DNA of 64,000 bases, taken from the NCBI GenBank assembly GCA_038207785.1, contig JBBQZK010000001.1, positions 9,405 through 73,404 of the forward strand, in the 5' to 3' direction. The notes under the pieces are model-generated. The model saw nothing but the letters and a program-made list of their open reading frames with translations, was not told the DNA's origin and searched no databases. Position 1 is the first letter of the stretch; the number at the start of each line of letters is the position of its first letter. The translations under genes and the position numbers were made by a program. The stretch is from Candidatus Limnocylindria bacterium (GTDB taxonomy: Bacteria; Chloroflexota; Limnocylindria; P2-11E). Positions 1 through 64,000 of the stretch are shown in pieces.

Positions 1-429
1 CGCGCGGATCGCGCGACCATCGAACGAACGCACCGCCGCGTGGCCCGCCACGCCGACGGCTGGCAGACGTCGATCAGCGATCCCGCGGACGCCGCCTGGC
101 GGATCGCGGACGTGCGCGCCAAGGTCGCCGAGGCCGGCCGTGATCCGAGCGCTCTCGAGACCCACCTCTATCACAACATCAATGTGGGCTCGGACCGGTC
201 GGTCGCGCTCGATGAGTCGAAGCGCTTCCTCGACACCTACTACTCCACGGACTTCGCGCCCGGCTTCGTCGCGGACTGGACCGCGGCCGGTACGCCCGAG
301 GAGTGTGCCGAGCACCTGCGCGTCTTCGGGCGCATGGGCTTCAGCGAGATCACGCTGCGCTGCACGAGCTGGGACCAGCGCGGTCAGCTCGAAAAAGTCA
401 TCACCGAGGTGCTGCCCCTGCTCCGATGA
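1..429 (+). CDS. LLM-class (luciferase-like) flavin/F420-dependent oxidoreductase, C-terminal part; the 5' end lies outside the window
   Basis: The reading frame is open from nt 1. The C-terminus ...GTPEECAEHLRVFGRMGFSEITL resembles LLM oxidoreductase C-termini. It is convergent with the minus-strand operon. Confidence 0.5.
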   Translation, partial: RADRATIERTHRRVARHADGWQTSISDPADAAWRIADVRAKVAEAGRDPSALETHLYHNINVGSDRSVALDESKRFLDTYYSTDFAPGFVADWTAAGTPEECAEHLRVFGRMGFSEITLRCTSWDQRGQLEKVITEVLPLLR

Positions 430-432
430 GCG

Positions 433-1239
433 CTACGAGCTGAAGGCGATGCGGGCGCTGCCGGCGGGTCCGGCTCGCAGCCGGCGCTCGGCCGCGGCGA
501 CGTCGCCCGTCGCGAGCACCAGCTCGTGGATGCCCTCCCCTTCCTCCGCGAGGATCCGTTCGACGGCCGGATCGCCGGCCGGGGTCACGAGCTCAATGGT
601 CGTCCCGCCCAAGCGGTAGCGGGGCCCGGCGTCCGAGTGCGCCCCGCCGGCTTCGACCACCTCGTCCAGGCCGAGCTGCCGGCCATAGATCTCGCGGGCG
701 CGGGCCGCGTCGGCCACGAGCACGCGCACGGCACGGATCCCGGTGGCCCCGTTCGGGTGCGTGCCGGGCACCTCCCAGGCGAGGCGTTCCGCGTCGGCGG
801 CGTCCCACTGGATGAGGAACGGCCACGGCCGTCGCCAGGCGAGGCCCTCCGGGATCAGCAGCCGCCACGACAGCACCCGCCCGTCGGGCCGGGTGCGGGA
901 CATCGCGAACGGCCCGACGGCGGCCAGGCCGGTGGCCGCGAAGCGGCGCGCGTCGTCGTCGATGTCCGTCGTCGCGACGGCGTATCCGATCAGGCCGCCC
1001 TCGCGGCGCTCCAGAAAGTCCAGCATCGCGCTGCGCGAGTCCTGTCGCCGCGCTTCGGCCTCGTCATGCACGGCGAGGAGCTCGATGTAGTCGGGGCCGA
1101 AGCGGATGAGCGCGTTGTGGGTGCCCAGACCGACGTGACGTCCGCCGGGCTGGACCTCAAAGCCGAGCGCGCGGTAGCGCTCGATCGCGACCGGCAGATC
1201 CCGCACCGCGATCACGACGTGGTCAAGCCGGCTGATCAT
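433..1239 (-). CDS. VOC-family (glyoxalase/bleomycin-resistance/dioxygenase fold) protein with two VOC domains
   Basis: The N-terminus is MISRLDHVVIAVRDL... and a second ...IRAVRVLVADAARAREIYGRQLGL module follows. The ATG at 1239 overlaps the stop of the upstream nitroreductase gene (ATGA); the ORF-track start at 1266 would give a 31-nt overlap. Confidence 0.6.
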   Translation of the reverse strand: MISRLDHVVIAVRDLPVAIERYRALGFEVQPGGRHVGLGTHNALIRFGPDYIELLAVHDEAEARRQDSRSAMLDFLERREGGLIGYAVATTDIDDDARRFAATGLAAVGPFAMSRTRPDGRVLSWRLLIPEGLAWRRPWPFLIQWDAADAERLAWEVPGTHPNGATGIRAVRVLVADAARAREIYGRQLGLDEVVEAGGAHSDAGPRYRLGGTTIELVTPAGDPAVERILAEEGEGIHELVLATGDVAAAERRLRAGPAGSARIAFSS

Positions 1240-1844
1240 CCTTGCGAGTGGCCCCAGTTGCCCCATTTCCCATAGTGCAGCGGCCGTTCGCGGGTGCGGG
1301 CGCGGTCCGATCCGGCCGGACCGACGTGCTCGGTCGGGTAGCCGACCGCGATCGTGCAGACCGCCGTATACGCGGCGGGCACGCCGAACGCCTCACGCAC
1401 GGCATCCTGGCGCTGCACCTCGAACAGGAGCGCGCCGAGGCCGTTGTCCACCGCCGTCAGGAGGACCAGGAGCGCGGCCATCCCGGTGTCGACGTCCCAG
1501 TACGGGACCGGCCACACCCGCTCCGGCTGACCCGGAGGACGTTTGTCAGGCCGCCCGTAGCGCTCGAGGTAGGCGTCCTTGTGGGACAGGCAGACGATGA
1601 GCACCGGCGCGTTGAACAGGAGCGGGAACTGGGCGTAGGCGGTCCCATCGGGGCCGCGATGGGCGCTCCAATACCGCTCGGTCTCCTCGCGACCCCGAAG
1701 GACGAGGAACGCCCAGCCCTGACTGAAGCCGGCCGAGGGTGCCCGGAGCGCGTTGTCGACGAGCAGCTGGACGAGGTCATCGGGGACGGGGCGGTCCGCG
1801 AAGCTTCGGACCATCTTCCGTCGCCGGACGACCTCTTGGAACAT
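1236..1844 (-). CDS. nitroreductase-family protein
   Basis: Composition is nitroreductase-like (…RRKMVRSFADRPVPDDLVQLLVDNALRAPSAGFSQGW…). The internal ATG at 1844 overlaps the stop of the upstream gene (TGATG). The ORF-track N-terminal extension is Gly/Arg junk. Confidence 0.65.
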   Translation of the reverse strand: MFQEVVRRRKMVRSFADRPVPDDLVQLLVDNALRAPSAGFSQGWAFLVLRGREETERYWSAHRGPDGTAYAQFPLLFNAPVLIVCLSHKDAYLERYGRPDKRPPGQPERVWPVPYWDVDTGMAALLVLLTAVDNGLGALLFEVQRQDAVREAFGVPAAYTAVCTIAVGYPTEHVGPAGSDRARTRERPLHYGKWGNWGHSQG

Positions 1845-2971
1845 CACGTGATCAACAGGGTCCCGTCGCGGATGATCGTCACGCCCTCCGCCTCCACCGT
1901 GGCGTCGGTGAACCACAGCTCGGCCGAGAAGCTCGAGGCGAACGTTCCCCCCGACTCGACGATGTCCCCGAGGTGGAACCGGAAGCCGCCGGCGCCGAAG
2001 CCCCAGTACACCGGCATGCGCGCGCCGTCGATCGTGAGCGGTAGGAGCGGATTGCTGCCGATGACGATCTCGCTGAGCCGATCCTTGTCGCCGGTCTGCG
2101 CATCCCAGGCCGCCCGGAGCTCGCCGGTCCGAGAGCCGGCGTTGGCCTCGACGAGGTGGCCGGCGCGGAAGATCAGCTCGAGGTCACCGGTGAACGCGTT
2201 GAGGTCCACACTGCGGCCGGCGACCCCCTGGCCCCGCCGATAGCGGATCGTCCCCTCGGCGCTGTCGGCGATCGGCAGCGTCCGGATCGCGCCGGCGGGC
2301 AGCTCCTCCTCCCGGTCGCGGGCGCATCGTGCGTTCCGCACCTTGTCCGGCGAGGCATCCCCGTCGTTGAGGTGATACCAGCCGTCGCGCTCGAGCGTCA
2401 CGCTGAGGTCGGTGCCGTCGGGTGTGCGGACGCGCAGCGTTTTGCCGCGGACGGCCGCGACGATCCGCTCCTGGCGCGCGCGCAGATCGGCGCGATCGAG
2501 GTCCAGGATCGCGTGCTGGTACGCCGCGTACAGCCGCAGGGTCACCTCGCTCCCGGACCCGCTCGCGAGGTCCGGGAACCAGTGGAAGTGCACGCCGCGG
2601 CCCGGCCAGCGGGCGAGGACCCATTCCGACTGCATCGTCGTCGTCGAGCCCCGGAGGGCGTAGTTGCCCGGTAGCCAGATGAAGACCTGCGCCGGGCGAA
2701 AGAGATCGAGCATCGCCTCGTTCTCGCGAAGGGCCGCGGCCGGGTCCGGATGCTTCCCCTCGCGGTCGCGTACCGCCGTCAGGCGCTCGGTCCAGTTGAC
2801 GGTGGTGGCGTGCTCGATGCCCCCCGCGCGCAGGACGGCGAGACGGACAGCCTCGAAGAGCTTCGGCAGCACGTACGGGTCGGCGAGGTAGATGACGCGC
2901 TCGCCCGGCTGCACGCGGAGGGTCCGGTTCACGATCTGGTCGGCCAGTGCGTCCCAGTCCGGGTCACTCAC
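1844..2971 (-). CDS. M29-family (aminopeptidase T/AmpS-like) metallopeptidase-like protein
   Basis: The N-terminal ...LRVQPGERVIYLADPYVLPKLFEAVRLAVLRAGG pattern is typical of the M29 fold. The GTG start overlaps the thioesterase stop (GTGA). Confidence 0.4.
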   Translation of the reverse strand: MSDPDWDALADQIVNRTLRVQPGERVIYLADPYVLPKLFEAVRLAVLRAGGIEHATTVNWTERLTAVRDREGKHPDPAAALRENEAMLDLFRPAQVFIWLPGNYALRGSTTTMQSEWVLARWPGRGVHFHWFPDLASGSGSEVTLRLYAAYQHAILDLDRADLRARQERIVAAVRGKTLRVRTPDGTDLSVTLERDGWYHLNDGDASPDKVRNARCARDREEELPAGAIRTLPIADSAEGTIRYRRGQGVAGRSVDLNAFTGDLELIFRAGHLVEANAGSRTGELRAAWDAQTGDKDRLSEIVIGSNPLLPLTIDGARMPVYWGFGAGGFRFHLGDIVESGGTFASSFSAELWFTDATVEAEGVTIIRDGTLLIT

Positions 2972-3390
2972 CGCGGCGGGTTCGGGTCGCGGGTGCTGTA
3001 AAGGACGCGACCGATCGCGATGAGCTCGCCCGTCGCGTTGCGCACCTCTGCGTCGGCGACGCCGATCGACCGCCCCAGCCGGACGACCCGTGCCGTCGCG
3101 GTCAATGCCTCACGGCCGGCGACCTTCAGGTAGTCCACCCGCAGGTCGATGGTCGGGACGCCGCGCCCGAGCTGGAGGGCGATCGCGTAGTCGCCGGCGA
3201 TATCGAGCAGCGACCCGATGACGCCCCCGTGGAGATACGGGACGGATGGGTCACTGACGAGCTCTTCCCGGAACGGCATCCGGATGAGCACGGCGCCGGC
3301 CGCGTCGGTGGAGAACTCGAGGCCGAGGAACGCGTGGAACGGGCTGGTCGCGAACTCGCGATCGAGCTCCGCGCGCGCGGCCGGCTCCAT
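2968..3390 (-). CDS. PaaI-family hotdog-fold acyl-CoA thioesterase
   Basis: It is 140 aa and has the PaaI-like ...PYLHGGVIGSLLDIAGDYAIAL... motif. Its ATG overlaps the stop of the acyl-CoA ligase gene. Confidence 0.7.
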   Translation of the reverse strand: MEPAARAELDREFATSPFHAFLGLEFSTDAAGAVLIRMPFREELVSDPSVPYLHGGVIGSLLDIAGDYAIALQLGRGVPTIDLRVDYLKVAGREALTATARVVRLGRSIGVADAEVRNATGELIAIGRVLYSTRDPNPPR

Positions 3391-4952
3391 CAGGCGACCT
3401 GCTCGGTCATCGACTCCTGTGCCTGCCGCTCGAGGGCCTTGCGATCGATCTTGCTCGTCCCGGACAGCGGGAACTCGTTCACGAAGAACACCCGTCGCGG
3501 GTGCGCGTACGCGGCGCCACGCTCGAGGTAGAAGGCCTTGATCTGCTCCTCGGTGACCTCGTGCCCTTCACGGCGCACGACGAACGCCACCGGCACGGCG
3601 CCCTTCAGTGCATGCGGGACCGGGACGACCGACGCCTCGAGCACCCCGGGGTGCTGGAGCACGATCGCCTCGACCTCCTTCGGGTAGACGTTTTCGCCGC
3701 CAACGCTGATCTGGTCGTCCTTGCGCCCGAGGAAGAAGTAGAACCCCTCGGCGTCACGGCGCATGAGGTCGCCGCTCTTCAGCCATCCATCCGGCGTGAA
3801 TCGGGCCGCGGTGACCTCGGGCAGGTTGTGGTAGCCGCGGGCATTCCCCGGATTGCGGATCCAGGTCTCGCCGATCTCGTCGACGCCGACATCGACACCA
3901 GCCTCGTCGACGAGCCGGACCTCCATCTCGGGCAGCAGGATCCCGCAGCTGCCGAGCTTCTTCTTCCCCCAGCGCGGGATGAGGATCGGGACCGGTCCGC
4001 TCTCCGTCATCCCGTAGCCCTCGACGACATCCACGCCGCCGAAGGCCTCCTGGAGCTGCTCGAGGAACTCGGCGGTCACGGGCGCCGAGCCGACGCCGAG
4101 GTAATTGACGCTCCGGACGTCGTGGGCCTTCAGGAACTCGTGGTCCCGCAGCATGAGCGCGAACATCGTGGGAACGCCGATCGTGTGCGTGCAGGCGTAG
4201 CGCTCGATGGCTTCGATCACCGCTCGCGGGTCGAACTTCGGCAGGATCACCGCGGACGCGCCGCCCAGGATGAACGGATAGAACGCGCCGCTCAGCGCGT
4301 TCGCGTGATACATCGGGCCGCTGATCAGCGTGCGCTCGTCCGGGCTGATGAGATGCGCCCGGCGGAGGATCTCGGCGTTGTGGATCTGACCGGCGTGGTG
4401 GAGCCGCACGCCCTTGGGCCGTCCGGTCGTCCCCGAGGTGTACGGCATCATGCATAGGTCCTCGAACTCGATCTCGACCGCGACGCGCTCCGCGGACGCG
4501 TCGGCGACCCAGCGGTCGTAGGAGACCCGGCCGGCGACCGACCTCACCGCGTCTTTGCCACAGAGGACGACCTGTCGGATCGTCGGGATGTCGGCGGCGA
4601 GCTGGACCGCGAGCTCGTGCCAGTCGGGTGAGGCGATGAGGATCCGAGACCCGCTGTCCGCCAGGACGTAACGCATCGCGTCGTTGCCCGACCGGACGTT
4701 CATCGGGACGGCGACCGCGCCGGCGCGCATGACACCGAAGAAGCACTCCACGAAATGGCGCTCGTTGCCCTGCATCAGGGCGACCCGCTCGCCCTTTTGG
4801 ATGCCACTCGCGAGCAGCGCGTTCGCGACCCTGTTCGCGCGAGCCTCGAGCTCGGCATAGGTGAGCTCGTCGCCGTCCTGGATGAGCGCGACCTTCGACG
4901 GCGAAACGCGATAGCCGATCTCCGGCAGGTACCCGAAGTTCTGGATGTACAC
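3390..4952 (-). CDS. AMP-dependent acyl-CoA synthetase/ligase
   Basis: It has the AMP-binding signature YTSGTTGRPKGV and the C-terminal ...SGDL...GRKDDQI...GENVYPKEVE. It uses a GTG start. Confidence 0.85.
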   Translation of the reverse strand: MYIQNFGYLPEIGYRVSPSKVALIQDGDELTYAELEARANRVANALLASGIQKGERVALMQGNERHFVECFFGVMRAGAVAVPMNVRSGNDAMRYVLADSGSRILIASPDWHELAVQLAADIPTIRQVVLCGKDAVRSVAGRVSYDRWVADASAERVAVEIEFEDLCMMPYTSGTTGRPKGVRLHHAGQIHNAEILRRAHLISPDERTLISGPMYHANALSGAFYPFILGGASAVILPKFDPRAVIEAIERYACTHTIGVPTMFALMLRDHEFLKAHDVRSVNYLGVGSAPVTAEFLEQLQEAFGGVDVVEGYGMTESGPVPILIPRWGKKKLGSCGILLPEMEVRLVDEAGVDVGVDEIGETWIRNPGNARGYHNLPEVTAARFTPDGWLKSGDLMRRDAEGFYFFLGRKDDQISVGGENVYPKEVEAIVLQHPGVLEASVVPVPHALKGAVPVAFVVRREGHEVTEEQIKAFYLERGAAYAHPRRVFFVNEFPLSGTSKIDRKALERQAQESMTEQVA

Positions 4953-4955
4953 CGC

Positions 4956-5987
4956 CTACGGGACCAGCAGGATCTTGCCGAACGCTTCGCGCCGCTCCAG
5001 CGCGTCCTCGGCGGCGCGGGCCTCCGCCAACGGCAGCACCCGGTCGATCACCGGCCGGATCCGGCCGCGTCGGACCAGATCGAGCAGAGCGACCAGGCCC
5101 TCGCGGGTCCAGCCATCCGACCCGATGATCGTTTCCTCACGCGTCCAGACGTATCGGAGGTCGGTGACCGCATCGAAGCCGCTGGTCGCGCCGCAGGTGA
5201 GAATGCGGCCACCCTTGCGGACGGAGCGGACGCTCGTCGGCCAGGTGTCTTTGCCTGAGTAGTCCACAACGACATCGACCCCGCGCTTGCCCGTCAGCTG
5301 CCAGAGCTGCTTGCCCCAGTCCGCTGCGCTCGTGTCGATGACGGCGTCGGCTCCGAGCTCCGTCAGGCGCTTCCTTTTATCCGCCGAGCTGCTGCCGGCA
5401 TAGATCGTCGCGCCCGCGAGCTTCGCGATCTGTACGCAGGCGGTCCCGACACCGCCGCTCGCGCCGTGGATGAAGACCGTCTCGCCCAGGCGGACCTGGC
5501 CACGATCCATCATCAGCCGCCAGGCGGTCCCGTAGCCGATCGGGAGGGCCGCGGCGTGCTCGAAGCTGACGTCGTCGGGGAGCGGGATCACGTTTGCGGC
5601 CGACACGACCGCAAATTCGGCCATGACGCCTTGGGCGTCCTCGCCGAGAGCGCCCTCGGGGATCGCCGGATCGATGAGGACTCGCTGACCGACGCGCACC
5701 GTCGTGACACCGGGCCCGACCGCCGCGATGACGCCGGCGCCGTCGCCACCGGAGATGTGCGGAAGCTCCGTCTTCTTGGCGGGCATCCCGCGCCGGACGA
5801 AGATGTCGAGGAAGTTCAGGGCGCAGGCCCTGATCTCCACGAGGACCTCGCCCGCGCCTGCCGCCGGCCGCGGCCAGCGCTCCTCGAGGCGCAGGACCTC
5901 GGATCCGCCGTGTTCGTGGAAGACGATCGCCCGCATCACCTGGCCCGCTGGCGCTTCCGCCTCGCCGACCGGGGCCGCCTGACCCAT
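4956..5987 (-). CDS. zinc-type alcohol dehydrogenase / quinone oxidoreductase (MDR superfamily)
   Basis: It has the MRAIVFHEHGG... GroES-like N-terminus and the Rossmann motif HGASGGVG. The ATG at 5987 has a GGAGG RBS 5 nt upstream. An alternative ATG at 5936 (MRAIVF) lacks an RBS. The 561-aa ORF-track entry is over-extended. Confidence 0.75.
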   Translation of the reverse strand: MGQAAPVGEAEAPAGQVMRAIVFHEHGGSEVLRLEERWPRPAAGAGEVLVEIRACALNFLDIFVRRGMPAKKTELPHISGGDGAGVIAAVGPGVTTVRVGQRVLIDPAIPEGALGEDAQGVMAEFAVVSAANVIPLPDDVSFEHAAALPIGYGTAWRLMMDRGQVRLGETVFIHGASGGVGTACVQIAKLAGATIYAGSSSADKRKRLTELGADAVIDTSAADWGKQLWQLTGKRGVDVVVDYSGKDTWPTSVRSVRKGGRILTCGATSGFDAVTDLRYVWTREETIIGSDGWTREGLVALLDLVRRGRIRPVIDRVLPLAEARAAEDALERREAFGKILLVP

Positions 5988-6012
5988 CCCTACCTCCGCA
6001 CTGCGTGCGCAT

Positions 6013-6034
6013 TGACATGTTACGAGGAATGTCA
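6013..6034. promoter_or_regulatory. everted inverted repeat TGACAT-N10-ATGTCA overlapping a perfect TTGACA -35-like hexamer on the minus strand, upstream of the dehydrogenase operon
   Basis: Read directly from the sequence. The half-site is the same as in the ATGTCACGTGACAT palindrome found elsewhere in the window. The 12-mer TGACATGTTACG recurs at 21183. Confidence 0.5.
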
Positions 6035-6060
6035 AAGGGCACGCGCTCCGCTCGCCGAAG

Positions 6061-6840
6061 TCAGACGGAGCGGACGGACCTCCGTCGGGGCTGCGGCGCA
6101 CGGACCGGAAGAGGCTCCGCCGCTCCATGCGTCGCCCGGACGCCGAGCAGGCTGCCGATGATCCGGGTCTGGCCGTCGCGCACGTGGCGCGCGGTCGCCT
6201 CTCGGGCACCCTGGCGGTCCCGCCGAGCGAGCGCCGAGACGATGTCGCCGTGATCGTTGGTCGGCAGCGCCTCCAGCAGCACCGGATCGACGTACGCGGT
6301 GATGGTCGGGTCGATGAGCAGGATCCGCCTGCTCTCATCGAGGAGGCCCTCGATGAGGTGGACCAGTCGCTCGTTGGCCGACAGGCGTGCGAGCGCCAGA
6401 TGGAACTCGGAGTTGGCCTCGATCGCGAAGCGACGGTATGCCGCGGGATCGGTGCTGAACTTCTTGGCCTCGGACTGCACCCGGCGCTGCAGGCGCTCGA
6501 ACCCGTCGACGTCGCGGTCCGTGACGTGGTCGACCGCGAGCTCGGCGGCCAGGGCCTCGAGGGCCAGACGAAGCTGGAAGATCTCCTGGACGTCACCGAC
6601 GCTGAGCTCGGTGACGACGTAGCCGACGCGGGGAATGACACTGACGAGGCCCTCGGTGCAGAGCAGCTTGAGCGCCTCGTGCACCGGCGTCCGGCTCATC
6701 TTGTACTTCTGGGAGACCTTTGTGCCGAGCACCATCTCCCCCGGCTTCAGCTTCGTGCTGAGGATGTCCTCTTTGAGCTGGCGATAGGCCTTCTGCGCGA
6801 GCGAGCGGGTGTTCTTGACGGATGAGCGGATCATCGGCAC
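6061..6840 (-). CDS. GntR-family transcriptional regulator (FadR-like, FCD C-terminal domain)
   Basis: It has the N-terminal winged HTH (…SQKYKMSRTPVHEALKLLCTEGLV…) and a helical FCD-like C-terminus. It sits 28 nt downstream of dppC in the same operon. Confidence 0.8.
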   Translation of the reverse strand: MPMIRSSVKNTRSLAQKAYRQLKEDILSTKLKPGEMVLGTKVSQKYKMSRTPVHEALKLLCTEGLVSVIPRVGYVVTELSVGDVQEIFQLRLALEALAAELAVDHVTDRDVDGFERLQRRVQSEAKKFSTDPAAYRRFAIEANSEFHLALARLSANERLVHLIEGLLDESRRILLIDPTITAYVDPVLLEALPTNDHGDIVSALARRDRQGAREATARHVRDGQTRIIGSLLGVRATHGAAEPLPVRAPQPRRRSVRSV

Positions 6841-6867
6841 TGCGCGGAGCCTAGCAAAGCACGGTCC

Positions 6868-7800
6868 TCACTCATTCGGGCCGCGACGTCGCGGATCGAG
6901 CACGTCCCGGAGACCGTCGCCGGCGAAATTGAATGCGAGCCCGGTGACGACGATGAGGACGCCGGGGATGGTGCTGACCCACCAGGCGACGTCGAGGATG
7001 ATGCGGCCGTCGGCCACCATGTTGCCCCACGTCGGCGTCGGGGGCTGCACCCCGAGGCCGAAGTAGCTGAGCGCCGACTCTTGCAGGATGACCGCGCCGA
7101 CGCGCAGCGTGGCCGACACGATGATCACCGGCGCGACGTTCGGAAGGATGTGCCGCACCATGATCCGCCCGCTGCGCGCGCCGACGGCGTGGGCGGCCTG
7201 CACGAATTCGGTGGTCCGGAGCGACAGAACGACGCTCCGAACGAGCCGCGCGGTCCCCGGCCAGGCCGACAGGCCAAGGAACACGATCAGCAGCTGCAGG
7301 CTCGAGCCGTAGATGCTGAGGACGGCGATGAGGAGGAAGAAGATCGGGATCGAAATGAAGACGTCCACGACGCGCATCAGGAAGTTGTCCGTCCGGCCGC
7401 CGACGTAGCCGGCGATCACGCCGATCGCGCTGCCGATGGTGACGCTGATCACCATCGCAACGAGACCGACGCTGAGCGACACCCGGGCTCCATAGATCGC
7501 GCGACTGAGCATGTCGCGTCCGAGCCCGTCGGTCCCGAGCCAATGAGCCGCCCCCGGCGCCTGCAGCCGGTCCCTCAGGATCTGCGCTTCGGGATCGGCC
7601 GGCGACACGAGAGGCGCGAGCAGACCGGCCACAGCGAACAGGAGCACGACCGATGCGCCCACCGCGACCCGGTGATTGGCGATCAGTCGCCGCCAGAGCT
7701 CGGGCCGCTTCCGCAGCACCGTGGCAGGAGCGGCGCCGGTCACGGACCGACCGACGACGGTCACGCTAGCTGTACTGGATCCGCGGATCCGCGGCGCCAT
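6868..7800 (-). CDS. peptide/nickel ABC transporter permease (DppC/OppC-like)
   Basis: It has the family-5 permease signature ...ESALSYFGLGVQPPTPTWGNMV.... An alternative GTG start at 7764 lies immediately after the dppB stop. Confidence 0.85.
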   Translation of the reverse strand: MAPRIRGSSTASVTVVGRSVTGAAPATVLRKRPELWRRLIANHRVAVGASVVLLFAVAGLLAPLVSPADPEAQILRDRLQAPGAAHWLGTDGLGRDMLSRAIYGARVSLSVGLVAMVISVTIGSAIGVIAGYVGGRTDNFLMRVVDVFISIPIFFLLIAVLSIYGSSLQLLIVFLGLSAWPGTARLVRSVVLSLRTTEFVQAAHAVGARSGRIMVRHILPNVAPVIIVSATLRVGAVILQESALSYFGLGVQPPTPTWGNMVADGRIILDVAWWVSTIPGVLIVVTGLAFNFAGDGLRDVLDPRRRGPNE

Positions 7801-8719
7801 AGAGCACGTCGGCGAGGAGGTTTCCGAGCACCGAGGCGATCGCGCTGAACAACGTGACCGTGATCACGACCGGATAGTCGCGGATGAACACCGAGTCGAC
7901 CGCGAGGCGGCCGACCCCTGGCAGCGAGAAGATGGATTCGACGATCGCCGCGCCGCTGATCAGGAACGGGAGCGTGAAGCCGAGCAGCGTGATCACCGGG
8001 AGGAGGGAGTTGCGCAGCGCGTGACGGACCACCACGGTCCGCCGCTGCAAGCCCTTCGCGTGGGCCGTCCGGACGTAATCCTGGCTGAGCGATTCGAGCA
8101 TCGACGACCGCACGTAGCGCGCGATCGTTCCCATGAGACCGGTGCTCAGGACGATAGTGGGCATCACCAGATACGGCGCCATCTCCATGGGATTCCATCC
8201 GGTCGCCAGTGGCGGTCGGATACCGCTCACCGGCAGCCAATGCAATCGGACCGCGAACAGCATGATGAGCATCAGGCCCAGCCAGAACGAGGGCACCGTG
8301 AAGCCGAACAGCGCGACGAGCGTGCCGAGGTAGTCGAGCGGCCCGTTGGGCCGGAGCGCCTGCAAGATGCCGATGGCGGCGCCCGCGAGCACGCCCACAA
8401 CGATCGCGAGCAGCCCGAGCGTCAGCGTTGTCGGCATGCGCTCGAGAACGAGATTGATCACCGGCTGGCGGGACCGGTACGAGTACAGCTCGCCCCGCGC
8501 GAGCGCGGTCATGGTCTTCACGTACTGCACCGGCAGCGGATCGTCGAGCCCGAGCTCCACCCGGAGCTCGCGGTATCGCTCGGGCGTGGCCTGCTCCGGA
8601 TCCACGAGCAGGCGCGCCGGATCGCCGGGGGCGAAGTGGATGATCGCGAACGACAAGATCGAGATCCCGATGATCAGCGGGATGAGCTGGATGAGACGGC
8701 GTGCGATGTACCGTCTCAT
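7766..8719 (-). CDS. peptide/nickel ABC transporter permease (DppB/OppB-like)
   Basis: It begins MRRYIARRLIQLIPLIIGISILSFAIIHFAPGDP, a typical DppB N-terminus. It has six TM segments and the EAA-like loop. Confidence 0.85.
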   Translation of the reverse strand: MRRYIARRLIQLIPLIIGISILSFAIIHFAPGDPARLLVDPEQATPERYRELRVELGLDDPLPVQYVKTMTALARGELYSYRSRQPVINLVLERMPTTLTLGLLAIVVGVLAGAAIGILQALRPNGPLDYLGTLVALFGFTVPSFWLGLMLIMLFAVRLHWLPVSGIRPPLATGWNPMEMAPYLVMPTIVLSTGLMGTIARYVRSSMLESLSQDYVRTAHAKGLQRRTVVVRHALRNSLLPVITLLGFTLPFLISGAAIVESIFSLPGVGRLAVDSVFIRDYPVVITVTLFSAIASVLGNLLADVLYGAADPRIQYS

Positions 8720-8773
8720 TCCAGCTCCCCCCTTACTGCGCGAACGCGGACGACCGGTGGCGTGGGTAGAACG

Positions 8774-10480
8774 CTAGACGGCCTCCCACTGTGCCGCGGT
8801 GGTCCAAAGCTGCGGGCTGACCTTGATCGGCGGGATCTTGACGGTGTTCCGAACGACGAGCAGGTCCTGGATCCGCCAGAGGTGGATGAATGGCACGTCC
8901 CCCTCGACGATGCTCTGGATCTCTCCGTAGATGCGTTTGATGTCCTTCTCCTCGGTCGCCTTCGTGCCCTGGACGAACAGGTCGTCGACCTTGGGGTTGG
9001 CGTACCCGACGGTGTCCGGGCTGGGAGGCGGGGTGTGGAGGAAGTTCGCCTGGAGGTCGATACGGGGATCGATCGTGAAGTTGCCCCAGCCTTGGAAGAA
9101 CCCTTCGTAGCCCCCGACCACGCCCTTGGAGATGATGGTGCCGAAGTCGAGCTGCTGGATCTGGAACGGGATGCCCATGGTCTTGAAATACGGCTGCAGC
9201 GCGGCCGCCCAAGGGGCAGTGCGCGGTGAGCACATGTAGGTCCACTCGAAGCGCTTGCCATTCTTCACCCGGACCCCGTCGGCGCCCATGGTCCACCCTG
9301 CCGCGTCGAGCAGCTGTTTGGCCTTGGCCGGGTCGTACTCATATTTGGGGGCCTGGGGGTTGTAGATGTAGGACAGCGGCGACACGAGCGAATAATTCGG
9401 TTCGGCCGTCCCGGCGAAGAGGGCGTCGGTGATCGCCTTCCGATCGGGGGTATGGGCCATCGCCTCACGGACATTGCGGTCGGAGAACAGGACATTGGTG
9501 GGGTCGAGCTGCATGTACCAAGCCGTGGTGCCCGGCGACCGCTGCGTCGTGTAGTTCGTCTTGTCCTTGTCGAACTCTCCGAACTGATCGGCGAGGACGG
9601 ACGCGACCTGCACGCTGCCCGCGCGGAGCTCGGCGATGCCCGTCGCCGCATCGGGGATGCCGCGGGAGATGATCGTGTCGAGCCGGGGACGCCCCGCGAA
9701 GTGGTCCTTGAACGCGGTGAGCACGACCCCCTCGCCGTTCTTCCAGTCGCTGACCATGAACGGTCCGGTCAGGATCGGCTTGCGCGCGAATGCCGACTTG
9801 GGATGGTCGGCGACGGGGATCGTCGAAAGGATGTGCTTGGGCACCATGATCGAGCTCGCGACGGTGACGAGGAAGATCGCCGACAGATTCTTCAGCTTGA
9901 AGACCACGGTGTCGTCCCCGCTGGTGGTGATCCCTGCGATCGTCGTCGCCTTCTTGTCCTTGAAGTCCTGCGCTCCGACGATGTTGGCGAGATTGGATGG
10001 CAGGCCGCCGGGCCGATCCGGATGGGACAGCGTCTCGTACGTGTACTTGATGTCCTCGAGCGTGAACGGATTGCCGTCGTGCCACTTGACGCCCTTACGG
10101 ACCTTGAACGTATAGGTCGTTCCGTCCGCGGACACCGTCCACGACTCGGCCAGGTCCGGCGTTGGGCTCATTTCCGGGAGCTGGACCCTGACCAGGCGAT
10201 TCGCCGTGGCGAAGAAGATGTTCCCCGCGTAAGCGTTCCCATTGCCGTAGGGCAAGAGCGTGTTCGGCTCCTGCCCCTGGTTGATGATGAGCGTGCCGCC
10301 GATCTTGGGCGCCTTCGTTCCGCCGGCCCCGGGCGCCGCGCTGCCGCTGGTGGTCGGTCCGGTCGTCGCCGGCTGGCAGGCGGCCAGCGCCGCGAGCGCC
10401 GCTGCGCTCAAGCCGGTCGCCGCGATGAGCTCTCTGCGCGTGAGGACCGTCTGCCCTGAAGGACCCTTCGCTCGCCTCAT
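8774..10480 (-). CDS. ABC transporter substrate-binding protein, family 5 (peptide/nickel), Tat/lipoprotein signal
   Basis: It has an RR motif and an ...AALAALAAC lipobox. It is 568 aa, and its start has a GGAGG RBS. Confidence 0.85.
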   Translation of the reverse strand: MRRAKGPSGQTVLTRRELIAATGLSAAALAALAACQPATTGPTTSGSAAPGAGGTKAPKIGGTLIINQGQEPNTLLPYGNGNAYAGNIFFATANRLVRVQLPEMSPTPDLAESWTVSADGTTYTFKVRKGVKWHDGNPFTLEDIKYTYETLSHPDRPGGLPSNLANIVGAQDFKDKKATTIAGITTSGDDTVVFKLKNLSAIFLVTVASSIMVPKHILSTIPVADHPKSAFARKPILTGPFMVSDWKNGEGVVLTAFKDHFAGRPRLDTIISRGIPDAATGIAELRAGSVQVASVLADQFGEFDKDKTNYTTQRSPGTTAWYMQLDPTNVLFSDRNVREAMAHTPDRKAITDALFAGTAEPNYSLVSPLSYIYNPQAPKYEYDPAKAKQLLDAAGWTMGADGVRVKNGKRFEWTYMCSPRTAPWAAALQPYFKTMGIPFQIQQLDFGTIISKGVVGGYEGFFQGWGNFTIDPRIDLQANFLHTPPPSPDTVGYANPKVDDLFVQGTKATEEKDIKRIYGEIQSIVEGDVPFIHLWRIQDLLVVRNTVKIPPIKVSPQLWTTAAQWEAV

Positions 10481-10525
10481 TCCACCGCCTCCTTCGCGTT
10501 CCTGACCGCTCGCCTCCCCATGTTT

Positions 10526-10539
10526 ATGTCACGTGACAT
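10526..10539. promoter_or_regulatory. operator palindrome ATGTCACGTGACAT upstream of the substrate-binding-protein-dppBC-GntR operon
   Basis: It is a perfect 14-bp palindrome lying about 45 nt upstream of the substrate-binding-protein ATG. It is part of the repeated promoter-operator cassette. Confidence 0.7.
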
Positions 10540-10557
10540 TCCAGACCGGGCCACCCG

Positions 10558-10586
10558 ATGATGCGTCGCCGCCGATGCGCGGTCAA
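10558..10586 (-). promoter_or_regulatory. putative promoter: TTGACC (-35) - 17 nt - CATCAT (-10-like), directly upstream of the operator
   Basis: The same -35/17-nt/-10 arrangement recurs at 12119-12147, 16280-16308 and 24872-24900. Confidence 0.45.
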
Positions 10587-10597
10587 TGACCGCCGGC

Positions 10598-12061
10598 CTA
10601 CGGATACGGATTGACCGAAAGGGTGTTGAAGTTGCGGAGGAACGCCGGGATCGGCGCATCCGTGAAGGCCGGGGCGACCGCGCTGGCGTCCGGCCCGCCG
10701 ATGAGCTTGCCGTATGGGTTGCTGAGCCCAGCGGCAGCGGTGTTGAGATCGGCGGCCTTCGTGCTCGGCCAGCTGCCGTGGTCGATCCGGCCCAGCAGCA
10801 CCTGGATCGCGGCGATCTGCTCGGCGGCGGTGAACTGGCAGTGACCCGAGCGGTGCACGAGCAGCTGTCGGAGCTGGCTCGAGGTGCCGGCGTCCAGGAA
10901 CGCCTGCGCGTAGCCCTGGTCCTGGTTCGGGTATCCATAGGGGTCGGCCTGGGTGTGCATCGTCATGACGACCGCGCGCCCGATGTTGCCGCTGAAGATC
11001 GGATCGAGGTCCTCGACCTTCGTCACCGTGCCGGGATCCGCGCCGATGCGCGGCGCGCGCGCGAGCGTGCGGAGATCGGCGGCGAGGTTGAGTCCCGCGG
11101 CGGCATACATCGCCCGAACGATGTCGGCCGATGCCGAGCGCGCGAGCTGCGCCCCGTAGTCGACGCCGGTGTTCCAGGAGAAGTTCCCTCCGGTCACCGA
11201 GCCGTCGACGCTGTTCCAGGTGCCGACGCGGATCTCATAGTCGGCCCGGCCGTCGTCGTGATACATCCCATTGAATCGGCTGTTGAGGTACTGGTTGTAC
11301 TGCCGTGTCGCGTAATCGGTCGCGGCCGGCTGGGTCGCTCGCGCGTCGTCGATCCAATCCGGCGTATCGACCATCGCCTCGGCCAGCGCGAGGCGGGCGC
11401 GGCCTGCGGCCGTCTGCTGCGCGGCGTCGACCGTGGCGATGTAGGCGTTGTAGTAGCGGGTCAGCTGTCCGCCGTACTTGCCGATGTTCACCAGCGGCTG
11501 ATCGAATCCGAGGAGCTGCTGCATCACGAAGGCGTGGTCGAGGCGCTCGTTCGCGCGTCCGATGCTGCCGGCGATGTAGGTGCATTCCGCGAGCCCGCCG
11601 GCGAATCGCCCGGGATAGAACTGGAGCAGGTGCGCGGTCACCGCCCCACCGGCGGAGAGACCCCAGGCGATCGTCCGCGCCGGGTGACCGACGAGCCGCT
11701 CGAACGTGTCGAGCACGAGGGCCTGAGATGGATACATCTGCTTCGGCTCGTAGCAGAAGTCGCTGCAGGCGTACGAGCCCCCGGCGATCGCGAAGCCCTG
11801 GCCCAGCAGCCATTGGCGCGTCCACTGGTCGGAGCTGACCTGCGCGAGATTCGGGTCGCCCTGGATCCCGTGGCTGTAGAGGAAGAGCGTGCCGTTGTAG
11901 CTCCCCGGGACCTCGATGCGGTAGGTCGCGCCGTCGCTCATCGTTCCGACGTACACCGTCGGAGTGCTCGTCGCCGATGCCGACGTCCCGGTCAGGCCGA
12001 TCGCGACGACGAGTGCCACGCCGACGAGCCAGGCCGGCCAGCTGCTGCGCCCTGTCATCAT
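10598..12061 (-). CDS. secreted alpha/beta-fold hydrolase (esterase/depolymerase-like), signal peptide
   Basis: It starts MMTGRSSWPAWLVGVALVVAIGLTGTSASA and has a GGAGG RBS. It has a G-x-S-x-G nucleophile elbow, GLSAGG. The ORF-track start at 12691 is an over-extension. Confidence 0.5.
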   Translation of the reverse strand: MMTGRSSWPAWLVGVALVVAIGLTGTSASATSTPTVYVGTMSDGATYRIEVPGSYNGTLFLYSHGIQGDPNLAQVSSDQWTRQWLLGQGFAIAGGSYACSDFCYEPKQMYPSQALVLDTFERLVGHPARTIAWGLSAGGAVTAHLLQFYPGRFAGGLAECTYIAGSIGRANERLDHAFVMQQLLGFDQPLVNIGKYGGQLTRYYNAYIATVDAAQQTAAGRARLALAEAMVDTPDWIDDARATQPAATDYATRQYNQYLNSRFNGMYHDDGRADYEIRVGTWNSVDGSVTGGNFSWNTGVDYGAQLARSASADIVRAMYAAAGLNLAADLRTLARAPRIGADPGTVTKVEDLDPIFSGNIGRAVVMTMHTQADPYGYPNQDQGYAQAFLDAGTSSQLRQLLVHRSGHCQFTAAEQIAAIQVLLGRIDHGSWPSTKAADLNTAAAGLSNPYGKLIGGPDASAVAPAFTDAPIPAFLRNFNTLSVNPYP

Positions 12062-12080
12062 CGGACCTCCCCACGCTCGG

Positions 12081-12094
12081 ATGTCACGTGACAT
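12081..12094. promoter_or_regulatory. operator palindrome ATGTCACGTGACAT upstream of the secreted hydrolase gene
   Basis: It is a perfect 14-bp palindrome 20 nt upstream of the ATG. A TTGACC-N17-CATCAT promoter lies at 12119-12147. Confidence 0.7.
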
Positions 12095-12143
12095 GCAACG
12101 TGCACCCGGCCTTGCGCGATGATGGGCTTCCTGGGCCCTCGGG

Positions 12144-13493
12144 TCAATGACCGGGCCCGGAGGCCGCGGGCGCATCCGATCGTGCCGCGGCGAACAGCGC
12201 CGCGCGATCGACCGGCGTCCCGCGCTTGAACACCATCGCGATGCCGGTGGTCGCGGCGATCGTCCGCGTCGGGTCGCCGACGACCAGAACGAGGTCCGCT
12301 CGCTTCCCCGGCGCAACGACGCCGATATCGCTCGCCCCGAGCGTCTCTGCAGGCACGCTCGTCGCCGCCCGGAGCGCGGCGGCGGGTGAAAGGCCGGACC
12401 GCACGAGAAGCTCGAGCTCGCGATGGAATGAACTGCCCGGCAGGATGTAGGCGAACGGCGCATCGGTCGCGGCATGCAGGCGCACGCCCGCTTCGAACAT
12501 CGCGCCGGTGAACCGCATGACCTTCTCGAGCGCCCGCGCCGCCTGCGAGTAATCGGCCGCCGACCAGCCCTCGACGAACCGGTCACGCGTCTCACGCCAC
12601 CCGGAGCGCGCGACCGCGGCGTACTCGGCCATCGCCGGGTCCGCGTCGAGCGCCTCGATGCCGCGCCGGCCCCGTTCCACCGTGCGATCAAGGGTGATGA
12701 GCGTGGGGTTCACGTAGATCCCCTGCTCGGCCAGCCGCGCCGCGATGCGCTTGGTCCGGTCGGCTCCGAGGTCGACGGCCGCCCAGCCGCGGACGAAGTT
12801 GGCCCAGAACGCGCCGAGCCCGCGGCGGCGGCGATCCTCCGCCGGCCAGATGAGCTCCTCGGGCACGACCTCGGTGTAGAGGGACTGGGCGGTGTGCTCG
12901 AGACCGGCGACGCCGCAGTCGATGGCCTCGCCGGCGCGCACCTGTCCGAGATGGGCGCTCGTGCTCAGGCCGTGCTCGCGGGCTCGCCGGACGAACGTCC
13001 GCATGGCGGCGGCAGGCAACATCATGTACGCCTTACACGCGTCGACCCGCTTCTCGTCCAGCAAGTCGGCCGCGCGCACGGCATCCTCGTCATTCGCGAG
13101 GGCAAGGGAATGATCGGGCCAGAACGGCTCGGCGCCGTCGATCAGCGGACCGCAGCAATAGATGCGCGGGCCGCCGTCGCCACCGGAGCGCTCCGCGGCT
13201 CGCCACGGCAGGATGCGTTCGAAGGAGTTCCCGACGTCCTTGACCGTGGTGATGCCATAGGCGAGCCACAGGGGGAGCGCCTGCGGCTGCACGTGCGTGT
13301 GCATGTCGATGAACCCTGGCAGCACGGTGTGGCCACGCCCCGCGATGGTCCGGGCGCCCGCCGGCACTGCCGTGCGTTCGCGCGGCCCGCAGGCGACGAT
13401 CAGCTCGCGCTCGAGCACGACAGTGGCGTCCTCGATCACCGGGGCGCCGGTCCCATCGAACAGCCGCGCGCCGACGATCGCGATGGGCGCCAC
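12144..13493 (-). CDS. amidohydrolase-superfamily metal-dependent hydrolase
   Basis: It has ...LPGFIDMHTHV... with HxH metal ligands and a C-terminal ...GTDAP.../...GKRADLVLV... region. The GTG start at 13493 follows the M20 stop; the ORF-track start would overlap 104 nt. Confidence 0.7.
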   Translation of the reverse strand: MAPIAIVGARLFDGTGAPVIEDATVVLERELIVACGPRERTAVPAGARTIAGRGHTVLPGFIDMHTHVQPQALPLWLAYGITTVKDVGNSFERILPWRAAERSGGDGGPRIYCCGPLIDGAEPFWPDHSLALANDEDAVRAADLLDEKRVDACKAYMMLPAAAMRTFVRRAREHGLSTSAHLGQVRAGEAIDCGVAGLEHTAQSLYTEVVPEELIWPAEDRRRRGLGAFWANFVRGWAAVDLGADRTKRIAARLAEQGIYVNPTLITLDRTVERGRRGIEALDADPAMAEYAAVARSGWRETRDRFVEGWSAADYSQAARALEKVMRFTGAMFEAGVRLHAATDAPFAYILPGSSFHRELELLVRSGLSPAAALRAATSVPAETLGASDIGVVAPGKRADLVLVVGDPTRTIAATTGIAMVFKRGTPVDRAALFAAARSDAPAASGPGH

Positions 13494-13497
13494 GGGC

Positions 13498-14853
13498 TCA
13501 GCCGGCGTCGGCGAACTCGCTGACGAAACGGGCCGTCGCCCGGGCGATCGGCTGAACGAGGTCCAGCCGGAGGTTCTCGTTCGGCGCGTGCAGGCGCGCA
13601 TCGGGATGCGTCATCCCGAGCGCGACGAACGGGACCTTGTGCGGATCGCAGATCGGATGCATCGGCGCCGTGCCGGGGCCGGAGATCAATCGAAGCCCTG
13701 GCGCGCCGTAGACCGCCTCGGTCGCCCGCTCCGCCGCGCGCACGAGCGGGTCATCGATCGGCGTCCAGTACGGCCGCTCCGCGGAATGCAGGGTCAGCTC
13801 GACATCGGCGAAGCCACGGCGCGCGAGGTGCTGCCGCAGCTGCTCGAACACCCTGAGTGGATCCTGGTCGGGCACGAGCCGCAGATCGAGGCGGGCCCTG
13901 GCCACCGCGGGAAGGATGGTCTTCGTTCCCGGCCCCATCCACCCTGCGGCGAGGCCGGTGATGTTGCAGGTGGGACTGAAGATCTGGGCCACCTTCGCGG
14001 CCTGTCCCGTCCGCCCCGCGACGAAGGCGGTCGCGCCATGCAGCGCGGCGAAGGCGCGCTCGTCGAACGGCAGCGTATCCAGATGCGCGAGCTGCCGTGC
14101 GGACGGCGGCAGAGCGTCGTCGAGGAATCCGTCGATGATGACCGAGCCATCCGGCGCGACCAGCGTGGCCAGCGCGGATGCCAGACGCGCCCCGGCGTTC
14201 GGCAGCAGCGAGGCATACATCGAGTGGGCGTCCTGGGCCAGCGTGCGGACCTCTAGCTCGAGATACAACATGCCGCGGACCCCGCAGCTCAAGAGCGGCC
14301 GATCGGCCGCGTCGACCTGACCGCCCTCGTTCAGCGCGCCGTCGGCGACGCCGAGCTCGGGACGCTTCGCGAGGAGGGCGCTCAAGTGCGGGCTGCCGGT
14401 CTCTTCCTCACCCTCGACCAGGAAGCGCACCCGGCAGGGCAGCTCGCCGAACGCCTCGCGGTACGCCTCGAGGACGTGGATGCGGGTCACCAGGTGCCCC
14501 TTGTTGTCGACGACGCCGCGCGCGAACAGCCGGCCATCACGCACCGCGGGGCTGAACGGCGGCGTCACCCATTCGGTCAGCGGATCGGCCGGCTGCACGT
14601 CGTAATGCTGGATCGCCAGCAGCGTCTTCGGTCCGGGTCCGATCTCCCCCACGACGAGCGCCGGGGCGCCGGGCAGCTCGACGGTCATGACCGCGCAGCC
14701 CGCGGCGCGAAGGCGCTCCGCGACCCACCGCGACGCGGTCGCGAGCGGCTGCGCCTGAGCGGTCTCGGACGGGATCGCGCAGAGCTCCCGGAGGTCCTCG
14801 ACGATGCGCGGCTGACGCTCGGACAGCAGGCGGTCGAAGGGACCGAACTCCAC
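13498..14853 (-). CDS. M20-family metallopeptidase (dipeptidase/ArgE/CPG2-like)
   Basis: It has ...HYDVQPAD...GVVDNKGHLV... and ...FLVEGEEETGS... motifs. It is ATGA-coupled to the upstream amidohydrolase. Confidence 0.8.
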   Translation of the reverse strand: MEFGPFDRLLSERQPRIVEDLRELCAIPSETAQAQPLATASRWVAERLRAAGCAVMTVELPGAPALVVGEIGPGPKTLLAIQHYDVQPADPLTEWVTPPFSPAVRDGRLFARGVVDNKGHLVTRIHVLEAYREAFGELPCRVRFLVEGEEETGSPHLSALLAKRPELGVADGALNEGGQVDAADRPLLSCGVRGMLYLELEVRTLAQDAHSMYASLLPNAGARLASALATLVAPDGSVIIDGFLDDALPPSARQLAHLDTLPFDERAFAALHGATAFVAGRTGQAAKVAQIFSPTCNITGLAAGWMGPGTKTILPAVARARLDLRLVPDQDPLRVFEQLRQHLARRGFADVELTLHSAERPYWTPIDDPLVRAAERATEAVYGAPGLRLISGPGTAPMHPICDPHKVPFVALGMTHPDARLHAPNENLRLDLVQPIARATARFVSEFADAG

Positions 14854-16235
14854 TAGCCCGCCTTCGCCGGCGCGCCGCCCGGTACGGCGGGCTGATCGTT
14901 CCTCGCGAGCGCATCCGCCGCCGCGAGCAGATCGGCGCGGTGGTGCAGCCGCCCGCCGAGCATGACCTGCTCGATGTCGTTGAGCGCCCGGATGTCGCGC
15001 GCCACGTCGCCGCGCGCGATGACCAGGTCGGCCCGCGCGCCCGCCCGGATGGTGCCCTCATCGGGAGCGCGGAACGCGGCCGCGGCCTGCCCGGTGGAGG
15101 CGTGGATGGCCTCGACCGGCGAGAGGCCGGCTTCGACCAGGTACTCGATCTCGCGGATGAGGCTCGCGCCGGGCGCGACCAGGCCGTCGACGGTGTCGGT
15201 CCCGGTGAGGATGCGGATCCCGGCTCGGTGCGCGAGACCGGTGAAGGCGGTCATGCCGGCCACCGAATCCTGCAGCTCGGTGATCTCGTCGTCGGTCAGC
15301 GGGTCGATGTACGGCGAGCCGGCGGTCTGCACGATCGCTTGGATCGCGGGGCTCAGGTGATCGATGCGCGGCCCGTCGCTGCGCGTCCGCTCGCCGACGT
15401 TGGACACCACGTTCTGGACCACGATCGTCGGATCGAGGAAGATCCGATCGCGGTGCGCCTGCCAGCTCTCGAGGGTCCGGGTCACCGCGCGCGAGTCCGG
15501 GTCGAACCGCGCCCAGTGCGCGGTGCGCCGCATCACGCGGAGGTCGAGCGGGAACCGGCCGACATAGGCCGGGTCGTCGTGCACCTCGCCGGGATGGGCC
15601 CGGACGTGCTCGAGGATCGTGAGGCCCTGGGAGATCGCCTCGACGCTCGTCATCGAGAGCGGCACGTGGCCGGTCAGCAGGATGTCGTGCTCCCGCGCGA
15701 ATGCGGTGATCTGGCGCATCGCGCCCGAGGAGACCCAGTTGTGGATCTTGAGGAACTCGACCCCGAAGGCGAGGTTGTTCTCGAGCAGCAGCTGGGTGTC
15801 GCGGCCCTCCCGCAGGAACCGCAGCTCGTTCTCCGCGCCGTTCAGGGTGACGCCGCTGATCCGCAGCCGGGGATTGACCTCATCCAGGTCGAGCCAGCGA
15901 CGGACGGCCGCGAGCTTGCCCAATGGCCCGCCCGCGTCCTTCAACCTGGTGACGCCATGGGCCAGCAGCAGCTTGAGCACCCATTTCGAGCGCGCGAGGG
16001 TGCCGTGGCCGATGTGGACGTGCATGTCCGACAGCCCCGGCAGCACGCTGTGCCCGGAGGTGTCGATGGCGGTCGCCGAAGACACTTCCGGAGGCGATCC
16101 CTGACCGACCGCGGCGATGCGTCCGCCGCGCACGTGGATCCAGGATCGCTCGAGCGGCGCGGCGCCGGTCCCGTCGATGAGCAGGCCGCCCGAGAGGATC
16201 AGATCGTTCGCGGTCGGGTCGGCCGTGTCACGCAT
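14853..16235 (-). CDS. amidohydrolase-superfamily protein
   Basis: It has ...VLPGLSDMHVHIGHG... and a C-terminal ...GTDTVDG.../...GARADLVIARGD... region. It is the first gene of the amidohydrolase-M20-amidohydrolase operon. Confidence 0.75.
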   Translation of the reverse strand: MRDTADPTANDLILSGGLLIDGTGAAPLERSWIHVRGGRIAAVGQGSPPEVSSATAIDTSGHSVLPGLSDMHVHIGHGTLARSKWVLKLLLAHGVTRLKDAGGPLGKLAAVRRWLDLDEVNPRLRISGVTLNGAENELRFLREGRDTQLLLENNLAFGVEFLKIHNWVSSGAMRQITAFAREHDILLTGHVPLSMTSVEAISQGLTILEHVRAHPGEVHDDPAYVGRFPLDLRVMRRTAHWARFDPDSRAVTRTLESWQAHRDRIFLDPTIVVQNVVSNVGERTRSDGPRIDHLSPAIQAIVQTAGSPYIDPLTDDEITELQDSVAGMTAFTGLAHRAGIRILTGTDTVDGLVAPGASLIREIEYLVEAGLSPVEAIHASTGQAAAAFRAPDEGTIRAGARADLVIARGDVARDIRALNDIEQVMLGGRLHHRADLLAAADALARNDQPAVPGGAPAKAG

Positions 16236-16253
16236 CGCTGCTCCAAGCCTTGG

Positions 16254-16267
16254 ATGTCACGTAACAT
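16254..16267. promoter_or_regulatory. operator ATGTCACGTAACAT in a divergent intergenic region; a TTGACC-N17-CATCAT cassette at 16280-16308 serves the minus-strand operon
   Basis: It lies 19 nt upstream of the minus-strand ATG at 16235 and 24 nt upstream of the plus-strand ATG at 16291. Confidence 0.7.
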
Positions 16268-16290
16268 GCAGGCGATCGGATGATGCGCGC

Positions 16291-17559
16291 ATGAGCACGG
16301 TCGGTCAAAGCGGGACGCTGCTGATCACGGGGGCGACCGTCTGGGACGGGACCGGCGACGCGGTGCGCGAGGACGTCGCGATGCGGATCGCGGGCTCGCG
16401 CATCGCGGCGATCGGCCGCACCGCGGACTTCGGCGCGCAGCCCGTGTCAGGTGCCGAGATCGACGGCCATGGCCTCTTCCTGATGCCCGGTCTCATCAAC
16501 ATGCACGAGCACCTGATCTTCCGTGGCACAGTCGGGCCACCGGCCGCGGCCCTCGGGCGCGGCGCCCCCGAGCTGACGATCCACGCCGTGCGGGTCGCGG
16601 CTACGGCGCTCGCGCAGGGCATCACGACGGTCCGCGACATGGGCACGAAGTTCGAGATCGCCCTCCGGCTGCGCGACGCGATCGGCGCCGGGCAGATCCT
16701 CGGTCCGCGCATCCTCGCCTGCAACAGCGCGATCCGGGTCACCGGCGGTCACGGCTATCAGGCGGTCCACGCCGATGGGGTCGCCGAGTTCCAGCGCGCG
16801 GCGCGGACGCAGCTCGCGGCAGGCGCCGATTTCATCAAGGTCATGGCGAGCCACGATCCGACGCCGATGCCCGGGCCCGAGCCCACGCGGCCGGAGTGCA
16901 CGGTCGACGAGCTCCGCGCCGCGTTCGAGGTGGCGCACGACTGGGGTCATCACGCCGGGTGCCACGTCATGGGGAGCACCGCGATCTCCCGCGCGCTGGA
17001 CGCCGGCGCCAATGTCATCGAGCACGGTCACTTCCTGACCGAGGACCAGGCCATCCGGATGGCTCGCGATGGGGTCACCTTCACGCCGACCCTCAGCGCG
17101 TACAACGTGCAGACCATGCATCCGCGTTTCAAGCGCGGCGCGGCATGGAAGGCGGCGCACGACGCGCTGCGCTCCGGGCATGCCTCGGCCATGCGCGCCG
17201 CCGTGAGCGCTGGTGTCGCGATGGTCGTGGGAACGGATTCCGTCGGCTGCTACGCCGAAGAGGTCGACCTCCTCCGCAAGGCCGGGGTCGGGACGTTGGA
17301 ATCGCTTCGCGCGTGCACCTCGAACGCCGCCCGCGCGCTCGGCTTGGACCAGGAGATCGGGACGATCAGCGTCGGTCGAATGGCGGACATCATCGCGCTG
17401 CGCGCCGATCCCCGGACCGACCCATACGCCCTCGAGCAGGTGCAGCTCGTGATCCGCGAGGGCCGGGTGCACCGACCGGCGGATCTGGTGTACGCCGAGT
17501 CCGCGCTTCCCGCCGAGGTATCGCTGACGACCCTGGTGCGCTCGCCTAGCAGCGCCTGA
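16291..17559 (+). CDS. amidohydrolase-superfamily protein
   Basis: It starts MSTVGQSGTLLITGATVWDGTG... and has ...MPGLINMHEHL... and ...GTDS.... The ORF-track start at 16117 is an over-extension. Confidence 0.75.
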   Translation: MSTVGQSGTLLITGATVWDGTGDAVREDVAMRIAGSRIAAIGRTADFGAQPVSGAEIDGHGLFLMPGLINMHEHLIFRGTVGPPAAALGRGAPELTIHAVRVAATALAQGITTVRDMGTKFEIALRLRDAIGAGQILGPRILACNSAIRVTGGHGYQAVHADGVAEFQRAARTQLAAGADFIKVMASHDPTPMPGPEPTRPECTVDELRAAFEVAHDWGHHAGCHVMGSTAISRALDAGANVIEHGHFLTEDQAIRMARDGVTFTPTLSAYNVQTMHPRFKRGAAWKAAHDALRSGHASAMRAAVSAGVAMVVGTDSVGCYAEEVDLLRKAGVGTLESLRACTSNAARALGLDQEIGTISVGRMADIIALRADPRTDPYALEQVQLVIREGRVHRPADLVYAESALPAEVSLTTLVRSPSSA

Positions 17560-18496
17560 GCTTCTGGAGGCTGCGGAGCTCGCGCGGTGGATCCAGGTAG
17601 CGGCCGGTCGTGCTCCAGGAGGTCTCGCCGACATAGAGGTCGCCGCGCGAATCCATCGCGAGGCCGTGTGGCGTGATGAAATCGCCGTCGCCTTCGCCGG
17701 CCGGCCCGTTCCCGATCCGGGCCACGCAGTCGCCGGCGGTCGTGTACACGCTGATCCGCGGACCCAGGCCCGGCGCCTCCTTATTAAAGGGGTATGTCGG
17801 GCCCAGCTCCGAGACGTACACATGGTCACGCGGACCGTCGGCTTCGATCCACAGTGCGCAGGCGCGATGCATGTTCACCCATTGATCGAGGACCCGACCG
17901 GAACGGTCGAAGATCTGGACCCGGTGGTTCTCGCGGTCGGCGACATAGAGCCGGCCGTCGCGATCAAGCGCGAGGTTGTGCGGAAGGTTGAACTCGCCCG
18001 GGTCGGTACCCGATCCGCCCCACGATGCGAGCCGGCGACCGTCCTGATCGAAGCGGTGCACCCGGGCGTTCCCGTAGCCGTCGGACACGTAGAGCTCGCC
18101 GGTTCCCGGGTCGACGACGGCATGCGTCGGCCGGTTGAACGGCGCACCGGAGTGGAACGCAGCCGGGGCGTTCGGCGTGCCGATCTCCCGCTCGACCTTC
18201 CCTTCCACGCTGCACCGACGAACGGTGTGGTCGCCCTCGTCGACGAGCCAGAGGGACCCGTCGGCCGCGGACGACGCGCCATGCGGGGCGCTGAAGATCC
18301 CCTCGCCCCACGACGAGAGAAAGGAGCCGTCGCGGTCGAACACCATGATCGGGTGGTCGCCGCGGGTGAAGAGGAACACCCGGTCCTCGCGATCGACCGC
18401 CACGGCGGCGACCTCCTTGAGACCCATCCCGGCCGGCAGGCGTGGCCAGTCGGGCACCGTCTCGAAGCGGAACGCGCCGGCCCCGAGGACCGCCAT
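17546..18496 (-). CDS. NHL-repeat beta-propeller protein
   Basis: It has repeated ...LYVSDGYGNARVHRFD... and ...LYVADRENHRVQIFD... blades. The ATG is at 18496; the ORF-track N-terminal extension is Arg/Gly junk. Confidence 0.6.
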   Translation of the reverse strand: MAVLGAGAFRFETVPDWPRLPAGMGLKEVAAVAVDREDRVFLFTRGDHPIMVFDRDGSFLSSWGEGIFSAPHGASSAADGSLWLVDEGDHTVRRCSVEGKVEREIGTPNAPAAFHSGAPFNRPTHAVVDPGTGELYVSDGYGNARVHRFDQDGRRLASWGGSGTDPGEFNLPHNLALDRDGRLYVADRENHRVQIFDRSGRVLDQWVNMHRACALWIEADGPRDHVYVSELGPTYPFNKEAPGLGPRISVYTTAGDCVARIGNGPAGEGDGDFITPHGLAMDSRGDLYVGETSWSTTGRYLDPPRELRSLQKLRRC

Positions 18497-18498
18497 CG

Positions 18499-19209
18499 TC
18501 AGGCAGTGACCACGAGGGAGAGCGAGCCCACCGCGCCGAGCGTGATCGTCCACCTTCCGACGGCGAGCGGCACGGGCGCGAAGACGGCCCCCGTCGCCAC
18601 GAGCGACGAGCGACCGGCGGCGGCGGTCGCCGCCAGGTCCAGCGCGCGGGCGATGGCGGCACGAACGTCGACCTGGCCGCGCGACACGACCTCGCCGTCG
18701 CGGGTCACCACCGCCTCCAGCGGATCCGCCGGCGGCGCGATCGGCCGTCCGAAGAGCATCGCCCCCTGCAATCCGAAATCGGCGACGGCGAGGGGCAGCG
18801 TGACGCTCCAGTCGCGGACCCGGCAATCAGCGATCTCGATGCACGGCAGCGCCATCGCGTGGCCGTCGGCCAAGAGGACGCCGACCTCGGTCTCGAACAG
18901 CGGCGCGATCAGTGAGCGCAGCGAGATCACCGAGTCGGCCGCGACGACGCTGGTGTCGAACACCGGGGCACTGAACGGCCGGTCGGTCCCGAACCGCCGT
19001 TGGATCGCCGGGTCGGTCGCGGCGATCTTCCAGCCGATCTGTTCCGCGCCGTCGCGGCGAAGCCGCTCGTACAGCAGTGCGGCGACCTGGCTGCCCTCCG
19101 CCGCCGACAGGCCCCCGATCGGCGGGAGCGGGTCGATGGGCTGCGCCGAGCGGCGCGCGGCCCAGAGGGCATCGGCGTGTGCCGCTACGGTGTCGCCGTC
19201 AGCGGTCAC
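18499..19209 (-). CDS. 2-keto-4-pentenoate hydratase / MhpD-HpaH-like hydratase-decarboxylase family protein
   Basis: Its architecture resembles E. coli MhpD (…SAAEGSQVAALLYERL… …ETEVGVLL… …CIEIADCRVRDWS…). Confidence 0.5.
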   Translation of the reverse strand: MTADGDTVAAHADALWAARRSAQPIDPLPPIGGLSAAEGSQVAALLYERLRRDGAEQIGWKIAATDPAIQRRFGTDRPFSAPVFDTSVVAADSVISLRSLIAPLFETEVGVLLADGHAMALPCIEIADCRVRDWSVTLPLAVADFGLQGAMLFGRPIAPPADPLEAVVTRDGEVVSRGQVDVRAAIARALDLAATAAAGRSSLVATGAVFAPVPLAVGRWTITLGAVGSLSLVVTA

Positions 19210-20120
19210 GGGAGATACGCCAGCAACCGGCGAGCGTTGTCGACGAAGAGCATCCGCAGCTCACGATCGGTCAGCCCGGCGTCGCGGAGGAGCGGCACGA
19301 AGCCGGTGAGCATGACGTCATAGCCCGCGCCAGCGTACGCGTGCAGGCGCGTCGTGAACGACACGTCGCACGAAAGGAACAGCTGGGCGCCGAACCCCCG
19401 TCGCACGAGGGTCGCGACGGTACGGGCGCGCTCCTCGTCGCTCTGCACGTCGGTCAGACCGACGTGATCGATACCGAGCGAGGCGCCGGTATCGAGCACC
19501 CGCAGCTGGAGATCGAGATCGCGCCGGTCGCCGAAGTGTCCGATGACGACGCGGCCCAGGTCGGCACCCTCCGAACGGAGCACGTCGACCTGCTGCAGCG
19601 CGAGCTCGCCGAACCAGGTATGGGTCAGGATCGGCGCCCCTGTAGCGGCCTGCGCCATCGCCGCCGCGCGGAACACCCGCTCCTCGGTCGGGCTCATCCC
19701 GTGCCGCCAGGTCCCGATCTCTCCGATCACCCCCGCGCGCACCCCACTGTCGCCGATGCCCTCGCGGAGCTCGCGCTGGAACACCAGGGCGAGCTCCGGG
19801 GCGGTCGAGGTCCGCACGCTGTCGGGGTAGTAGGGCTCGCGGTACAGCCCGGTGGCCGCGACGACCCGCACGCCCGACCGCTCCGCGGCGGTCCGCAGGC
19901 CGACGACATCGCGTCCGAGACCCTCGGGGGTCAGGTCCACGAGCGCGCCTCCCCCGGCCTCCCGGTAGCGGACGAGCTCGCTGGCCAGGACGTCGACGTC
20001 GGCGAGGACATGGACCAGGCCCCGCCAGGATCGATCGAACGCGCAGAGCAGGTGCTCGTGGGTCTGGGTATGACCCAAGGCTTCGCCATCGATCGGGCCG
20101 GCGACGGTCATGGCGCGCAC
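19206..20120 (-). CDS. phosphotriesterase-family (PTE/Php-like) TIM-barrel hydrolase
   Basis: It has ...GHTQTHEHLL... at the N-terminus and ...GVIGEIGT... and ...PILTHT.... It is ATGA-coupled. Confidence 0.75.
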   Translation of the reverse strand: MRAMTVAGPIDGEALGHTQTHEHLLCAFDRSWRGLVHVLADVDVLASELVRYREAGGGALVDLTPEGLGRDVVGLRTAAERSGVRVVAATGLYREPYYPDSVRTSTAPELALVFQRELREGIGDSGVRAGVIGEIGTWRHGMSPTEERVFRAAAMAQAATGAPILTHTWFGELALQQVDVLRSEGADLGRVVIGHFGDRRDLDLQLRVLDTGASLGIDHVGLTDVQSDEERARTVATLVRRGFGAQLFLSCDVSFTTRLHAYAGAGYDVMLTGFVPLLRDAGLTDRELRMLFVDNARRLLAYLP

Positions 20121-20123
20121 GCG

Positions 20124-21161
20124 CTAGAAGGCCAACGCTCCGTCCTTCACCACCGCGTGCCCGTCGAGCTCCAACGTCGCGTCGCGCATCGTCATGTCGA
20201 TGTGCGCCGGCGCCATCGCGCGTCCGCCGATGTGCACGTCCGCTCCCAACGCGAAGCTCACGCATCCGGTCGTGTGCGTGTCCTCGCATGGCGCGGCGAC
20301 ACCGCTGAGCCGGCAGCGTGGATTCGTCCCGAATGCCAGCTCGGTCACGTGATAGATCTCGCGGTCGCCGTGGCGCGCCAGCCAGCGGCCGAGCTTCCCT
20401 GCTTCGAGATCGCCCTCCACCTTCGTGACGTACCCGTCTTCGACGATGAAGCGGACGGGCTCGCCGAGCTGCTTGAAGTCGTTCGCCGCGATCGACCTGT
20501 CGATCACGATGATGCCGTTCGCGGTGCCGTCGTTCGGGACCCGGCTCACCTGGCCACCGGGCAGCGACTGCCGCGCACCCTTGGCCACGACCCCGTTGTG
20601 GGTCTTGCCGGTGTAGTCACCGAGCTCGAGGGTGAGGTCGGTGCCCGCCGGCGACGTCACGCGTACCTTCTTTGCGTTGGCTATGAGCGATCCGCCCTGA
20701 TCGGTGCGCGCGCGCAGCGCCTCGACCTCCTCGAGCGAACCCGGAAGCAGGCGCATCGCGGATTCGGTCGTGAGGTAGCTCAATGACACCACTCGCGTGC
20801 CGCCCGCCAGGATCTCCTTGAACGCGGGCGCGAACATCAGGAAGTCCAGATCCGACGTGGCGAACGCGATGACCGGGCAGCTCGCGAGCGCGCCAGCGAG
20901 ACCGGCGGGGATGCGTACACCGCCCGGCGGCAGGGAGGCTCCGGCGAACAAGCCGAACTCGGCCATCGGCCGATACGCAAGCGGCTGGTAGGTGAAGACG
21001 TACGGGCGGATGCCCGAGGTGATCGCCGCACAGCGCAGCGCCTCGACGAGGTCGGCGGTCACGGTCTCATCCCACACGATGAGGACCTCGTCGCCACGAC
21101 GCAGGGTCAGCGCGCCTTCGAGGACCGCCGCGGCCTGGGCGACGAGCTGGCTGGCCGACAT
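20124..21161 (-). CDS. M29-like aminopeptidase / NicX-like protein
   Basis: It has ...LRRGDEVLIVWDETVTADLVEALRCAAITSG... The ATG at 21161 has a GGGGGAG RBS. Confidence 0.4.
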   Translation of the reverse strand: MSASQLVAQAAAVLEGALTLRRGDEVLIVWDETVTADLVEALRCAAITSGIRPYVFTYQPLAYRPMAEFGLFAGASLPPGGVRIPAGLAGALASCPVIAFATSDLDFLMFAPAFKEILAGGTRVVSLSYLTTESAMRLLPGSLEEVEALRARTDQGGSLIANAKKVRVTSPAGTDLTLELGDYTGKTHNGVVAKGARQSLPGGQVSRVPNDGTANGIIVIDRSIAANDFKQLGEPVRFIVEDGYVTKVEGDLEAGKLGRWLARHGDREIYHVTELAFGTNPRCRLSGVAAPCEDTHTTGCVSFALGADVHIGGRAMAPAHIDMTMRDATLELDGHAVVKDGALAF

Positions 21162-21185
21162 CACAACTCCCCCGCCAAATATGAC

Positions 21186-21199
21186 ATGTTACGTTACAC
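21186..21199. promoter_or_regulatory. operator variant ATGTTACGTTACAC in a divergent intergenic region
   Basis: The TGTTACGTTACA core matches TGTnACGTnACA. It is flanked by TGACAT and GTGTCAC. Confidence 0.55.
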
Positions 21200-21204
21200 G
21201 TTAG

Positions 21205-21948
21205 GTGTCACTCCGCGAAGTGTTCATCGAGCGCATGACCTGGCCCGACATCGAGGCGGCGCTCGCCGCCGGCGCGCGTACCGCCGTCATCGCCGCCGGC
21301 GCGACCGAGCAGCATGGCCGGCACCTCCCGGAGGGGTCGGATGCCTTCATGGGCGAGGCCGTCGCCGAGCGGGTCGCGCGCGAGCTCGGCGACGCGTTGG
21401 TCGCGCCGGTCATCCGGCCGGGGTGCTCGGATCACCCTCTCGACTTCCCTGGAACGATCTCGATCCCGGCCGACACCCTCATCGACATCCTCGACGCATA
21501 CGTCACGTCGCTCCGTCGCAACGGCTTCGAGCGGTTCGTCGTGTTCTCGACGCACGGTGGGAACTTCCCGGTCCTCGAGCGGTGGCAAGGGTCCCGAAGT
21601 GCGCCGGGGCTCATCGTCATCCCCGATCGGCGCGGTCACGTCCGACCGGTCTACCAGTTCGCGGTGGCCTCCGGAACGGAGCAGCCCGGGGTGCTGCACC
21701 ACTCCGACGCCTTCGAGACGTCGCAGATCCTCGCCTTGCATCCCTCGCTCGTCCACCTGGACCGCGCGGAGCGCGGATATGTGGGTCCCCTGACCGCGGA
21801 CGAGCTGTTCGCCAGAGGCACCCGCATCGTCAGCCCGAACGGCGTGCTCGGGGATCCGGCGGGGGCGACGGCCGAGATCGGTGAGGTCATGTTGCGGTCG
21901 GTGACCGACTACATCGTGGGCAAGGTGCGGGCAGCGACACCGGCGTGA
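21205..21948 (+). CDS. creatininase-family amidohydrolase (creatinine amidohydrolase/MftE-like)
   Basis: It has ...AAGATEQHGRHLPEGSD... and ...FSTHGGN... motifs. It uses a GTG start. Confidence 0.75.
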   Translation: MSLREVFIERMTWPDIEAALAAGARTAVIAAGATEQHGRHLPEGSDAFMGEAVAERVARELGDALVAPVIRPGCSDHPLDFPGTISIPADTLIDILDAYVTSLRRNGFERFVVFSTHGGNFPVLERWQGSRSAPGLIVIPDRRGHVRPVYQFAVASGTEQPGVLHHSDAFETSQILALHPSLVHLDRAERGYVGPLTADELFARGTRIVSPNGVLGDPAGATAEIGEVMLRSVTDYIVGKVRAATPA

Positions 21949-21970
21949 GCGTCGTTCGACCGCGATCCCT

Positions 21971-22897
21971 GTGATACGCGTGCAGACCGTGCTGGGACCG
22001 GTGGAGCCGGCTTCGGTCGGTCAGGCCTCGATGCACGAGCACATCAAATGCGATTTCTGGAAATACCACCTCGAGCTCAGCTACGACGGCATCCTCGACG
22101 ACGAGGATCTCCTCGAGGCCGAGCTTCGATCGTTCCGCGGGACCGGTGGCCGGACGATCGTCGACGCGACGACGATCGGGATCGGGCGGGACCCGCTCGG
22201 TCTGGCACGGCTGGCGCGCGCCGCCGACGTCCAGATCGTCATGGGCGCGGGCTGGTATCGCGAGCGCGTCTACTCGCCGGAAGTAGTCGAGCGCACGAGC
22301 AACGAGCTTGCCGATGTGCTCATCCGTGAGTTCTCCGACGGCGTGGGCACGACCGGGGTGCGTCCGGGGATCATCGGCGAGATCGGGACCGAACGGTCAC
22401 TGGTCACGGCGGCGCAGGAGCGGGTCTTCCGCGCGGCCGCCCGCGCCCAGCGCGAGATCGGCGCGTCGATCACCACGCACACCACCTACTTCGGCGGCCT
22501 CGCCCTGGAGCAGGTCGCCATGCTCCGGCGGGAGGGCGTGCCGCCGGAACGCATCGTGATCGGACATCTGGCCGAGCAGCGATCGATCGTTGACGTGCTC
22601 GAGGTCGCGCGCACCGGGGTCTTCATCGAAGTCGACCACGTGGGCGCGCTCCAGGTCCAGTTCCAGCCGGAAGGTCAGCGGGTCCAGAATGTGGTCGCGC
22701 TCGTGCGCGCCGGCCACCTCGATCAGCTGCTCCTCTCGATGGACATCTGCAAACGGTCGCAGCTCGAGGCCTATGGTGGCAACGGCTACGGCTACCTGTT
22801 CCGCGTGTTCGTCCCACTGCTCCGCGAGGCGGGGCTGACCGAACGGGAGGTCACGACGATCCTGGTCGACAACCCGCGCCGCGTCCTCGCGTTCTGA
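21971..22897 (+). CDS. phosphotriesterase-family hydrolase (second paralogue)
   Basis: It has ...QASMHEHIKCDF... and ...GIIGEIGTERS... and ...SITTHTT.... It is a paralogue of the gene at 19206-20120. Confidence 0.75.
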   Translation: MIRVQTVLGPVEPASVGQASMHEHIKCDFWKYHLELSYDGILDDEDLLEAELRSFRGTGGRTIVDATTIGIGRDPLGLARLARAADVQIVMGAGWYRERVYSPEVVERTSNELADVLIREFSDGVGTTGVRPGIIGEIGTERSLVTAAQERVFRAAARAQREIGASITTHTTYFGGLALEQVAMLRREGVPPERIVIGHLAEQRSIVDVLEVARTGVFIEVDHVGALQVQFQPEGQRVQNVVALVRAGHLDQLLLSMDICKRSQLEAYGGNGYGYLFRVFVPLLREAGLTEREVTTILVDNPRRVLAF

Positions 22898-23817
22898 TGT
22901 CCGCCCCGCGCCCGAGGCCGGCCGGGGGCGCTCCGGGCATCGTCGCGATCGCGGGCGCGGGCCGGATGGGCGCGCAGATCGGCGCGGAGTACGCGCTCGC
23001 CGGCCACCCGACGATCTTGATCACCCGCGCGGGCGCCACCGCCGACCGTGCGCTCGAGGGGGCGACGGCCGCGATCCGGCTCCTCGCGGAGGAAGGCCTT
23101 GCGAGCGAGAACGATGCGCGAGCGGCCGTCCGCCGTCTGGGGATGGCGACCGACCTGCCGGGCGCGTGCCGCGGGGCGGACATCGTCGTCGAATCGGTCG
23201 CCGAGGACTTCGAGACGAAGGTCAGGGTACTCACGGCCGCGGGCGACGCGGCGCCCGACGCGATCCTCGCGACGAACACCTCGTCGCTCTCGATCGGGGC
23301 GCTCGGCGACGCGGCCGGCGTGGCTGACCGGCTCATCGGGACGCACTACTGGAATCCACCGACGCTCATGCCGCTCGTCGAGGTCGTCACCGGACCGAAT
23401 ACCGCCCCGATCGTGCGAGACCGGATGCTCGAGACGCTCCGGCGGCTCGGCAAGGATCCGGTCGTCGTCGGCGACGTGCCGGGCTTCGTCTGGAACCGTC
23501 TGCAGTTCGCGTTGCTCCGCGAGGCGGCGGCGCTCGTGGCTGCGGGCGTGGTCAGCGCGCCGGACCTCGATCGCATCGTCGCTCGCGGCCTCGCGCGGCG
23601 CTGGAGCCTCGTCGGACCGTTCGACACCATGGCCCTCGGCGGGCGGGAGACCTTCCTCGCGATCGCCCGCGGGCTGTTCCGCGAGCTCAGCGCAGGGACA
23701 TCGGTGGACGACCTGGCGGCGCTGCCGGAGACGGGACCACGCCGGCTCGCCGGGCTGGCGCAGGAGCGCGACCGAGGGTTGGCCGAGCTGCGGCGGCGCG
23801 ATGGCGCCGCGGAGTGA
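22897..23817 (+). CDS. 3-hydroxyacyl-CoA dehydrogenase family protein (NAD-binding)
   Basis: It has the ...IVAIAGAGRMGAQIG... Rossmann fold and ...NTSSLSI... and ...HYWNPP.... It is TGATG-coupled. Confidence 0.8.
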   Translation: MSAPRPRPAGGAPGIVAIAGAGRMGAQIGAEYALAGHPTILITRAGATADRALEGATAAIRLLAEEGLASENDARAAVRRLGMATDLPGACRGADIVVESVAEDFETKVRVLTAAGDAAPDAILATNTSSLSIGALGDAAGVADRLIGTHYWNPPTLMPLVEVVTGPNTAPIVRDRMLETLRRLGKDPVVVGDVPGFVWNRLQFALLREAAALVAAGVVSAPDLDRIVARGLARRWSLVGPFDTMALGGRETFLAIARGLFRELSAGTSVDDLAALPETGPRRLAGLAQERDRGLAELRRRDGAAE

Positions 23818-24845
23818 CGGTCGTCCCGGATCCGGCCCGCCTACGGATCCTCGCACCCGGCATCGCCCTCGCGCTCGCGCTGACCGCCGCGGCTGTCGCT
23901 CTCGGCGTTGTCGAAACGCGCGCGTTCGGCCACGATCTCATCGAGCCGCTCGTGCTCGCGCTCCTGCTCGGCGTCGTCGCGCGCAACGTGCTTCCGCGCC
24001 CCGAACGGTTCGTCGCGGGCGCGAATCTCGCGTCCAAGCAGGTGCTCGAGGTCGGCGTCGGGCTCCTTGGCGCGAGCGTCGATCTGCGCCAGATCCTGGC
24101 CACCGGACCGGCCCTCGTCTCGCTCGTCGTCATTGCGGTGGCGGTCGGCATGTCGGGAAGCTACGTCCTTGGTCGGATGCTGGGGCTCTCGGCGATCCTT
24201 GCCGCGCTCGTCGCGGTCGGCAATGCCATCTGCGGGAACTCGGCGATCGCCGCGGTCGCGCCCGTCCTGCGGGCGGAAAAGAAGGACGTGGCCAGCGCCA
24301 TCGGACTGACCGCGGTCCTGGGCGTCTGCCTCGTGCTGCTGCTGCCGGCCCTCATTCCGGTCTTCCTCCTGAGCAACTACCAGTACGGCATCCTCGCGGG
24401 CATGAGCGTGTACGCGGTGCCGCAGGTCATCGCGGCGGCATTCCCCGTCAGCCAGCTGTCGGGCGAGGTCGCGACCCTGGTCAAGCTGACCCGGGTCTTG
24501 CTCCTCGGTCCGACCGTGCTGATCGTGGCGTTGCTCGCGGCGCGCCGCGGCGGGCCGGTCGGTGTGCGGCGGAGCTGGTCCACCTACCTTCCCTGGTTCG
24601 TGCTCGCGTTCCTGATCCTCGCCGCGCTCCGCAGCACGGGCGTCCTCGGCGAGGCCGTTGCCACACCCGCGCGCGAGGCGAGCCGGTGGCTCACCACGAT
24701 CGCGATGGCCGGGCTCGGCTTCGGGGTGGAGCTGGCCGCGGTGAAGCGCGTCGGTCCTCGCGTCGGCGTCGCGATCGTGCTCTCGCTCGCGCTCATGGCG
24801 GGCCTCACCCTCGTCCTGCTGCGCCTGCTCGCGATCGCCGGCTGA
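23814..24845 (+). CDS. YeiH/UPF0324-family membrane protein (putative sulfate exporter family)
   Basis: It is a polytopic membrane protein. The GTG start overlaps the upstream stop (GTGA). Confidence 0.6.
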   Translation: MTVVPDPARLRILAPGIALALALTAAAVALGVVETRAFGHDLIEPLVLALLLGVVARNVLPRPERFVAGANLASKQVLEVGVGLLGASVDLRQILATGPALVSLVVIAVAVGMSGSYVLGRMLGLSAILAALVAVGNAICGNSAIAAVAPVLRAEKKDVASAIGLTAVLGVCLVLLLPALIPVFLLSNYQYGILAGMSVYAVPQVIAAAFPVSQLSGEVATLVKLTRVLLLGPTVLIVALLAARRGGPVGVRRSWSTYLPWFVLAFLILAALRSTGVLGEAVATPAREASRWLTTIAMAGLGFGVELAAVKRVGPRVGVAIVLSLALMAGLTLVLLRLLAIAG

Positions 24846-24910
24846 TCGCGGTCCGGACCGTCACCAGCCAGTTGACCCGCACCGCCATCGAGCGCATGCT
24901 TGCCGCATAC

Positions 24911-24924
24911 ATGTCACGTGAAAT
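24911..24924. promoter_or_regulatory. operator ATGTCACGTGAAAT, with a TTGACC-N17-CATGCT promoter at 24872-24900, upstream of the DJ-1 pair
   Basis: It matches the cassette architecture, here on the plus strand. Confidence 0.6.
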
Positions 24925-24953
24925 GCTTATCGTCCGCTCGGTTGTCGCTTCGG

Positions 24954-25571
24954 GTGACTGACCGCCGGCGGGTCGGCATCGTGCTGTTCGAGGATGTCGA
25001 GGACATCGATTATGTCGGGCCCCTCACCGTCTTCGGGATGGCCTCGCAGCTGTTCCCGGACGAGCTGGAGACCGTGACGGTGAGCGCCACCGGAGCGGCG
25101 GTCCGGACGTCGATGGGCGTCTCGGTGCTGCCGCACGCGAGCTTCGCGTCCGCGGGACGGATCGACATCCTGGTCGTGGCCGGCGGGACCGGACATCGCG
25201 CAGCGATGCTCGATCGCGAGCTGACCGACTGGATCGCCGAGCGCGCGCGGGATGCCGAGATCGTCTCGTCGGTCTGCTCGGGAGCGTTCATCCTCGCGGC
25301 CGCCGGCGTGCTGCGCGATCAGCCCGCGACCGCCGCCTGGATGGCCCTCGACCGGCTGCGCGCGACGTTCCCGAGCCTGGACGTCCGCTCGGACGTGCGG
25401 TGGGTCGACGAAGGCGGCGTGGTCACGAGCGCCGGGGCGTCCGCGGGCATCGACATGAGCCTCCATCTCGTGGACCGGCTGCTCGGCCCGGCCGCGGCCG
25501 CGCGGGTCGTGAAACACATGTCGTATACCGGCTGGCCGGTGCGTGAAGGGGTGCCGGGTGCGATCGGATAG
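24954..25571 (+). CDS. DJ-1/PfpI-family protein (glutamine amidotransferase-like class 1)
   Basis: It has ...RRVGIVLFEDVEDIDYVGP... and the nucleophile elbow ...SVCSGAFILAAAGVL.... The GTG start is at 24954; the ORF-track TTG at 24900 would include the operator. Confidence 0.7.
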   Translation: MTDRRRVGIVLFEDVEDIDYVGPLTVFGMASQLFPDELETVTVSATGAAVRTSMGVSVLPHASFASAGRIDILVVAGGTGHRAAMLDRELTDWIAERARDAEIVSSVCSGAFILAAAGVLRDQPATAAWMALDRLRATFPSLDVRSDVRWVDEGGVVTSAGASAGIDMSLHLVDRLLGPAAAARVVKHMSYTGWPVREGVPGAIG

Positions 25572-26187
25572 CGATCCGCGTCGGGTCGGCGTGCTCGTCT
25601 ACCCGGACGTCGAGGACCTCGACTTCGTCGGACCGCTCGAGGTCTTCGGCATGGCCGCGCGGCTGCGCACGGGCGCGCTCGAGGTGCTCACCGTCGCCGA
25701 GACCACCGCGCCGGTGCGCACGTCGTTCGGGCTGTTGGTCACCCCCCACTGCAGCTTCGCGACTGCGCCGCCGATCGACATCCTCGTCGTGCCGGGCGGC
25801 GGTGGCGCCTGGGCGAGCCTCGAGAACCGCACCTTGCTGGACTGGATCGCGCGGAGCGCGGCGGGGGCCGAGATCACGACCTCGGTGTGTTCGGGGGCGA
25901 TGCTGCTCGCGGTGGCGGGCGTCCTTCGTCACCAGCCCGCGACGACGCACTGGAACGCGATGAGCCGGATGCGCGAACGGTTCCCCGATCTCGAGCTGCG
26001 GGAGGGCGTGCGCTGGGTGGACGAGGGCGGCGTGATCACGAGCGCCGGCGTCTCGGCGGGGATCGATATGGCTTTGCACGTCGTCGAGCGGCTCTTCGGA
26101 CCCGAGACCGCGGACCTCACCGCGCACTGGCTGCAGTACGAGCCCTGGCGCGCCGCCCGGCTGGCGGCGGCCTCGGCCGCCGGATGA
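25558..26187 (+). CDS. DJ-1/PfpI-family protein (tandem paralogue)
   Basis: It is roughly 55% identical to the upstream gene (…SVCSGAMLLAVAGVL…). An alternative GTG lies at 25543. It overlaps the upstream gene. Confidence 0.7.
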   Translation: MRSDSDPRRVGVLVYPDVEDLDFVGPLEVFGMAARLRTGALEVLTVAETTAPVRTSFGLLVTPHCSFATAPPIDILVVPGGGGAWASLENRTLLDWIARSAAGAEITTSVCSGAMLLAVAGVLRHQPATTHWNAMSRMRERFPDLELREGVRWVDEGGVITSAGVSAGIDMALHVVERLFGPETADLTAHWLQYEPWRAARLAAASAAG

Positions 26188-26206
26188 ACGGGCCCGATCG
26201 GGCGGA

Positions 26207-28165
26207 CTAGCCCGGGCCGAACCCGTCGACCGGCGCGATCCGCCGTTGTCCCCGCGGACTCGTTTCCAGCACTTCGAGGATCGTGCCATCCGGTCCGAGG
26301 CGGTAGTCCTGCTCAGTGAGCTCGCTTACCCGATCGATCGCGACGCGCCAGGCCGTGCCTGCGGCCTCGCCAGCGGGCGGGCGGCTCGCCACAACGCTGA
26401 CACTGCGCGGCTCGCCACGCTCCAGCGTCAGCCCCTGCCGCGAAGCCTCGCCGGAGCTCGCCGCGACGGCCGCGGCGAGCGCGGTGACCGACACCCGTTC
26501 GGTGGCGATGACCTTCCCGGGCAAGGTGATCGTTGACTGGAATCCGTCGATGGCCTGGACCTCGACGATCGTGTCGCCACCCTCGGCGGACCGCACCTCG
26601 ATCGTGTCCTCGCCCAGCGGCGACACCATGCGCTGCGTGCCGCGGACGATGGTCCCGTCCGCCTTCAGATCGAGGCTGGTGGTCCGCACCATTCGCCCGC
26701 CCTGGCCCTGCTCGCTCGCGGTCCGCTCCTCGACGCGCAGCTCGCCCCGAGACGTACGGCTCCGGCGGAAGCTCGTCTCGGCGACCACCGCGCCGGCGAC
26801 CTCATCGCGCAGCCGCCCGGCCCGCAGGGCCGTAGCGTCGTCCGAGGGTGGATCGAGCTCCGTCTCGAACACGGGCGGCCGCTCAACAGCTCGCGCGCGG
26901 TCGGCCAGTCGCGCCTCGAGCGCATCGCGCGCGAAGTCGTAGCCGTTCACGAAGACGTGAGCGATCTCGCGGAGCGCGGCGACGTCGTCGACCGGATTGC
27001 CCGGGAGGAGCAGGAGATCCGCCCGCTTCCCCACCTCGACCGTCCCCCAGTCCGCCGTCTCGTTCACGAACCGCGCGGCTTCGACGGTCCCGCAACGCAG
27101 GGCCTCATAGCTCGAGAGGCCGGCCGCCCGCAGGTTTGCGAGCTCGCGGTGGATCGAGAAGCCCGGGATCACGTAGGGGTTCGGCGTGTCGGTGCCAAGG
27201 AGCAACGGGGCGCCTTCGCTATGCAGCACGCCGACGATGCGCCGGTAGACCTCGCTCAGCCGCGCGAGCGTGTCGTAGTAGTCGTCGTCGAAGGTCTGGC
27301 CGCGGAACCGGAAGTCCTGCGAGGGGTCCCAGGCCGCACGCGTGGCGGGGCTCATGTAGCGCAGGTACGGATCGAGCCTCGCCTGCGCCGGCCGTTGGGT
27401 GGTCTGCTGCCAGACGACACCGGTCGGGCAATTCCAGATCTGCTGCTCGTGCATCAGCACGGCGAGCCGCCGGATCGAATCCCAGTCGAGGTGCTCGATC
27501 GCGAGCTTCGCCAGGGCCAGGCGGTTGGCGCGGTCGCTCGGATCGGGCATCGTTACGCCCGCCTCCAAGTGATCGCGGCGAATGCCCGTGAGGTGCTCAA
27601 AGCAGGTGTGGCCGTTCGCGATCGCCTGCTCGTAGCTGATCGAGTCCGGGCAATGCCCGGTGATCATGACCCCGTGGGTCTTGGCCGCGACGCAGAGCGC
27701 GGCGTGGGACTCCGGGCTCAGCCACGAATACACTTTGATCTGCGGGTACCCGCGCTCCGCCCAGGCGCGCACGAGCGGCTCGGCCTGTTCGGGACGGGCG
27801 ACCATCGCCGAGGTGGACCAGATCGTGCGCCCGCTTTTGCCAGGGCCGTCGACGATCGGACTCGTCGTGATCAAATGGGGACCGGGGAGCAGGCCGTTAC
27901 GGATCTGTCGCTGGAGGGCCAGGTGCATCGGCGCGCCCCACATGTTGCGAACGGTCGTGACGCCGTTGGCGAGGTAGAGCCGGTACTCGTCCAGGTCCCA
28001 CCAGTGCACGTGCATGTCGGCGAGGCCGGGCATCAGGTACCGTCCGCGGCCCTCCACCACACGGGCGCCGGGTGGCACGACGCAGGTCGCCGCCGGACCG
28101 ATCGATCGGATCCGGCCGGCTTCGATGACGACGGTCTGATCGGGGATCACTGCGTCGCGGTCCAT
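26207..28165 (-). CDS. amidohydrolase-superfamily protein with a C-terminal extension of roughly 180 aa
   Basis: It has ...LMPGLADMHVHWWD... and ...GTDTPNP... and ...GKRADLLLLPGNP.... The ATG at 28165 follows the cupin gene stop; the ORF-track start at 28624 overlaps the cupin gene. Confidence 0.6.
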   Translation of the reverse strand: MDRDAVIPDQTVVIEAGRIRSIGPAATCVVPPGARVVEGRGRYLMPGLADMHVHWWDLDEYRLYLANGVTTVRNMWGAPMHLALQRQIRNGLLPGPHLITTSPIVDGPGKSGRTIWSTSAMVARPEQAEPLVRAWAERGYPQIKVYSWLSPESHAALCVAAKTHGVMITGHCPDSISYEQAIANGHTCFEHLTGIRRDHLEAGVTMPDPSDRANRLALAKLAIEHLDWDSIRRLAVLMHEQQIWNCPTGVVWQQTTQRPAQARLDPYLRYMSPATRAAWDPSQDFRFRGQTFDDDYYDTLARLSEVYRRIVGVLHSEGAPLLLGTDTPNPYVIPGFSIHRELANLRAAGLSSYEALRCGTVEAARFVNETADWGTVEVGKRADLLLLPGNPVDDVAALREIAHVFVNGYDFARDALEARLADRARAVERPPVFETELDPPSDDATALRAGRLRDEVAGAVVAETSFRRSRTSRGELRVEERTASEQGQGGRMVRTTSLDLKADGTIVRGTQRMVSPLGEDTIEVRSAEGGDTIVEVQAIDGFQSTITLPGKVIATERVSVTALAAAVAASSGEASRQGLTLERGEPRSVSVVASRPPAGEAAGTAWRVAIDRVSELTEQDYRLGPDGTILEVLETSPRGQRRIAPVDGFGPG

Positions 28166-28257
28166 CGGCACGAGCGTGACCGATGTGATCGCGACCGGAC
28201 CCTCGGGCCGCGCGGGAATGTCCAGGCCCTCGCGGAGGGCCGGCAGTCGAGCGGAGC

Positions 28258-28881
28258 TCACGCTCGGTCCGACCGCCAGGTCTCGCCGGCGTCCCGGATC
28301 GTCGCCGGTCCGCCGGCACGGACCCGGAGGTGGCCGAAGCGCTGGTTGATGCTCGAGCCGAGCGCCTCGATGTCGGCGCCGTACACGTGGATCGAGATGG
28401 CCGGACCTGCCCCGGCGTTGCTGACGCGGTGGATGTTCTCCTCGGGCGGGACGAGTGCCGAGCAGTCGCCGCGAGCCGCCCGCTCGTGTCCCGCCTCGAC
28501 GAGGTAGCGGTCCTCGCCGGACCGCATGAGGCGGTAGCGGATCTGGGACTCCTCCCCCTCGTACACGCCCACGACGCACCAGCAGATGTGGTCGTGGATG
28601 GGCGTGGCCTGGCCGGGATGCCACACGAGGGCGACGACGCTGAACGAGCGATCCGGGGAGACCGCGAGCACGTGTTGGGTGTAGCGGTCAGGGGTGCCGG
28701 CTCGCGCACCCTCGGGCAGCCACGAGCGATCCGCGAGGAGCGGCGGCAAGCGCCGCATCGCGAGATCGGCCATCTCCCGGGGACCTCTGCCGTCGGCCTG
28801 CGCCGCCGACAGCTGGGCCACGAACGATCGCAGCGCGGGCGCGAGCGTCGGCGCTGACGGACCGGACCTCACCGCTTGCAT
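28258..28881 (-). CDS. cupin-fold protein (cysteine dioxygenase type I-like)
   Basis: It has ...ALVWHPGQATPIHDHICWCVVGVYEGEE.... The ATG at 28881 lies inside the operator. The ORF-track GTG is at 28893. Confidence 0.55.
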   Translation of the reverse strand: MQAVRSGPSAPTLAPALRSFVAQLSAAQADGRGPREMADLAMRRLPPLLADRSWLPEGARAGTPDRYTQHVLAVSPDRSFSVVALVWHPGQATPIHDHICWCVVGVYEGEESQIRYRLMRSGEDRYLVEAGHERAARGDCSALVPPEENIHRVSNAGAGPAISIHVYGADIEALGSSINQRFGHLRVRAGGPATIRDAGETWRSDRA

Positions 28882-28893
28882 GTTACGTGACAC
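28880..28893. promoter_or_regulatory. operator variant ATGTTACGTGACAC spanning the stop of the amidohydrolase gene and the start of the cupin gene
   Basis: The amidohydrolase TAA is at 28885..28883 and the cupin ATG at 28881..28879. Confidence 0.5.
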
Positions 28894-30145
28894 GGCTGGT
28901 GCCGCCGCGCGGCCGCTCCTCGAGGGGAGCGGCTGAACGGATGCGGACCCCGGACTGCATCACGAACCGCACGCGCCCGCGGTCGCTGAAGAGCGCCGGC
29001 TCGGACAACGGGTCCCCGGCGACGCCGATGAGGTCCGCCTGCTTACCCGGTTCGAGCGTGCCGACCGTGTCCAGCCCGAGGCAGGCGGCCGCCGTCTTCG
29101 TGGCCGCCATGATGGCCTGCAACGGAGTCATGCCGGCTTCGACCATGAAGCTGATCTCCTCGGCGTTCGCGCCATGCGGGCCGATGCCGGTGTCCGTCCC
29201 CATCGCGATCCGCACGCCCATCCGGAGGGCCAGCTGGAATGCCTCACGATGCCGCCCGATCAGGGCGTCCGCCTTCTTGATCACGTAGCTCGGCATGGCC
29301 GCCGGATCCGCGTCGGCCCGCCGGCGGGTCCACGGCAGCGCCGAAAGCGTCGGCACGAGGAACGTTCCGCGCTCGACCATCATCAGGCAGGCTTCCTCGT
29401 CGAGGAAGGTCCCGTGCTCGATGGACTCGATCCCGGCAAGCACGGCGTTCTTGATCCCCTGCGCCGAGTGAGCGTGAGCCATCACGGTCTTCCCCGCGGC
29501 GTGCGCCTCGTAGACGACGACGGCGATCTCCTCCGGCGAGAATCCCGTGGCGGTCGGCTCGTCGCTCGGCGACATGACCCCACCCGAGGTCAGCACCTTG
29601 ATCTGATCGGCGCCCGCGCGGAGCAGCTCGCGGGTGCCACGCCGAACGGCGTCCACGCCGTCGACCACGGCCATCGGGCGCTCCGCGTCCACGGGAAGGC
29701 GCATGACCACGCCCATCGGCATGAGCTGATCGCCGTGCCCACCGGTCTGAGACAGCGCGCCGACCGAGAGGCGCATCCGCGGCCCCGGGAACAGGCCACG
29801 GTCCACCGCGAGCCTGACTCCACGGGGCGTCCCGCCGCCATCGCGCACGGTCGTGATGCCCGCCTCCAGCGTCGCGCGCGCGTTGAACAGAGCCTGGGCG
29901 GTCACGAGGCTCGACGGCGTGAGCAGCTTCTCCTGCGCGTTGAAGGTCGTGATCCCCAGGTGCACGTGGCTGTCGATGAGTCCGGGGAGGATCGTCAGCT
30001 CGGACGCGTCGATCACCTCCGCGTCTCGCGGGCGCTCGCTGCCGACGCGCTCGATGCGGCCGTCGGCGATGGTGATCCAGGCTGGGCGCACCGGATCGGC
30101 GCCGGTGCCGTCGATGACCCCGCCCGCGTGGATCGCCGTCCTCAC
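28883..30145 (-). CDS. amidohydrolase-superfamily protein
   Basis: It has ...ILPGLIDSHVHLG... and ...GTDTGIGPHG... and ...GKQADLIGV.... Confidence 0.75.
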   Translation of the reverse strand: MRTAIHAGGVIDGTGADPVRPAWITIADGRIERVGSERPRDAEVIDASELTILPGLIDSHVHLGITTFNAQEKLLTPSSLVTAQALFNARATLEAGITTVRDGGGTPRGVRLAVDRGLFPGPRMRLSVGALSQTGGHGDQLMPMGVVMRLPVDAERPMAVVDGVDAVRRGTRELLRAGADQIKVLTSGGVMSPSDEPTATGFSPEEIAVVVYEAHAAGKTVMAHAHSAQGIKNAVLAGIESIEHGTFLDEEACLMMVERGTFLVPTLSALPWTRRRADADPAAMPSYVIKKADALIGRHREAFQLALRMGVRIAMGTDTGIGPHGANAEEISFMVEAGMTPLQAIMAATKTAAACLGLDTVGTLEPGKQADLIGVAGDPLSEPALFSDRGRVRFVMQSGVRIRSAAPLEERPRGGTSRVT

Positions 30146-30149
30146 GGCC

Positions 30150-30863
30150 TCAGATCCCCCACTTGGCGCGATCGGCGGCCTCGGAGTCGGTCCAGTGCGC
30201 GACGCGCGCGGTCATCCCCATCGCGTCGATGTAGCTCTCGCCGCCGACCATCCGCGCGTGCCGCTCCTCTTCCAGCGCGGCATGCGCCTCGGTCAGCTCG
30301 ATGACCCGCTCGGCGTCCGCGCGCGGCACGACGACGACGCCGTCGTCGTCGCCCAGGATCAGGTCGCCCGGCTGCACAGGAATGCCGCCGCACTGGATCG
30401 GGATGTTGATCGCCCCCGGCCCGGCGCCAGGCCAGAGCGGCATCGCCACCGACCGGGCGAAGACCGGCCAGCCCTTCGCGCGCAGGATCGTCGCGTCGCG
30501 CACCCCGCCGTCCACCACGATCCCGGCCGCACCGGCCCGCTCCAGGTACCAGGCGATGCGGTCGCCCATGCAGCAGAACTCCTTGATGCCGGCCGCATCC
30601 ACGACGATGACCTCGCCCGGACGGACCACGTCCGACGACTTCAGGACGAAGAGCGCATCGGCGGCCCGGGTCCACACCGTCACCGCAGGCCCGCAGACCT
30701 TCATCCCCGGTGCGATCGGCTTGATCTCGTGATGCACGGCCCCGTGACGACCCATCGCGTCATACGCATGCACCGGCGGGTGCGCCCTGAACCGCTCGAT
30801 GAGCCCTGCGGGCAGCGGCTCGGGCGCCGCGAGGATCTTCCCGTACTGGCTGTGCCGCTCCAT
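30150..30863 (-). CDS. RraA-family protein (RraA/HMG-CHA aldolase/oxaloacetate decarboxylase-like)
   Basis: It has ...GIVVDGGVRD... and ...GWPVFARS.... The ATG at 30863 has a GGAGG RBS. The ORF-track extension is junk. Confidence 0.7.
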   Translation of the reverse strand: MERHSQYGKILAAPEPLPAGLIERFRAHPPVHAYDAMGRHGAVHHEIKPIAPGMKVCGPAVTVWTRAADALFVLKSSDVVRPGEVIVVDAAGIKEFCCMGDRIAWYLERAGAAGIVVDGGVRDATILRAKGWPVFARSVAMPLWPGAGPGAINIPIQCGGIPVQPGDLILGDDDGVVVVPRADAERVIELTEAHAALEEERHARMVGGESYIDAMGMTARVAHWTDSEAADRAKWGI

Positions 30864-30918
30864 GATGTCGCCTCCGTCGCCGAACTCTGGCCCACCCGGT
30901 CCGCGTGGTCGCTTGGGA

Positions 30919-31944
30919 TCACGACCAGTCCAGCACGACCTTTCCGCACTCACCCGAGCGCACGACGGCGAAGGCCTCCGCGAACTGCGCCGCGCGGAAC
31001 CGGTGCGTGATGACCGCACCGATGTCGAGGCCGCTCTGGAGCATCGAGCCCATCCGATACCAGGTCTCGAACATCTCCCGGCCGTAAATGCCCTTGATCG
31101 TGAGGCCGCGGAAGATGACTTGGTTCCAGTCGATCGCCACCTCTTCGTTGGGGATCCCGAGGAGCGCGATGCGACCGCCGTGGTTCATCGTGGCGAGCAT
31201 CGAACGGAGCGCGGCCGGGCTTCCGGACATCTCGAGTCCGATGTCGAACCCCTCCAGCATCCCGAGCTCTGCCATGACGCCGCTGAAGGTGGTCGCCGCC
31301 GGGTCCACCGCGAGCGTCGCGCCGAGCGTTCGCGCAAGGTCGAGCCGGTACGGATTGCGGTCGCTGACCACGACGTAGCGGGCGCCCACGAACTGGCTCA
31401 CCGCCGCGGCCATCACCCCGATCGGTCCGGCGCCGGTGATGAGCACGTCCTCGCCGGCGAGCTCGAAGGACAGCGCGCTGTGGATCGCGTTGCCGAGCGG
31501 ATCGAGGCATGAGCCGATCTCGTCCGGCATGCCGGCGGGCAGCACATACGCGTTCGTCGCAGGCACCGTCACCTCGTCGGCGAACGCTCCGGGGCGCTGG
31601 ACCCCGATCCCCTCGGTGTTTCGGCACAGGTGGCGGCGGCCGGCCCGGCAGTTCCGGCAATGGCCGCAGGTCACGTGGCCCTCGACAGCGACCCGCTGTC
31701 CGATCTCGAATCCGCGCACGAGATCGCCGATCTCGACGATCGACCCCATGAATTCGTGGCCGACGACCAGCCCGATCGGCACGTTGGCGCGGGACCAGGC
31801 ATCCCAGTTCCAGATGTGCAGATCGGTGCCGCAGATCGAGGTGTAATGGACGCGGATCCGTAGATCGTTGGGGCCGGTCAGGGGAGCCGGCACATCGTCG
31901 AGCCAGAGTCCGGCCTCGGGCCTGCTCTTCACGAGCGCGCGCAT
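30919..31944 (-). CDS. tdh: L-threonine 3-dehydrogenase
   Basis: It is near-collinear with E. coli Tdh (…[14 protein letters not shown]… …[19 protein letters not shown]… …GKVVLDWS). It is ATGA-coupled to kbl. Confidence 0.9.
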
Positions 31945-33134
31945 CAGCTGGCGCCGAGCTCCCGTCCGGCGGTCGCGAACGCCTCGAGCGCGCGGTCGAC
32001 GTGCGCGGACTCGTGGGCGGCCGAGAGCTGTACGCGGATCCGCGCCTCCCCGCGCGGCACGACCGGGAACGAGAATGCGATGACGTAGATCCCGAGCTCG
32101 AGGAGCCGGTCGGCCATCCTCGTCGCGAGGCCCGCGTCGCCAAGCATGACCGGCACGATCGGATGCTCGCCGGGAATGATCCGGAAGCCGCGCTGCGCCA
32201 TCCCCTCGCGGAACCGGACCGTGTTCGCCCAGAGCCGCTCTCGCTCCAGGCTGGATCGCTCGATGAGATCCAGCACCGCGATCGACGTCGCGGCGATCAC
32301 GGGTGCGAGGCTGTTCGAGAACAGGTAGGGCCGGGACCGCTGCCGCATGAGCTCGACGATCTCTTTGCGCCCGGAGATATAGCCGCCGGAGGCGCCACCC
32401 AGCGCCTTGCCGAGCGTGCCCGTGATGACGTCCACCCGGCCGACCACACCACCGGCCTCGTGGGATCCGCGGCCGCTCGCGCCCATGACGCCGACCCCGT
32501 GCGAGTCGTCGACCATGACGAGCGCGTTCGAGCGGTCCGCGAGATCGCAGATGCCGCGGAGATCCGCCACGACGCCGTCCATCGAGAACACCCCGTCGGT
32601 CGCGATGACCGTGAAGCGGGCTCCCGAAGCCGCGGCGAGCTGACGCTCGAGATCGTCCAGATCGTTGTTCGCGTACCGGTAGCGCGTCGCTTTGGACAGA
32701 CGCACGCCGTCGATGATGCTGGCATGGTTGAGGGCATCGCTGATGATCGCGTCACCCTCGCCCACGAGCGTCTCGAAGAGGCCCCCATTCGCGTCGAAGC
32801 ACGAGCCATAGAGGATGGTGTCCTCGGTGCCGAGGAAGCGCGTCAGGCGATCCTCGAGCTCGGTGTGGATCTCCTGCGTGCCGCAGATGAACCGGACCGA
32901 CGAGAGCCCATAGCCCCACCGATCGAGGGCCCGGTGGGCCGCGGCCACGACGTCCGGGTGATTGGAGAGCCCGAGGTAGTTGTTCGCGCAGAAATTGAGG
33001 ACCTCGCCGCCCGGGCGAGCGACGATGACGGCCCCCTGGGCCGAGGCGAGGACCCGTTCGCGCTTGAACAGCCCGGCATCACGGATGCCGTCGAGCTGCC
33101 CGCGGAGGTGGTCGGACAGCGCGGTCGTCCGCAT
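31944..33134 (-). CDS. kbl: 2-amino-3-ketobutyrate CoA ligase (glycine C-acetyltransferase)
   Basis: It is near-collinear with E. coli Kbl (…[15 protein letters not shown]… …SVRFICGTQ… …[12 protein letters not shown]…). The MRTT start at 33134 matches the E. coli N-terminus. An alternative ATG at 33146 lies inside the operator. Confidence 0.9.
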
Positions 33135-33158
33135 GCTACGTAACATGTTACGTCAGTG
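33133..33158. promoter_or_regulatory. two overlapping operator variants, ATGCTACGTAACAT at 33133-33146 and ATGTTACGTCAGTG at 33145-33158, between kbl and the asparaginase gene
   Basis: They overlap the kbl start codon(s) and end just before the asparaginase GTG at 33156. Confidence 0.55.
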
Positions 33159-34196
33159 CCACGCGGCGCAGCCGACCGCAGTGATCACGCGCTGAGCGAG
33201 CTGCTGCTCGAGGTCACCCGGGGCGCGCTGGTCGAGGAGCGACACCGGGGCGCGCTGGCCGTCGTCACGCCGGACGGTCAGCTGGCGCACGCGGCCGGGG
33301 ATCCGGACGCGACCGTGGCGTACCTGCGATCCGCGGCGAAGCCGTTCCAGGCCATCGCGCTCGTGCGGAGCGGCGCCGCTGACCGGTTCGATCTGAACGC
33401 CGCGGATCTCGCCCTGTGCTGCGCGTCGCACAACGGCGAGGAACGGCACATCGCCGGCGTGGCCGCGCTGCTCGAAAAGATCGGCTGCAGCGAACGGGAT
33501 CTCGCCTGCGGCACATACCCACCCCTCCTCGCGGCTGCCGCCGCCGCTCTGGACCGGCGCGGCGAGCGCCCCACCGCCCTGCACAACAACTGCAGCGGCA
33601 AGCACGCCGGCATGCTCGCGCTCGCGCTCCACCTTGGTGCTCCGATCAGGGGCTACCTGCAGTCAGACCATCCCGTGCAGCGGGAGATCCTGGCTGACGT
33701 CTCGCGTTTCACCGGCGTGCCGGTCGAGCGCATCGCCCAGGCTATCGACGGCTGCGGCGCACCCACCTTCGGCACCCCGGTCACCGGGATGGCCCTGGCC
33801 TTCGCGCGTCTCGCGAACCCGGATGTGCTGCGCGGAGCTGATCGCTCGGCTGCGCTGCGGCTCCGGGACGCGATGATCGCAGAGCCCTATCTGGTGGGCG
33901 GTGCGGAAAGCTTCGACACTGCGGCGATGACCAACGGCGTCGGCCGACTGGTGTCGAAGCGGGGCGCGAGCGGAGTGCAATGCGTCGGCGTCGTGGGCCG
34001 GCTGGGCATCGCGGTCAAGATGGAGGCCGGATCGGCGGCGCCCGGCCCGGCTGCCGCCGTGATGTGCGCGGCGCTTCAGCAGCTGCGGGTGCTCGATCAG
34101 CCCGGCGAGCTTGCGCTCGACGCTTTCGCCCGCCCGCCGATCCGTAGCGTCGTCGGAGACATCGTGGGGCAGACTCGCGCTGTGTTCGTCCTCTAG
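33156..34196 (+). CDS. L-asparaginase II family protein (PF06089-type)
   Basis: It has the hallmark ...HNNCSGKHAGMLAL... and an N-terminal ...LLLEVTRGALVEERHRGALAV.... It uses a GTG start. Confidence 0.8.
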   Translation: MPRGAADRSDHALSELLLEVTRGALVEERHRGALAVVTPDGQLAHAAGDPDATVAYLRSAAKPFQAIALVRSGAADRFDLNAADLALCCASHNGEERHIAGVAALLEKIGCSERDLACGTYPPLLAAAAAALDRRGERPTALHNNCSGKHAGMLALALHLGAPIRGYLQSDHPVQREILADVSRFTGVPVERIAQAIDGCGAPTFGTPVTGMALAFARLANPDVLRGADRSAALRLRDAMIAEPYLVGGAESFDTAAMTNGVGRLVSKRGASGVQCVGVVGRLGIAVKMEAGSAAPGPAAAVMCAALQQLRVLDQPGELALDAFARPPIRSVVGDIVGQTRAVFVL

Positions 34197-34245
34197 CCCT
34201 GGACGCACGCGATGCCCACGCGTGGGACCGCAAGTAGCGCGACGC

Positions 34246-34886
34246 TCAGGAAGCGGATGGACGGGAACGAGGGGACGATCCGGACGCGCGTCCTGTACCA
34301 GCGACGCGCGGCAGCCAGGCCGCGCGCTGCGACTCGTATGCCGCGATCGCCGGGGCGTGCGCGAGCGTCAGATCGATCTCGTCCCGGCCGGCGAGGAGTC
34401 GCGCGCGCGAGCTGTCGTCGATCGCGAACGGCGCGTGGTAGCCGAGCGCCGGCACCGCCACGCTCCGCCGGTCCACGTCGACCGTCAGCTCGATCAGGGG
34501 ATCCGCGGCGACCGCCGCGAGGATGCGCGCGACGTCCGCCGCCGGCAGCTCCGCGAGCACGAGCCCGACGGCGAGACAGTTGGAGCGGAAGATGTCGGCG
34601 AAGCTCGGCGCGACGACGGCCCGGAAGCCGCGATCATCGAGCGCCCATGCGGCGTGCTCCCGCGAGCTGCCGCAGCCGAAGTTCGCGCCGGCGACGAGCA
34701 CGGTCGCGCCGGCGAAGCGCGGATCGTTCAGAACGAACCCAGGGTCCGCGCACCACGCCGCGAAAAGTCCCGCCCCGTAGCCGGTGCGCTCGATGCGCTT
34801 GAGCCAGTCGCTCGGGATGATCTGGTCGGTGTCCACGTCGCGGCGGTCGAGCGGGAGCGCCCGCCCGGTGACCGCCCGCACGGCCC

Positions 34887-34890
<4 letters not shown>
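34246..34890 (-). CDS. leuD: 3-isopropylmalate dehydratase small subunit
   Basis: It has ...[19 protein letters not shown]... and is ATGA-coupled to leuC. Confidence 0.85.
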
Positions 34891-39314
<4,424 letters not shown>

Positions 39315-39327
39315 CTCTTCCTCCTGT

Positions 39328-39573
39328 TTATTCGGCCGGGTGGATGCGTGCGTCGCGTACGTCGATGAGCGATGCGAACTGACTGAGCGCGAGCGCCGCT
39401 TCCTTCGGCACCGCGCCCGCCTCGATGCGGACGGACCAGCGCCCCGCGTCGGCGCGGTCGGCGCGGAACGACCGCAGGCCGAGCCTGCGGCGCCGCACGA
39501 CGGACAGGACGCGCTCGATCGCGCCGGGTACCGCGTCGACCGTGAGCTCGAAGGTGTGTTGATCGTCGCTCAC
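39328..39573 (-). CDS. ilvN: acetolactate synthase small (regulatory) subunit, short single-ACT form (81 aa)
   Basis: It is ACT-like (…[31 protein letters not shown]… …[13 protein letters not shown]…). The GTG overlaps the ilvB stop (GTGA) and has a GAGGAG RBS. Confidence 0.6.
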
Positions 39574-41285
39574 GAGAACGGCTCCTCGATGAGATCCGCG
39601 TTCGCGCCGCCCGGCGGCACGATCGGCCAGACATTCGCCTCGCGCTCGACGCGGATGTCGAGCACGACCGGACCCGGATGCGCTTTCGCGGTGGCGAGCG
39701 CGGGCGCGAGGTCGGCGCGCCGCTCGACGCAGAAGCCGAGGACGCCGTACGCATCCGCGAGCTTCACGTAGTCCGGGCTGCTGATGGGCGTCTGCGAGAT
39801 CCGGCCGTCGTGGAACAGCTGCTGCCACTGCCGGACCATGCCGAGGTAGCCGTTGTTCAGGATCGCGAGCTTCACCGGCGTGCCCTCCTGCACCGCGGTG
39901 CCAAGCTCCTGGATCGTCATCTGCGCGCCGCCGTCCCCGGCGATCGCCCAGACTTCCGACGCGGGCCGGCCGAGCTGCGCGCCGATCGCCGCGGGGAGCG
40001 CGTAGCCCATCGCGCCGAGGCCACCCGAGGTGAGGAACCGGTCCGGCTGGGTGAGCCGGAGGTGCTGCGCGGCCCACATCTGGTGCTGGCCGACGTCCGC
40101 GACGAAGTACGCGTCTTCGCTCGCCGCCTCGCGGATCGCGCGGATCACCAGCCGCGGCGGGAGCTCGACACGTCGCTCGTACTCGCTGACCCGCGGCCGC
40201 GGCCGGTCGTGCTCGAGGCGGGCCCGCCACTCGGGGCGCGTGACCTTCGGGAGGCGCGCGGCGATGGCGAACAGCACGGCACCGGCGTCGCCGAGGATGC
40301 CGAGTGCCGTCGGCACGTTCTTGCCGAGCTGCGTCGCGTCGATGTCCGCGTGGATGATGGCGGCCCGCGGCGCGAACGCGCTGATCTTGCCGGTGACGCG
40401 ATCATCGAACCGCAGACCCACGCCGAGGATGACGTCGGCGTCGTTGACCATCCGGTTCGCGGCTGCGCTCCCGTGCATGCCGAGCATGCCCGCGGCGAGC
40501 GGATGTTCTTCGGAGATCGCGCCGATGCCGAGGAGGGTCGTGACGATCGGCGCGTCGATGCGCTCGGCAAGGGCCCGCAGCTCACCGTGCGCGCCGGCCA
40601 GGCGGACGCCCTGACCGGCGATGATCACCGGCCGCGCCGCGCCCTGGAGGAGCGCCGCCGCGCGGTCGAGCGCGACCGGATCCGCTCCGGCCGGGGGTGG
40701 CGGCGCGAACGCGCTCTCAGCACGTGCGCGCGCCGCCGTCGCGCGCAGCTGGATGTCCTTCGGGATGTCGACGACGACCGGACCCGGCCGGCCGGCACGC
40801 GCGACCGCGAACGCCTGGTGGATCGTGGGCTCGATGTCCTCGACCCGCTCGACGAGGAACGCGTGCTTCGTGACGGCGCCGACCAGCCCGAGGACGTCGG
40901 TCTCCTGGAACGCGTCGCGTCCCATGAGCGGCGTCGACACCTGGCCGGTGATCGCCACGACCGGGACGCTGTCCATGTACGCGCAGGCGAGCCCGGTCAC
41001 AAGGTTCGTGGCTCCGGGGCCGGAGGTCGCGACGCAGACGCCGGCGCGTCCGGTGGCCCGCGCGTAGCCATCGGCCATGTGCGCTGCACCCTGCTCGTGC
41101 CGCACGAGCACGTGATGGACGCGCGGATGGTCGGGGAGTGCGTCGTACAGCGGAAGGCAGGCGCCCCCGGGATAGCCGAAGACGACGTCGGCGCCGGCGT
41201 GCTCGAGGGCACGCCACACGAGGTCGGCACCGCGCAGCGTGACCGCGTCGGCTGCCGGGATCGCCGGCCGGATCTGCGTCGCCAT
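39570..41285 (-). CDS. ilvB: acetolactate synthase large subunit
   Basis: It has the TPP/FAD ALS fold (…GYPGGACLPLYDAL… …GDGGAQMTIQELGT…) and a GAAGGAGG RBS. Confidence 0.9.
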   Translation of the reverse strand: MATQIRPAIPAADAVTLRGADLVWRALEHAGADVVFGYPGGACLPLYDALPDHPRVHHVLVRHEQGAAHMADGYARATGRAGVCVATSGPGATNLVTGLACAYMDSVPVVAITGQVSTPLMGRDAFQETDVLGLVGAVTKHAFLVERVEDIEPTIHQAFAVARAGRPGPVVVDIPKDIQLRATAARARAESAFAPPPPAGADPVALDRAAALLQGAARPVIIAGQGVRLAGAHGELRALAERIDAPIVTTLLGIGAISEEHPLAAGMLGMHGSAAANRMVNDADVILGVGLRFDDRVTGKISAFAPRAAIIHADIDATQLGKNVPTALGILGDAGAVLFAIAARLPKVTRPEWRARLEHDRPRPRVSEYERRVELPPRLVIRAIREAASEDAYFVADVGQHQMWAAQHLRLTQPDRFLTSGGLGAMGYALPAAIGAQLGRPASEVWAIAGDGGAQMTIQELGTAVQEGTPVKLAILNNGYLGMVRQWQQLFHDGRISQTPISSPDYVKLADAYGVLGFCVERRADLAPALATAKAHPGPVVLDIRVEREANVWPIVPPGGANADLIEEPFS

Positions 41286-41304
41286 GAGCGGGCCTCCTTC
41301 TCGC

Positions 41305-41341
41305 GTACATAAGAGGAAGGCCTCCCATTGCTGGGAGGCCT
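41305..41341 (-). terminator. ilvB leader attenuator: a 10-bp GC hairpin (AGGCCUCCCA-GCAA-UGGGAGGCCU) followed by UUCCUCUUAUGU
   Basis: It lies about 30 nt downstream of the leader-peptide stop and about 20 nt upstream of the ilvB RBS. An alternative pairing, CUGGGAGGC (overlapping the leader stop) with GCCUCCCAG, would form an anti-terminator. Confidence 0.55.
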
Positions 41342-41372
41342 CCGTGGTGGGTTCTGCGTGTCGCCTGTGCCG

Positions 41373-41447
41373 CTAGCCTCCCAGCCGTCTCCCATCGCCC
41401 TCAATAAGGACGATGCCGATAACGACGACGAGGCCGAGCTGGCGCAT
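41373..41447 (-). CDS. ilv operon leader peptide MRQLGLVVVIGIVLIEGDGRRLGG
   Basis: It is a 24-codon ORF with 10 of 13 consecutive codons Val/Ile/Leu. It sits immediately upstream of the attenuator hairpin. Confidence 0.55.
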   Translation of the reverse strand: MRQLGLVVVIGIVLIEGDGRRLGG

Positions 41448-41524
41448 CAGGAAGATGGACGATGCGGCACGCGCACCGGCACGGTCAACGCTCGCGGCCG
41501 AAGTCGGTGCACCATGCACAGTGC

Positions 41525-42217
41525 TCACGACGCGAGCTCCTCGAGCGCGGTCTGGCCGAGCACGGCGAGGTACAGCGTCACGCGCTGGCCGGCATCCTCG
41601 AGGTCGGCTCCGGTGAGCTCGCCGATCCGCCTGAGGCGCTGGCGCACGGTGTTGCGGTGCAGGAACAGCGCGCGGGCAACGCCGTTCACGCTGCCATGCG
41701 ACCGCAGGAACTCCTCGAGCGTCCGGAGCTCCTCGCGCTGGGCCTGCTCGGCGAGCGGGCCGAGGACCGCGCGGCAGAAGGTGCGGATCTCCTCTGTCGG
41801 CCGGCCGAGGACGAAGCAGTACGGGCCGAGTTCGGCGAACGCGGTGACGCGCCCGTGGCCGTTGAGCGCGCGCCCCACGCGCACCGCCTGTTCGGCCTGC
41901 AACACGACGAGCTGGAGGGAACGCTCGCGATCGCGCGGACCGGCGATGCCGACCGAGAGCGTCGGATCGCCGAGCGCGTCGGCGACCGCGGCGCGAAGGC
42001 TGGCCGCCGCACCGGCAGGCTCGGCGCCGGGCGGCACGCGCTGGAGCGCGATGACCGTCGGTCCGCGTGCGCCGACGATCCGCGCGTCCGGTGGAAGCGC
42101 CCGGCGGACCGCACCGTGGAGCGACCGCAGGGTGCCCTCGGCCGCGCCCTGGAACGCGAACGCGTAGAGCGGCGATGGCGTCGTCGCCGGGGTCGTCCGC
42201 TCGGATCGCGCGTCCAC
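41525..42217 (-). CDS. PucR/CdaR-family-like transcriptional regulator (C-terminal PucR-type HTH)
   Basis: It has ...LRTLEEFLRSHGSVNGVARALFLHRNTVRQRLRRIGELTG.... It uses a GTG start with an AAGGAG RBS. Confidence 0.6.
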   Translation of the reverse strand: MDARSERTTPATTPSPLYAFAFQGAAEGTLRSLHGAVRRALPPDARIVGARGPTVIALQRVPPGAEPAGAAASLRAAVADALGDPTLSVGIAGPRDRERSLQLVVLQAEQAVRVGRALNGHGRVTAFAELGPYCFVLGRPTEEIRTFCRAVLGPLAEQAQREELRTLEEFLRSHGSVNGVARALFLHRNTVRQRLRRIGELTGADLEDAGQRVTLYLAVLGQTALEELAS

Positions 42218-42242
42218 CGCTCGCTCCTTTCATTTCGCACCG

Positions 42243-42273
42243 GAAACAGAAAAGACCTCCCGGTCTGGGAGGT
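42243..42273. terminator. GC hairpin (GACCTCCC-GGTCT-GGGAGGTC) with an A-run on one side and a T-rich tail on the other; candidate bidirectional intrinsic terminator
   Basis: On the minus strand the hairpin is followed by UUUUCUGUUUCC. It separates the ACT gene from the PucR-like gene. Confidence 0.5.
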
Positions 42274-42441
42274 CCTTGTTGGTGCCGGTCTCGATGTGTG
42301 TGCTACGCGGTCGTGGTGTTCCTCCCAGCGTCGTTCAAGCCCCACATGATGTGGAGCTCGATAACGATGGCGCGGAGGACGCTGGACCGCATCGCGACAA
42401 CGGTACATCCTGCCGGGGGTCCGGCCAAGCCCCAGGCAGTC

Positions 42442-43125
42442 CTAATACGTCCGGCCCCGCTGCCGCGCGATGTCGAAGCGCGCCGTCTTGGCGACCGCCA
42501 TCACGGCCATGACGCCCGCCTGGACGGGGTCGCTGACGATCAGATCGGCCGCCTTCGGCGCCGACCCAGCCATGTTCAGGCTGATCACCAGGATGCCGCG
42601 CCGGCGGACCTCCTCGACGGCCTCGGTGATCTCGCCGCCCATGAGCGAGCCGGCGAGCACGAGGGCCACCGCGCGCGGCAGGCGGGCAACCGCCCGGACC
42701 GCCGCGGCGAGGGTCTGCTCGCCGACGATCGGGATCGTGTCAATGCTGATCTTCTCGCCGCGGATGTTGTGGCGGTCCGCCTCCGAGATCGCGCCGAGCG
42801 CGACCTGCCCGACCTGCGCGCCGCCGCCCACCACGATGATCCGCTTGCCGTAGACCTCGGCCATCGTCGGCACGACCTGGACCGCCGAGAGCACGTCGAG
42901 CCCGTTCAGGTCCGTGACCAGCCGGCCGGGGTCGGCGCTCGCCGGCAGGTCGATCTCGACGTGGACCCGCGCGCGGTCGCCGCGCTCAGGGATCTCGATC
43001 CCGGTGATGTTGCCGCCGTGGGCGAGGATCACGGTCGTGATCGCGTGCAGCGTCCCCGGCCGGTCCGCGCCATCGCACGCGAGCGCGATGGAGACCGGGA
43101 CGCCGGTCCGCTCAGCGGGCGGCAT
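42442..43125 (-). CDS. ACT-domain-containing protein
   Basis: It has an N-terminal ACT-like ...GVPVSIALACDGADRPGTLHAITTVILAHGGNITGIEI.... The ATG at 43125 has a GGAG RBS. Confidence 0.45.
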   Translation of the reverse strand: MPPAERTGVPVSIALACDGADRPGTLHAITTVILAHGGNITGIEIPERGDRARVHVEIDLPASADPGRLVTDLNGLDVLSAVQVVPTMAEVYGKRIIVVGGGAQVGQVALGAISEADRHNIRGEKISIDTIPIVGEQTLAAAVRAVARLPRAVALVLAGSLMGGEITEAVEEVRRRGILVISLNMAGSAPKAADLIVSDPVQAGVMAVMAVAKTARFDIARQRGRTY

Positions 43126-43419
43126 CGAGCTCGCTCCGCTCCAGGTGGAGCGCTTCCAGGAACGCGACGCGGAGGCCGAGCAGGTTCGGATCGCGCCGAT
43201 CGCGCGGGTGCTCGGCGGCAACGCGCAGCACGTCCGAGACGCGTGCCGGCCGATCGGTGAGCAGGATGACGCGGTCCGCGAGATATACCGCCTCGTCGAG
43301 GTCGTTGGTCACGGGCACCAGGGTGGACGGTAGCGCGTCCGCGCCGCGAGGAGGTGATCCTGGGTCGCCGCAGGATGAACGTGTCGAGTTCCCAGGGCAC
43401 GGTGTAGCCGGGCGATGAG
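43112..43419 (-). pseudogene. remnant of an ABC-transporter ATP-binding protein (NitT/TauT-type C-terminus)
   Basis: ...LVPVTNDLDEAVYLADRVILLTDRPARV... matches an ABC ATPase C-terminus. No Walker A or signature motif lies upstream. The upstream part reads in a different frame. Confidence 0.45.
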
Positions 43420-44034
43420 TTACTGCTCGGCGATCGCCAGCCGGCCCGCGAGAGCAACGAACGACCCGGCGAAGCCCCGGCGCATCCAGGTGAGCACGCG
43501 CGGCCGGGCGATGACCTGCCTGCGCACCGACGCGGCGAAGACGCCGTAGCCGACGAACACGACGAAGGTCACGACCATGAAGACGCCGCTGAGCTCCAGC
43601 ATCCGCACGACCCCGTCCGGCTCCGCGCTACTGACGAACTGCGGGAGGAACGCGAAGAAGAAGATCGTGAGCTTGGGGTTGAGGATGTTGATCAGCACCC
43701 CGGTCATGACCATCCTCGCCACACCGCGCGGGGCCGCGCCCTCTGCTACGACGAGGGCGCGCTTGTCCCGGAGCGTGCTCCACGCGAGGTAGAGCAGGTA
43801 GGCGGCGCCCGCGTACTTCAGGCTCTGGAACGCGAGTGCGCTCGCGTGCACGAGTGCCGCGAGACCGGTGATCGCAGCAAGCATGTGCGGGACGATGCCG
43901 AGGGTGCAGCCGAACGCCGCGATGACGCTTGCGCGCGCGCCGCGAGACACGCCGGCGGAGAGCGTGTACAGGACTCCGGTGCCCGGTGTCGCCACCACGA
44001 TGATCGTCGTCACCAGGAAGGCGATGCTCACCAC
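43420..44034 (-). CDS. LysE/RhtB-family amino-acid exporter
   Basis: It is 204 aa with 6 TM segments and a typical LysE N-terminus, MVSIAFLVTTIIVVATPGTGVLYTLSAG. Confidence 0.75.
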   Translation of the reverse strand: MVSIAFLVTTIIVVATPGTGVLYTLSAGVSRGARASVIAAFGCTLGIVPHMLAAITGLAALVHASALAFQSLKYAGAAYLLYLAWSTLRDKRALVVAEGAAPRGVARMVMTGVLINILNPKLTIFFFAFLPQFVSSAEPDGVVRMLELSGVFMVVTFVVFVGYGVFAASVRRQVIARPRVLTWMRRGFAGSFVALAGRLAIAEQ

Positions 44035-44250
44035 GCGCCGCGCATGCCCGCCGCGGTCGCTGAGCCGCCGTCGCCCGGGATATTCGTACGCCCATCACCG
44101 GCCACCGTCGTGATGGTGCCGTCGGTCGCGATCCGGCGCACCCGATTCGTCGCAGGGCCGCCGTCCCGGCTGGATCCCTTCGTGTCCTTGTTGCCCGCGA
44201 TCGTCACCATCGTCCCGGTCCCCGGATCAACGCAAACGTACTTACTGAGA
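44028..44250 (-). pseudogene. fragment of an NHL-repeat protein
   Basis: ...DGGPATNRVRRIATDGTITTVAGDGRTNIPGDGGSA... has an NHL-type blade. There is no credible start or N-terminus. Confidence 0.35.
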
Positions 44251-44306
44251 GCGCGAGCATCACAGCGAGCGAGTGGACCACCATCGATGCGCAGTATCGC
44301 CGTTGA

Positions 44307-44456
44307 GCGGGTGCGGCTCGGTCCAGGGGCAGCTCCGGGACGGTCGGCGCCAGCACGGACGCCTACTCGGTCCTCGCGACGATCCAAGAGCTGTTCGGGC
44401 TGGCCAAACTCGGTGCGGCAGCGCAGGCAACGAGCTTCGCCGCGCTCCTCGACTAG
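44307..44456 (+). pseudogene. C-terminal fragment of a phosphoesterase (phospholipase C/acid phosphatase family) gene
   Basis: ...STDAYSVLATIQELFGLAKLGAAAQATSFAALLD* matches the family's C-terminal motif. An in-frame stop lies just upstream at 44304. Confidence 0.4.
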
Positions 44457-45271
44457 CTCCCCGCGAGGTCACCGAGCCAGTCGGCCGCGAGCGCGACTGC
44501 GGCGAGCGACACGAGCACCCGGTGCACGTGCGGGCGACGCGAAACGGTCACCGCGACCGCGAATAGGGCCAGCGCGGCGAGGAAGAACGCGCCCGGTGCG
44601 CCGCCGCGCGGGCGGACGAGCACGACCACGATGGCCGCAAGCGCGAATGCGGCCCAGCATGCGGCGCGCGCCCGGTCGGTGCCGAGCCGTGCCGCGAGCC
44701 CCGACGCGCCCGCGGACCGGTCCGTCCCGATGTCCGGAAGCGCGTCGGCGAGATGGATCGCGACCACGAGCGGTGCGCCGATGAGGTACGCGACGGGCAC
44801 CAGCAGATCCGCGCGCCCGACGACGGCGAACGCCGCGACCGCGAGCGTCGGCAGCGCGATCGAGAACGGCACGACGCTCGCGATGGTCCGATCGACGCCG
44901 CGGTCGTACACGAACCCGCATGCGGTGCCGAGCGCGACGAGAGCGGCGACCGCCGGGCTCACGACAAACGCGACGGTGAGGCCCGCGGCAAGGAACAGCC
45001 ATGCGCCGAGCCGCGCGCTGCCGGCGGCCACGACGCCACGTGGGATCAGCCGCCAGGGCTTCGTCGCCGCATCGAGCTCGCGGTCGCACCAGTTGTTGTC
45101 GAGCGCGATGGCGACCTGCGTGAGCAGGACCGCCGCGAGGAAACCCACGGTCGGACTGGGCGGCGGCCCGCCCTGTGCGGCGATCCAGACGAACGCGAAT
45201 GCGGCGAGGAGAACGACCGGGATCGCGCGCAGATGCAGGAACTCGGCCCACAGGAACGCGGTGCTGCGCAC
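44453..45271 (-). CDS. UbiA-family prenyltransferase (membrane)
   Basis: It has ...ALDNNWCDRELD..., an NDxxDxxxD-like motif, and multiple TM helices. It uses a GTG start. Confidence 0.65.
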   Translation of the reverse strand: MRSTAFLWAEFLHLRAIPVVLLAAFAFVWIAAQGGPPPSPTVGFLAAVLLTQVAIALDNNWCDRELDAATKPWRLIPRGVVAAGSARLGAWLFLAAGLTVAFVVSPAVAALVALGTACGFVYDRGVDRTIASVVPFSIALPTLAVAAFAVVGRADLLVPVAYLIGAPLVVAIHLADALPDIGTDRSAGASGLAARLGTDRARAACWAAFALAAIVVVLVRPRGGAPGAFFLAALALFAVAVTVSRRPHVHRVLVSLAAVALAADWLGDLAGS

Positions 45272-45335
45272 CGCGGGACGATAGAGGGGCGCCCGCAGGT
45301 CGCGGACGCCGCCTCTACAACAGCAGCCTTGGCCG

Positions 45336-45935
45336 CTAGATGCGGCCGGTGGTGGCCCCGCTCCGCTCGGCCTGCGCGGGCTCGATCCAGGCCTCGAGGA
45401 TCGCGCTCCGCGTGATCTCGGGCGCGGTCGCGTCCATGCCGGGGAAGTCCCCGTCCTGGAGCTCGCGGAAGACGGTCATCGGCACGAGCCGGTCGATCTC
45501 CGTGACGAACTTCGCGCACTCGACGAACGAGCGCTTCGCGAGGGACGCGGTCTCCGTGTCGCCAAGAGCCGTCGCCGTCGTATGCAGCATCGTGTAGCTC
45601 AGGTACACGAGGTTGAGGGCCGTGTGGTCGTCACGCAGGCCCTTCGCAGCGCCTTCGGTGCGGACCTTGTTGTACAGGCCGGCGGCGATGCCGAGGGCGT
45701 CCGAGACGACCTCCTTCACGGGGTGCGTCGGGCTGCCGCCAAGGGCGCCGAGGCGCGTGCCGATGGCCTCATCCTGACGCTTCAGGCTGAGTGCGATGCG
45801 CGCAACGGTCTGCGCCACATCAGGCTTGTCTTTGAACTCGTCCTTCTGCCGCTCCATCGCGGTATGGACGTGGCTCACCAGCGACTTCATGTCGCCGAGG
45901 TACTTCGTGATGGTCTCCTGCTTCTTGTCACCCAT
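45336..45935 (-). CDS. ferritin-like (DUF892/YciE-YciF-like) protein
   Basis: It has a helical repeat architecture and an AAGGAG RBS. It is Lys-rich, with a local GC content lower than its neighbours. Confidence 0.4.
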   Translation of the reverse strand: MGDKKQETITKYLGDMKSLVSHVHTAMERQKDEFKDKPDVAQTVARIALSLKRQDEAIGTRLGALGGSPTHPVKEVVSDALGIAAGLYNKVRTEGAAKGLRDDHTALNLVYLSYTMLHTTATALGDTETASLAKRSFVECAKFVTEIDRLVPMTVFRELQDGDFPGMDATAPEITRSAILEAWIEPAQAERSGATTGRI

Positions 45936-46046
45936 GGTGCTGTCTCTCCTTCATGTACGGGGTGCACGATGTAGAGCAAGGCGTCGGCCACATCTCCGCT
46001 CGCCCGCCCGTCGGCCGGGCGCTCGCGGAGCCGCCAGAATGCCCGC

Positions 46047-46646
46047 ATGAGCGAGCTCACTGCGGCGGAGGTCCGCTCGTTGCGCGCCTTGAAGTCACCA
46101 CACGGCGTACAGCGAGCGCTCGATGGGATGCCCTACCACCTCGCGACGACCGCATGGTCTCCCCGGCTCGTGCTTCGCGAGCGCACGGTGCACTGCCTCG
46201 AGGCGGCGATCTTTGCCGCGGCGGCGCTCCGGCACATCGGGCACCGTCCGCTCATTGTCGATCTCGAAGCGGAGCACGACACCGATCACGTGATCGCGGT
46301 GTACCGCGAGCGCGGCTTGTGGGGTGCGGTGGCGCGCTCCAATTACGCGGGCCTGGAGCATCGCGAGCCCATCTACCGGACGCTCCGCGAGCTCGCGCTC
46401 AGCTACTTCCCGATGTACTTCAACCTGCGCGGTGAGCAGACCCTCCGCACCTTTTCGCGCCCGGTCGACCTGACCCGGTTCGACGCGCGCGGATGGATGA
46501 CCTCGGAGAAGGACGTCTGGTTCATCCCCGAATACCTGCTGACCATCTCCCATACACGGCTGCTGCCATCGGGCGTCGCGAGCGCCCTCCATCGCTTCGA
46601 CAAGCGCACGTTCGACGCCGGGCTGGTCGGGCACCGCTGGACGTGA
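46047..46646 (+). CDS. hypothetical protein (possible transglutaminase-like/papain-fold cysteine hydrolase)
   Basis: It has Cys...His candidates (…TVHCLEAAIFAAA… …DHVIAVY…). No firm family assignment was possible. Confidence 0.3.
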   Translation: MSELTAAEVRSLRALKSPHGVQRALDGMPYHLATTAWSPRLVLRERTVHCLEAAIFAAAALRHIGHRPLIVDLEAEHDTDHVIAVYRERGLWGAVARSNYAGLEHREPIYRTLRELALSYFPMYFNLRGEQTLRTFSRPVDLTRFDARGWMTSEKDVWFIPEYLLTISHTRLLPSGVASALHRFDKRTFDAGLVGHRWT

Positions 46647-46650
46647 CGCC

Positions 46651-47631
46651 CTAGCGGTCGAGCGCGCCGATCGCGAGCAGCAGCCCGTCCTTCTTGATCG
46701 CTGGACTCGTCACGATGAACAGCAGCACGCCCCCGGTCTGCGCGTGGAGTGTCGCGAGCGGCTCGCCGACGAGGTCCACCATCTCGCCCACTACGTCGCC
46801 CTTCCGCAGCATGTGTCCGACGGCAACGCGCGGGTGGAAGATGCCCTCGGCCGGTGAGCGGAGCCAGTCGAACGCGTTGACCACGGTCGGCGGCTTCACG
46901 AGGTGCGGGACGCCGCTCAGCGCGCCGACCGCTCGAAGGATGTTCGTCACACCCTTCACATGTCGCGCCACATCGCGTTCGATCAGCAATCCGCGACCAC
47001 CGGACTCGGCGAGCATGGACGCGACGCCGTTCAGGCACGCGACGGCGTACAGCGAGCCGGGCCGCTCACCCGTGGGCGCGCTTTTCACCGCCCACTTTGC
47101 TCCGTACGCGTTCGCCATGCGTGTGATCCGCGCATCGAGCGCGGGCTCGTCCGTCTGACGGTAAATGACGAATGGCGTGAGATCCTCGATGAGATCGCCC
47201 GCGTGGAGGTCGATCGCGTTATCGCATTTCCGCACGATCTCGGTCAGCAGGCGATGGGCGAACCGCTCGCCCCAGGTTCCGTCGGCGCGACCGGGGAACA
47301 GCCGGTTGAGGTTGTCGTTGTCCTCCGGGTTGACATAGATGCTCCGCTCGTAGAACCCCGGCCGGTTGAGCAGCGGCAGGACCAGCACCGTGCCCCGCAC
47401 CTGCGCTGGATCAAGACCGCGCCCGATACGGATCGCCGCCTCGATGCCGGTGTACTCCGCGGCGTGGATGCCCGCGGTGATGAGGACCGTCGGGCCATCG
47501 GATGAGCCGCTCACCGCGATGAACGGCCAGCGGTACTTCTCTAGACCGGGGTCCCCGCCGAAGGTGAACTCGCCCGTCGCGCGCTCGCCCGTCGCGGGGA
47601 GCGGGATGGGACCCAGAGAACGGCCGGCCAC
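46651..47631 (-). CDS. succinylglutamate desuccinylase/aspartoacylase (AstE/AspA) family zinc hydrolase
   Basis: It has ...ITAGIHAAEYTG... and ...DLHAGD.... It uses a GTG start. Confidence 0.7.
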   Translation of the reverse strand: MAGRSLGPIPLPATGERATGEFTFGGDPGLEKYRWPFIAVSGSSDGPTVLITAGIHAAEYTGIEAAIRIGRGLDPAQVRGTVLVLPLLNRPGFYERSIYVNPEDNDNLNRLFPGRADGTWGERFAHRLLTEIVRKCDNAIDLHAGDLIEDLTPFVIYRQTDEPALDARITRMANAYGAKWAVKSAPTGERPGSLYAVACLNGVASMLAESGGRGLLIERDVARHVKGVTNILRAVGALSGVPHLVKPPTVVNAFDWLRSPAEGIFHPRVAVGHMLRKGDVVGEMVDLVGEPLATLHAQTGGVLLFIVTSPAIKKDGLLLAIGALDR

Positions 47632-47656
47632 GACGACACGCTAGCGCGATGCCGCG

Positions 47657-48511
47657 CTAGGGCGTGCACTTCGTGTAGTCACCGGTCGTGTAGCCCGTCG
47701 AGAGCCACTGCTGGCGCTGCGCCGCCGACCCATGCGTCCAGGCCTCGGGAGCGACGCGCCCCGCGGTCTGTTTCTGGATCCGGTCGTCACCGACCGATGC
47801 AGCCGCATCGAGCGCGGTGGCGATATCGGTCTGCGTCGGCGCCTGCAAGAAGCCCGTCTCGGCTGCATGCTTCGCCCAGACGCCCGCGAAGCAGTCGGCC
47901 TGCAGCTCTTGTTTGACAGAAGTGCTCTGCGGCCCGGCGCGCTGATCACTGCTGAGGATGCCCAGCACATCCTGCACGTGATGCCCGTACTCGTGGGCGA
48001 CGACATACGCCTCGGCGAACGGTCCGCCCTTCGCGCCGAATTTCGTTTGCAGCTCGTTGAAGAACGCGAGATCCAGATACACCTTGCCGTCGACGGGGCA
48101 GTAGAACGGTCCCATCGCCGTGGAGGCGGTCCCGCACCCGGCCTGGGTCAGGTCAGTGAACAGCACGGTCGTAGCCGGCGAATACGTCTTCCCGCGCCGG
48201 CTGAGCTCGTCCTTCCAGTACTGCTGGATGCTGTCGACGTAGCCGACGATCCGGCAGTCCTGTCGTTTGTTGGCGTCCGCGCCGCTCTTGCAGTCTGCGA
48301 CCGTGGGCGCATTCGGGTCCGTGACAGTGGTCGTGTCGGTCGGGATCGCGTTGAGGATCCCGGTCGGATCGACACCGAGGAGCAGCGAGACGACGAGGAT
48401 CACGATGCCGATACCGCCGCCTCCGACCATGAGGCCGCCGCCGCCCATGCGGCGGCCACGGACGTCGTCGACCTGCGATGGATCCAGGCGCGCCTCGTCG
48501 TTGAAGCTCAC
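47657..48511 (-). CDS. neutral zinc metallopeptidase (YpfJ/PF04228-like), N-terminal TM anchor
   Basis: It has ...AYVVAHEYGHHVQ... with the HExxH motif. It has a Gly-rich N-terminus followed by a TM segment. It uses a GTG start. Confidence 0.7.
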   Translation of the reverse strand: MSFNDEARLDPSQVDDVRGRRMGGGGLMVGGGGIGIVILVVSLLLGVDPTGILNAIPTDTTTVTDPNAPTVADCKSGADANKRQDCRIVGYVDSIQQYWKDELSRRGKTYSPATTVLFTDLTQAGCGTASTAMGPFYCPVDGKVYLDLAFFNELQTKFGAKGGPFAEAYVVAHEYGHHVQDVLGILSSDQRAGPQSTSVKQELQADCFAGVWAKHAAETGFLQAPTQTDIATALDAAASVGDDRIQKQTAGRVAPEAWTHGSAAQRQQWLSTGYTTGDYTKCTP

Positions 48512-48594
48512 GCTCGAGGACTCGCAAGACCGCGGCCAACCGCCCGGACAGCCGCCATTTGGGTGCGATACCGTCGCGGCAGCGAGGAGGGGAC

Positions 48595-49479
48595 ATGGCG
48601 GTCGCCATCCGCACCCAGGCGCTCACCAAGGACTACGGCGCGGGCCACGGCATCTTTGACCTTGACCTCGAGGTGGCCGAAGGCGAGGTGTTCGGCTATC
48701 TCGGACCGAACGGGGCGGGCAAGACCACCACCATCAAGCTGCTCATGGGCCTCTGCCACGCGACGCGTGGCCGCGCGGCGATCTTCGGGCTCGACACCGA
48801 TCGCGATGCGGTCGCGGTCAAGAAGCGCGTGGGGTACGTTCCCGGTGAGCTGCCGCAGTTCGGGGGCTGGCGCGGATCCGAGATCGTGGCGTACATCGCC
48901 GGGCTTCGCGGGGATCTCGACGACGCGTGGATCGCCGCGATCGCGTCGCGCCTGCAGCTGGACCTCTCGCGGAAGTATCGCGAGTACTCCCACGGGAACA
49001 AACAGAAGCTCGCGTTGCTGCTCGCCTTCGCGCCGGATCCGGACCTGCTCATCCTCGATGAGCCCACGAGTGGTCTCGATCCGCTCCATCAGCAGGAGTT
49101 CTACGGCCTCGTGCGCGACGCGCGGGCGCGTGGCGCCACGATCTTCATCTCGTCGCACGTGTTATCGGAGGTCGAGCACATCTGCGATCGGGTCGGCATC
49201 GTGCGTGAGGGTCACCTGGCCACCGTCGGCACGCTCGACGAGCTCACCGGCATCCGGGCGCACCACGTGCGGATCGAGTTCGCCGACGCGCCGCCCGCCG
49301 AGCGGCTCGATGCTTTGAAGGGCTTCGAAGGGCTCGCCATCGAGGGCCATCGCGTGACGGGGCTCTATCGGGGGAGCTTCGACGAATTGCTGGCCGCCAT
49401 ATCCGGTTCGCGGATCGCGACGCTCGAGAGCCGCGAGCCGACGCTCGAAGAGGTCTTCCTGAGCTTCTATTCCGGATGA
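48595..49479 (+). CDS. ABC transporter ATP-binding protein (ABC-2/DrrA-like)
   Basis: It has Walker A GPNGAGKTT, the signature HGNKQKL and Walker B LLILDEPT. The ATG at 48595 has an AGGAGG RBS. The ORF-track start at 48559 carries an extension. Confidence 0.85.
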   Translation: MAVAIRTQALTKDYGAGHGIFDLDLEVAEGEVFGYLGPNGAGKTTTIKLLMGLCHATRGRAAIFGLDTDRDAVAVKKRVGYVPGELPQFGGWRGSEIVAYIAGLRGDLDDAWIAAIASRLQLDLSRKYREYSHGNKQKLALLLAFAPDPDLLILDEPTSGLDPLHQQEFYGLVRDARARGATIFISSHVLSEVEHICDRVGIVREGHLATVGTLDELTGIRAHHVRIEFADAPPAERLDALKGFEGLAIEGHRVTGLYRGSFDELLAAISGSRIATLESREPTLEEVFLSFYSG

Positions 49480-51095
49480 CGCTCGTGCGCATCGCCCTTC
49501 GCGCCCAACGGACGGGGACGCTGGCGACGGCCTGGATCGGCACGGTGACGGGCATCGCCAACGGCGTCGGCTACGCCGCGGTCGCGGGGACGACGCACGC
49601 GGAACGCGTTGCCTTCGCCCGGCAGATGGAGCTTCTCGGGAAGCAGCTCTCGTATCTGCTCCCCCAGCCCGTCGCGCTCGACACCATGGGCGGCTACCTC
49701 ACGTGGCGGAGCTTTCCCACGCTCGCGATCGTGTTCGCGATGTGGGGCCTCCTTGCGGCGACGGGTGCAGGTCGCGGGGACGAGGAGCGCGGGCTCACCG
49801 AAGCGTGGCTCGCCACCGGCGTCAGCCGAGCGCGGTGGCTTGCCACCCGCACGGTCGGCTTCATCGCCGTCGCGATGGCGTCGCTCCTCGTCGGATGTGG
49901 GGTCACCACCGTCGCGGTCGCCCTGGTCGGCGATGCTGTGCCGCTCGGCGCGATGGCGTTCGCCGGCCTGCTCGTGCTCGGGGTGGCCGTGTGGGGCTTC
50001 GGACTCGGGCTGCTCGCGGCGCAGCTCGTGACGACGCGGCGAGCGGCGTCGGTCATCGGGGGCGCGGTGATCGTTGCGCTGTACGTCGTCAATTCGGTCC
50101 TCCGGGCGGGCGCGGATCCGGGGCCGCTCAAGTGGCTCTCTCCGTTCTACCTGTTCGACCGCAGCACGCCGCTCGTGCCGGGCGGCACGGTGGACCTCGT
50201 CGCCACGCTCCTCCTCGTCATGATCGGCGTGGTCCTGGCGGGCCTCGCGGCCGTCGCGTTCGCACGGCGTGACCTCGGCGGCGCGCTGTTCGAACGCCGA
50301 CCGGCGACCGCGGCGCCCACGGTGCGGCCGTCCTCCGACCCCCTGCTCCGGCTGCCGGTCCTCGCAGGGGTCGACCAGCAGCGGTGGTGGATCGTCGGCT
50401 GGGCCCTCGGCCTCGCGGTCCTCGGCTACTTCCTCACGTCGCTCGCGAGGACGATCGTGGACTCGCTCGCAGCGATCCCGTCGATGCAGGTCTATCTCAC
50501 GCGCGCGGGGATCAACGCGTACGCGGACATCGTCGGCGTCATCTGGTTCGGGACCGCGCTGCTGCTCATATCCGTCTTCGTGGTCGCGCAGGTGAACGGG
50601 TGGGCCGCGGATGACGCCGAAGGCCGGCTCGAGGCGTCCCTCGCCGCGGGCGCGTCCCGCCACCGGATCGTCCTCGAGCGCCTCGCCGCGTTGCTCGTGG
50701 CCGCCGGAATCGTCGCGGTCGTCAGCAGCGGGGGCGTGTACCTCGCGACGCGGGCGTTCGACATCAGCGTGCCCGGCGATCGGCTGCTGGTCGCCGCGCT
50801 CCTCGTGCTTCCCCTGGTGTTCGCGTTCGGCGGGATCGGACACGCGCTCGTCGGCTGGCGGCCGCGCGTCGCCGTGGTGATCCTGAGCACCGTCGCGATC
50901 GTGTCGTATTTCATTCAGCAGTTCGCGCCGGTCTTCGACGTGCCCGAGTGGGTCAGCAAGCTCTCGTTGTTCGTGCTGTACGGGACGCCGCTGACGAAGG
51001 TCGAATGGTCCGGTGCGCTGACGCTGACGGCCATCGGCATCGCCGGGACGGCTGTAGCGCTGGGCGGGATGCGCCGGCGGGACGTGGGTCGCTAG
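49476..51095 (+). CDS. ABC-2-type transporter permease (duplicated 6-TM domains)
   Basis: It is ATGA-coupled to the ATPase and is a 539-aa polytopic membrane protein. Confidence 0.7.
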   Translation: MTLVRIALRAQRTGTLATAWIGTVTGIANGVGYAAVAGTTHAERVAFARQMELLGKQLSYLLPQPVALDTMGGYLTWRSFPTLAIVFAMWGLLAATGAGRGDEERGLTEAWLATGVSRARWLATRTVGFIAVAMASLLVGCGVTTVAVALVGDAVPLGAMAFAGLLVLGVAVWGFGLGLLAAQLVTTRRAASVIGGAVIVALYVVNSVLRAGADPGPLKWLSPFYLFDRSTPLVPGGTVDLVATLLLVMIGVVLAGLAAVAFARRDLGGALFERRPATAAPTVRPSSDPLLRLPVLAGVDQQRWWIVGWALGLAVLGYFLTSLARTIVDSLAAIPSMQVYLTRAGINAYADIVGVIWFGTALLLISVFVVAQVNGWAADDAEGRLEASLAAGASRHRIVLERLAALLVAAGIVAVVSSGGVYLATRAFDISVPGDRLLVAALLVLPLVFAFGGIGHALVGWRPRVAVVILSTVAIVSYFIQQFAPVFDVPEWVSKLSLFVLYGTPLTKVEWSGALTLTAIGIAGTAVALGGMRRRDVGR

Positions 51096-53158
51096 CGGAC
51101 CGTCACGTACCAGTACACGCCGTAGTCCTCCATCCACTGCGCGCCCTCGACGAGCGGCCGGATGTACAAGCGATACGTCCCGGGCGTCGCGGGCGCCTGG
51201 ATCGTGAACTGGAACCAGGCGACCTGGTTCGGCCCGACGTAGGGAGCGGGCTGGAGGGCCACCCGGTTGTAGCGCGGCCATGCGGTGTTCGGCGAGCCGA
51301 GCTGGCCGTCACCGCCGAGAGGGCTCGGCTGATCCTGGCCGGGCATCGGCGACCACGTGCCGAGGTACGCGACCTCGCCCATGCGTCCGCTGACCCAGCC
51401 CCTCGAGCCCGAATTGTAGTACGCGACGGTCGCCGTCGAGCGGTCGCCGGCGCAGAGCGTCGGATATCCGGACTGGCCGTACCACGACGCATGGAAGCCG
51501 GGCTGCCCCGACGGCAGCGTCGGTGGCGGCGGGATCCCGGGTCCTTCGCTGGAGGTGCACGCAGCCGTCGACGGCGCCGGTGACACGACCGCGAGCTGGC
51601 CGGCTGCGACCGTGACCGTGCCGCTCGATGCGATGGCCCTGGTCGCGTCGATCGTCGCGGTATACGTGCCGGGGGCGAGATCGACGAAGCCGAACCAGCC
51701 CGACCCGTCGGTCGTGCGGCGCGCGATCACCACGTCGTTCGCGCCGTGGAGCGAGACGACCGCCTGCGTGATCGGCGCGCCGCTCGCGTCGACCGCGATC
51801 CCGCGGATGTGGCCCAGCGACGGCTGGTCCTTCCACGGCATGCCCGGCGCCGCGGCGGGTGTCGCGAAGACCGCGGGCGTCACGGGATCATCTGCACTCG
51901 GCTTCGTCAGCGCGGCGATGAGCTGCGCGCGCGCGGACGCGCCGGTGCGGGTCCCGGCATCCGTCGCCGCGTCAGGGGTGCGGTACGAGTAGCCGGCCCA
52001 TCCAGCCGATGGCACGCCGGCCGTGCTCGGCGCGACCGCGGTGCGCACCTGCCGGATGGTCGAGGGGATGTCGTTGAGGTACATCGCGGATCCCACCGCG
52101 CTCGACCGCTGGAACTGCGAATCCTTCGCGAAGTCGGACCACTGCGCGTACCAGGTGCGCTGATTGGCGTCGGTATCGCGCTTGTAGTTCATCGCGATGT
52201 TGAGATCGAGGATGCCCTCGCGCAGCCAGCCGACCCAATCCTGCAGCACTTCGGCATACGTCCGGGTCTTCTCCCAGCCGCCGACGCTCTGCGGCCCCGA
52301 GCCGTACGTGATCGTGTCCGCGCTGATCCGGATCGCAGGCCGGATGGCGTACGTCTCGAGATAGATCTTGCGCACGATGTTCGTGACCTGGTCGCGCCGC
52401 CACTGCGTCCACGCGACGTCCGTGTTCGCCGGCCGGTCCGTGCGTCCGGTCGAGGCCTGGAAGCGCGCGAGGGCCGTCGGGTTGTAGCCCCAAGAGGGCA
52501 CGTTCGTGCCGAAGTTGCCGTCGGGGTACCGGATGCGGTCGAGGTTGATGCCGTCGACGTTGTAGCCGCGCGCGATGCTCGTCGCGATGTTCACGATGTA
52601 CGCGGCGGCATCGGGGTGCCCGGGATCGATGAAGTACTCGTTCGTGAGGTTGGACGCGCCGTCGGAGCGGTAGTCGATCCAGTTGGCGGCGCCGGTCGTC
52701 GCCGGCCCGTGCTGGTTGTACGCGTGATTCGGGTCAGTAGGTGCGGCCGGGCCCTGCCACACGCCGGTGGTGATGATCCACGCGTGGACCTGGATGCCCT
52801 GGGCGTGCGCGGCATCGATGAGCGACTGCAGCGGATCGAACGGCGCGGGCGAGACCCCGGCGTATGCCGCGCGGGGCAGGCTCGAGCGGTTGCAAAGGCA
52901 GTCGCCGCGACGGACGACCTGCGCGACGATCGCGTTCATGTTGGCGCTCTTGACGTCCGTGACGAGCTGATCGATCTGGGCCTGCGTGTACAGGCCGTCC
53001 CCGAACGCGTCGACCCAGAACGCCCGCAGCTGGCCGCCGGCCGCGGCGACGGGCGCGATGTTCGGATCGACCGTCGTGCCCGCGGCGCGGGCTGGAGCCG
53101 CGCAGGCGAGCGCGGCCAGCACGACCGCGAGCGCGATCCCGATCGAGCGGCGGATCAC
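51092..53158 (-). CDS. secreted glycosyl-hydrolase-like family 10 (GHL10/PF02638-like) protein with a CarbR-like domain and a C-terminal ~140-aa beta domain
   Basis: It has a signal peptide VIRRSIGIALAVVLAALACAAPARA and ...FWVDAFGDGLYT... and ...GIQVHAWI.... The GTG at 53158 overlaps the upstream stop (GTGA). Confidence 0.55.
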   Translation of the reverse strand: MIRRSIGIALAVVLAALACAAPARAAGTTVDPNIAPVAAAGGQLRAFWVDAFGDGLYTQAQIDQLVTDVKSANMNAIVAQVVRRGDCLCNRSSLPRAAYAGVSPAPFDPLQSLIDAAHAQGIQVHAWIITTGVWQGPAAPTDPNHAYNQHGPATTGAANWIDYRSDGASNLTNEYFIDPGHPDAAAYIVNIATSIARGYNVDGINLDRIRYPDGNFGTNVPSWGYNPTALARFQASTGRTDRPANTDVAWTQWRRDQVTNIVRKIYLETYAIRPAIRISADTITYGSGPQSVGGWEKTRTYAEVLQDWVGWLREGILDLNIAMNYKRDTDANQRTWYAQWSDFAKDSQFQRSSAVGSAMYLNDIPSTIRQVRTAVAPSTAGVPSAGWAGYSYRTPDAATDAGTRTGASARAQLIAALTKPSADDPVTPAVFATPAAAPGMPWKDQPSLGHIRGIAVDASGAPITQAVVSLHGANDVVIARRTTDGSGWFGFVDLAPGTYTATIDATRAIASSGTVTVAAGQLAVVSPAPSTAACTSSEGPGIPPPPTLPSGQPGFHASWYGQSGYPTLCAGDRSTATVAYYNSGSRGWVSGRMGEVAYLGTWSPMPGQDQPSPLGGDGQLGSPNTAWPRYNRVALQPAPYVGPNQVAWFQFTIQAPATPGTYRLYIRPLVEGAQWMEDYGVYWYVTVR
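51095..51520. repeat. copy A of a ~420-bp direct repeat encoding the shared secreted beta domain
   Basis: It is roughly 80% identical at the nucleotide level and roughly 75% at the protein level with 53870-54295. Confidence 0.6.
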
Positions 53159-54426
53159 CGGACGTACGCCGCCTTGAAGGATTCGAAGCGCGCGTAGAAG
53201 ACGTCGGTGGGCTCGCCGAAGGCCTGCGCGAACGCGGCATGCCACTCGATCCCGCGACCCACGGCCTCGCACCACGTGCGCAGCGGCAGCGGTCCATTTG
53301 CGGCGAGGAGCCGATCGACCGCGAGGTACGAGACGCTGTACGGGTTCGCGCTGTCCGGCCATTGTGTCTCGAGCTGCGCGAGCGCCGGATGGGTCGTCGC
53401 GGTGACGAGCTGCCGCTTCGTGAACGTGTCCATGTTCCCCTGCGGGATGAGCCCGTCAGCGACGAGCGTGCGATACGCGAGCGACTCGGCCATTCCCTCC
53501 GAGAGCCAGCGGGGCCCGAGCATGCATGCGTTGCCGCCGAGCTCGCCCTGCCACACGTGGATGTACTCGTGCGCCGTGAGCTCTCGGCGCTCGGTGTCGG
53601 CGCTCCAGGTGTCCGCCGCCACGGCCCGTGGACTCACCCACTCGCTGTTGCTCGTGACGATGTCGATGCCATCGAGGCGTGCGAGGCAGCAGTACTGGTC
53701 GGCGGTGCTCCCGACCACGATCCGCGTCGTGGCCGTGCGCGAACGATCTCCGCCCACGGCGCGCGCCAGATATGCGGCCGCGCGATCGATGCCCTCGTGG
53801 ACGTCGGCGATGGAACGGGCATCGACGCCGGCCCCGACCGTGAAGTACATACCGCGCGGATCGGGCGGCGTGGCGGCCGGGGCGGAGCCGTCGGGGTTGA
53901 GGACGGTGATCTGCCAGAAGACCCCGTAGTCCTCCATCCATTGCGCGCCTTCGATGAGCGGGCGGATGGCGACGCGGTACGTGCCCGGGGTCGCGGGGGC
54001 CTGAACGGTGAACTGGAACCACGCGACCTGCCCGGGTCCGACGTACGCCGCGGGCTGCACGGCCGGGCGGTTGTACCGGGCCCAGCCCGTCGCCGGTGAT
54101 CCGAATGCACCGTCGCCGCCGACGATGGTCGCCGCGTCCTGCCCCGGGTCGCTGTCCGCGGTGCCGAGGTAGGCGACCTCACCGAGGCGCCCCCTGACCC
54201 AGCCCCGCGAGCCGGAGTTGTAGTAGGCGACCGTGGCCGTCATGCGATCGCCTGGGCAGAGCGACATGTACCCGGACTGGCCGAACCAGGCCGCGTGGAA
54301 CCCGGGCAACCCGGTGGCCCGGCTGGCCGGAGGGGGCACGCCCGGACCGACCGAGGAAGCGCACGTGGCTGCGTGTGCCGGACGGCCAAGCGCCGTCACC
54401 GACGCGACCACGAGCAGAGCCACCAT
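53155..54426 (-). CDS. secreted protein with an N-terminal shared ~140-aa beta domain and a C-terminal HExxH zinc-metallopeptidase-like domain
   Basis: It has a signal peptide MVALLVVASVTALGRPAHA and a GAGGA RBS. It carries ...TAHEYIHVWQGELGG...SEGMAESLAY.... Confidence 0.55.
   Translation of the reverse strand: MVALLVVASVTALGRPAHAATCASSVGPGVPPPASRATGLPGFHAAWFGQSGYMSLCPGDRMTATVAYYNSGSRGWVRGRLGEVAYLGTADSDPGQDAATIVGGDGAFGSPATGWARYNRPAVQPAAYVGPGQVAWFQFTVQAPATPGTYRVAIRPLIEGAQWMEDYGVFWQITVLNPDGSAPAATPPDPRGMYFTVGAGVDARSIADVHEGIDRAAAYLARAVGGDRSRTATTRIVVGSTADQYCCLARLDGIDIVTSNSEWVSPRAVAADTWSADTERRELTAHEYIHVWQGELGGNACMLGPRWLSEGMAESLAYRTLVADGLIPQGNMDTFTKRQLVTATTHPALAQLETQWPDSANPYSVSYLAVDRLLAANGPLPLRTWCEAVGRGIEWHAAFAQAFGEPTDVFYARFESFKAAYVR
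53870..54295. repeat. copy B of the ~420-bp direct repeat
   Basis: It pairs with copy A at 51095-51520. Confidence 0.6.
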
Positions 54427-54475
54427 CCCGATCCTCACTACGACCACAACTCTCACGCGCGCGAAGCGTGACGCG

Positions 54476-56656
54476 CTATCTCGCGTACCGTCCCAACCCT
54501 TCCACCAGCACTTCAGCGACGTGGCGCACGACGAACCCGTCGTGCGCCACGTTGGCGGCCCCGCGCAGATGCAGGAGGCAGCCGGGATTGTCCGTCGCGA
54601 GCACCGTCGCACCGGTCGCGCGAACGTTCTCGAGCTTGCGTTCGGCGATGCGCTGGGCGAGGGCCGGGTGATCGAGCGACGTCGAGCCACCGAACCCGCA
54701 GCACACCCCAGCCTCGGCGAGCTCGCGGACGGGGATGCCGGCGCGCTCGAGCAGCTGCCGACCGACGTCGCCGGAGCCCATGACGTTGGTCGTCTGACAG
54801 AACGCGTGGACAGTCACGGCCTCGGCATCTGCCCGGAGGGGCAGCGCCGGCGGGTCCGCGATCCGAGCGAGGAAGCTCAGCAGGTCGAGGGTCCGCTCGG
54901 AGAGGTGCTGTGCGCGGGCCCGCCACTCGGGCTCACCGGCGAGCAGCTCCACATAGTCGTGAGCGATGGCGATGGCGCAGGACGCACCGGCGCTCACGAT
55001 CCAGTCGGACCGCAGGTCCTCGAGCGCTTCGATCGTCTGCTTCGCCATGCGCCGGGCCGTCTCCCGATCGCCCGCATCGAGCGGCGGCAGGCCGCAGCAA
55101 TGCTGCCCGGCCGGGACGACGACGCGCACACCGCAGGCGCGCAGCAGCTCGATCGCGGCGCGAGCCTGCTCCGGGGCGAACCGGTCGGTGATGCACTGCA
55201 GGAAGTACGCGACCGTCAGACCGCGCGCCTTGCTTTCGCGCCACGGGCCGGTCGCATGCGCCTCGAACGCGCGGCCAAGGAGCGTGTCGCGCCCGGGACG
55301 CGACGCGAGCGCGGGGACGCTCCGCCACCGGAGAGCCGGCGGCAGGGGGATCCGCAGGAATGCGCCTCGCCGGAGCGGGCGCTGGACGACGGACGCGGCG
55401 CGCATCACGGCGTCGAAGACCCGCGGCCGGGACCAGACGGCGAACGCCACGCGCTTCGCGAACGGCAGGCCATTGGCCGCGACGACCGCCGCGCGCACCC
55501 GCAGGATCTGTTGCGGCAGCGGGATGTCGACCGGGCAGATGGTCGCGCACGCGTTGCAGCTCACGCAGAGGCTCTGCGGCCCGGCCGCGTTCTGGAGCCC
55601 GTGATGCGCGGCGGTATTCACGAGGCCGATCGGCCCCGAGTACACGTAGCCGAACACGTGCCCGCCGACGACCTGATATGACGGACAGACGTCGGCGCAC
55701 GCGGCGCAGCGGATGCAGCGCAATGCGTCGCGGAAGCCGGGATCCGCGTGCAGCTGCGTGCGGCCGTTATCCACCAGCACAAGGTGGATCTCGCGGTCGC
55801 CGTCGGTGCCGGTGATGAAGCTCGTGTAGCTCGTGATCTCCTGCGCGGTGGCACTGCGCGCGAGGAGACGGAGCTGTGACGCGGCGTCCGCGAACGTGGG
55901 CACGAGCTTTTCCCAGCCGGCGATGACGATGAGCGTGTTGGGCAGCGTGCTCACGAGGTCGCCGTTCCCTTCGTTCGTCACGAGCATGACGGTGCCGGTG
56001 TCCGCGATCAGCGCGTTCGCTCCGATCATGCCGGCGCCGGCCGCGAGGAACACCCGCCGTAGCTCGGCGCGCGCTAGCGCCACCATCGCGCCGATGTCGT
56101 CGGGATCGACTGCCCGCTGGGCCTCGGCCTCGAGAAGCGCGGCCACCTGCTGGCGACTCTTGTGGATGGCCGGCATGACCATGTGGCTCGGGGTCTCGTG
56201 CGCGAGCTGAACGATCCATTCGCCGAGATCCGTTTCGACGACGCGGATGCCCGCGGCCTCGAGGTGGTGATTCAGGAAGACCTCTTCACCAACCATCGAC
56301 TTGCCCTTCGCGAAGAGCGTCACGCCCCGCTCACGCAGGAGACCCAGGACGATGCTCCGTGCGTCGTCGGCCGTCCGCGCGTCGTGCACAACGCCGCCGC
56401 GCGCCGTGAACGCGCGTTCGAATCGTGCGCGGATCCCGGACGGATCCGCAAGCACGCTGTTCTTGGCTGTCACGAGGCGGGCCTTCTCCTCGGCGAACGA
56501 GCTGCCGGTGGCCCCGACAGCGGACGCTTCGGCTCGCAGTCGTTCGAATGCCGCGTCGCGGGTCAGCCGCCAGGCCCGCTGGAACGCGAGCAAGTTGCGG
56601 CGCAGGCGCGGGTCCGCCAGGGCGCGGCGATACCGCTCGCCGAATGGCGCGATCAC
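54476..56656 (-). CDS. lutB: lactate-utilisation LutB-LutA fusion protein (DUF162/LUD + 2x[4Fe-4S] + two CCG domains)
   Basis: It has ...CIRCAACADVCP... and ...CVSCNACATICP... ferredoxin motifs, then ...CCGLP... and ...CCGFGG... CCG domains. Confidence 0.7.
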   Translation of the reverse strand: MIAPFGERYRRALADPRLRRNLLAFQRAWRLTRDAAFERLRAEASAVGATGSSFAEEKARLVTAKNSVLADPSGIRARFERAFTARGGVVHDARTADDARSIVLGLLRERGVTLFAKGKSMVGEEVFLNHHLEAAGIRVVETDLGEWIVQLAHETPSHMVMPAIHKSRQQVAALLEAEAQRAVDPDDIGAMVALARAELRRVFLAAGAGMIGANALIADTGTVMLVTNEGNGDLVSTLPNTLIVIAGWEKLVPTFADAASQLRLLARSATAQEITSYTSFITGTDGDREIHLVLVDNGRTQLHADPGFRDALRCIRCAACADVCPSYQVVGGHVFGYVYSGPIGLVNTAAHHGLQNAAGPQSLCVSCNACATICPVDIPLPQQILRVRAAVVAANGLPFAKRVAFAVWSRPRVFDAVMRAASVVQRPLRRGAFLRIPLPPALRWRSVPALASRPGRDTLLGRAFEAHATGPWRESKARGLTVAYFLQCITDRFAPEQARAAIELLRACGVRVVVPAGQHCCGLPPLDAGDRETARRMAKQTIEALEDLRSDWIVSAGASCAIAIAHDYVELLAGEPEWRARAQHLSERTLDLLSFLARIADPPALPLRADAEAVTVHAFCQTTNVMGSGDVGRQLLERAGIPVRELAEAGVCCGFGGSTSLDHPALAQRIAERKLENVRATGATVLATDNPGCLLHLRGAANVAHDGFVVRHVAEVLVEGLGRYAR

Positions 56657-57057
56657 CCGACGAACACGACGTGCAGCTCGCGTGGTCCATGCACGCCCAC
56701 GGTGAGCGCGCGCTCGATGTCCGCCGTGCGGCTCGGTCCGGTCATCAACGTCACGTAGGGCCGGCCGTCGCGCACGAGACGGTCGATGCGCGCGAGCGCG
56801 TCATCGAGCGTGGGAAGGAGCTCGCCGGCGGGAACGAGGAGCCACAGCCGCTCGGCAAGCATCGCTTCGCCACGTTCTTCCCGCGGCAGCGCGACCGCGA
56901 CGGATCCGGTCTCGGCGACAGCGAACAGCGCGTCCACGATGCGATCGCCTTCGTGGTGACCAGCGGCCGCACGAGCAGCGGTCGCGTCGGTCGCGGTGGT
57001 GACGACGGCGCCGACGGCGGTCGCCTTTCGCGCGAAGTGCAGGTGCAGGTCGGACAA
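56653..57057 (-). CDS. lutC: LutC/YkgG-family (LUD-domain) protein, short form
   Basis: It has ...TLMTGPSRTADIERALTVGVHGPRELHVV... The TTG start lies immediately after the upstream stop. It is ATGA-coupled to lutB. Confidence 0.5.
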   Translation of the reverse strand: MSDLHLHFARKATAVGAVVTTATDATAARAAAGHHEGDRIVDALFAVAETGSVAVALPREERGEAMLAERLWLLVPAGELLPTLDDALARIDRLVRDGRPYVTLMTGPSRTADIERALTVGVHGPRELHVVFVG

Positions 57058-57684
57058 CTAGGTCGCGCGCTCGAACCGGTCCGTCTTCACGTTCCAACCG
57101 AACAGCAGCTTCGCGTCGGGCTTCCCGTCCTTCACGCCACGGATCTCGTGCACGGTGCTCACGACACGGCGCGTGGGGTGCTCCCACTCGCCGAGCGAAC
57201 GCAGGTACACCACGAGCGAGATCCGCGCGGCGTGGGCGTCGGGCACGCCGCAGCCGTGGCAGATGATCGCGAAGGCCTCGTCCGGGTCGGGCGCGTGCAG
57301 CGCCGTCGCGAGTGCGGTCCCTTGGGTGATGCCGTTGAACGCGCGGCGCACCGGATCGCCGAAGACGTACCCGGCAGACCACGTACCGCGGCTGATCTCC
57401 GGCACGATGAGGTAGCCGCCCTTCGCCTTCTCGATCAGCGGATCGACGTCGTCGCCGTCGTACCCGAGCGCGAGCACCGGCTTTGATTGCTCGGCGAGCA
57501 TCGCCCGCATCGTGGTCGTCTTGCCCGCGAGGCGCGGGACCGCCATCACGATGAAGCTCTTGTGCGCTCGCGCTGTATCGCGAAGGAGATCGGCGATCTC
57601 CTGGGACATCGTGCCGTTCGCCACCTGATCGGCGAGCCTGATCGGAGCTTCAGCCACGCGCAAACAGTAATCATCCGCCGACAT
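57058..57684 (-). CDS. truncated/divergent CpaF/VirB11-like secretion-ATPase core domain protein
   Basis: It has a Walker A-like AVPRLAGKTTT. ...YLIVPEISRG... resembles the rpDrIIVGEvRG box, and ...TALATALHAPDPDEA... resembles the TGHdGsmtTiHAnsa His box. It has no N-terminal domain. The ATG at 57684 has a GAGGTGGG RBS. Confidence 0.4.
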   Translation of the reverse strand: MSADDYCLRVAEAPIRLADQVANGTMSQEIADLLRDTARAHKSFIVMAVPRLAGKTTTMRAMLAEQSKPVLALGYDGDDVDPLIEKAKGGYLIVPEISRGTWSAGYVFGDPVRRAFNGITQGTALATALHAPDPDEAFAIICHGCGVPDAHAARISLVVYLRSLGEWEHPTRRVVSTVHEIRGVKDGKPDAKLLFGWNVKTDRFERAT

Positions 57685-57746
57685 GCACTGCGCCCACCTC
57701 GTGGGCGGGCGCAGTCGGTCAAGGAGGGAGTGGAGGAGTTGACGGG

Positions 57747-58463
57747 CTAGTGGCGCGGGCCGTGGCCGGTCGAGTCGGCGAGCTTGGCCATCCGGTCGGC
57801 CAGCCCGGTCTCGAGCTGCGTCGCCTGAGCGGCGGTGATGGTGCCGGCGGTCTTCGCGGCCTCGATCTTCGTGGTCGCGTCGGTGACGAGGGCTTGGATC
57901 AAGGCCTCGCGGGTCTTGCCTGCGGCCGTCGCGATCTGGGCCAGGGTCTGGCCGCCTTGCATCTTCGTGTGCAGATCGGCGGTCGTGGTGCCGAGGAACG
58001 TCGCCGCGGTGGCGAGCGGGTCCGCCTGCACGCCAAAGCCGAAGCCGTGGCCCGGGCCACCGGGGCCACCGTTCGGGTGCTGATCGGCCGTGCCGGGCTG
58101 GTCGACCATCGTCGAGATCGCCTGCCGCTCGGCACTGACGAGCGCGGCGATGAGTCCGTCGCGGGTCTTGCCGTTGGCGACCGCGATGGCCGCGAGGGTC
58201 TTGCCGGTCGCCAGCTGCGTCCGCAGGTCGGCCGCGGCGATGCCGATGTACGCGGCGGCGGCCGTCATGAGGTCGGCGCCCTTGGGACCGTTGTCGGACA
58301 GCACGCCGAGATCGGCGCCGATCTGCGCGGCGAGCTGGGTGCCTGGGCCGGGCTGGGCGGCCGCGGCGATCGCGGACGTCCAGACGATGCCGGCGCTCGC
58401 CACGCCGCCTGACAGGACGAGCGCGACACCGGTCGCGATGAGGGCCCGCTCGATGTTCTTCAC
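57747..58463 (-). CDS. secreted protein with internal ~45-aa tandem repeats
   Basis: It has a signal peptide MKNIERALIATGVALVLSGGVASA. Its repeats are ...ADLRTQLATGKTLAAIAVANGKTRDGLIAALV... and ...ADLHTKMQGGQTLAQIATAAGKTREALIQALV.... It uses a GTG start with an AAGGAG RBS. It is divergent from the two-component system. Confidence 0.5.
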   Translation of the reverse strand: MKNIERALIATGVALVLSGGVASAGIVWTSAIAAAAQPGPGTQLAAQIGADLGVLSDNGPKGADLMTAAAAYIGIAAADLRTQLATGKTLAAIAVANGKTRDGLIAALVSAERQAISTMVDQPGTADQHPNGGPGGPGHGFGFGVQADPLATAATFLGTTTADLHTKMQGGQTLAQIATAAGKTREALIQALVTDATTKIEAAKTAGTITAAQATQLETGLADRMAKLADSTGHGPRH

Positions 58464-58570
58464 ATCTGTTCTCCTTCGCTCGGACGCCGGTCGTGGCGTA
58501 CGACAGCCACGGTCGCATTCCCCATGCGGAGAATCATGAACGGGCCCTAAGAAACCGGCGGAATGCGGGC

Positions 58571-58588
58571 GTTCTTAGCCTGTTCTTA
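58571..58588 (+). promoter_or_regulatory. direct repeat GTTCTTA-N4-GTTCTTA, with 11-bp periodicity, upstream of the response-regulator gene
   Basis: Tandem direct repeats at one helical turn are typical of OmpR-family binding sites; this could be an autoregulatory site. Confidence 0.35.
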
Positions 58589-58612
58589 ACGCGCAGTTCC
58601 TAGACTCGCTCC

Positions 58613-59290
58613 ATGAACGTCCTCCTGGTCGAGGACGACCCCGCGGTACGCGGCGCGGTGGAGCGGGCGCTCCGCCACGCCGGGCACCAGCCGGCTGTCG
58701 CGGCGGATGGCGTTCGCGCGCTGGAGCAGGCGACGGCCGTCCTGTACGACGCGGTGGTCCTCGACCTCGGCCTTCCGGGTCTCGACGGGCTCGAGGTCTG
58801 CCGCCGGCTGCGAGCGGTCGGCAATCAGGTGCCGGTCCTGATGTTGACCGCGCGTGCCGCGGTGGCGGAGCGCGTGTCGGGCCTGGACGCGGGCGCCGAT
58901 GACTATCTGGTGAAGCCCTTCGCGCTCGATGAGCTGCTCGCCCGGCTGCGCGCATTCGAGCGGCGCGCGCCGACGAGCGGGCAGACCCGCGGCGAGCTGC
59001 GATTCACGGATCTCGCGCTCGATCGCGACGCGATGACCTGCCGGCGCGGGGCTCACGAGATCCCGCTGTCGCGGACCGAGTACCAGCTCCTCGAGCTGCT
59101 CATGGCGAACCAGGGCAAGGTGCTGAGCCGCGATGTCATCTTCGACACGGTGTGGGGCTACGACTTCGGCCCCGAGTCCAATTCGCTGGACGTGTACGTC
59201 GGGTATCTCCGCCGCAAGCTCGAGGTGGATGGCGGCTCGCGGATCATCCACACCGTCCGTGGGGTGGGCTACGTGATGCGCGAGTCATGA
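58613..59290 (+). CDS. OmpR-family response regulator
   Basis: It has a receiver domain (DD...D...K) and a winged-helix output domain (…VYVGYLRRKLE…). Confidence 0.9.
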   Translation: MNVLLVEDDPAVRGAVERALRHAGHQPAVAADGVRALEQATAVLYDAVVLDLGLPGLDGLEVCRRLRAVGNQVPVLMLTARAAVAERVSGLDAGADDYLVKPFALDELLARLRAFERRAPTSGQTRGELRFTDLALDRDAMTCRRGAHEIPLSRTEYQLLELLMANQGKVLSRDVIFDTVWGYDFGPESNSLDVYVGYLRRKLEVDGGSRIIHTVRGVGYVMRES

Positions 59291-60624
59291 GCTTCCGCCT
59301 GCGGATCGCGCTGCTCGCAGCGGGGGCGGTCGCCGTCGCCGTCATCGGGGCAGCGGTGCTCATGTACATCGTCGTCGAGACCCAGCTGGTCAACCAGTTC
59401 AACACCACGCTCGTCGACGCCGCGAATGCGGTGCGGTCCCCCGGCGGCGATCACGGTCCAGGCGGCCGCTTTCCTGGAGCGCCGCAGGGAACGGTGTCCG
59501 GCCGCTCGGATGTCGCTGCGCAGATCGTCAACAGCACCACCGGTACGGTGAGCCGCTCAGATGCGCAGCCGGTCGTGGCGCTCGTCACGCCGGACGTCCT
59601 CGCGGTCGCGAGCGGCTCGACGCCCGCTTACTCGTTCGATACGACCGTCGATGGATCGCGGCTGCGCGTATACGTGGCACCCGCGGGGCGCGGCACCGCG
59701 GTGGAGGTCTGGGGCCCGCTCGATCCCATCGAGAGCGCGCTCGCTGCAACGCGCGTCCGGCTCGCCGTGGTCGCGCTGGGGGGCGTCTTGTTAGCGGCGG
59801 CACTGGGCACCGTCGTCGCGCGCGCCGCTATCGCGCCGGTCGAACGGCTGACGTCCGTGGTCGAGGATGTCGCGCGCACGCGCGATCTGTCCCGCCGGGT
59901 GGCCGCGACCGGACACGACGAGCTCAGCCGCCTCGCCGCGAGCTTCAACGAGATGCTCGGCGCGCTCGAGGTCTCGCTGCGGCAGCAGCGCCAGCTCGTG
60001 GCGGACGCGTCGCACGAGCTCCGCACCCCGCTCACGAGCCTCCGCACCAACCTCGAGCTCCTCGCGCGCGGCCATCCGACGGACGAGGCCGAGCGTCATC
60101 TGGTGCTGACCGATCTCGTCGCGCAGATGGAGCGCCTCTCTACGCTCGTCGCCGACCTCATCGATCTGGCGCGCGACGAGGAGGCGGCAGTGCCGGTCGA
60201 AGAGCTGCAGCTCGATGAGCTCGTCGTGGACGCCCTCGCCGGCGTGCGGGGCCGCTACCCGGCGGTGACGTTCCAGCTATCGAGCCAGCCGACCGTGGTC
60301 ACCGGCGCGCGGTCGCGGATCTCGCGCGCCATCACGAACCTGCTCGACAACGCGGCGAAGTGGAGCCCACCGGGCGGTACGGTCGAAGTCAGCGTGGCGG
60401 CCGGCGAGGTCGTCGTGCGTGATCACGGACCCGGGATCGCGCCCGAGGACGCGCCGCATGTCTTCGACCGATTCTGGCGCGCGAGCAGCGCGCGAGGCAT
60501 GCCCGGCTCCGGCCTCGGCCTCTCGATCGTGAAGGACGTCGCCGAAAAGCACGGCGGCAGCGTCACCCTCGACCCAGCCCCCGGCGGTGGCGCCCGCTTC
60601 AGGCTCCGACTGGCGGGTGCCTAG
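59287..60624 (+). CDS. sensor histidine kinase (2 TM, HAMP, HisKA, HATPase_c)
   Basis: It has the H-box ...ADASHELRTPLTSL... and G-boxes. It is ATGA-coupled to the response regulator. The ORF-track start at 59152 is over-extended. Confidence 0.85.
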   Translation: MSFRLRIALLAAGAVAVAVIGAAVLMYIVVETQLVNQFNTTLVDAANAVRSPGGDHGPGGRFPGAPQGTVSGRSDVAAQIVNSTTGTVSRSDAQPVVALVTPDVLAVASGSTPAYSFDTTVDGSRLRVYVAPAGRGTAVEVWGPLDPIESALAATRVRLAVVALGGVLLAAALGTVVARAAIAPVERLTSVVEDVARTRDLSRRVAATGHDELSRLAASFNEMLGALEVSLRQQRQLVADASHELRTPLTSLRTNLELLARGHPTDEAERHLVLTDLVAQMERLSTLVADLIDLARDEEAAVPVEELQLDELVVDALAGVRGRYPAVTFQLSSQPTVVTGARSRISRAITNLLDNAAKWSPPGGTVEVSVAAGEVVVRDHGPGIAPEDAPHVFDRFWRASSARGMPGSGLGLSIVKDVAEKHGGSVTLDPAPGGGARFRLRLAGA

Positions 60625-60921
60625 ATCTACCATCGAACGACGGTCATCAATGCCCGCACCGTCCGTTGCAGCCACCGGGCCGACATCAAGCCGGTGTCTC
60701 CCGATGGCGACGGCTGCGCCGAATGTCTCGCCGTGGGCGACGAGTGGGTCCACCTGCGGATGTGCCTGACCTGTGGCGCCGTCCGGTGCTGCGACTCATC
60801 ACCGAATCAGCACGCCAGCAGACATGCGGACACGTCGGGACATCCGCTCGTGCGGTCGATGGAGCCGGGTGAAGGCTGGATGTGGTGCTACGTGGACGAG
60901 ATCTTCATAGAAGTCGCTTGA
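60625..60921 (+). CDS. UBP-type zinc-finger (zf-UBP) protein, with a start-codon problem
   Basis: It has ...RCSHRADIKPVSPDGDGCAECLAVGDEWVHLRMCLTCGAVRCCDSSPNQHASRHADTSGHPLVRSMEPGEGWMWCY.... The first Cys-His ligand pair lies upstream of the only in-frame GTG at 60694. No ATG, GTG or TTG lies between the histidine-kinase stop (60622-24) and that Cys codon. Confidence 0.55.
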   Translation: MYHRTTVINARTVRCSHRADIKPVSPDGDGCAECLAVGDEWVHLRMCLTCGAVRCCDSSPNQHASRHADTSGHPLVRSMEPGEGWMWCYVDEIFIEVA

Positions 60922-60930
60922 ATGGGGCTC

Positions 60931-60959
60931 GCTCGGGGCCGGCACAGCCGGGCCCGAGC
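60931..60959. terminator. 13-bp GC-rich hairpin (one mismatch, ACA loop) between convergent genes
   Basis: The arms are GCTCGGGGCCGGC and GCCGGGCCCGAGC. There is no clear U-tract. Confidence 0.3.
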
Positions 60960-60979
60960 GTACGCGCGGAGGAGGACGG

Positions 60980-61123
60980 CTAGTGCTGCCCCATCGTCAC
61001 GATGAGCACGATGATCAGGATCGACACAAGGAAGATCGGTATCGCCAGCGCCGCGAAGATGATGTGGTCCTGCTGCCGGTACTGCGGATCGGGCTTGTGC
61101 GGCGGGGTCCCATGAGCGGCCAT
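60980..61123 (-). CDS. hypothetical 47-aa single-TM protein
   Basis: It reads MAAHGTPPHKPDPQYRQQDHIIFAALAIPIFLVSILIIVLIVTMGQH. No RBS was evident. Confidence 0.3.
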   Translation of the reverse strand: MAAHGTPPHKPDPQYRQQDHIIFAALAIPIFLVSILIIVLIVTMGQH

Positions 61124-61151
61124 CGCGCGAAATCTAGCGCATAGTCCTCGA

Positions 61152-61412
61152 GTGGAGATCGCGCTCCTCATCTGGTTCGCCGTCGGTGCTGGCATCGCCG
61201 CAGGCGCATTCATCATCGCCCGATCCACGATCCAGATCGCGTCCGTTGCGTACAACGTCCTCGAGAAGCGCCTCGATCCACGCGTGGCCACGCGTCAAAC
61301 GATCCTGCTGACGCTCGCTGCGATCGCGGCTCTCGTCGCGACCTCGATCATCGCCGGCATCGCGACCCTGGCGATGCTCCAGGGATTGATCGATGCGAGC
61401 GGCCTGAGCTAG
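61152..61412 (+). CDS. hypothetical small membrane protein (2 TM)
   Basis: It uses a GTG start and is followed by a strong hairpin terminator. Confidence 0.35.
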   Translation: MEIALLIWFAVGAGIAAGAFIIARSTIQIASVAYNVLEKRLDPRVATRQTILLTLAAIAALVATSIIAGIATLAMLQGLIDASGLS

Positions 61413-61424
61413 GAGCGCACGAAG

Positions 61425-61450
61425 AAGCGCCGGCTTGCGGGCCGGCGCTT
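61425..61450. terminator. intrinsic terminator hairpin AAGCGCCGGC-TTGCGG-GCCGGCGCTT, bidirectional
   Basis: It is a perfect 10-bp stem, with an A-run upstream and TTCATTGATCT downstream. Confidence 0.6.
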
Positions 61451-61615
61451 CATTGATCTGCGCGAGTGCGGTCACATTGTCTTTGGCGTTTCAGGCTGCG
61501 GCGAGGGCCGCGGCTGAAGCGGCTGATCGATCGGCTGACCCCCCGTTTGGCCTGGCTCGACCTGCGGCGGGGGATGTTCGCCGGGCCGCGGAGGAAGGGG
61601 CCCTTGAGGATTCAA

Positions 61616-62128
61616 CTAGCGCTCGGTCTCGCCGGTCGAGCCCTGGCCCGGCTTGCCCTGGCCACCCTGCGTTCCGCTCTGGCCACCCTGGCCACCGTGC
61701 GATCCGCTCTGGCCACCCTGGCCAACCTTCGTTCCGCTCTCGCCGCCCTGGCCACCCTGCTGCGAACCGCCCTGACCGCCCTGGCCACCGTGCGATCCGC
61801 TCTGGCCACCCTGGCCACCGTGCGATCCGCTCTGGCCACCCTGCGATCCGCTCTGGCCACCCTGGCCACCCTGCGATCCGCTCTGGCCACCCTGGCCACC
61901 GTGCGATCCGCTCTGGCCACCCTGCGTTCCGCTCTGGCCACCCTGACCAACCTTCGTTCCGCTCTGGCCGCCCTGGCCACCCTGCTGCGAACCGCCCTGA
62001 CCGCCCTGACGGCCGGCCTGGTCCTGCGGCTGGCCCTGCTTGCCCTGCTCGCCGTGCTTACCCTGCTGACCTTGGCCACCCTGGGATCCACCCTGGCTTC
62101 CTTGTCCCTGCTTGTCCTTGTCCTGCAT
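61616..62128 (-). CDS. Gly/Gln/Ser-rich low-complexity (GGQ-repeat) intrinsically disordered protein
   Basis: It reads MQDKDKQGQGSQGGSQGGQGQQGKHGEQGKQ...(QGGQSGSHGG)n...GETER. It has a strong AAGGAGG RBS. The ORF-track start is over-extended. Confidence 0.6.
   Translation of the reverse strand: MQDKDKQGQGSQGGSQGGQGQQGKHGEQGKQGQPQDQAGRQGGQGGSQQGGQGGQSGTKVGQGGQSGTQGGQSGSHGGQGGQSGSQGGQGGQSGSQGGQSGSHGGQGGQSGSHGGQGGQGGSQQGGQGGESGTKVGQGGQSGSHGGQGGQSGTQGGQGKPGQGSTGETER
61640..62100. repeat. coding minisatellite with 24/30-bp periodicity (unit about CCGCTCTGGCCACCCTGGCCACCGTGCGAT) and a ~210-bp higher-order duplication
   Basis: Directly visible tandem repeats. The block ccaaccttcgttccgctct.gccgccctggccaccctgctgcgaaccgccctgaccgccctg occurs twice. 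Confidence 0.7.
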
Positions 62129-62216
62129 TGCGTGGCCTCCTTCGTATTTACCGGCGAGCCGGCTCCTTCTATCGCCGCAGAGGCCGTGCCAGAGACCGTA
62201 CGCGGCCGCCTGGCCG

Positions 62217-62657
62217 TCACCCGTTACGAACGGCCGAGCCGCGCCCACGCGGTCGGTCGTCCAGCCGCGCGACAAGCGCGCGGACCCGGCGCTCGATGCC
62301 GTCACGGACAAGCCGGAAGGCCGCAAGCCGCTCCTCGTCCGGACCGCGCGCGAGCGCGGGGTCGGCGAGCTTCCACCGCAGCTGTACCGCGGCGCCGGGC
62401 GGGATCGGACAGTTCGCATCGCACACCGTGACGCAGATGTCGAAGGGTCCGGCGACGTCGTCCACGCACGTGCTGCGCTGGGCCCTGATATCGATCCCCA
62501 CCTCGGCCATCGCGCGGATCGCGAGCGGATGGAGCTCGCTCGCGACCGTGCCCGCGCTCTCGGCGACGAACCGATCGCCGCCGAGCGCGCGGAGGAATGC
62601 TTCGGCCATCTGCGAGCGGGCGGAGTTGTGCCCGCAGAGGAACAGCACGCGCGTCAC
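62217..62657 (-). CDS. arsC: LMW-PTP-family arsenate reductase (thioredoxin-coupled ArsC type) / low-molecular-weight phosphatase
   Basis: It has the P-loop LFLCGHNSARSQMAEA (CX5R) plus downstream ...VTVCDANCP... cysteines in the ArsC positions. Confidence 0.65.
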   Translation of the reverse strand: MTRVLFLCGHNSARSQMAEAFLRALGGDRFVAESAGTVASELHPLAIRAMAEVGIDIRAQRSTCVDDVAGPFDICVTVCDANCPIPPGAAVQLRWKLADPALARGPDEERLAAFRLVRDGIERRVRALVARLDDRPRGRGSAVRNG

Positions 62658-62683
62658 ATGGCTATGGTGCCATCGCCGCGGAC

Positions 62684-62989
62684 CTACTCGGGAAGCTTGA
62701 GCTTCTTTCCCGGGTGGATCATGTCGGGGTCGTCCCCGATGACATCCTTGTTCAGCTCGTAGATCTCTTTCCAGCGGTTCGCGTCGCCGAGCTGCTCCTG
62801 GGCGATGTCCGAAAGGTTGTCACCGTCCTTGATCGTGTAGGACTTCTCGGACTTCTCGGACTTCTCCGACTTATCTGCGGCCTTGATCTCGTCGGGCGCG
62901 TGGATCTCGCTCCCGGGAATGACCTTGTACTCCTTCGGTGCGTAATCCGGGGTCTTGGTCTCGCTGTCGGTGCCTGCGTCGTTCGGCAT
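62684..62989 (-). CDS. small LysM-domain protein with an N-terminal Lys/Glu/Ser-rich (KSEKSEKSEKS) tail
   Basis: The C-terminal ...YTIKDGDNLSDIAQEQLGDANRWKEIYELNKDVIGDDPDMIHPGKKLKLP is a LysM fold. Confidence 0.65.
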   Translation of the reverse strand: MPNDAGTDSETKTPDYAPKEYKVIPGSEIHAPDEIKAADKSEKSEKSEKSYTIKDGDNLSDIAQEQLGDANRWKEIYELNKDVIGDDPDMIHPGKKLKLPE

Positions 62990-63062
62990 GTGTCGTCCTC
63001 CCGCGCGTCTTCGCGCGCGTCATGGCGGTGCAGTTTCGGTGCCGTCAAGGAACCAAGCCGCC

Positions 63063-63080
63063 GTGACTCCCTATCGTCAC
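63063..63080. promoter_or_regulatory. inverted repeat GTGAC-N8-GTCAC just upstream of the MFS transporter start (also CGCGCG-TCTT-CGCGCGCG at 63002-63019)
   Basis: Direct reading of the sequence. It lies in the divergent intergenic region between the LysM-arsC cluster and the MFS gene. Confidence 0.3.
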
Positions 63081-63083
63081 CCG

Positions 63084-64000
63084 ATGCGTTCGGGTCCGCT
63101 GCGTCACAAGTGGTTCGCGTGGTTCACCGTGACGGTCACGTCCGGATCGATCGGCGACGAGATCATGCGGCTCGCGCTCCCTCTCCTGATCCTCGACCTC
63201 ACGCACGACATCGGCGCCGCCGCGATCCTCCGGGTCGTCGAGACCGTCCCGTACGTGCTGTTCGGCGCCTTCGCCGGCGCGCTCATCGACCGATCGGAGA
63301 AGCGGCGGCTGCTCGCGATCACGACGATCCTGAGCTTCGTGTTCACGGCGGTGATCCCGATGTCCGTGCACCTGGGCTGGTTCTCGCTCGGGCTGCTCTA
63401 TGCGATCGCGTTCATCCTCGGGACGCTCGAGGTCGTGTGGGGCATCACCGCGGACTTCAGCATCGTGCCTGCGCTCGTGGATCCGGAGGAGCTGACGAAC
63501 GCGAACGCGACGTATCTCACCGCCGATCGCGTCGCGCGGATCGTTGGCCCGAGCCTCGGTGGCTTCGCCGTGGGTGCGCTCGCGTTCACGGGGGCGTACG
63601 GCTCCGCCAACGCCCTCTGGCTCTCGGCGTTCCTGTACCTGCCGTCGCTCGTGGTGTTCTTGCGCATGCCTCCGCTGAACGACGTGGACCCCGCGACCGT
63701 CGCACCACTCACCGTCGCCAACGTCAAGAGCGAGGTCGGCGAAGGGTTCACCTTCATCTGGCGAAGCACGGTCCTGCGCGCGCTGTTCGTGCTCATGTTC
63801 ATCAGCAACCTCGGCAGCCAGGGGATCAACACGCTCCTCCTCTTCGTCCTGCGCGAGGAGTACAAGCTTGACGCCATCACGATCGGCCTCGCGCTGTCGT
63901 TCACCGGCGTCATTCAGATCTTCGGCTCGGCGTTCGCGCCGCGTCTGGCGCGAGGCCGGCCGCTCGGACTGACGATGCTCATCGTCGTGTCCATCGCCGC
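63084..64000 (+). CDS. MFS transporter (partial, runs off the 3' end of the window); absent from the ORF track
   Basis: An ATG at 63084 opens a frame to the window end. It has multiple TM helices (…LLILDLTHDIGAAAILRVVETVPYVLFGAFAGALIDR…). Confidence 0.7.
   Translation, partial: MRSGPLRHKWFAWFTVTVTSGSIGDEIMRLALPLLILDLTHDIGAAAILRVVETVPYVLFGAFAGALIDRSEKRRLLAITTILSFVFTAVIPMSVHLGWFSLGLLYAIAFILGTLEVVWGITADFSIVPALVDPEELTNANATYLTADRVARIVGPSLGGFAVGALAFTGAYGSANALWLSAFLYLPSLVVFLRMPPLNDVDPATVAPLTVANVKSEVGEGFTFIWRSTVLRALFVLMFISNLGSQGINTLLLFVLREEYKLDAITIGLALSFTGVIQIFGSAFAPRLARGRPLGLTMLIVVSIA

Follow-up and report, generated by a model that had tools for sequence, protein, structure and literature searches.

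Hydrolase genes are packed so densely in one part of an uncultured soil Chloroflexota (Limnocylindria) genome that the question arises of whether they form a single functional unit and what that unit would degrade. A preliminary description had placed a hydrolytic island at 10598–34196 of the window (the whole 64-kb stretch of DNA analyzed), and GC3-based gene calling with Pfam/NCBIfam searches gives 22 closely spaced genes between these positions. The hydrolase observation is real, and the catabolic regulon is genuine and conserved. The bounds, however, were drawn too narrowly: the co-regulated, co-conserved unit reaches leftward beyond 10598 to ~433, and the extension contributes a GntR regulator, an MDR reductase, an acyl-CoA ligase and a thioesterase along with other genes. 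The best explanation, which we hold with moderate confidence, is that ~32 neighboring genes in 10 transcription units (~433–34196) are one regulon rather than a gene-dense patch. By HMM family, most of its members are metal-dependent hydrolases of amides and esters, joined by a peptide-type importer, and its regulatory architecture is well supported. Nearly all of the family assignments made earlier survived the HMM searches (Pfam/NCBIfam), and the interpretation built on them is partly supported.

A common operator had been proposed for these genes, and it was recovered as the palindrome ATGTnACGTnACAT, present at ≤1 mismatch at 10526, 12081, 16254, 21186, 24911, 28880 and 33133. The expected count is 0.05 at ≤1 mismatch (Markov simulations) and 0.44 at ≤2 mismatches (shuffles). 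All seven sites lie in an intergenic or start-codon region and head a transcription unit; the operator is 14–18 bp long, with gCATGTyACGTrACATGc as its extended form. The first site (ATGTCACGTGACAT, 10526–10539) heads the operon of the solute-binding protein, permeases and GntR and lies 3′ of a TTGACC-N17-CATCAT promoter, and the second (ATGTCACGTGACAT, 12081–12094) has a separate TTGACC-N17-CATCAT promoter of its own. Two sites are between divergent genes, ATGTCACGTAACAT (16254–16267) between those of amidohydrolases AH2 and AH3 and ATGTTACGTTACAC (21186–21199) between the NicX-like and creatininase genes. The fifth, ATGTCACGTGAAAT (24911–24924), is 10 nt downstream of TTGACC-N17-CATGCT, and the sixth is ATGTTACGTGACAC (28880–28893). 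At the seventh (33133–33158), ATGCTACGTAACAT is joined by an overlapping half-site at 33145, ATGTTACGT, and the element contacts both start codons; this adjacency to the start codons of kbl and the asparaginase gene was counted against the best explanation. The sequence TTGACC-N17-CAT(C/G)(A/C)T is found upstream of four operator sites, and a canonical promoter was looked for and not found at five transcription units. Wherever a sigma-70-like promoter is recognizable, the palindrome is 10–25 nt downstream of its −10 box, a position that suggests repression.

Neighborhood comparison shows that genes and operator are kept together in related genomes. Both are retained in other Limnocylindria at 60–95% protein identity, and in L001, L018, L020 and L003 the operator precedes orthologous genes although gene order is rearranged. 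In an Actinomycetota MAG, the operator is found between the gene for a 52%-identical GntR and an operon of Kbl-like, aminotransferase and amidohydrolase genes. That the hydrolase genes are adjacent by chance in a gene-dense genome and form no functional unit was already disfavored and is scarcely credible: the enzyme families are heterogeneous and each is common in soil bacteria, but a common operator stands at the head of every transcription unit, and genes and operator have persisted together in other lineages through rearrangement. Paralogous pairs had also been read as expansion inside the island, and this did not hold. The amidohydrolases share just 24–33% identity pairwise; the two PTE-family proteins (45% identical) and the two DJ-1 proteins (58%) each have separate orthologs in L001, and therefore both duplications are older than that split.

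The sole regulator in the cluster is a GntR-family protein with an FCD effector domain (6061–6840, −; strand follows coordinates throughout; Pfam GntR + FCD), a presumed repressor encoded inside an operator-headed operon. In L020, L018 and L021 its orthologs accompany the operator, and on this co-occurrence a dimer of the protein most likely binds the extended palindrome. FCD residues His147, His197 and His219 are invariant, and relatives ~32% identical have the same palindrome before DUF1007 and NicO metal-transporter genes. Both observations would suit a metal-responsive regulon, in which the FCD domain senses a transition metal or metal-ligand complex and a NikA-like importer is coupled to metalloenzymes; the encoded enzyme families are mostly metal-dependent, and the nickel binder NikA belongs to SBP family 5. 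However, FCD domains in general have metal-binding histidines as part of their structure, an operator shared at 32% identity may reflect no more than a conserved DNA-binding domain, and the binding protein of the cluster matches peptide binders (1e-53 to 1e-35) far better than it matches NikA (~1e-22). Tdh-Kbl, asparaginase and the CoA ligase suit catabolism, not metal homeostasis, and we consider metal sensing very unlikely.

The reading that we favor, at about an even chance, is a GntR/FCD-repressed regulon that would import peptide-like or N-acyl-amino-acid conjugates with amide and ester/lactone bonds and hydrolyze them step by step, where a small carboxylate effector would relieve repression. 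The role of GntR as binder and repressor and the order of the steps are inferred from gene families and co-occurrence, and so, most of all, is the class of substrate, for which a modified peptide or cyclic amide had been suggested earlier. The first step would take place outside the cell. The gene at 10598, formerly counted as one of six amidohydrolases, encodes a secreted alpha/beta serine hydrolase with a lid domain (10598–12061, −; signal peptide, GHSLGG, Asp373, His407-Cys408, weak DUF6351 match), in which the catalytic-motif residues of the Ser-Asp-His triad are invariant. Tannase, feruloyl esterase and MHETase come nearest to it in fold, at a TM-score of just 0.35–0.38 (Foldseek, AF2 pLDDT 89). 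This enzyme would trim the ester- or amide-linked substrate, and the peptide-sized products would then be taken up by a lipoprotein of solute-binding family 5 whose Tat-type signal reads RRELI...LAAC (8774–10480, −; Pfam SBP_bac_5 E=2e-82), and two Dpp/Opp-type ABC permeases (6868–7800 and 7766–8719, together 6868–8719, −; Pfam BPD_transp_1, OppC_N, BPD_transp_1_N). The nearest solved relatives of the lipoprotein are the peptide binders AppA and DppA, which agrees with the Dpp-like importer of the preliminary description, but there are no importer ATPase genes in the 64-kb window; ATPases would be borrowed from genes elsewhere.

In the cytoplasm, amide, ester/lactone and lactam bonds would be cut by a set of hydrolases. 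Five PF01979 amidohydrolases were found, possibly cog1228-type carboxypeptidases or N-acyl-amino-acid amidohydrolases: AH1 (12144–13493, −; Pfam, start refined), AH2 (14853–16235, −; Pfam), AH3 (16291–17559, +; cog1228 prolidase/carboxypeptidase-like), AH4 (26207–28261, −; 684 aa with an uncharacterized C-terminal extension of ~240 aa) and AH5 (28883–30145, −). AH5 is of the carboxypeptidase/N-acyl-amino-acid hydrolase type (NF051886, 319 bits versus a cutoff of 500) and is nearest to Arg carboxypeptidase Cc2672, Sgx9260 prolidases and ochratoxin amidohydrolases (PDB 8ihq, 3mtw, 3mkv, 4c5y). Alongside them would act an M20 dipeptidase-like metallopeptidase (13498–14853, −; Pfam M20 + M20_dimer, PRK06446/PRK08201 sub-cutoff), a creatininase-fold hydrolase (21205–21948, +; Pfam E=2e-60, MftE and creatininase models sub-cutoff), two PTE-family hydrolases (19206–20120, −, Pfam PTE E=7e-67; and 21971–22897, +, nearest to Rsp3690 esterase and E. 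coli PHP) and tandem DJ-1/PfpI proteins (24954–25571 and 25558–26187, together 24954–26187, +; nearest to isonitrile hydratase). Among the cluster enzymes only Kbl and Tdh pass an NCBIfam equivalog cutoff, so the substrate assignments of all others stay at the family level.

A NicX-fold protein and an NHL-repeat protein would also act on these substrates. The former (20124–21164, −), once described as an M29 peptidase, belongs to a rare NicX/M29-fold metalloprotein subfamily (PF26233); its M29 match (E=0.0017) is under the Pfam cutoff, and that identity was rejected. With a TM-score of 0.81 to NicX, and with homologs assigned to PF26233 and named '2,5-dihydroxypyridine 5,6-dioxygenase' by JGI, it could be taken as the center of a pyridine or N-heterocycle ring-cleavage pathway. 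The RraA-like class II aldolase/oxaloacetate decarboxylase-family protein (30150–30863, −) and the MhpD-like hydratase recall meta-cleavage pathways as well, although the latter (18499–19209, −), named in the preliminary description and matched in NCBIfam, is a distant relative of 2-oxopent-4-enoate hydratases at 45 bits versus a cutoff of 350 and has no Pfam match. However, only two of the four Fe ligands of NicX are kept (His265 is replaced by Glu and Ser302 by Ala), the DHP-positioning His105, Glu177 and His189 and also Arg293 are all changed, and the subfamily has a distinct invariant set of its own, E275, E294, D295, H311, H321 and D323. Equivalents of NicC, NicD and NicF are absent and the uptake system is a peptide-type transporter, so we judge pyridine cleavage highly improbable. 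In favor of the import-and-hydrolysis reading, NicX-like homologs in other lineages repeatedly adjoin SBP5 transporter, RraA-like, NHL, amidase, gamma-glutamyltranspeptidase and amidohydrolase genes. A degenerate 375-aa paralog in the left-hand operon (1844–2971, −; hhalign to NicX-like A1, probability 98.4%, E=7e-15) has lost the H-x-D metal motif.

Under the favored import-and-hydrolysis reading, freed Thr would be converted to Gly and acetyl-CoA by Tdh-Kbl and Asn to Asp by asparaginase II. L-threonine 3-dehydrogenase (Tdh; 30919–31944, −; NF003808, 532 bits versus a cutoff of 380) and glycine C-acetyltransferase (Kbl; 31944–33146, −; NF005394, 627 bits versus 460) are identified above their equivalog cutoffs and share operator control with the Rhizobium-type L-asparaginase II (33156–34196, +; PF06089, Pfam E=1e-106), so the link to Thr/Gly and Asn/Asp metabolism drawn earlier is reasonable. 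The RraA-like and MhpD-like proteins and a 3-hydroxyacyl-CoA/3-hydroxyacid dehydrogenase-family protein (3HCDH; 22897–23817, +) would process keto-acids.

In a further step, thiol-bearing fragments would be oxidized. The cupin reported previously is of the CDO type and is refined here to a Gln-type, 3-mercaptopropionate dioxygenase-like thiol dioxygenase (28258–28881, −; Pfam CDO_I; 4wvz E=6e-27), with HxH, H, Y and Q all kept. It shares an operon with AH4, a pairing kept in L020. A membrane protein of the YeiH putative sulfate/sulfite exporter family (23814–24845, +; PF03601) is encoded in translational coupling with 3HCDH and is conserved in L001. Together these could mean that the locus scavenges sulfur from thiol-containing peptides or amides (glutathione-like peptides, Cys-Gly, mercapto-acyl amino acids), with hydrolysis giving a thiol acid or amine, the dioxygenase giving a sulfinate and YeiH exporting sulfite or sulfate. 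The binding protein counts HbpA, a glutathione/heme binder, among its top relatives, and one NicX-like homolog, 59% identical, adjoins a pair of gamma-glutamyltranspeptidases together with one RraA-like and one SBP5 gene. Yet only two of ~32 genes are sulfur-related, the window lacks gamma-glutamyltranspeptidase, desulfinase and sulfite oxidase, and sulfate export by YeiH is a family annotation with a score below the NCBIfam cutoff (TIGR00698, 135 bits). Sulfur scavenging is thus quite unlikely.

For the acyl moieties, activation would fall to the AMP-forming acyl-CoA ligase (3390–4952, −; Pfam AMP-binding E=6e-89; NF004837, 428 bits versus a cutoff of 476). Its neighbors are a hotdog-fold (4HBT) thioesterase (2968–3390, −; Pfam PF03061, TIGR00369) and a quinone oxidoreductase/enoyl reductase-like MDR-family dehydrogenase (4956–5999, −; Pfam ADH_N + ADH_zinc_N), with PIG3 and crotonyl-CoA reductase-like matches both sub-cutoff in NCBIfam. 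This arm is oriented the same way as GntR. The long left-hand operon also holds a nitroreductase/BluB-like gene (1236–1916, −; NCBIfam BluB 52 bits, sub-cutoff; PF00881 in the L020 ortholog) and ends with a Glyoxalase_3-domain gene (433–1266, −; PF13468 E=5e-53), syntenic in L020 and L018.

The two PTE, NHL, MhpD-like, 3HCDH, RraA-like, thiol dioxygenase, YeiH and CoA ligase genes are surplus to ordinary peptide catabolism, and the target may therefore be more specific, or there may be several unrelated substrates. The specific case would be a dedicated pathway for one ester-plus-amide natural-product class, for example cyclic (lipo)depsipeptides or amino-acid conjugates that are N-acylated. 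Outside the cell, the compound would be opened or trimmed by the secreted esterase; its linear product would enter through an App-like system and lose residues to the amidohydrolases. The acyl tail would then be activated with CoA, and Tdh-Kbl would consume the Thr that usually anchors the lactone. Consistent with this are the tannase/feruloyl-esterase/MHETase-like lidded fold, the AppA-like binding protein, two PTE-fold esterases or lactonases, the similarity of AH5 to N-acyl-amino-acid hydrolases such as ochratoxinases, the ligase, thioesterase and reductase in the regulator's operon with 3HCDH elsewhere in the regulon, and the inclusion of Tdh, Kbl and asparaginase. The NHL-repeat beta-propeller (17546–18496, −; Pfam NHL) shows a faint similarity to Vgb lyase (~1e-6), but among enzymes it is most closely related to the PAL lyase domain of PAM (3fvz, E=5e-28). 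Every link is at the family level, the esterase fold match is low in TM-score, the cluster is without beta-oxidation genes (thiolase, enoyl-CoA hydratase, acyl-CoA dehydrogenase) and no precedent was found in the literature, which leaves this proposal fairly unlikely. No described pathway has a gene combination that matches the locus. The preliminary description had not foreseen the thiol dioxygenase, the acyl-CoA ligase/thioesterase/reductase arm, or the NicX-fold and NHL pair.

The window carries a conserved regulon of about 32 genes in multiple operons that share a single operator, and most of its products are metal-dependent amide or ester hydrolases, accompanied by a peptide-type importer and by genuine Tdh-Kbl (threonine) and asparaginase II (asparagine) catabolism. 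The shared operator named in the preliminary description is the palindrome ATGTnACGTnACAT, present with at most one mismatch at seven sites (10526, 12081, 16254, 21186, 24911, 28880, and 33133), with an overlapping half-site at 33145, and no further site at this stringency occurs elsewhere in the 64 kb. The expectation is 0.05 at ≤1 mismatch (100 first-order Markov simulations) and 0.44 at ≤2 mismatches (dinucleotide shuffles). All seven sites head transcription units or occupy divergent intergenic regions, and they define ten units: SBP-permease-permease-GntR, with a probable leftward continuation; the secreted hydrolase; AH2-M20-AH1; AH3; NicX-like-PTE1-MhpD-like-NHL; creatininase-PTE2-3HCDH-YeiH; the DJ-1 pair; thiol dioxygenase-AH4; Kbl-Tdh-RraA-like-AH5; and asparaginase II. 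Four of these units have a sigma-70-like promoter, TTGACC-N17-CAT(C/G)(A/C)T, and the operator lies 10–25 nt downstream of its −10 box, which is the geometry of a repressor. When 15 sites, drawn from the window and from related loci, are pooled, the consensus extends to gCATGTyACGTrACATGc.

Several smaller observations concern the operator. The palindrome opens and closes with ATG/CAT, so the longest ORFs tend to begin inside it; such starts (MSRD..., VSRN..., MLRS...) are found at 12094, 28893, and 33146 of the window, at 9092 of L001 (a locus of the 77% identical relative discussed below), and at 11508 of the metagenome locus L040, and in L001 the deposited gene call itself starts inside the operator. 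The ATG/CAT ends are a systematic cause of misannotated starts in these genomes. At 33133-33158, the asparaginase II start (33156) is 10 bp from the Kbl start (33146; alternative ATG at 33134), and both starts touch the operator. This spacing leaves no space for separate 5′ UTRs or ribosome-binding sites, so that either the two transcripts are leaderless or the starts are miscalled. In the gap between the GntR and MDR reductase genes (6011-6036), the half-sites are everted with a 10-bp spacer (TTGACAT-N10-ATGTCAA), perhaps a variant site or else an internal promoter. A different palindrome, GGTCAATGACC, lies over the −35 boxes of the transporter-operon and secreted-hydrolase promoters (10581-10591 and 12142-12152). 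It is kept in an identical Logan contig and absent from the 95% identical relative, and we dropped it as a second operator because the two −35-box copies are not conserved in that relative.

Genes were called by third-position GC and then confirmed with Pfam and NCBIfam, since the window is uniformly about 70% GC and raw ORF lists are therefore mostly spurious frames. The interval 10598-34196, which had been described as the island, holds 22 genes, and its earlier family calls are largely right: the M20, two PTE, creatininase-fold, 3HCDH, and YeiH (PF03601) assignments match by HMM, as do the two DJ-1 proteins, the CDO-type cupin, and the RraA-like and NHL proteins, and asparaginase II is confirmed by PF06089 (E=1e-106). 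Tdh and Kbl are also confirmed and are the sole enzymes over curated equivalog cutoffs (532 vs. 380 and 627 vs. 460); their genes are adjacent in one operon, with stop and start codons overlapping at base 31944. Other calls had to be revised. The six amidohydrolases reported are five by PF01979: AH1 (12144-13493), AH2 (14853-16235), AH3 (16291-17559), AH4 (26207-28261), and AH5 (28883-30145). The gene at 10598-12061 is not an amidohydrolase; it encodes a secreted alpha/beta serine hydrolase with a signal peptide and with an invariant GHSLGG motif, Asp373, and His407-Cys408. The NCBIfam match behind the "MhpD-like" call, 45 bits, is far under its cutoff of 350, and the "M29" call falls under the Pfam cutoff (E=0.0017).

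The left boundary had also been drawn too narrowly. In the homologous locus L020, the order SBP-permease-permease-GntR-MDR reductase-acyl-CoA ligase-4HBT thioesterase-375-aa protein-nitroreductase-like-Glyoxalase_3 is collinear with the window from 10480 down to 433, at 67–93% identity, and this left arm of the window shows operon-like gene spacing without a predicted terminator. The cluster has a second NicX/M29-fold protein, a degenerate one, in the 375-aa product (hhalign probability 98.4%). The right edge of the unit is at 34196, beyond which lie leuD, leuC, leuA, ilvC, and ilvB. GC is 0.68–0.73 throughout the unit, the same as in the flanks, tRNA and Rfam scans of the window were both empty, and no integrase or transposase gene is present among its annotated ORFs. 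Thus, with no deviant composition, tRNA, or mobility gene, we regard this as a regulon cluster rather than a horizontally acquired island.

The nearest protein relatives are Candidatus Limnocylindria (Chloroflexota) metagenome-assembled genomes (MAGs), GCA_046262615.1 (loci L003 and L010) at 95% identity and GCA_030155925.1 (loci L001 and L018, on one contig) at 77%. Synteny with the former is perfect across the 14 kb available, at 87–96% identity. In the latter, the orthologues (45–77% identity) are rearranged in order and the operators are kept at the heads of the rearranged units. The genes kept there are both DJ-1s, both PTEs, RraA-like, YeiH, 3HCDH, MhpD-like, creatininase, NicX-like, NHL, AH3, AH5, SBP, the permeases, GntR, the secreted hydrolase, CoA ligase, thioesterase, the 375-aa protein, and Glyoxalase_3. 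In L020 one also finds the thiol dioxygenase-AH4 pair, AH2-M20, and one DJ-1. What first appeared in L018 to be a 274-aa unknown gene after an operator is a split secreted-hydrolase orthologue and no new gene. Approximately 28 of the 32 genes thus have a counterpart close to an operator in one or more other lineages. We found neither substantially different families nor a lack of co-conservation, the two outcomes that would have spoken against the island as first described: the HMM families hold, and genes and operator are conserved together. Chance grouping of the genes, as a rival explanation, is disfavored by these direct tests. The suggestion that paralogues had expanded inside the island does not fit the amidohydrolases, which are 24–33% identical pairwise, and for the PTE pair (45%) and the DJ-1 pair (58%) such an expansion is at best ancient, since L001 has a separate orthologue of each PTE and of each DJ-1.

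The cluster's sole transcription factor is the GntR/FCD protein (6061-6840, minus strand; Pfam GntR 53 bits and FCD 75 bits, each over cutoff), whose gene lies in the transporter operon headed by an operator. Orthologues of this protein accompany the operator in L020 (67% identity; sites in front of AH2-M20 and of SBP), in L018 (62%; before the secreted hydrolase), and in L021, an Actinomycetota MAG (52%; between the regulator and a Kbl-like/Aminotran_5/amidohydrolase operon). This co-occurrence across genomes gives good comparative support to GntR as the cognate binder, and we infer that it would bind the operator. When metagenomes were scanned with the GntR profile, most hits were relatives of ≤46% identity that lacked the island, and the scan also brought out the DUF1007-NicO clade described below. 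GntR-controlled catabolic clusters are well known as a kind of system, and in regulons of the GntR/FadR subfamily (FCD; LldR, DgoR, NanR, and CsiR types) one likewise finds the winged-helix GntR and FCD domains, a regulator gene inside the cluster, and a palindrome, with GT-n-AC cores, that overlaps promoters or follows them closely. Unlike in those regulons, the operator sequence here is a different one and the units are unusually many, with no fewer than 10 transcription units, comprising about 32 genes, in one cluster, and the top NCBIfam regulator matches (PhnR, CsiR, LldR, and NanR) are all far under cutoff.

The same palindrome accompanies GntR/FCD relatives of approximately 32% identity at four metagenome loci (L037:3581, L039:2024, L040:11507, and L042:2715), in the form ATGTCACGTGA[AC]AT, and in L037 as ATGTCACCTGACAT. 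At the two loci of this clade that we examined, it is flanked by a conserved ~275-aa protein without a family and by a DUF1007 + NicO metal-transporter pair. Because the palindrome is common to this clade, operator specificity seems older than the hydrolase regulon, and in the DUF1007-NicO clade the operator may control metal uptake. A metal-responsive regulon is accordingly a rival explanation for the window as well, to be weighed against what we consider the most economical mechanism, repression by the GntR/FCD protein and then hydrolytic catabolism.

AH5 and AH3 belong to the cog1228 carboxypeptidase/prolidase group, with E values of 1e-57 to 1e-69 to solved relatives that include the Cc2672 Arg carboxypeptidase, the Sgx9260 prolidases, and ochratoxin-degrading amidohydrolases, and by homology such enzymes would take the C-terminal amino acid off a dipeptide or an N-acyl amino acid. 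Compared with the cog1228 enzymes (Cc2672/Sgx9355e Arg/Lys carboxypeptidases, Sgx9260, ADH3, and ochratoxinase), AH5 and AH3 align end to end, whereas AH1, AH2, and AH4 are just remote relatives (86–110 bits) and AH4 has an added C-terminal region. Against NF051886, the Caulobacter-type Xaa-Pro dipeptidase model, AH5 scores 319 bits, AH3 210, AH1 110, AH2 92, and AH4 86; none of the five reaches the equivalog cutoff of 500. The C-terminal extension of AH4, approximately 240 residues, is without a family match.

The remaining hydrolases meet their families at a broader level. The creatininase-fold protein matches its Pfam family at 205 bits and misses the equivalog level (TIGR04448, 114 vs. 235; MftE, 130 vs. 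172). The two PTEs (PTE1, 19206-20120; PTE2, 21971-22897) match Pfam PTE at 226 and 232 bits and likewise miss equivalog level for PHP (193–204 vs. 486), OPH (103–108 vs. 500), and the phospho-furanose lactonase model (82–94 vs. 630); they are nearest to the Rsp3690 esterase and E. coli PHP, not to organophosphate hydrolases or PLL lactonases. The secreted hydrolase is nearest, weakly (TM 0.35–0.38), to the lidded tannase/feruloyl-esterase/MHETase family. It is alongside these esterase relatives, and the amino-acid-releasing relatives of AH5, that a depsipeptide-specific pathway has to be weighed as a rival explanation. The DJ-1 pair is nearest to isonitrile hydratase (E=1e-22). Hydantoin/N-carbamoyl-amino-acid (hyu) clusters resemble the window in having amidohydrolase-superfamily ring-opening enzymes, an M20 amidohydrolase, a transporter, and local regulation. 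The window differs from them in lacking any equivalog of hydantoinase, carbamoylase, or racemase, in its far greater number of enzyme types, and in relying on a peptide-type ABC system for uptake.

The cupin belongs to the Gln-type thiol dioxygenases, matching 3-mercaptopropionate dioxygenase (4wvz) at E=6e-27 with conserved motifs and CDO_I in Pfam at 32 vs. 23, and its distance from the Pseudomonas aeruginosa and Azotobacter vinelandii 3-mercaptopropionate dioxygenases is about that which separates these two from other bacterial homologues. HDH, IHRV, HVYG, and RYTQ are kept in the 4wvz alignment; from CDO/MDO residue roles, we take these motifs to be the 3-His iron site, the Tyr, and the Gln that replaces the Arg of CDO. 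Thiol-peptide or sulfur scavenging is a rival explanation. Like Mdo-based 3-mercaptopropionate catabolism, the regulon has such a dioxygenase and a CoA ligase; unlike that pathway, it has no desulfinase or CoA-transferase, and its dioxygenase is paired with an amidohydrolase.

The protein that had been called an M29 peptidase (20124-21164, minus strand) has the NicX fold, with an AF2 pLDDT of 96 and a Foldseek TM of 0.81 to NicX (7cn3), compared with 0.58–0.69 to the M29 peptidases AmpS, PepS, and AmpT. M29 membership was rejected (PF02073, 17.7 bits vs. a gathering threshold of 27; profile-to-PepS E=5.5e-4). The H-x-D metal motif is the sole motif that M29 peptidases have in common with this protein, and the Glu of M29 PTEEV, a metal ligand in those peptidases, aligns to Gly/Gln in a partial PepS alignment. 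NicX itself binds Fe(II) through His265, Ser302, His318, and Asp320 (PMC7910607). His318 and Asp320 are kept in the window protein as His321 and Asp323, His265 and Ser302 are replaced by Glu275 and Ala305, and none of the substrate-positioning residues His105, Glu177, His189, and Arg293 is kept (Phe111, His189, Ser200, and His297, respectively). The JGI name 2,5-dihydroxypyridine dioxygenase (NicX, 7cn3) was therefore rejected on active-site residues, and pyridine cleavage, the rival explanation that the fold would favor, is disfavored by these direct tests. The invariant set of the subfamily is instead E275, E294, D295, H311, H321, and D323.

This NicX-like subfamily is rare, with 75 homologues at E ≤ 1e-5 among 8000 candidates scored and eight loci in a scan of species-representative genomes with its profile. 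The gene recurs beside SBP5 transporters and RraA-like, NHL, amidase, gamma-glutamyltranspeptidase, amidohydrolase, and GntR genes (L004, L005, L007, L012, L014, L016, and L017); such neighbors were not found for archaeal NicX-like genes, a plasmid tblastn returned true NicX genes alone (~35% identity), and past Limnocylindria the association persists just as fragments. On the JGI/Logan contigs L005 and L006, two gamma-glutamyltranspeptidase genes come after a 59% identical NicX-like gene, along with RraA-like, SBP5, amidase, and NHL genes, a neighborhood that hints at gamma-glutamyl or thiol peptides as possible substrates of the family. On the ENA contig L007 (contig_7), a 46% identical NicX-like gene has several NHL-propeller paralogues around it, and every one of these is joined by a DUF1800 gene in a repeated NHL + DUF1800 module.

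The best enzymatic relative of the window NHL propeller is the PAL lyase domain of PAM (3fvz; E=5e-28 over 150 residues), a far better match than Vgb lyase, and that earlier reading was downgraded; non-enzymatic NHL-repeat proteins nevertheless outscore PAL. The NHL protein persistently neighbors a metal enzyme, the NicX-fold protein, loosely as PAL does PHM, but its partner is not a copper monooxygenase. It is conceivable, if rather improbable, that the cluster is an undescribed catabolic pathway for a specific class of ester- and amide-linked natural products, such as depsipeptides or N-acyl (possibly thiol-bearing) amino-acid conjugates, with the NicX-fold and PAL-like NHL proteins as a new bond-cleaving pair. 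The NicX-fold protein would then carry out an oxidative or hydrolytic step, and the NHL protein would follow with lyase cleavage of a C-N or C-O bond, loosely like PHM/PAL in peptide amidation, with folds that would be unrelated or repurposed.

Under repression by GntR/FCD and hydrolytic catabolism, the more economical mechanism, a carboxylate effector would lift repression, and derepression would let peptide-like or N-acyl-amino-acid conjugates be trimmed outside the cell, imported, and hydrolyzed step by step inside it. Their amino-acid, keto-acid, thiol, and acyl fragments would go to the accessory enzymes. For the import step, the proposed Dpp-like system stands as to the family-5 binding protein (8774-10480, minus strand), a Tat lipoprotein nearest to AppA and DppA with a much weaker NikA match, and the two permeases, but the two DppD/F-like ATPases are absent from the operon. 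No ABC_tran gene is in or beside the permease operon in the window, L001, or L020, and the sole ABC ATPase in the window (48559-49479) goes with an ABC-2 permease. The presence of the PTE-fold, NicX-fold/NHL, 3HCDH, thiol dioxygenase, YeiH, and CoA-ligase arm argues that the target exceeds ordinary peptides, and it may be a single elaborate molecule or a set of related conjugates.

The Limnocylindria, Chloroflexota of soil and freshwater, are abundant and uncultured and have small genomes, which in soil members are 2.4–3.2 Mb at a GC of ~68% (PMC13212565). Spending approximately 1% of a small genome on one tightly regulated hydrolase regulon suggests that the substrate is ecologically important, and it is probably a form of dissolved organic nitrogen. 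The literature on the enzyme combination and on Limnocylindria metabolism yielded no description of the cluster, and neither the enzyme combination nor the operator, the number of units controlled, or the NicX-fold subfamily appears to have been described. One repressor, one motif, and approximately 10 promoters make a clean experimental handle, and its main value, in an abundant uncultured lineage, is that it could de-orphan more than 20 enzymes annotated at family level. Candidates are the NicX-fold subfamily misnamed dihydroxypyridine dioxygenase in databases, the five cog1228 amidohydrolases related to ochratoxin-degrading enzymes, and the two PTE-fold enzymes.

Elsewhere in the window, 51097-51561 and 53901-54365, in neighboring ORFs, are 73–74% identical in DNA, which suggests a local gene duplication; the ORF at 51092-53362 encodes a GHL10-type glycosyl-hydrolase-like protein that carries a CarboxypepD_reg domain. 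At 61616-62150 on the minus strand, a repeat with a 9/21/30-nt period encodes a Gly/Gln/Ser-rich low-complexity protein (GGQGGQSGSQGG...).

Follow-up and report, generated by a model that had tools for sequence, protein, structure and literature searches.

The threonine-to-glycine genes kbl and tdh, joined by genes for an RraA-like protein and an amidohydrolase, appear to make up a catabolic unit that is headed by an operator and lies on the edge of a peptide/amide-hydrolase regulon in the window, by which we mean the whole stretch of 64,000 nucleotides analysed here. The host is a Candidatus Limnocylindria (Chloroflexota) bacterium; its G+C content of 70% would also have suited an actinobacterium, a placement that the homologue search rejected. 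The operator is predicted to be a repressor site, and the divergent messages of kbl and of an asparaginase II family gene are predicted to be leaderless or nearly so. We lean modestly towards this composite reading; the features on which it is built are collected in Table 1.

Table 1. Genes, start codons and predicted operator elements of the regulon (window coordinates)
Feature	Coordinates	Strand	Remarks
GntR/FCD (FadR-subfamily) regulator	6061-6840	minus	last gene of operator-headed ABC-transporter operon
Operator, perfect match	10526-10539		45 nt upstream of SBP_bac_5 ATG 10480
Operator, perfect match	12081-12094		19 nt upstream of ATG 12061, SD GGGGAGG
Operator, perfect match	16254-16267		between divergent amidohydrolase genes (starts 16235 minus, about 16291 plus)
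Operator, 1 mismatch	21186-21199		between divergent unknown gene (start 21161/21164, minus) and creatininase-family gene (plus)
Operator, 1 mismatch	24911-24924		upstream of two tandem DJ-1/PfpI genes
Amidohydrolase B	26207-28261	minus	684 aa, Pfam Amidohydro_1; GTG start overlaps cupin stop (GTGA)
CDO_I-type cupin gene	28258-28872	minus	Pfam PF05995, 32 bits
Internal operator ATGTTACGTGACAC, 1 mismatch	28880-28893		on amidohydrolase A stop codon, 7 nt upstream of cupin GTG 28872
Amidohydrolase A	28883-30145	minus	last gene of kbl-headed unit
RraA-like aldolase/decarboxylase family gene	30150-30863	minus	237 aa, 55 nt after tdh, GGAGG SD
tdh, L-threonine 3-dehydrogenase	30919-31944	minus	341 aa
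kbl, glycine C-acetyltransferase (2-amino-3-ketobutyrate CoA ligase)	31944-33134	minus	396 aa, most likely start ATG 33134
Operator ATGCTACGTAACAT, 1 mismatch to consensus	33133-33146		overlaps both candidate kbl ATGs (33134, 33146)
Perfect 16-bp palindrome ACGTAACATGTTACGT	33138-33153		formed by the two overlapping operator elements
Alternative in-frame kbl ATG	33144-33146	minus	4 codons upstream; outer triplet of operator
Degenerate operator-like element ATGTTACGTCAGTG, 3 mismatches	33145-33158		outer half overlaps asparaginase GTG
Asparaginase II family gene	33156-34196	plus	346 aa, GTG start, divergent from kbl, 9 nt from operator

Both kbl and tdh are genuine, as the sequence-only reading had held: they pass equivalog cut-offs, are collinear with solved KBL and TDH and carry the key motifs. 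Kbl scores 627 bits against NCBIfam NF005394 (glycine C-acetyltransferase, cut-off 460) and 621 bits against TIGR01822 (cut-off 493), and these scores exceed those with the related models for BioF, serine palmitoyltransferase and ALA synthase; with BioF it reaches 371 bits, under the cut-off of 426. Its residues 9-395 are collinear with residues 11-399 of solved KBL 1FC4, and the PLP-lysine motif TLGKA occupies residues 240-244. Tdh scores 532 bits against NCBIfam NF003808 (L-threonine 3-dehydrogenase, cut-off 380) and 466 bits against TIGR00692 (cut-off 458), and the whole protein (residues 1-341) is collinear with residues 9-349 of solved TDH 5KIA. Its motifs (GHE at 62, CxxCxxCx7C at 93-107 and GAGPIG at 171) comprise zinc-ligand motifs of the zinc MDR type and a Rossmann motif. 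Read directly, the junction of the two genes is a 1-nt overlap of the kbl stop and the tdh start (TGATG). Exact look-ups of the window Tdh and of the public product P0001, which is identical to Kbl, returned no record for either. The hydrolase island said to surround the pair is likewise real, judging from the profile matches of the neighbouring genes.

On the minus strand the row runs kbl, tdh, RraA-like gene, amidohydrolase A, CDO-type cupin gene and amidohydrolase B, in that order. The first two genes overlap by 1 nt, gaps of 55 nt and then 4 nt follow, amidohydrolase A and the cupin gene are separated by anything from an 11-nt overlap to a 10-nt gap according to which cupin start is used, and the last two genes overlap by 4 nt; on this strand the scan gave no terminator-like site between the row genes. 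A seven-gene operon had been proposed; the row has six genes in two operator-headed units, the internal operator lying between the fourth and fifth genes, and this control element speaks against a single polycistronic operon from kbl to position 26207. The RraA-like gene matches Pfam PF03737 (133 bits) and equals in length the gene called in a related locus (L081), and amidohydrolase A matches Pfam Amidohydro_1 (186 bits) and resembles Xaa-Pro dipeptidase below the cut-off (NCBIfam NF051886, 319 bits vs 500). The cupin gene likely starts at GTG 28872, where TAACAT-N7-GTG has the -10 spacing typical of leaderless genes; the arrangement TA(A/G)CAT-N7-GTG is kept in another related locus (L096), and two in-frame alternatives, ATG 28881 and GTG 28893, lie inside the operator. 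The cupin gene and amidohydrolase B are thus headed by a separate operator, and their unit likely has a leaderless start.

The operators share the consensus ATGTnACGTnACAT, a 14-bp palindromic motif of which the window has seven copies with at most one mismatch, where 0.01 would be expected; all seven fall in the interval from 10.5 to 33.2 kb. At every site the outer hexamers of the motif, T[A/G]ACAT, resemble -10 boxes. At kbl the last two bases of the operator are the first two of ATG 33134. A metagenome scan for AACATGTTACGTNNCATGCG gave six matches, which we attribute to chance because all lie in low-GC contigs that have no kbl. In the searchable literature we found nothing on the motif ATGTnACGTnACAT or its core, and a literature search for a GntR operator at kbl/tdh gave nothing relevant.

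The spacer between kbl and the asparaginase II gene is 21 bp long (33135-33155) and is filled by the palindromic site. Two operator variants had been described here, of which the first covers both kbl ATGs as claimed; the second is weak, with three mismatches and one good half-site, the inner, kbl-proximal ATGTTAC, which is perfect. At three-mismatch stringency the window holds 13 matches against 7.7 expected, and this element is not significant alone; its good half-site also reads as the -10-like hexamer TAACAT. The asparaginase GTG, placed by the earlier reading right at the operator edge, lies 9 nt beyond the strong element, and it touches the operator only through the outer half of the weak one. 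Inside the palindrome, -10-like hexamers face outwards on both strands and overlap one another: TAACAT at 33141-33146 (plus) and 33145-33150 (minus), and CATGTT at 33144-33149 (plus) and 33142-33147 (minus). The interval between TAACAT and the start codon is 10 nt at kbl and 9 nt at the asparaginase gene, where 6-7 nt is canonical, whereas CATGTT has the right spacing (7 and 6 nt, respectively) and lacks the first T.

That the kbl ATGs have no recognisable ribosome-binding site was borne out: the 20 nt ahead of each of the starts 33134, 33146 and 33156 contain no GGAG, GAGG, AGGA or GGGG. Strong SDs precede the genes at 10480, 12061, 16235, 21161, 30863, 39314, 41285 and 42217 elsewhere in the window, and several long ORFs show the signature TANNNT-N6/7-start at their first start codon (58613, 47631, 45271, 6840 and 28872). 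A sigma-70 consensus scan gave no promoter-like site, no -35-like hexamer was found, and a terminator scan gave one terminator-like match, which lies within the asparaginase ORF on the minus strand and is no more than chance. A riboswitch or structured leader was rejected, the Rfam scan of the junction region having given no family and RNA folding no significant structure (z-score -1.4).

The start of kbl is most likely ATG 33134, which fits the length of two public products of 396 aa, P0001 (100% identical) and P0002 (94%). In 69 of 120 homologues 19-20 residues separate Met1 from the GL[FY]K motif, in line with ATG 33134; in 38 of them the interval is 23-24 residues, which leaves room for ATG 33146. 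The upstream ATG is probably not the start; it is preceded by neither an SD nor a -10-like hexamer. For asparaginase II (Pfam PF06089, 357 bits, profile positions 2-321 of 322; no NCBIfam match), GTG 33156 is the sole canonical in-frame start: a TAA occupies 33141-33143, and initiation at the following start codon, 33315, would cut into the Pfam domain. The public product P0147, of 346 aa and 100% identical over the whole query, fits GTG 33156.

The sequence-only reading had concluded that the spacer leaves essentially no room for conventional promoters. The spacer is indeed short, but the argument is weaker than stated, both because the palindrome itself carries the outward-facing -10-like hexamers and because a relative with 94% identity (L081) keeps the operator-to-ATG register (ATGTTACGTGGCAT then G) despite having 175 bp of non-coding DNA upstream of its kbl operator, with no asparaginase and no divergent gene. 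The compact layout is thus a property of the kbl module and not of crowding. In L081 the TAACAT hexamer and the inner half-site of the second element are conserved and the outer half is not, no asparaginase remnant was found in the spacer, and amidohydrolase A is a separate operator-headed unit.

The block of 93% identity between L081 and the window begins exactly at the palindrome, upstream of which the DNA is unrelated. The flanks are 79% identical. Homology breaks off within the palindrome, and each of two clean cassette indels is bounded on one side by an operator copy. That the island block is so much more similar than the flanking ilv/leu genes suggests that operator-headed cassettes may move between related genomes. 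A 94% relative from another sample (L098), which holds the kbl 5' end and the junction only, has an identical junction, a 29-bp match that is not significant at 6% divergence; the same asparaginase junction is found there and in L099. The operator-headed kbl module is thereby represented by three independent sequences only, namely the window (L099 being the same sequence), L098 and L081. Remoter Limnocylindria kbl-tdh pairs (78% identity) have another context and no operator, and the same is true of the closest asparaginase II relatives with long contigs (61% identity). A genome-collection scan with Kbl gave at least 80 loci of at most 69% identity, mostly from Streptomyces and Proteobacteria; the motif is in none of those listed, and no Limnocylindria locus is among the listed matches, so that they offered no comparison between orthologues.

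The likely binder of the operator, and our candidate repressor, is the GntR/FCD protein encoded at 6061-6840, which has an N-terminal GntR winged helix (PF00392, 53 bits) and a C-terminal FCD domain (PF07729, 75 bits). All retrieved loci with its orthologues of 62-85% identity (L094/L095, L096 and L097; three independent) have the motif, although these loci were picked via the regulator itself, and the remaining loci (L001-L080, L082-L087 and L100-L101), which add up to about 1.06 Mb, do not contain it. The assignment is one of co-occurrence alone, and L081 has two sites with no regulator seen within 15 kb, so that another factor encoded outside the window might be the true regulator. We consider this unlikely: the motif accompanies the orthologue in three of three independent loci and in none of the controls, the GntR/FCD protein is the only DNA-binding protein in the island among the ORFs scanned (part of all ORFs), and its gene is co-transcribed with an operator-headed operon, through which the regulator is probably autoregulated.

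With the candidate repressor in place, it is plausible that one repressor governs divergent transcripts that are leaderless or nearly so, and initiation of this kind with occlusion by the operator is the best reading that we can infer from the sequence. Because the operator lies on the kbl start and nearly at the asparaginase start, the leader of each message is probably very short or absent. A dimer of the island GntR/FCD regulator would bind the junction palindrome, and one bound repressor would block both divergent core promoters at once, because the sole -10-like hexamers also lie in the palindrome, where they face outwards and overlap. The kbl and asparaginase mRNAs would start 0-4 nt before the start codons. 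The repressor would be released by an effector that is probably formed from the imported peptide/amide substrate; Tdh and Kbl would then turn the released threonine into glycine and acetyl-CoA, and carbon from asparagine/aspartate would fall to asparaginase II and the RraA-like enzyme. A connection in physiology between threonine and the island substrate is speculative.

Leadered transcripts are a minority possibility that deserves to be taken seriously. Here the promoters would lie in each other's coding regions, the palindrome would act as a roadblock in both 5' UTRs, and translation would proceed free of SDs via an unstructured region. The absence of both a -35 and a canonical -10 at the right spacing is consistent with this, as are the AT-rich operator patch (at 33131-33157, 11 of 27 bases are G or C, whereas the genome has 70% GC) and the other regulon operators, which lie 18-45 nt upstream of SD-led starts and can therefore lie in or near a leader. 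However, any promoter shared with L081 must lie at or after the palindrome, from which point the module is 93% identical and upstream of which the DNA is unrelated; moreover, leadered genes in this genome otherwise use strong SDs, and no stable leader structure is predicted.

Strict dyad symmetry and a place over the start codon and the presumed transcription start site are typical of repression, and activator sites normally lie upstream of the -35. It is accordingly very unlikely that a factor bound at the palindrome switches the island on, whether as an activator or through a promoter element of a specialised kind, even though its outer hexamers are -10-like at all sites and some FadR-family regulators double as activators. 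The site at 28880, between co-directional genes and on the upstream stop codon, also fits an internal operator or roadblock better. A bolder version of the repressor reading, which we rather doubt, would make the spacer a bidirectional, truly leaderless promoter pair with overlapping -10s in one palindrome, terminal ATG/CAT as starts and one GntR-type dimer that switches both UTR-less messages in a Chloroflexota lineage, and would make the operator palindromes junctions for swapping cassettes (kbl-tdh-RraA, asparaginase II and amidohydrolases) among Limnocylindria. Its second part is supported by the 93% versus 79% identity, the edge in the palindrome and the indel ends at operators.

If the preferred reading of an operator-headed, repressor-controlled unit holds, a housekeeping threonine-to-glycine pair can join a substrate-specific regulon via one short operator on its start codon. 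We know of no experimental work on promoters, operators or translation initiation in uncultured Limnocylindria, and this compact case, which comprises three start codons, a 29-bp junction and a single candidate regulator, could tell whether leaderless mRNAs occur in Chloroflexota and what form the -10 elements take there.

The E. coli kbl-tdh operon, which is under Lrp/leucine control from an ordinary promoter with a leader, has the same order of kbl then tdh, coupled frames and collinear proteins; unlike it, the window pair is extended by the RraA-like and amidohydrolase genes, lies in a hydrolase island and has a 14-bp palindrome on its start codon. GntR repressors of the FadR subfamily (FCD), such as FadR, PdhR, LldR and B. 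subtilis GntR, use palindromic operators over core promoters. The window regulator resembles them in joining a GntR winged helix to FCD, in its predicted dyad operator with GT..AC elements and in its local, multi-operon catabolic regulon, and it differs in that the ends of the operator can coincide with start codons, the regulator-operator pairing being predicted. In tetR/tetA, a divergent pair shares one operator region; the window junction is similar in having one short control region, two outward genes and operators predicted over both promoters, but its spacer is only 21 bp, the regulator is not among the divergent pair, SDs are absent and leaders are predicted to be absent. Leaderless genes in high-GC bacteria have TANNNT about 12 bp upstream of the start and are predicted in some Chloroflexi, although they are few there, about 5% (Zheng et al. 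2011, PMC3160421). Like them, kbl and the asparaginase gene lack an SD and have a -10-like hexamer close upstream, and other window genes show the canonical TANNNT-N6/7-start; unlike them, TANNNT begins 16 nt (kbl) and 15 nt (asparaginase) upstream, which would give a leader of 3-4 nt unless CATGTT is the -10. Set beside these systems, the window leaves current concepts unchanged and adds a new lineage and a new motif to those they cover.

The kbl and tdh assignments, which the sequence-only reading had called unambiguous, are borne out in this window of 70% GC. The product of minus-strand 31944-33146 scored 627 bits against the NCBIfam glycine C-acetyltransferase equivalog (cut-off 460), is collinear with the solved structure KBL 1FC4 and carries the PLP-lysine motif TLGKA; that of minus-strand 30919-31944 scored 532 bits against the L-threonine 3-dehydrogenase equivalog (cut-off 380), is collinear with TDH 5KIA and carries the GHE and CxxCxxCx7C zinc motifs and a Rossmann motif. 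The two genes overlap by one base, between the stop of kbl and the start of tdh (TGATG). Plus-strand 33156-34196 encodes a full-length Asparaginase_II family protein (357 bits), and all three products are typical representatives of their families. In public data, the closest Kbl matches are one 100% identical (396 aa) and one 94% identical, named Candidatus Limnocylindria; the following matches lie at 75-78% identity, and those with a source name belong to Limnocylindria, a class within Chloroflexota, or to Chloroflexota. An actinobacterial host is thereby rejected.

From the AT-rich patches of the window, we derived a 14-bp dyad with the consensus ATGTnACGTnACAT, a predicted repressor site termed the operator, which occurs seven times when up to one mismatch is allowed (0.01 expected from shuffles); all seven copies sit at or between gene ends inside the hydrolase island, and the motif had no match in the searchable literature. 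On the sense strand of kbl, the 33133-33146 copy (ATGCTACGTAACAT) is ATGTTACGTAGCAT with a G directly after it; therefore its first triplet is the ATG at 33146, its last two bases plus this G form the ATG at 33134, and both candidate kbl starts are spanned. The earlier claim that two overlapping operator variants cover these ATGs thus stands for this copy, but all three mismatches of the second variant (33145-33158, ATGTTACGTCAGTG) fall in its outer half, and it is not significant alone, since 13 matches occur in the window at that stringency against 7.7 expected. Jointly, the two make a perfect 16-bp palindrome at 33138-33153. Partial dyads were also seen in further AT-rich patches (1836-1855, 6010-6037 and 25507-25529): TTGGAACATCACGTGATCAA at a gene end, a weak operator-like site that separates the GntR stop from the ADH start, and a patch where the two DJ-1 genes meet.

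The GTG at 33156, given earlier as the asparaginase II start, is the sole canonical one, because the frame has a TAA at 33141-33143 and the next ATG, GTG or TTG comes only at 33315; a public 346-aa product, 100% identical across the whole query, corresponds to it. From the ATG at 33134, Kbl has the 396-aa length of both the 100% and the 94% identical public proteins, the NCBIfam profile starts within one residue of this Met, and the Met-to-GL[FY]K distance is the commonest value in 120 homologues (the longer form is found in 38). The spacer between this ATG and the GTG is 21 bp, of which the palindrome occupies 16. No GGAG, GAGG, AGGA or GGGG is present in the 20 nt upstream of 33134, 33146 or 33156, in agreement with the earlier statement that neither kbl ATG has a recognisable ribosome binding site; strong Shine-Dalgarno (SD) sequences precede first genes elsewhere in the window (e.g. 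10480, 12061, 16235, 21161, 39314, 41285 and 42217). The closest asparaginase II homologues begin MSELLLEVTRG, where the window has CTG at the Met position, and the GTG start adds 12 residues relative to them (33156-33194); this extension is hypervariable between the window and L098 (193-228), a locus with the same asparaginase junction, with a one-codon indel and about one-third of bases differing, versus 6% elsewhere.

The sole -10-like hexamers in the palindrome are TAACAT (33141-33146 on the plus strand, 33150-33145 on the minus strand), which ends 9 nt from the GTG and 10 nt from the ATG at 33134, and CATGTT, which ends 6 and 7 nt from them, respectively. As a putative -10 element, TAACAT predicts leaders of 3-4 nt and CATGTT none; the former stands farther from the starts than the canonical 6-7 nt, and the latter has this spacing but lacks the first T. 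At this junction, we found no -35-like hexamer, no Rfam family and no significant RNA structure. Among 12 Chloroflexi genomes, 4 were predicted by Zheng et al. (PMC3160421) to have leaderless genes, at about 5% of genes, with a TANNNT that begins some 12 bp before the start codon. The canonical signature (TANNNT, 6-7 nt, first start of a long high-GC3 ORF) occurs in the window at 58613, 47631, 45271, 6840 and 28872; among the ORFs that carry it without an SD are those for an OmpR-type response regulator and for the GntR regulator, and the cupin signature (28872) is kept in L096, a GntR/FCD orthologue locus, as TAGCAT-N7-GTG. This pattern suggests the use of leaderless mRNAs by this Limnocylindria genome. 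For the creatininase-family gene (21200-21235), the start could be GTG 21205, GTG 21220 or ATG 21235, none of which has a clear SD; GTG 21205 lies 5 nt from an operator, and the gene may be another short-leader case in the regulon.

The minus-strand row headed by kbl-tdh, read earlier as a seven-gene operon, consists of six genes in two operator-headed units. No terminator-like site was found on the minus strand between the genes from kbl to amidohydrolase B, so read-through between the units could occur. In L081 (GCA_046262615.1), the relative with the 94% identical Kbl, an opposite-strand amidohydrolase with its own operator and SD separates amidohydrolase A from RraA, which shows the units to be modular. 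This extra gene and operator copy (L081 12985-14350, versus window 30146-30149) form a clean insertion between the RraA-like gene and amidohydrolase A, and the amidohydrolase has no homologue in the window (E<1e-10).

Genes of the minus-strand row and copies of the operator motif
Feature	Position	Strand	Remark
kbl	start 33134	minus	first gene in row
tdh	30919-31944	minus	1-nt overlap with kbl
RraA-like	start 30863	minus	55-nt gap after tdh; GGAGG SD
amidohydrolase A	30145-28883	minus	4-nt gap after RraA-like
operator	28880-28893		covers TAA stop of amidohydrolase A
CDO-type cupin		minus	next gene after operator 28880-28893
amidohydrolase B	start 28261	minus	GTGA overlap with cupin stop
operator copies (<=1 mismatch)	10526, 12081, 16254, 21186, 24911, 28880, 33133		start positions in window
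motif in L097	206		
motif in L096	3497, 6279		two-mismatch copy at 337
motif in L094/L095	3479		

Among the ORFs scanned in the island, a single DNA-binding protein was found, a GntR + FCD protein (6061-6840) encoded by the last gene of an operator-headed ABC-transporter operon; the PucR-type and OmpR-type genes are located outside. Its orthologues were located at 85%, 67% and 62% identity, and every one of their loci (L094-L097) has the motif, including the syntenic island without kbl in L096; no copy with at most one mismatch occurs in about 1.06 Mb of other loci examined. These co-occurrences support, but do not prove, binding of the operator by this protein. With its seven operators (10526-33146) and this regulator, the island resembles a single regulon, covering the peptide-type ABC importer, five amidohydrolases, M20, two PTE-family, creatininase-like and two DJ-1/PfpI genes, the cupin, the RraA-like gene, asparaginase II and kbl-tdh.

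In L081, the order is leuC-leuD, a 175-bp spacer and kbl-tdh-RraA-like, with no asparaginase. Ahead of kbl stands ...ccaATGTAACATGTTACGTGGCATGcgg, a one-mismatch operator copy placed in exactly the register of the window, and the TAACAT hexamer is retained; the operator-on-ATG layout thus goes with the kbl module even where upstream space is free. By blastn, the kbl-tdh-RraA block (window 30150-33151 versus L081 9984-12984) is 93% identical and the ilv-leu flank (window 34304-42276) 79%, and third-codon-position identity is 83-87% in the block versus 66% in ilvC. The similarity block begins at 33151, within the palindrome, and the island segment appears to be a more recent exchange than its flanks. 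The 29-bp kbl/asparaginase junction is identical in L098 (a short contig from another sample, with a 94% identical asparaginase), which is not significant alone at 6% divergence; L099, the other locus with this junction, has the same sequence as the window. Because the motif is absent near Limnocylindria kbl-tdh pairs at 78% identity, where the context is unrelated, and from all 80 other kbl loci listed, the attachment of kbl-tdh to the operator is recent and lineage-specific.

We propose that a GntR/FCD dimer would sit on 33133-33146, perhaps aided by the extra half-site, and would cover overlapping outward -10 elements together with both start sites, so that kbl-tdh-RraA-amidohydrolase A and asparaginase II would be repressed together until an effector relieves repression; the messages would begin 0 to about 4 nt before their start codons. 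The main rival holds that the mRNAs are leadered and SD-independent, with promoters inside the neighbouring ORFs and the operator acting as a roadblock; this is weakened by the L081 comparison, because similarity begins only at the palindrome. A truly bidirectional leaderless promoter combined with operator-bounded cassette shuffling is a tentative reading that we consider rather unlikely. The island encodes a peptide-type ABC importer, M20 and amidohydrolase-type peptidases, and DJ-1/PfpI, creatininase-like and PTE-family hydrolases, and would release amino acids or amides; threonine would be disposed of by Tdh and Kbl, asparagine would be deamidated by asparaginase II, and for the RraA-like protein a role as 2-oxo-acid aldolase or oxaloacetate decarboxylase is possible.

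The putative control logic of the kbl/asparaginase II junction resembles that of FadR-type GntR repressors, with their core-promoter operators, and that of shared-operator divergent pairs, and its predicted mode of initiation would be similar to that of the leaderless genes of high-GC bacteria.

Follow-up and report, generated by a model that had tools for sequence, protein, structure and literature searches.

Introduction

Leader-peptide attenuation is a textbook mode of control, most of its documented cases coming from Proteobacteria, Actinobacteria and some Firmicutes. The classical multivalent cases are the leaders of the ilvGMEDA (ilvL) and ilvBN (ivbL) operons of Escherichia coli and Salmonella, which, like the locus described here, combine mixed Val, Ile and Leu codons with 1:2, 2:3 and 3:4 pairing (predicted for our locus) and a terminator before the first gene; because the codons are mixed, shortage of any one of the three amino acids can relieve termination. 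The proteobacterial leaders differ from ours in their Shine–Dalgarno (SD)-dependent initiation, long uninterrupted U tracts and unrelated sequence, and the operon content (here ilvBNC with leuACD) is not that of E. coli and Salmonella. The Limnocylindria, to which our locus belongs, are an uncultured class of Chloroflexota that is abundant in soil and fresh water.

The ilvBNC attenuator of Corynebacterium glutamicum (leader peptide IlvL, MTIIRLVVVTARRLP; the ‘ilvB-II motif’) is described as experimentally supported (PMC11857589, PMC10272879), and its transcription starts 1 nt from the ilvL start codon (PMC11857589). It resembles our locus in having ilvB as the first gene, a short Val/Ile/Leu-rich leader and a logic of anti-antiterminator, antiterminator and terminator hairpins, predicted in our case, as well as an essentially leaderless start with no SD sequence, a start which we propose to be leaderless here also. 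It differs in belonging to another phylum, with no detectable sequence similarity, in the length of the leader peptide (15 codons, against 24 here) and of the leader (292 nt, against ∼160 nt here between the AUG of the leader and ilvB), and in that region 2 adjoins the stop codon only in our locus.

Candidate ilvB leader peptides with terminators have also been reported in Mycobacterium and Streptomyces (Seliverstov et al. 2005, PMC1262725). These too are short ORFs with runs of Ile, Val and Leu codons 5′ of ilvB, accompanied by terminator hairpins, in high-GC genomes of Gram-positive type; however, their codon runs extend into the terminator hairpin, and a clear antiterminator is missing from the description (PMC1262725). 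In our locus the codon run is apart from the terminator and the predicted antiterminator is clean. In the Streptomyces coelicolor ilvB leader, mutation of the candidate regulatory codons left regulation unchanged (PMC1262725). In the comparison with Corynebacterium and Streptomyces proposed in the initial annotation, the C. glutamicum logic is alike and the S. coelicolor mutations speak against attenuation. The actinobacterial kinship which it implied does not hold: the organism is a member of the Limnocylindria, where the closest ilvB homologues are also found, which makes the leaders of Corynebacterium and Streptomyces analogues and not relatives.

Finally, the ilvB-OMG and Leptospira ilvB RNA motifs have been re-read as uORF attenuators (PMC10272879). 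They share with our element a conserved RNA 5′ of ilvB containing a uORF rich in branched-chain codons, but, according to the same paper, have longer alignments (∼210 nt with a multistem junction for ilvB-OMG) and a different consensus; its supplement mentions no members from Chloroflexota. Our literature search, whose scope did not include Lopatovskaya et al. 2010 (cited in PMC4833913), found no earlier description of leader-peptide attenuation in Chloroflexi or Limnocylindria.

Genetic context

The window, by which we mean the whole 64-kb stretch of DNA analysed, contains an operon in the order ilvB-ilvN-ilvC-leuA-leuC-leuD, of which ilvB, starting at 41285, is the first structural gene 3′ of the proposed attenuator. 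The genes are:

41525..42217, minus strand: PucR-family HTH regulator gene, lying between two attenuators (PF13556 HTH_30, E=1.1e-21)
41293..41300, minus strand: SD sequence of ilvB, GAAGGAGG (from the sequence)
39570..41285, minus strand: ilvB, large subunit of acetolactate synthase (682.6 bits to TIGR00118, whose cutoff is 538)
39328..39576, minus strand: ilvN-like short (82 aa) ACT-domain small subunit (PF13710 ACT_5, E=1.6e-6)
38265..39314, minus strand: ilvC, ketol-acid reductoisomerase (NF004017, 524 bits)
36317..38089, minus strand: leuA, 2-isopropylmalate synthase (Pfam HMGL-like, IPMS_D2 and LeuA_dimer; start codon not fixed)
..34887, minus strand: leuC, after leuA (Pfam Aconitase)
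34890..34246, minus strand: leuD, after leuC (Pfam Aconitase_C)

The position of the short ilvN-like gene is occupied in related loci by ORFs of 76–94 aa, most of which carry ACT_5; the 94-aa ORF found there in L107 and L108 has no Pfam match. The PucR-type gene is syntenic with ilvB in 10 of 15 other loci. Overlapping it is a 286-aa ORF (41373..42233, minus strand), which shares its frame with the leader ORF described below and has no match in Pfam or NCBIfam, while the PucR-type HTH protein (42217..41525) is read in a different frame. This bears out the suggestion that the leader ORF is buried in a spurious longer one.

Leader ORF, promoter and upstream repeat

The elements assigned to the ilvB leader, from 5′ to 3′, are:

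41507..41519: inverted repeat GTGCA-N3-TGCAC, then CGACTT (18 nt 5′ of the −35 box)
41483..41488, minus strand: promoter −35 box TTGACC (TTGAC invariant in 11 aligned promoter regions)
41459..41464, minus strand: promoter −10 box CATCGT, after an 18-nt spacer (A2 and T6 invariant in the promoter alignment)
41373..41447, minus strand: leader ORF of 24 codons, MRQLGLVVVIGIVLIEGDGRRLGG and a stop codon (translation, and homologous leaders in 15 other loci)
41430..41443, minus strand: region 1, GCCAGCUCGGCCUC, in the 5′ portion of the leader ORF (minimum free energy folds; on ribosome-free RNA predicted to pair, as anti-antiterminator, with region 2 plus the 3′ flank of the latter)
41375..41385, minus strand: region 2, antiterminator 5′ strand, GCUGGGAGGCU (duplex prediction; its final U opens the UAG stop codon)
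41330..41343, minus strand: region 3, terminator 5′ arm (41343..41332) and antiterminator 3′ strand (41340..41330) (folds and terminator scan)
41331..41328, minus strand: terminator loop GCAA (fold)
41316..41327, minus strand: region 4, terminator 3′ arm, UGGGAGGCCUUC (fold and scan; covariation in 6 of 11 pairs)
41307..41318, minus strand: U-rich tail, UUCCUCUUAUGU, interrupted and overlapping the last stem pairs (sequence and terminator scan)

The first point to note is the composition of the leader ORF. Eleven of its 24 codons specify Val, Ile or Leu, and ten of these fall within codons 4–15 (LGLVVVIGIVLI). When all 779 small ORFs of the window (15–45 codons, all frames) were compared, it was the sole one with 10 such residues per 12, the runners-up having 8. 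The 24-codon, Val/Ile/Leu-rich ORF that had been claimed upstream of ilvB is present, on the minus strand at 41447..41373, and ranks first of the 779 in density. Another small ORF rich in Ile, Leu and Val, MSILIIVLIVTMGQH (61027..60980, minus strand), was set aside, being enclosed in a longer ORF and with no evident biosynthetic gene 3′ of it on that strand.

There is no SD sequence 5′ of the leader ORF, and its start codon lies 11 nt 3′ of the −10 box. Across loci this distance is 6–11 nt, the promoter being conserved and the SD sequence absent. Taken together, the missing SD sequence and the short distance from the −10 box suggest that the leader is probably translated from a leaderless or near-leaderless mRNA. 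A strict consensus promoter scan made no call at the CATCGT box.

The inverted repeat GTGCA-N3-TGCAC has a single perfect match within the window. It is kept in the six closest ilvB-leader promoters, and also occurs 5′ of an ACT/DUF5612 gene in L081, and may represent a transcription-factor operator.

Terminator

A scan of 41200..41700 for terminators returned one site only, where shuffled sequences gave an expectation of 0.0. The hairpin, AGGCCUCCCA-GCAA-UGGGAGGCCU at 41341..41318, has a stem that can be extended to 12 pairs (41343..41316), and begins 29–31 nt past the leader stop codon. Of the 10-bp GC hairpin and U-rich tail previously described some 30 nt past the stop, the hairpin stands, with 10–12 bp, but the U tract is interrupted rather than continuous; the tails of the homologues (CUUUUGUUG, UUUCAUUUG, UUUGGUUGA and similar) are U-rich. 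The placement just 5′ of the ilvB ribosome binding site was correctly given, since the tail ends at 41307 and GAAGGAGG occupies 41300..41293.

In the terminator alignment 96% of cells are paired and both-sided changes are found in 6 of 11 pairs, a score not reached by any of 500 shuffles. The fold of the 185-nt leader RNA as a whole has a z of −2.8.

Predicted antiterminator and alternative folds

The predicted antiterminator is formed by GCUGGGAGGCU, adjoining the leader stop codon, with GGCCUCCCAGC. Since it shares region 3 with the terminator, the two structures are mutually exclusive. The segments CUGGGAGGC (41384..41376) and GCCUCCCAG (41339..41331) are perfect reverse complements, and the predicted 2:3 helix, which joins 41385..41375 to 41340..41330, consists of 10 Watson–Crick pairs and one G–U. 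The earlier proposal that a segment overlapping the leader stop can pair alternatively with the 5′ arm of the hairpin is thus upheld by exact complementarity within an 11-bp helix, and folding of the leader RNA, the check it had suggested, predicts both the terminator and this 2:3 pairing.

The duplex between regions 2 and 3 has a predicted energy of −25.0 kcal/mol, against a mean of −15.2 for shuffled sequences (p=0.003). Nine of 12 type-A elements have a duplex better than shuffles (p≤0.03); the rows of this analysis for L096-A, L090-B and L088-B, for which the wrong hairpin was picked, are disregarded. We also simulated a ribosome at successive positions on the leader. In folds that had it stalled at the first, middle or last Val/Ile/Leu codon, before transcription of region 4, all 13 of the 13 homologues showed 2:3 pairing. 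The 11 homologues that were folded with a ribosome at the stop codon all formed the terminator.

Within the class, the antiterminator shows no significant covariation. In the class alignment, which was built with a covariance model and places region 2 of L084 and L087 one column off, so that the pairing counts are conservative, the antiterminator is 88.8% paired with no both-sided change, and 185 of 500 shuffles reach its covariation score; L095 has an A–C mismatch within the helix. Across lineages, regions 2 and 3 do co-vary, reading CGGGAGGCU/AGCCUCCCG in L088, GUCGGGGGCU/AGCCCCCGAC in L071 (Dormibacterota) and GUGGGAGGCG/CGCCUCCCAC in L001 (Thermomicrobiales).

The remaining structure, the 1:2 hairpin within the leader ORF, has a predicted energy of −43.8 kcal/mol in the window, which relative to dinucleotide shuffles gives z=−4.0. 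Its topology is common to 12 of 13 homologues, with z from −0.5 to −4.0. However, the ribosome-free equilibrium fold favours 2:3 over 1:2 pairing in 8 of the 13 homologues, though not in the window, and given this and the spread of z values the anti-antiterminator may be weak.

Conservation in related loci

There is no exact match to the window ilvB sequence on record. The closest ilvB homologues retrieved are 85–88% identical and come from Candidatus Limnocylindria (Chloroflexota), and our comparison set comprised 15 other distinct loci of Limnocylindria type, with ilvB 69–88% identical to that of the window. A search of metagenome contigs with the ilvB N-terminus gave at least four close loci. 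The search of genome contigs with full-length ilvB, for which the best among the matches listed was 54% identical, was the source of the distant loci from Chloroflexota and Dormibacterota.

An ORF and terminator precede ilvB in all 15 of the other loci, the ORF having 23–30 codons, 8–13 of them for Val, Ile or Leu. In the 13 type-A loci the leader ends in GG followed by a stop codon just where region 2 ends, while in L084 and L087 the stop lies 15 nt past region 2. The reading frame survives indels of 3 and 9 nt, and the leader of L083 has three more Val codons than that of L082. The element stays with ilvB although the gene upstream varies (PucR-like, aminotransferase, divergent leuB or leuA). 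Look-alikes are present 5′ of ilvB in four further Chloroflexota lineages and in Dormibacterota.

Proposed mechanism and alternative explanations

The sequence elements, their conservation, the covariation of the terminator and the predicted alternative folds were all computed in this analysis. The initial reading of the region as classic ilv-leu attenuation is sustained by the codon-rich ORF, the terminator and the antiterminator ending at the stop, conserved in 15 of 15 other loci, and by the predicted 1:2 hairpin, and we consider it likely that the region is a ribosome-mediated (leader-peptide) transcription attenuator of the ilvB-ilvN-ilvC-leuA-leuC-leuD operon. For its operation we infer a transcription start, translation of the leader and a response to amino acids, as follows. 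A σ70-type promoter (TTGACC, 18 nt, CATCGT) would start the transcript a few nucleotides before the leader AUG, hence the proposal of a leaderless or near-leaderless leader. With plentiful charged Val-, Ile- and Leu-tRNAs, the ribosome would reach the UAG and cover region 2, the GC-rich 3:4 terminator would form, and RNA polymerase would halt before ilvB. When any of the three is scarce, the ribosome would stall in codons 4–15, its leading edge 5 nt or more away from region 2, leaving region 2 free to form the 11-bp pairing with region 3 as soon as the latter is made; no terminator would then form and the operon would be transcribed. If the leader is not translated at all, region 1, in the 5′ half of the ORF, would pair with region 2, again favouring termination.

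The most serious alternative, which we nevertheless judge unlikely, is that the ORF and terminator are real but that control does not involve codon-specific stalling. The terminator would then be a constitutive damper or respond to another factor, such as the PucR-type regulator, an RNA-binding protein or ppGpp/NTP effects on the polymerase, and the ORF would be translated just to keep the RNA open or to link transcription with translation. The ineffective codon mutations in the similar S. coelicolor leader (PMC1262725) are in keeping with this, as is the lack of significant within-class covariation in the antiterminator, and the conserved operator-like repeat and dedicated regulator gene at the locus point to a second layer of control. 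On the other hand, Val/Ile/Leu enrichment is retained in every homologue though the peptide sequences differ, L083 has expanded its Val codons in frame, and region 2 is always at the stop codon or no more than 15 nt 5′ of it, a placement that would be pointless without positioning of a ribosome. Moreover, the C. glutamicum analogue depends on its Val codons and leader start codon (PMC11857589).

It is much less probable that the hairpin just ends transcription of the PucR-like gene upstream, with the small ORF a chance frame in the spacer. The hairpin does lie 182 nt 3′ of the regulator stop codon on the same strand, and read-through transcripts of the upstream promoter would probably terminate at it. 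But the ORF and hairpin are also found with an upstream aminotransferase gene (L092), divergent leuB (L107) and divergent leuA (L109), and loci with no co-oriented upstream gene contradict such a role. A conserved promoter also sits between the regulator stop and the ORF, and the latter is the top Val/Ile/Leu outlier of 779, with a conserved frame.

Equally improbable is a functional small hydrophobic (membrane) peptide, conserved for the sake of the peptide itself, despite the hydrophobic core and C-terminal EGDGRRLGG shared by the closest relatives. The conserved C-terminal part is encoded by the region 2 RNA, and the type-B leaders described below hold the RNA motif in another frame (NDAGR in place of RLGG). 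Distant leaders are alike only in their Val/Ile/Leu richness, not in sequence, and a terminator separates the ORF from ilvB in every case.

A ligand- or tRNA-binding leader RNA (T-box, ppGpp riboswitch or other) is the least probable of all: some bacterial ilvB genes are under ppGpp riboswitches according to PMC10272879, but outside the three hairpin strands the RNA here shows no conserved unpaired core, Rfam gave no match in the whole 64-kb window at gathering thresholds, and a permissive scan of 40800..42000 (E≤10) gave only chance hairpin matches (E≥1), with no T-box or ppGpp (ykkC-type) element.

A proposed second attenuator upstream of the PucR-family gene

Both the putative operator and a second attenuator of similar kind, before the PucR-family gene, had been overlooked in the initial annotation. 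The elements of the latter (attenuator B) are:

42400..42428, minus strand: promoter-like site TTGGCC, 17 nt, TACCGT (start codon 7 nt later)
42303..42392, minus strand: second leader ORF (type B), MRSSVLRAIVIELHIMWGLNDAGRNTTTA and a stop codon (homologues include MRSVVLGIIVIELLMGGSDDAGRNTATA)
42321..42328, minus strand: region 2, CUGGGAGG (pairs with CCUCCCAG at 42272..42265)
42251..42277, minus strand: terminator AAGGACCUCCC-AGACC-GGGAGGUCUUU, then tail UCUGUUUCC (fold)

The covariance model matches attenuator B at 42239..42343 (33.3 bits, E=1e-6). The CUGGGAGG motif is read in type-B leaders in a frame other than that of type A, giving NDAGR instead of RLGG, and its presence in two frames shows that the constraint is on the RNA and not on the peptide.

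We tentatively suggest a two-tier, feed-forward circuit for the branched-chain amino acids, in which attenuator B (42428..42242) gates the short PucR-family regulator, and the regulator acts at GTGCA-N3-TGCAC (41519..41507) on the leaderless promoter of the ilvB attenuator. If so, the charging of tRNAs would be read at two points, and the initiation of transcription would be tied to its elongation. Transcripts running on from the first promoter would contain the ilvB leader internally and, with no SD sequence, could not be translated there; they would end at the second terminator, which would insulate the tiers. The attenuator with the GGGAGG/CCUCCC stem would then be an ancestral device, widespread in Chloroflexota and Dormibacterota.

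Implications

The comparative evidence supports leader-peptide attenuation in the Limnocylindria, and adds a non-actinobacterial case in which a leader peptide is apparently made from a leaderless mRNA, as judged from the sequence. For annotators, it brings to light a small ORF and an RNA element which gene callers now bury under a 286-aa ORF, and offers the seed of a covariance model for a family that Rfam does not recognise. With attenuators in tandem on either side of a PucR-type regulator, the synthesis of branched-chain amino acids may be under layered control, an idea open to testing.

Layout of the ilv-leu locus and its leader

The initial annotation had proposed classic attenuation of an ilv-leu operon, and the operon is aptly named, as ilvB, a small subunit gene, ilvC, leuA, leuC and leuD lie in this order on the minus strand.

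Features of the ilv-leu locus (window coordinates)
43221..42442, minus: gene for an ACT and DUF5612 protein, just upstream of the attenuator cluster
42217..41525, minus: PucR-like (PucR-type) HTH regulator gene, stop codon 41527..41525
41519..41507: inverted repeat GTGCA-TGG-TGCAC, after the regulator stop codon, from the sequence
41488..41483, minus: promoter-like -35 box TTGACC, from the sequence
41464..41459, minus: promoter-like -10 box CATCGT, 18-nt spacer from TTGACC, from the sequence
41447..41373, minus: leader ORF MRQLGLVVVIGIVLIEGDGRRLGG and stop, ATG at 41447, 24 codons
41343..41316, minus: hairpin AGGCCUCCCA-GCAA-UGGGAGGCCU, 12 pairs when extended, followed by the tail UUCCUCUUAUGU
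41300..41293, minus: ilvB Shine-Dalgarno sequence GAAGGAGG, from the sequence
41285..39570, minus: ilvB (TIGR00118, 682 bits)
39576..39328, minus: acetolactate synthase small subunit, 82 aa, a single ACT_5 domain, overlapping the ilvB stop codon
39314..38265, minus: ilvC
38080..38262, minus: 60-aa ORF between ilvC and leuA, then leuA, leuC and leuD

The small subunit is unusual in size, IlvN/IlvH proteins of Gram-positive-type bacteria usually being much longer, at roughly 170 aa; relatives carry ORFs of 76–94 aa in its position, most with ACT_5. The 60-aa ORF has no Pfam match. Most related loci (L081, L084, L086, L087, L088, L090, L092 and L107) likewise have an ORF of 58–66 aa after ilvC, which suggests a conserved small protein of the operon.

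The 24-codon leader ORF that had been noted upstream of ilvB contains 4 Leu, 4 Val and 3 Ile regulatory codons. Among the 779 small ORFs of the window (15–45 codons, all frames, every ATG or GTG start) it alone reaches 10 Val/Ile/Leu in 12 residues, the runners-up having 8. It lies in frame within a 286-aa ORF, rightly called spurious, which has no family match and overlaps, in a different frame, the genuine regulator gene.

Conservation of the leader, promoter and terminator

Contigs of 12 ilvB homologues (69–86% identity) were obtained by exact look-up, and a metagenome scan gave at least four more close loci among the matches listed. The comparison set, to which the window is additional, comprised the 15 distinct loci whose upstream sequence was long enough. 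In all 15, a leader ORF of 23–30 codons with 8–13 Val/Ile/Leu is followed by a terminator; examples are MKGLVVVVIGIVLIGGDGRRLGG, MRQQLVVVVVVIGLVLLEGDGRRLGG, MNGRGLLPLLIVVLLEGTGRRLGG, MNGRVVIALILEVLLVGTGDRAGG, MDRISLLPGLVLVLLIGRARHRLGG, MRSGLVLLAIAIVLVEGTGEHLGG and MQHGLVLLVLDTVLVITGTRSGLGG. The differences in leader length are in frame. Two near-identical forest-soil contigs, L083 (2338-2418) and L082 (2347-2418), differ by 9 nt, in frame, giving three extra Val codons (VVV to VVVVVV), as though repeat slippage in the GTCGTT runs had naturally adjusted how sensitive the attenuator is.

The promoter is also conserved, with TTGAC invariant and, in the -10 box, an invariant A at position 2 and T at position 6. 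No Shine-Dalgarno sequence was found before any leader in the window or the 15 other loci. The start codon lies 6–11 nt after the -10 hexamer, so that transcription would be expected to start at the AUG or just before it, and we infer that the ilvB leader is translated leaderless or nearly so. In the experimentally supported ilvL attenuator of C. glutamicum, transcription starts 1 nt from the leader start codon (PMC11857589).

The 10-bp GC hairpin described about 30 nt after the leader stop and before the ilvB ribosome-binding site is present, and extends to 12 pairs. It begins 29–31 nt past the leader stop codon, and is the one terminator-like site that a consensus scan detects in 41200..41700, where 0.0 are expected. 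The leader RNA (185 nt) has a folding energy of -84.3 kcal/mol (z = -2.8), which no shuffle out of 200 equals. In the alignment of 14 sequences fitted to the covariance model, 96.1% of cells in the terminator helix pair, with 6 of 11 pairs changed on both sides; none of 500 shuffles attains these values, and slid controls are 34–65% paired. The gene upstream varies, being PucR-like, an aminotransferase (L092), a divergent leuB (L107) or a divergent leuA (L109), and because the element precedes ilvB in each of these contexts, the hairpin must be more than a terminator for the preceding gene.

Alternative folds of the leader RNA

The leader RNA is described here as four strands, regions 1 to 4, forming an anti-antiterminator (1:2), an antiterminator (2:3) and the terminator (3:4). 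Folding predicts the alternative pairing that had been suggested, and the helix is longer than the 9 bp first noted: GCUGGGAGGCU (41385..41375) pairs with GGCCUCCCAGC (41340..41330) through 10 Watson-Crick pairs and one G-U, region 2 ending on the U that opens the UAG stop codon. Stalled ribosomes were modelled on the first, the middle or the last of the Val/Ile/Leu codons, this codon being in the A site and the RNA masked to 12 nt past it; region 4 was omitted as untranscribed. Under these conditions regions 2 and 3 pair in every one of the 13 homologues. When the ribosome is placed on the stop codon instead, it covers region 2, and each of the 11 homologues folded in this state forms the terminator.

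Within the class alignment the antiterminator is 88.8% paired, against 42–64% in slid controls, with no double-sided changes and without exceeding shuffles; the pairing is thus conserved, whilst selection for it is not proven by this covariation test. Selection at the RNA level is nevertheless supported, since 9 of 12 elements preceding ilvB (type A), and most other attenuators found, have a duplex of regions 2 and 3 that surpasses shuffled controls in strength (p<=0.03), and since the two regions co-vary across lineages: CGGGAGGCU/AGCCUCCCG in L088, CGGGAGGCCC/GGGCCUCCCG in L082-C, GUCGGGGGCU/AGCCCCCGAC in Dormibacterota L071 and GUGGGAGGCG/CGCCUCCCAC in Thermomicrobiales L001. It is supported too because the motif CUGGGAGG is kept in two different reading frames, as ..R-L-G-G-stop in type A and ..D-A-G-R.. 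in type B, the attenuator preceding the PucR-family regulator gene.

In the absence of a ribosome, the 5' half of the window ORF is predicted to pair with region 2 and its flank (-43.8 kcal/mol, z = -4.0). This 1:2 topology is common to 12 of 13 homologues, with z from -0.5 to -4.0. The equilibrium fold of 8 of the 13 homologues, unlike that of the window, favours 2:3 even without a ribosome, and the modelled anti-antiterminator helix is thus plausible but weak.

Architecture, conservation in 15 loci and the predicted fold switch together bear out the original proposal, and we consider it likely that the window element is a classical multivalent leader-peptide attenuator of the operon. Stalling at any Leu, Val or Ile codon would leave region 2 exposed, so that it captures region 3 and transcription continues into the operon; a ribosome reaching the stop codon would cover region 2 and allow the terminator to form. 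The operon would, we infer, respond in this way to amino-acid supply. The main caveat to this reading is that a similar-looking ilvB leader in S. coelicolor is unresponsive to regulatory-codon mutations (PMC1262725).

A second attenuator and the PucR-like regulator

A covariance model spanning region 2 through the terminator also matches the window at 42343..42239 (33 bits, E=1e-6), which reveals a second element.

Features of the second attenuator (window coordinates)
42428..42242, minus: second (type-B) attenuator, whole, directly upstream of the PucR-like gene
minus: promoter-like site TTGGCC-17 nt-TACCGT, leader start 7 nt on
42392..42303, minus: leader ORF MRSSVLRAIVIELHIMWGLNDAGRNTTTA and stop
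42328..42321, minus: region 2, CUGGGAGG
42277..42251, minus: terminator AAGGACCUCCC-AGACC-GGGAGGUCUUU, U-rich tail

In simulations its fold is predicted to switch on stalling, as in the ilvB element. Since it lies upstream of the PucR-like gene, the regulator is flanked by two Val/Ile/Leu attenuators. Type-B homologues in related loci stand ahead of the regulator gene or of a 64-aa ORF. L082 (1165-1665) and L083, with the same layout, carry three tandem attenuators, before the 64-aa ORF, the PucR-like gene and ilvB. In L084 (2050-2500) and L087 (2133-2500) only a C-terminal remnant of the PucR-like gene is left, and the type-B attenuator, with a variant leader MHDLVLGIVVIELPIVIGGPNDAGRNTETA and a terminator, precedes the 64-aa ORF and then ilvB. 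The start of the 64-aa ORF resembles that of the window regulator (MDARRE.. and VDARSE.., respectively).

The repeat GTGCA-N3-TGCAC-CGACTT (41507..41519) precedes the -35 box of the ilvB-leader promoter by 18 nt. The six closest loci have conserved it, and it recurs upstream of the ACT/DUF5612 gene in L081 (277-294); the perfect GTGCA-N3-TGCAC occurs once in the window. We regard the repeat as a putative operator, to which the neighbouring PucR-like protein may bind. The operator and promoter architecture before the L081 ACT/DUF5612 homologue is that of the ilvB leader, a hint that this gene and the ilv-leu operon share one branched-chain amino-acid regulon. Because an attenuated regulator adjoins the attenuated ilvB promoter with its conserved, putative operator, one may speculate that the two form a layered circuit.

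Relationship to known attenuators and wider distribution

The mechanism resembles that of the E. coli ilvGMEDA and ilvBN attenuators and of the C. glutamicum ilvBNC attenuator. Comparison with Corynebacterium and Streptomyces had been suggested. The metagenomes and MAGs that supply the ilvB proteins nearest to that of the window (85–88% identity) are, however, labelled Candidatus Limnocylindria or Chloroflexota, the phylum of which Limnocylindria is a class, so that leaders of Actinobacteria are to be seen as analogues rather than as relatives. No curated RNA family matches the window element, and it is unlike the published ilvB-II, ilvB-OMG and Leptospira ilvB motif alignments. The literature searched, which did not include the survey of Lopatovskaya et al. 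(2010), yielded no description of leader-peptide attenuation in Chloroflexota or Limnocylindria.

Among the matches listed, the covariance model gave weaker hits right upstream of ilvB at six other loci, each with a terminator and a complementary region 2; besides the two Dormibacterota MAGs, these belong to Ktedonobacteria, Thermomicrobia-type and Anaerolineae genomes.

Weaker covariance-model matches
L008:2816-2913, Thermosporothrix (Ktedonobacteria): leader ORF not resolved
L005:2794-2878, Sphaerobacter: Val/Ile/Leu-rich leader ORF before the terminator
L010:2741-2837, Anaerolineales: Val/Ile/Leu-rich leader ORF before the terminator
L001:1244-1332, Thermomicrobiales: leader ORF read by eye
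L071:1251-1345 and L074:2880-2968, Dormibacterota MAGs: Val/Ile/Leu-rich leader ORF in both

Because the search was biased towards GGGAGG/CCUCCC stems, we draw no conclusion from that shared motif. The attenuator may be widespread in the phyla concerned, Chloroflexota and Dormibacterota. On a low-GC metagenome contig (L105:1321-1428), ilvB follows an ORF, MMPLSFAAIILILSLVVLVISNGLLGYAVRANSFS, and a hairpin that has a run of T; these probably form a further leader-peptide attenuator of ilvB, unrelated to the one in the window.

The mechanism is a well-understood one, in a lineage and sequence family not previously catalogued. Added interest lies in the putative leaderless arrangement outside Actinobacteria, and in the tandem attenuators around a PucR-type regulator.
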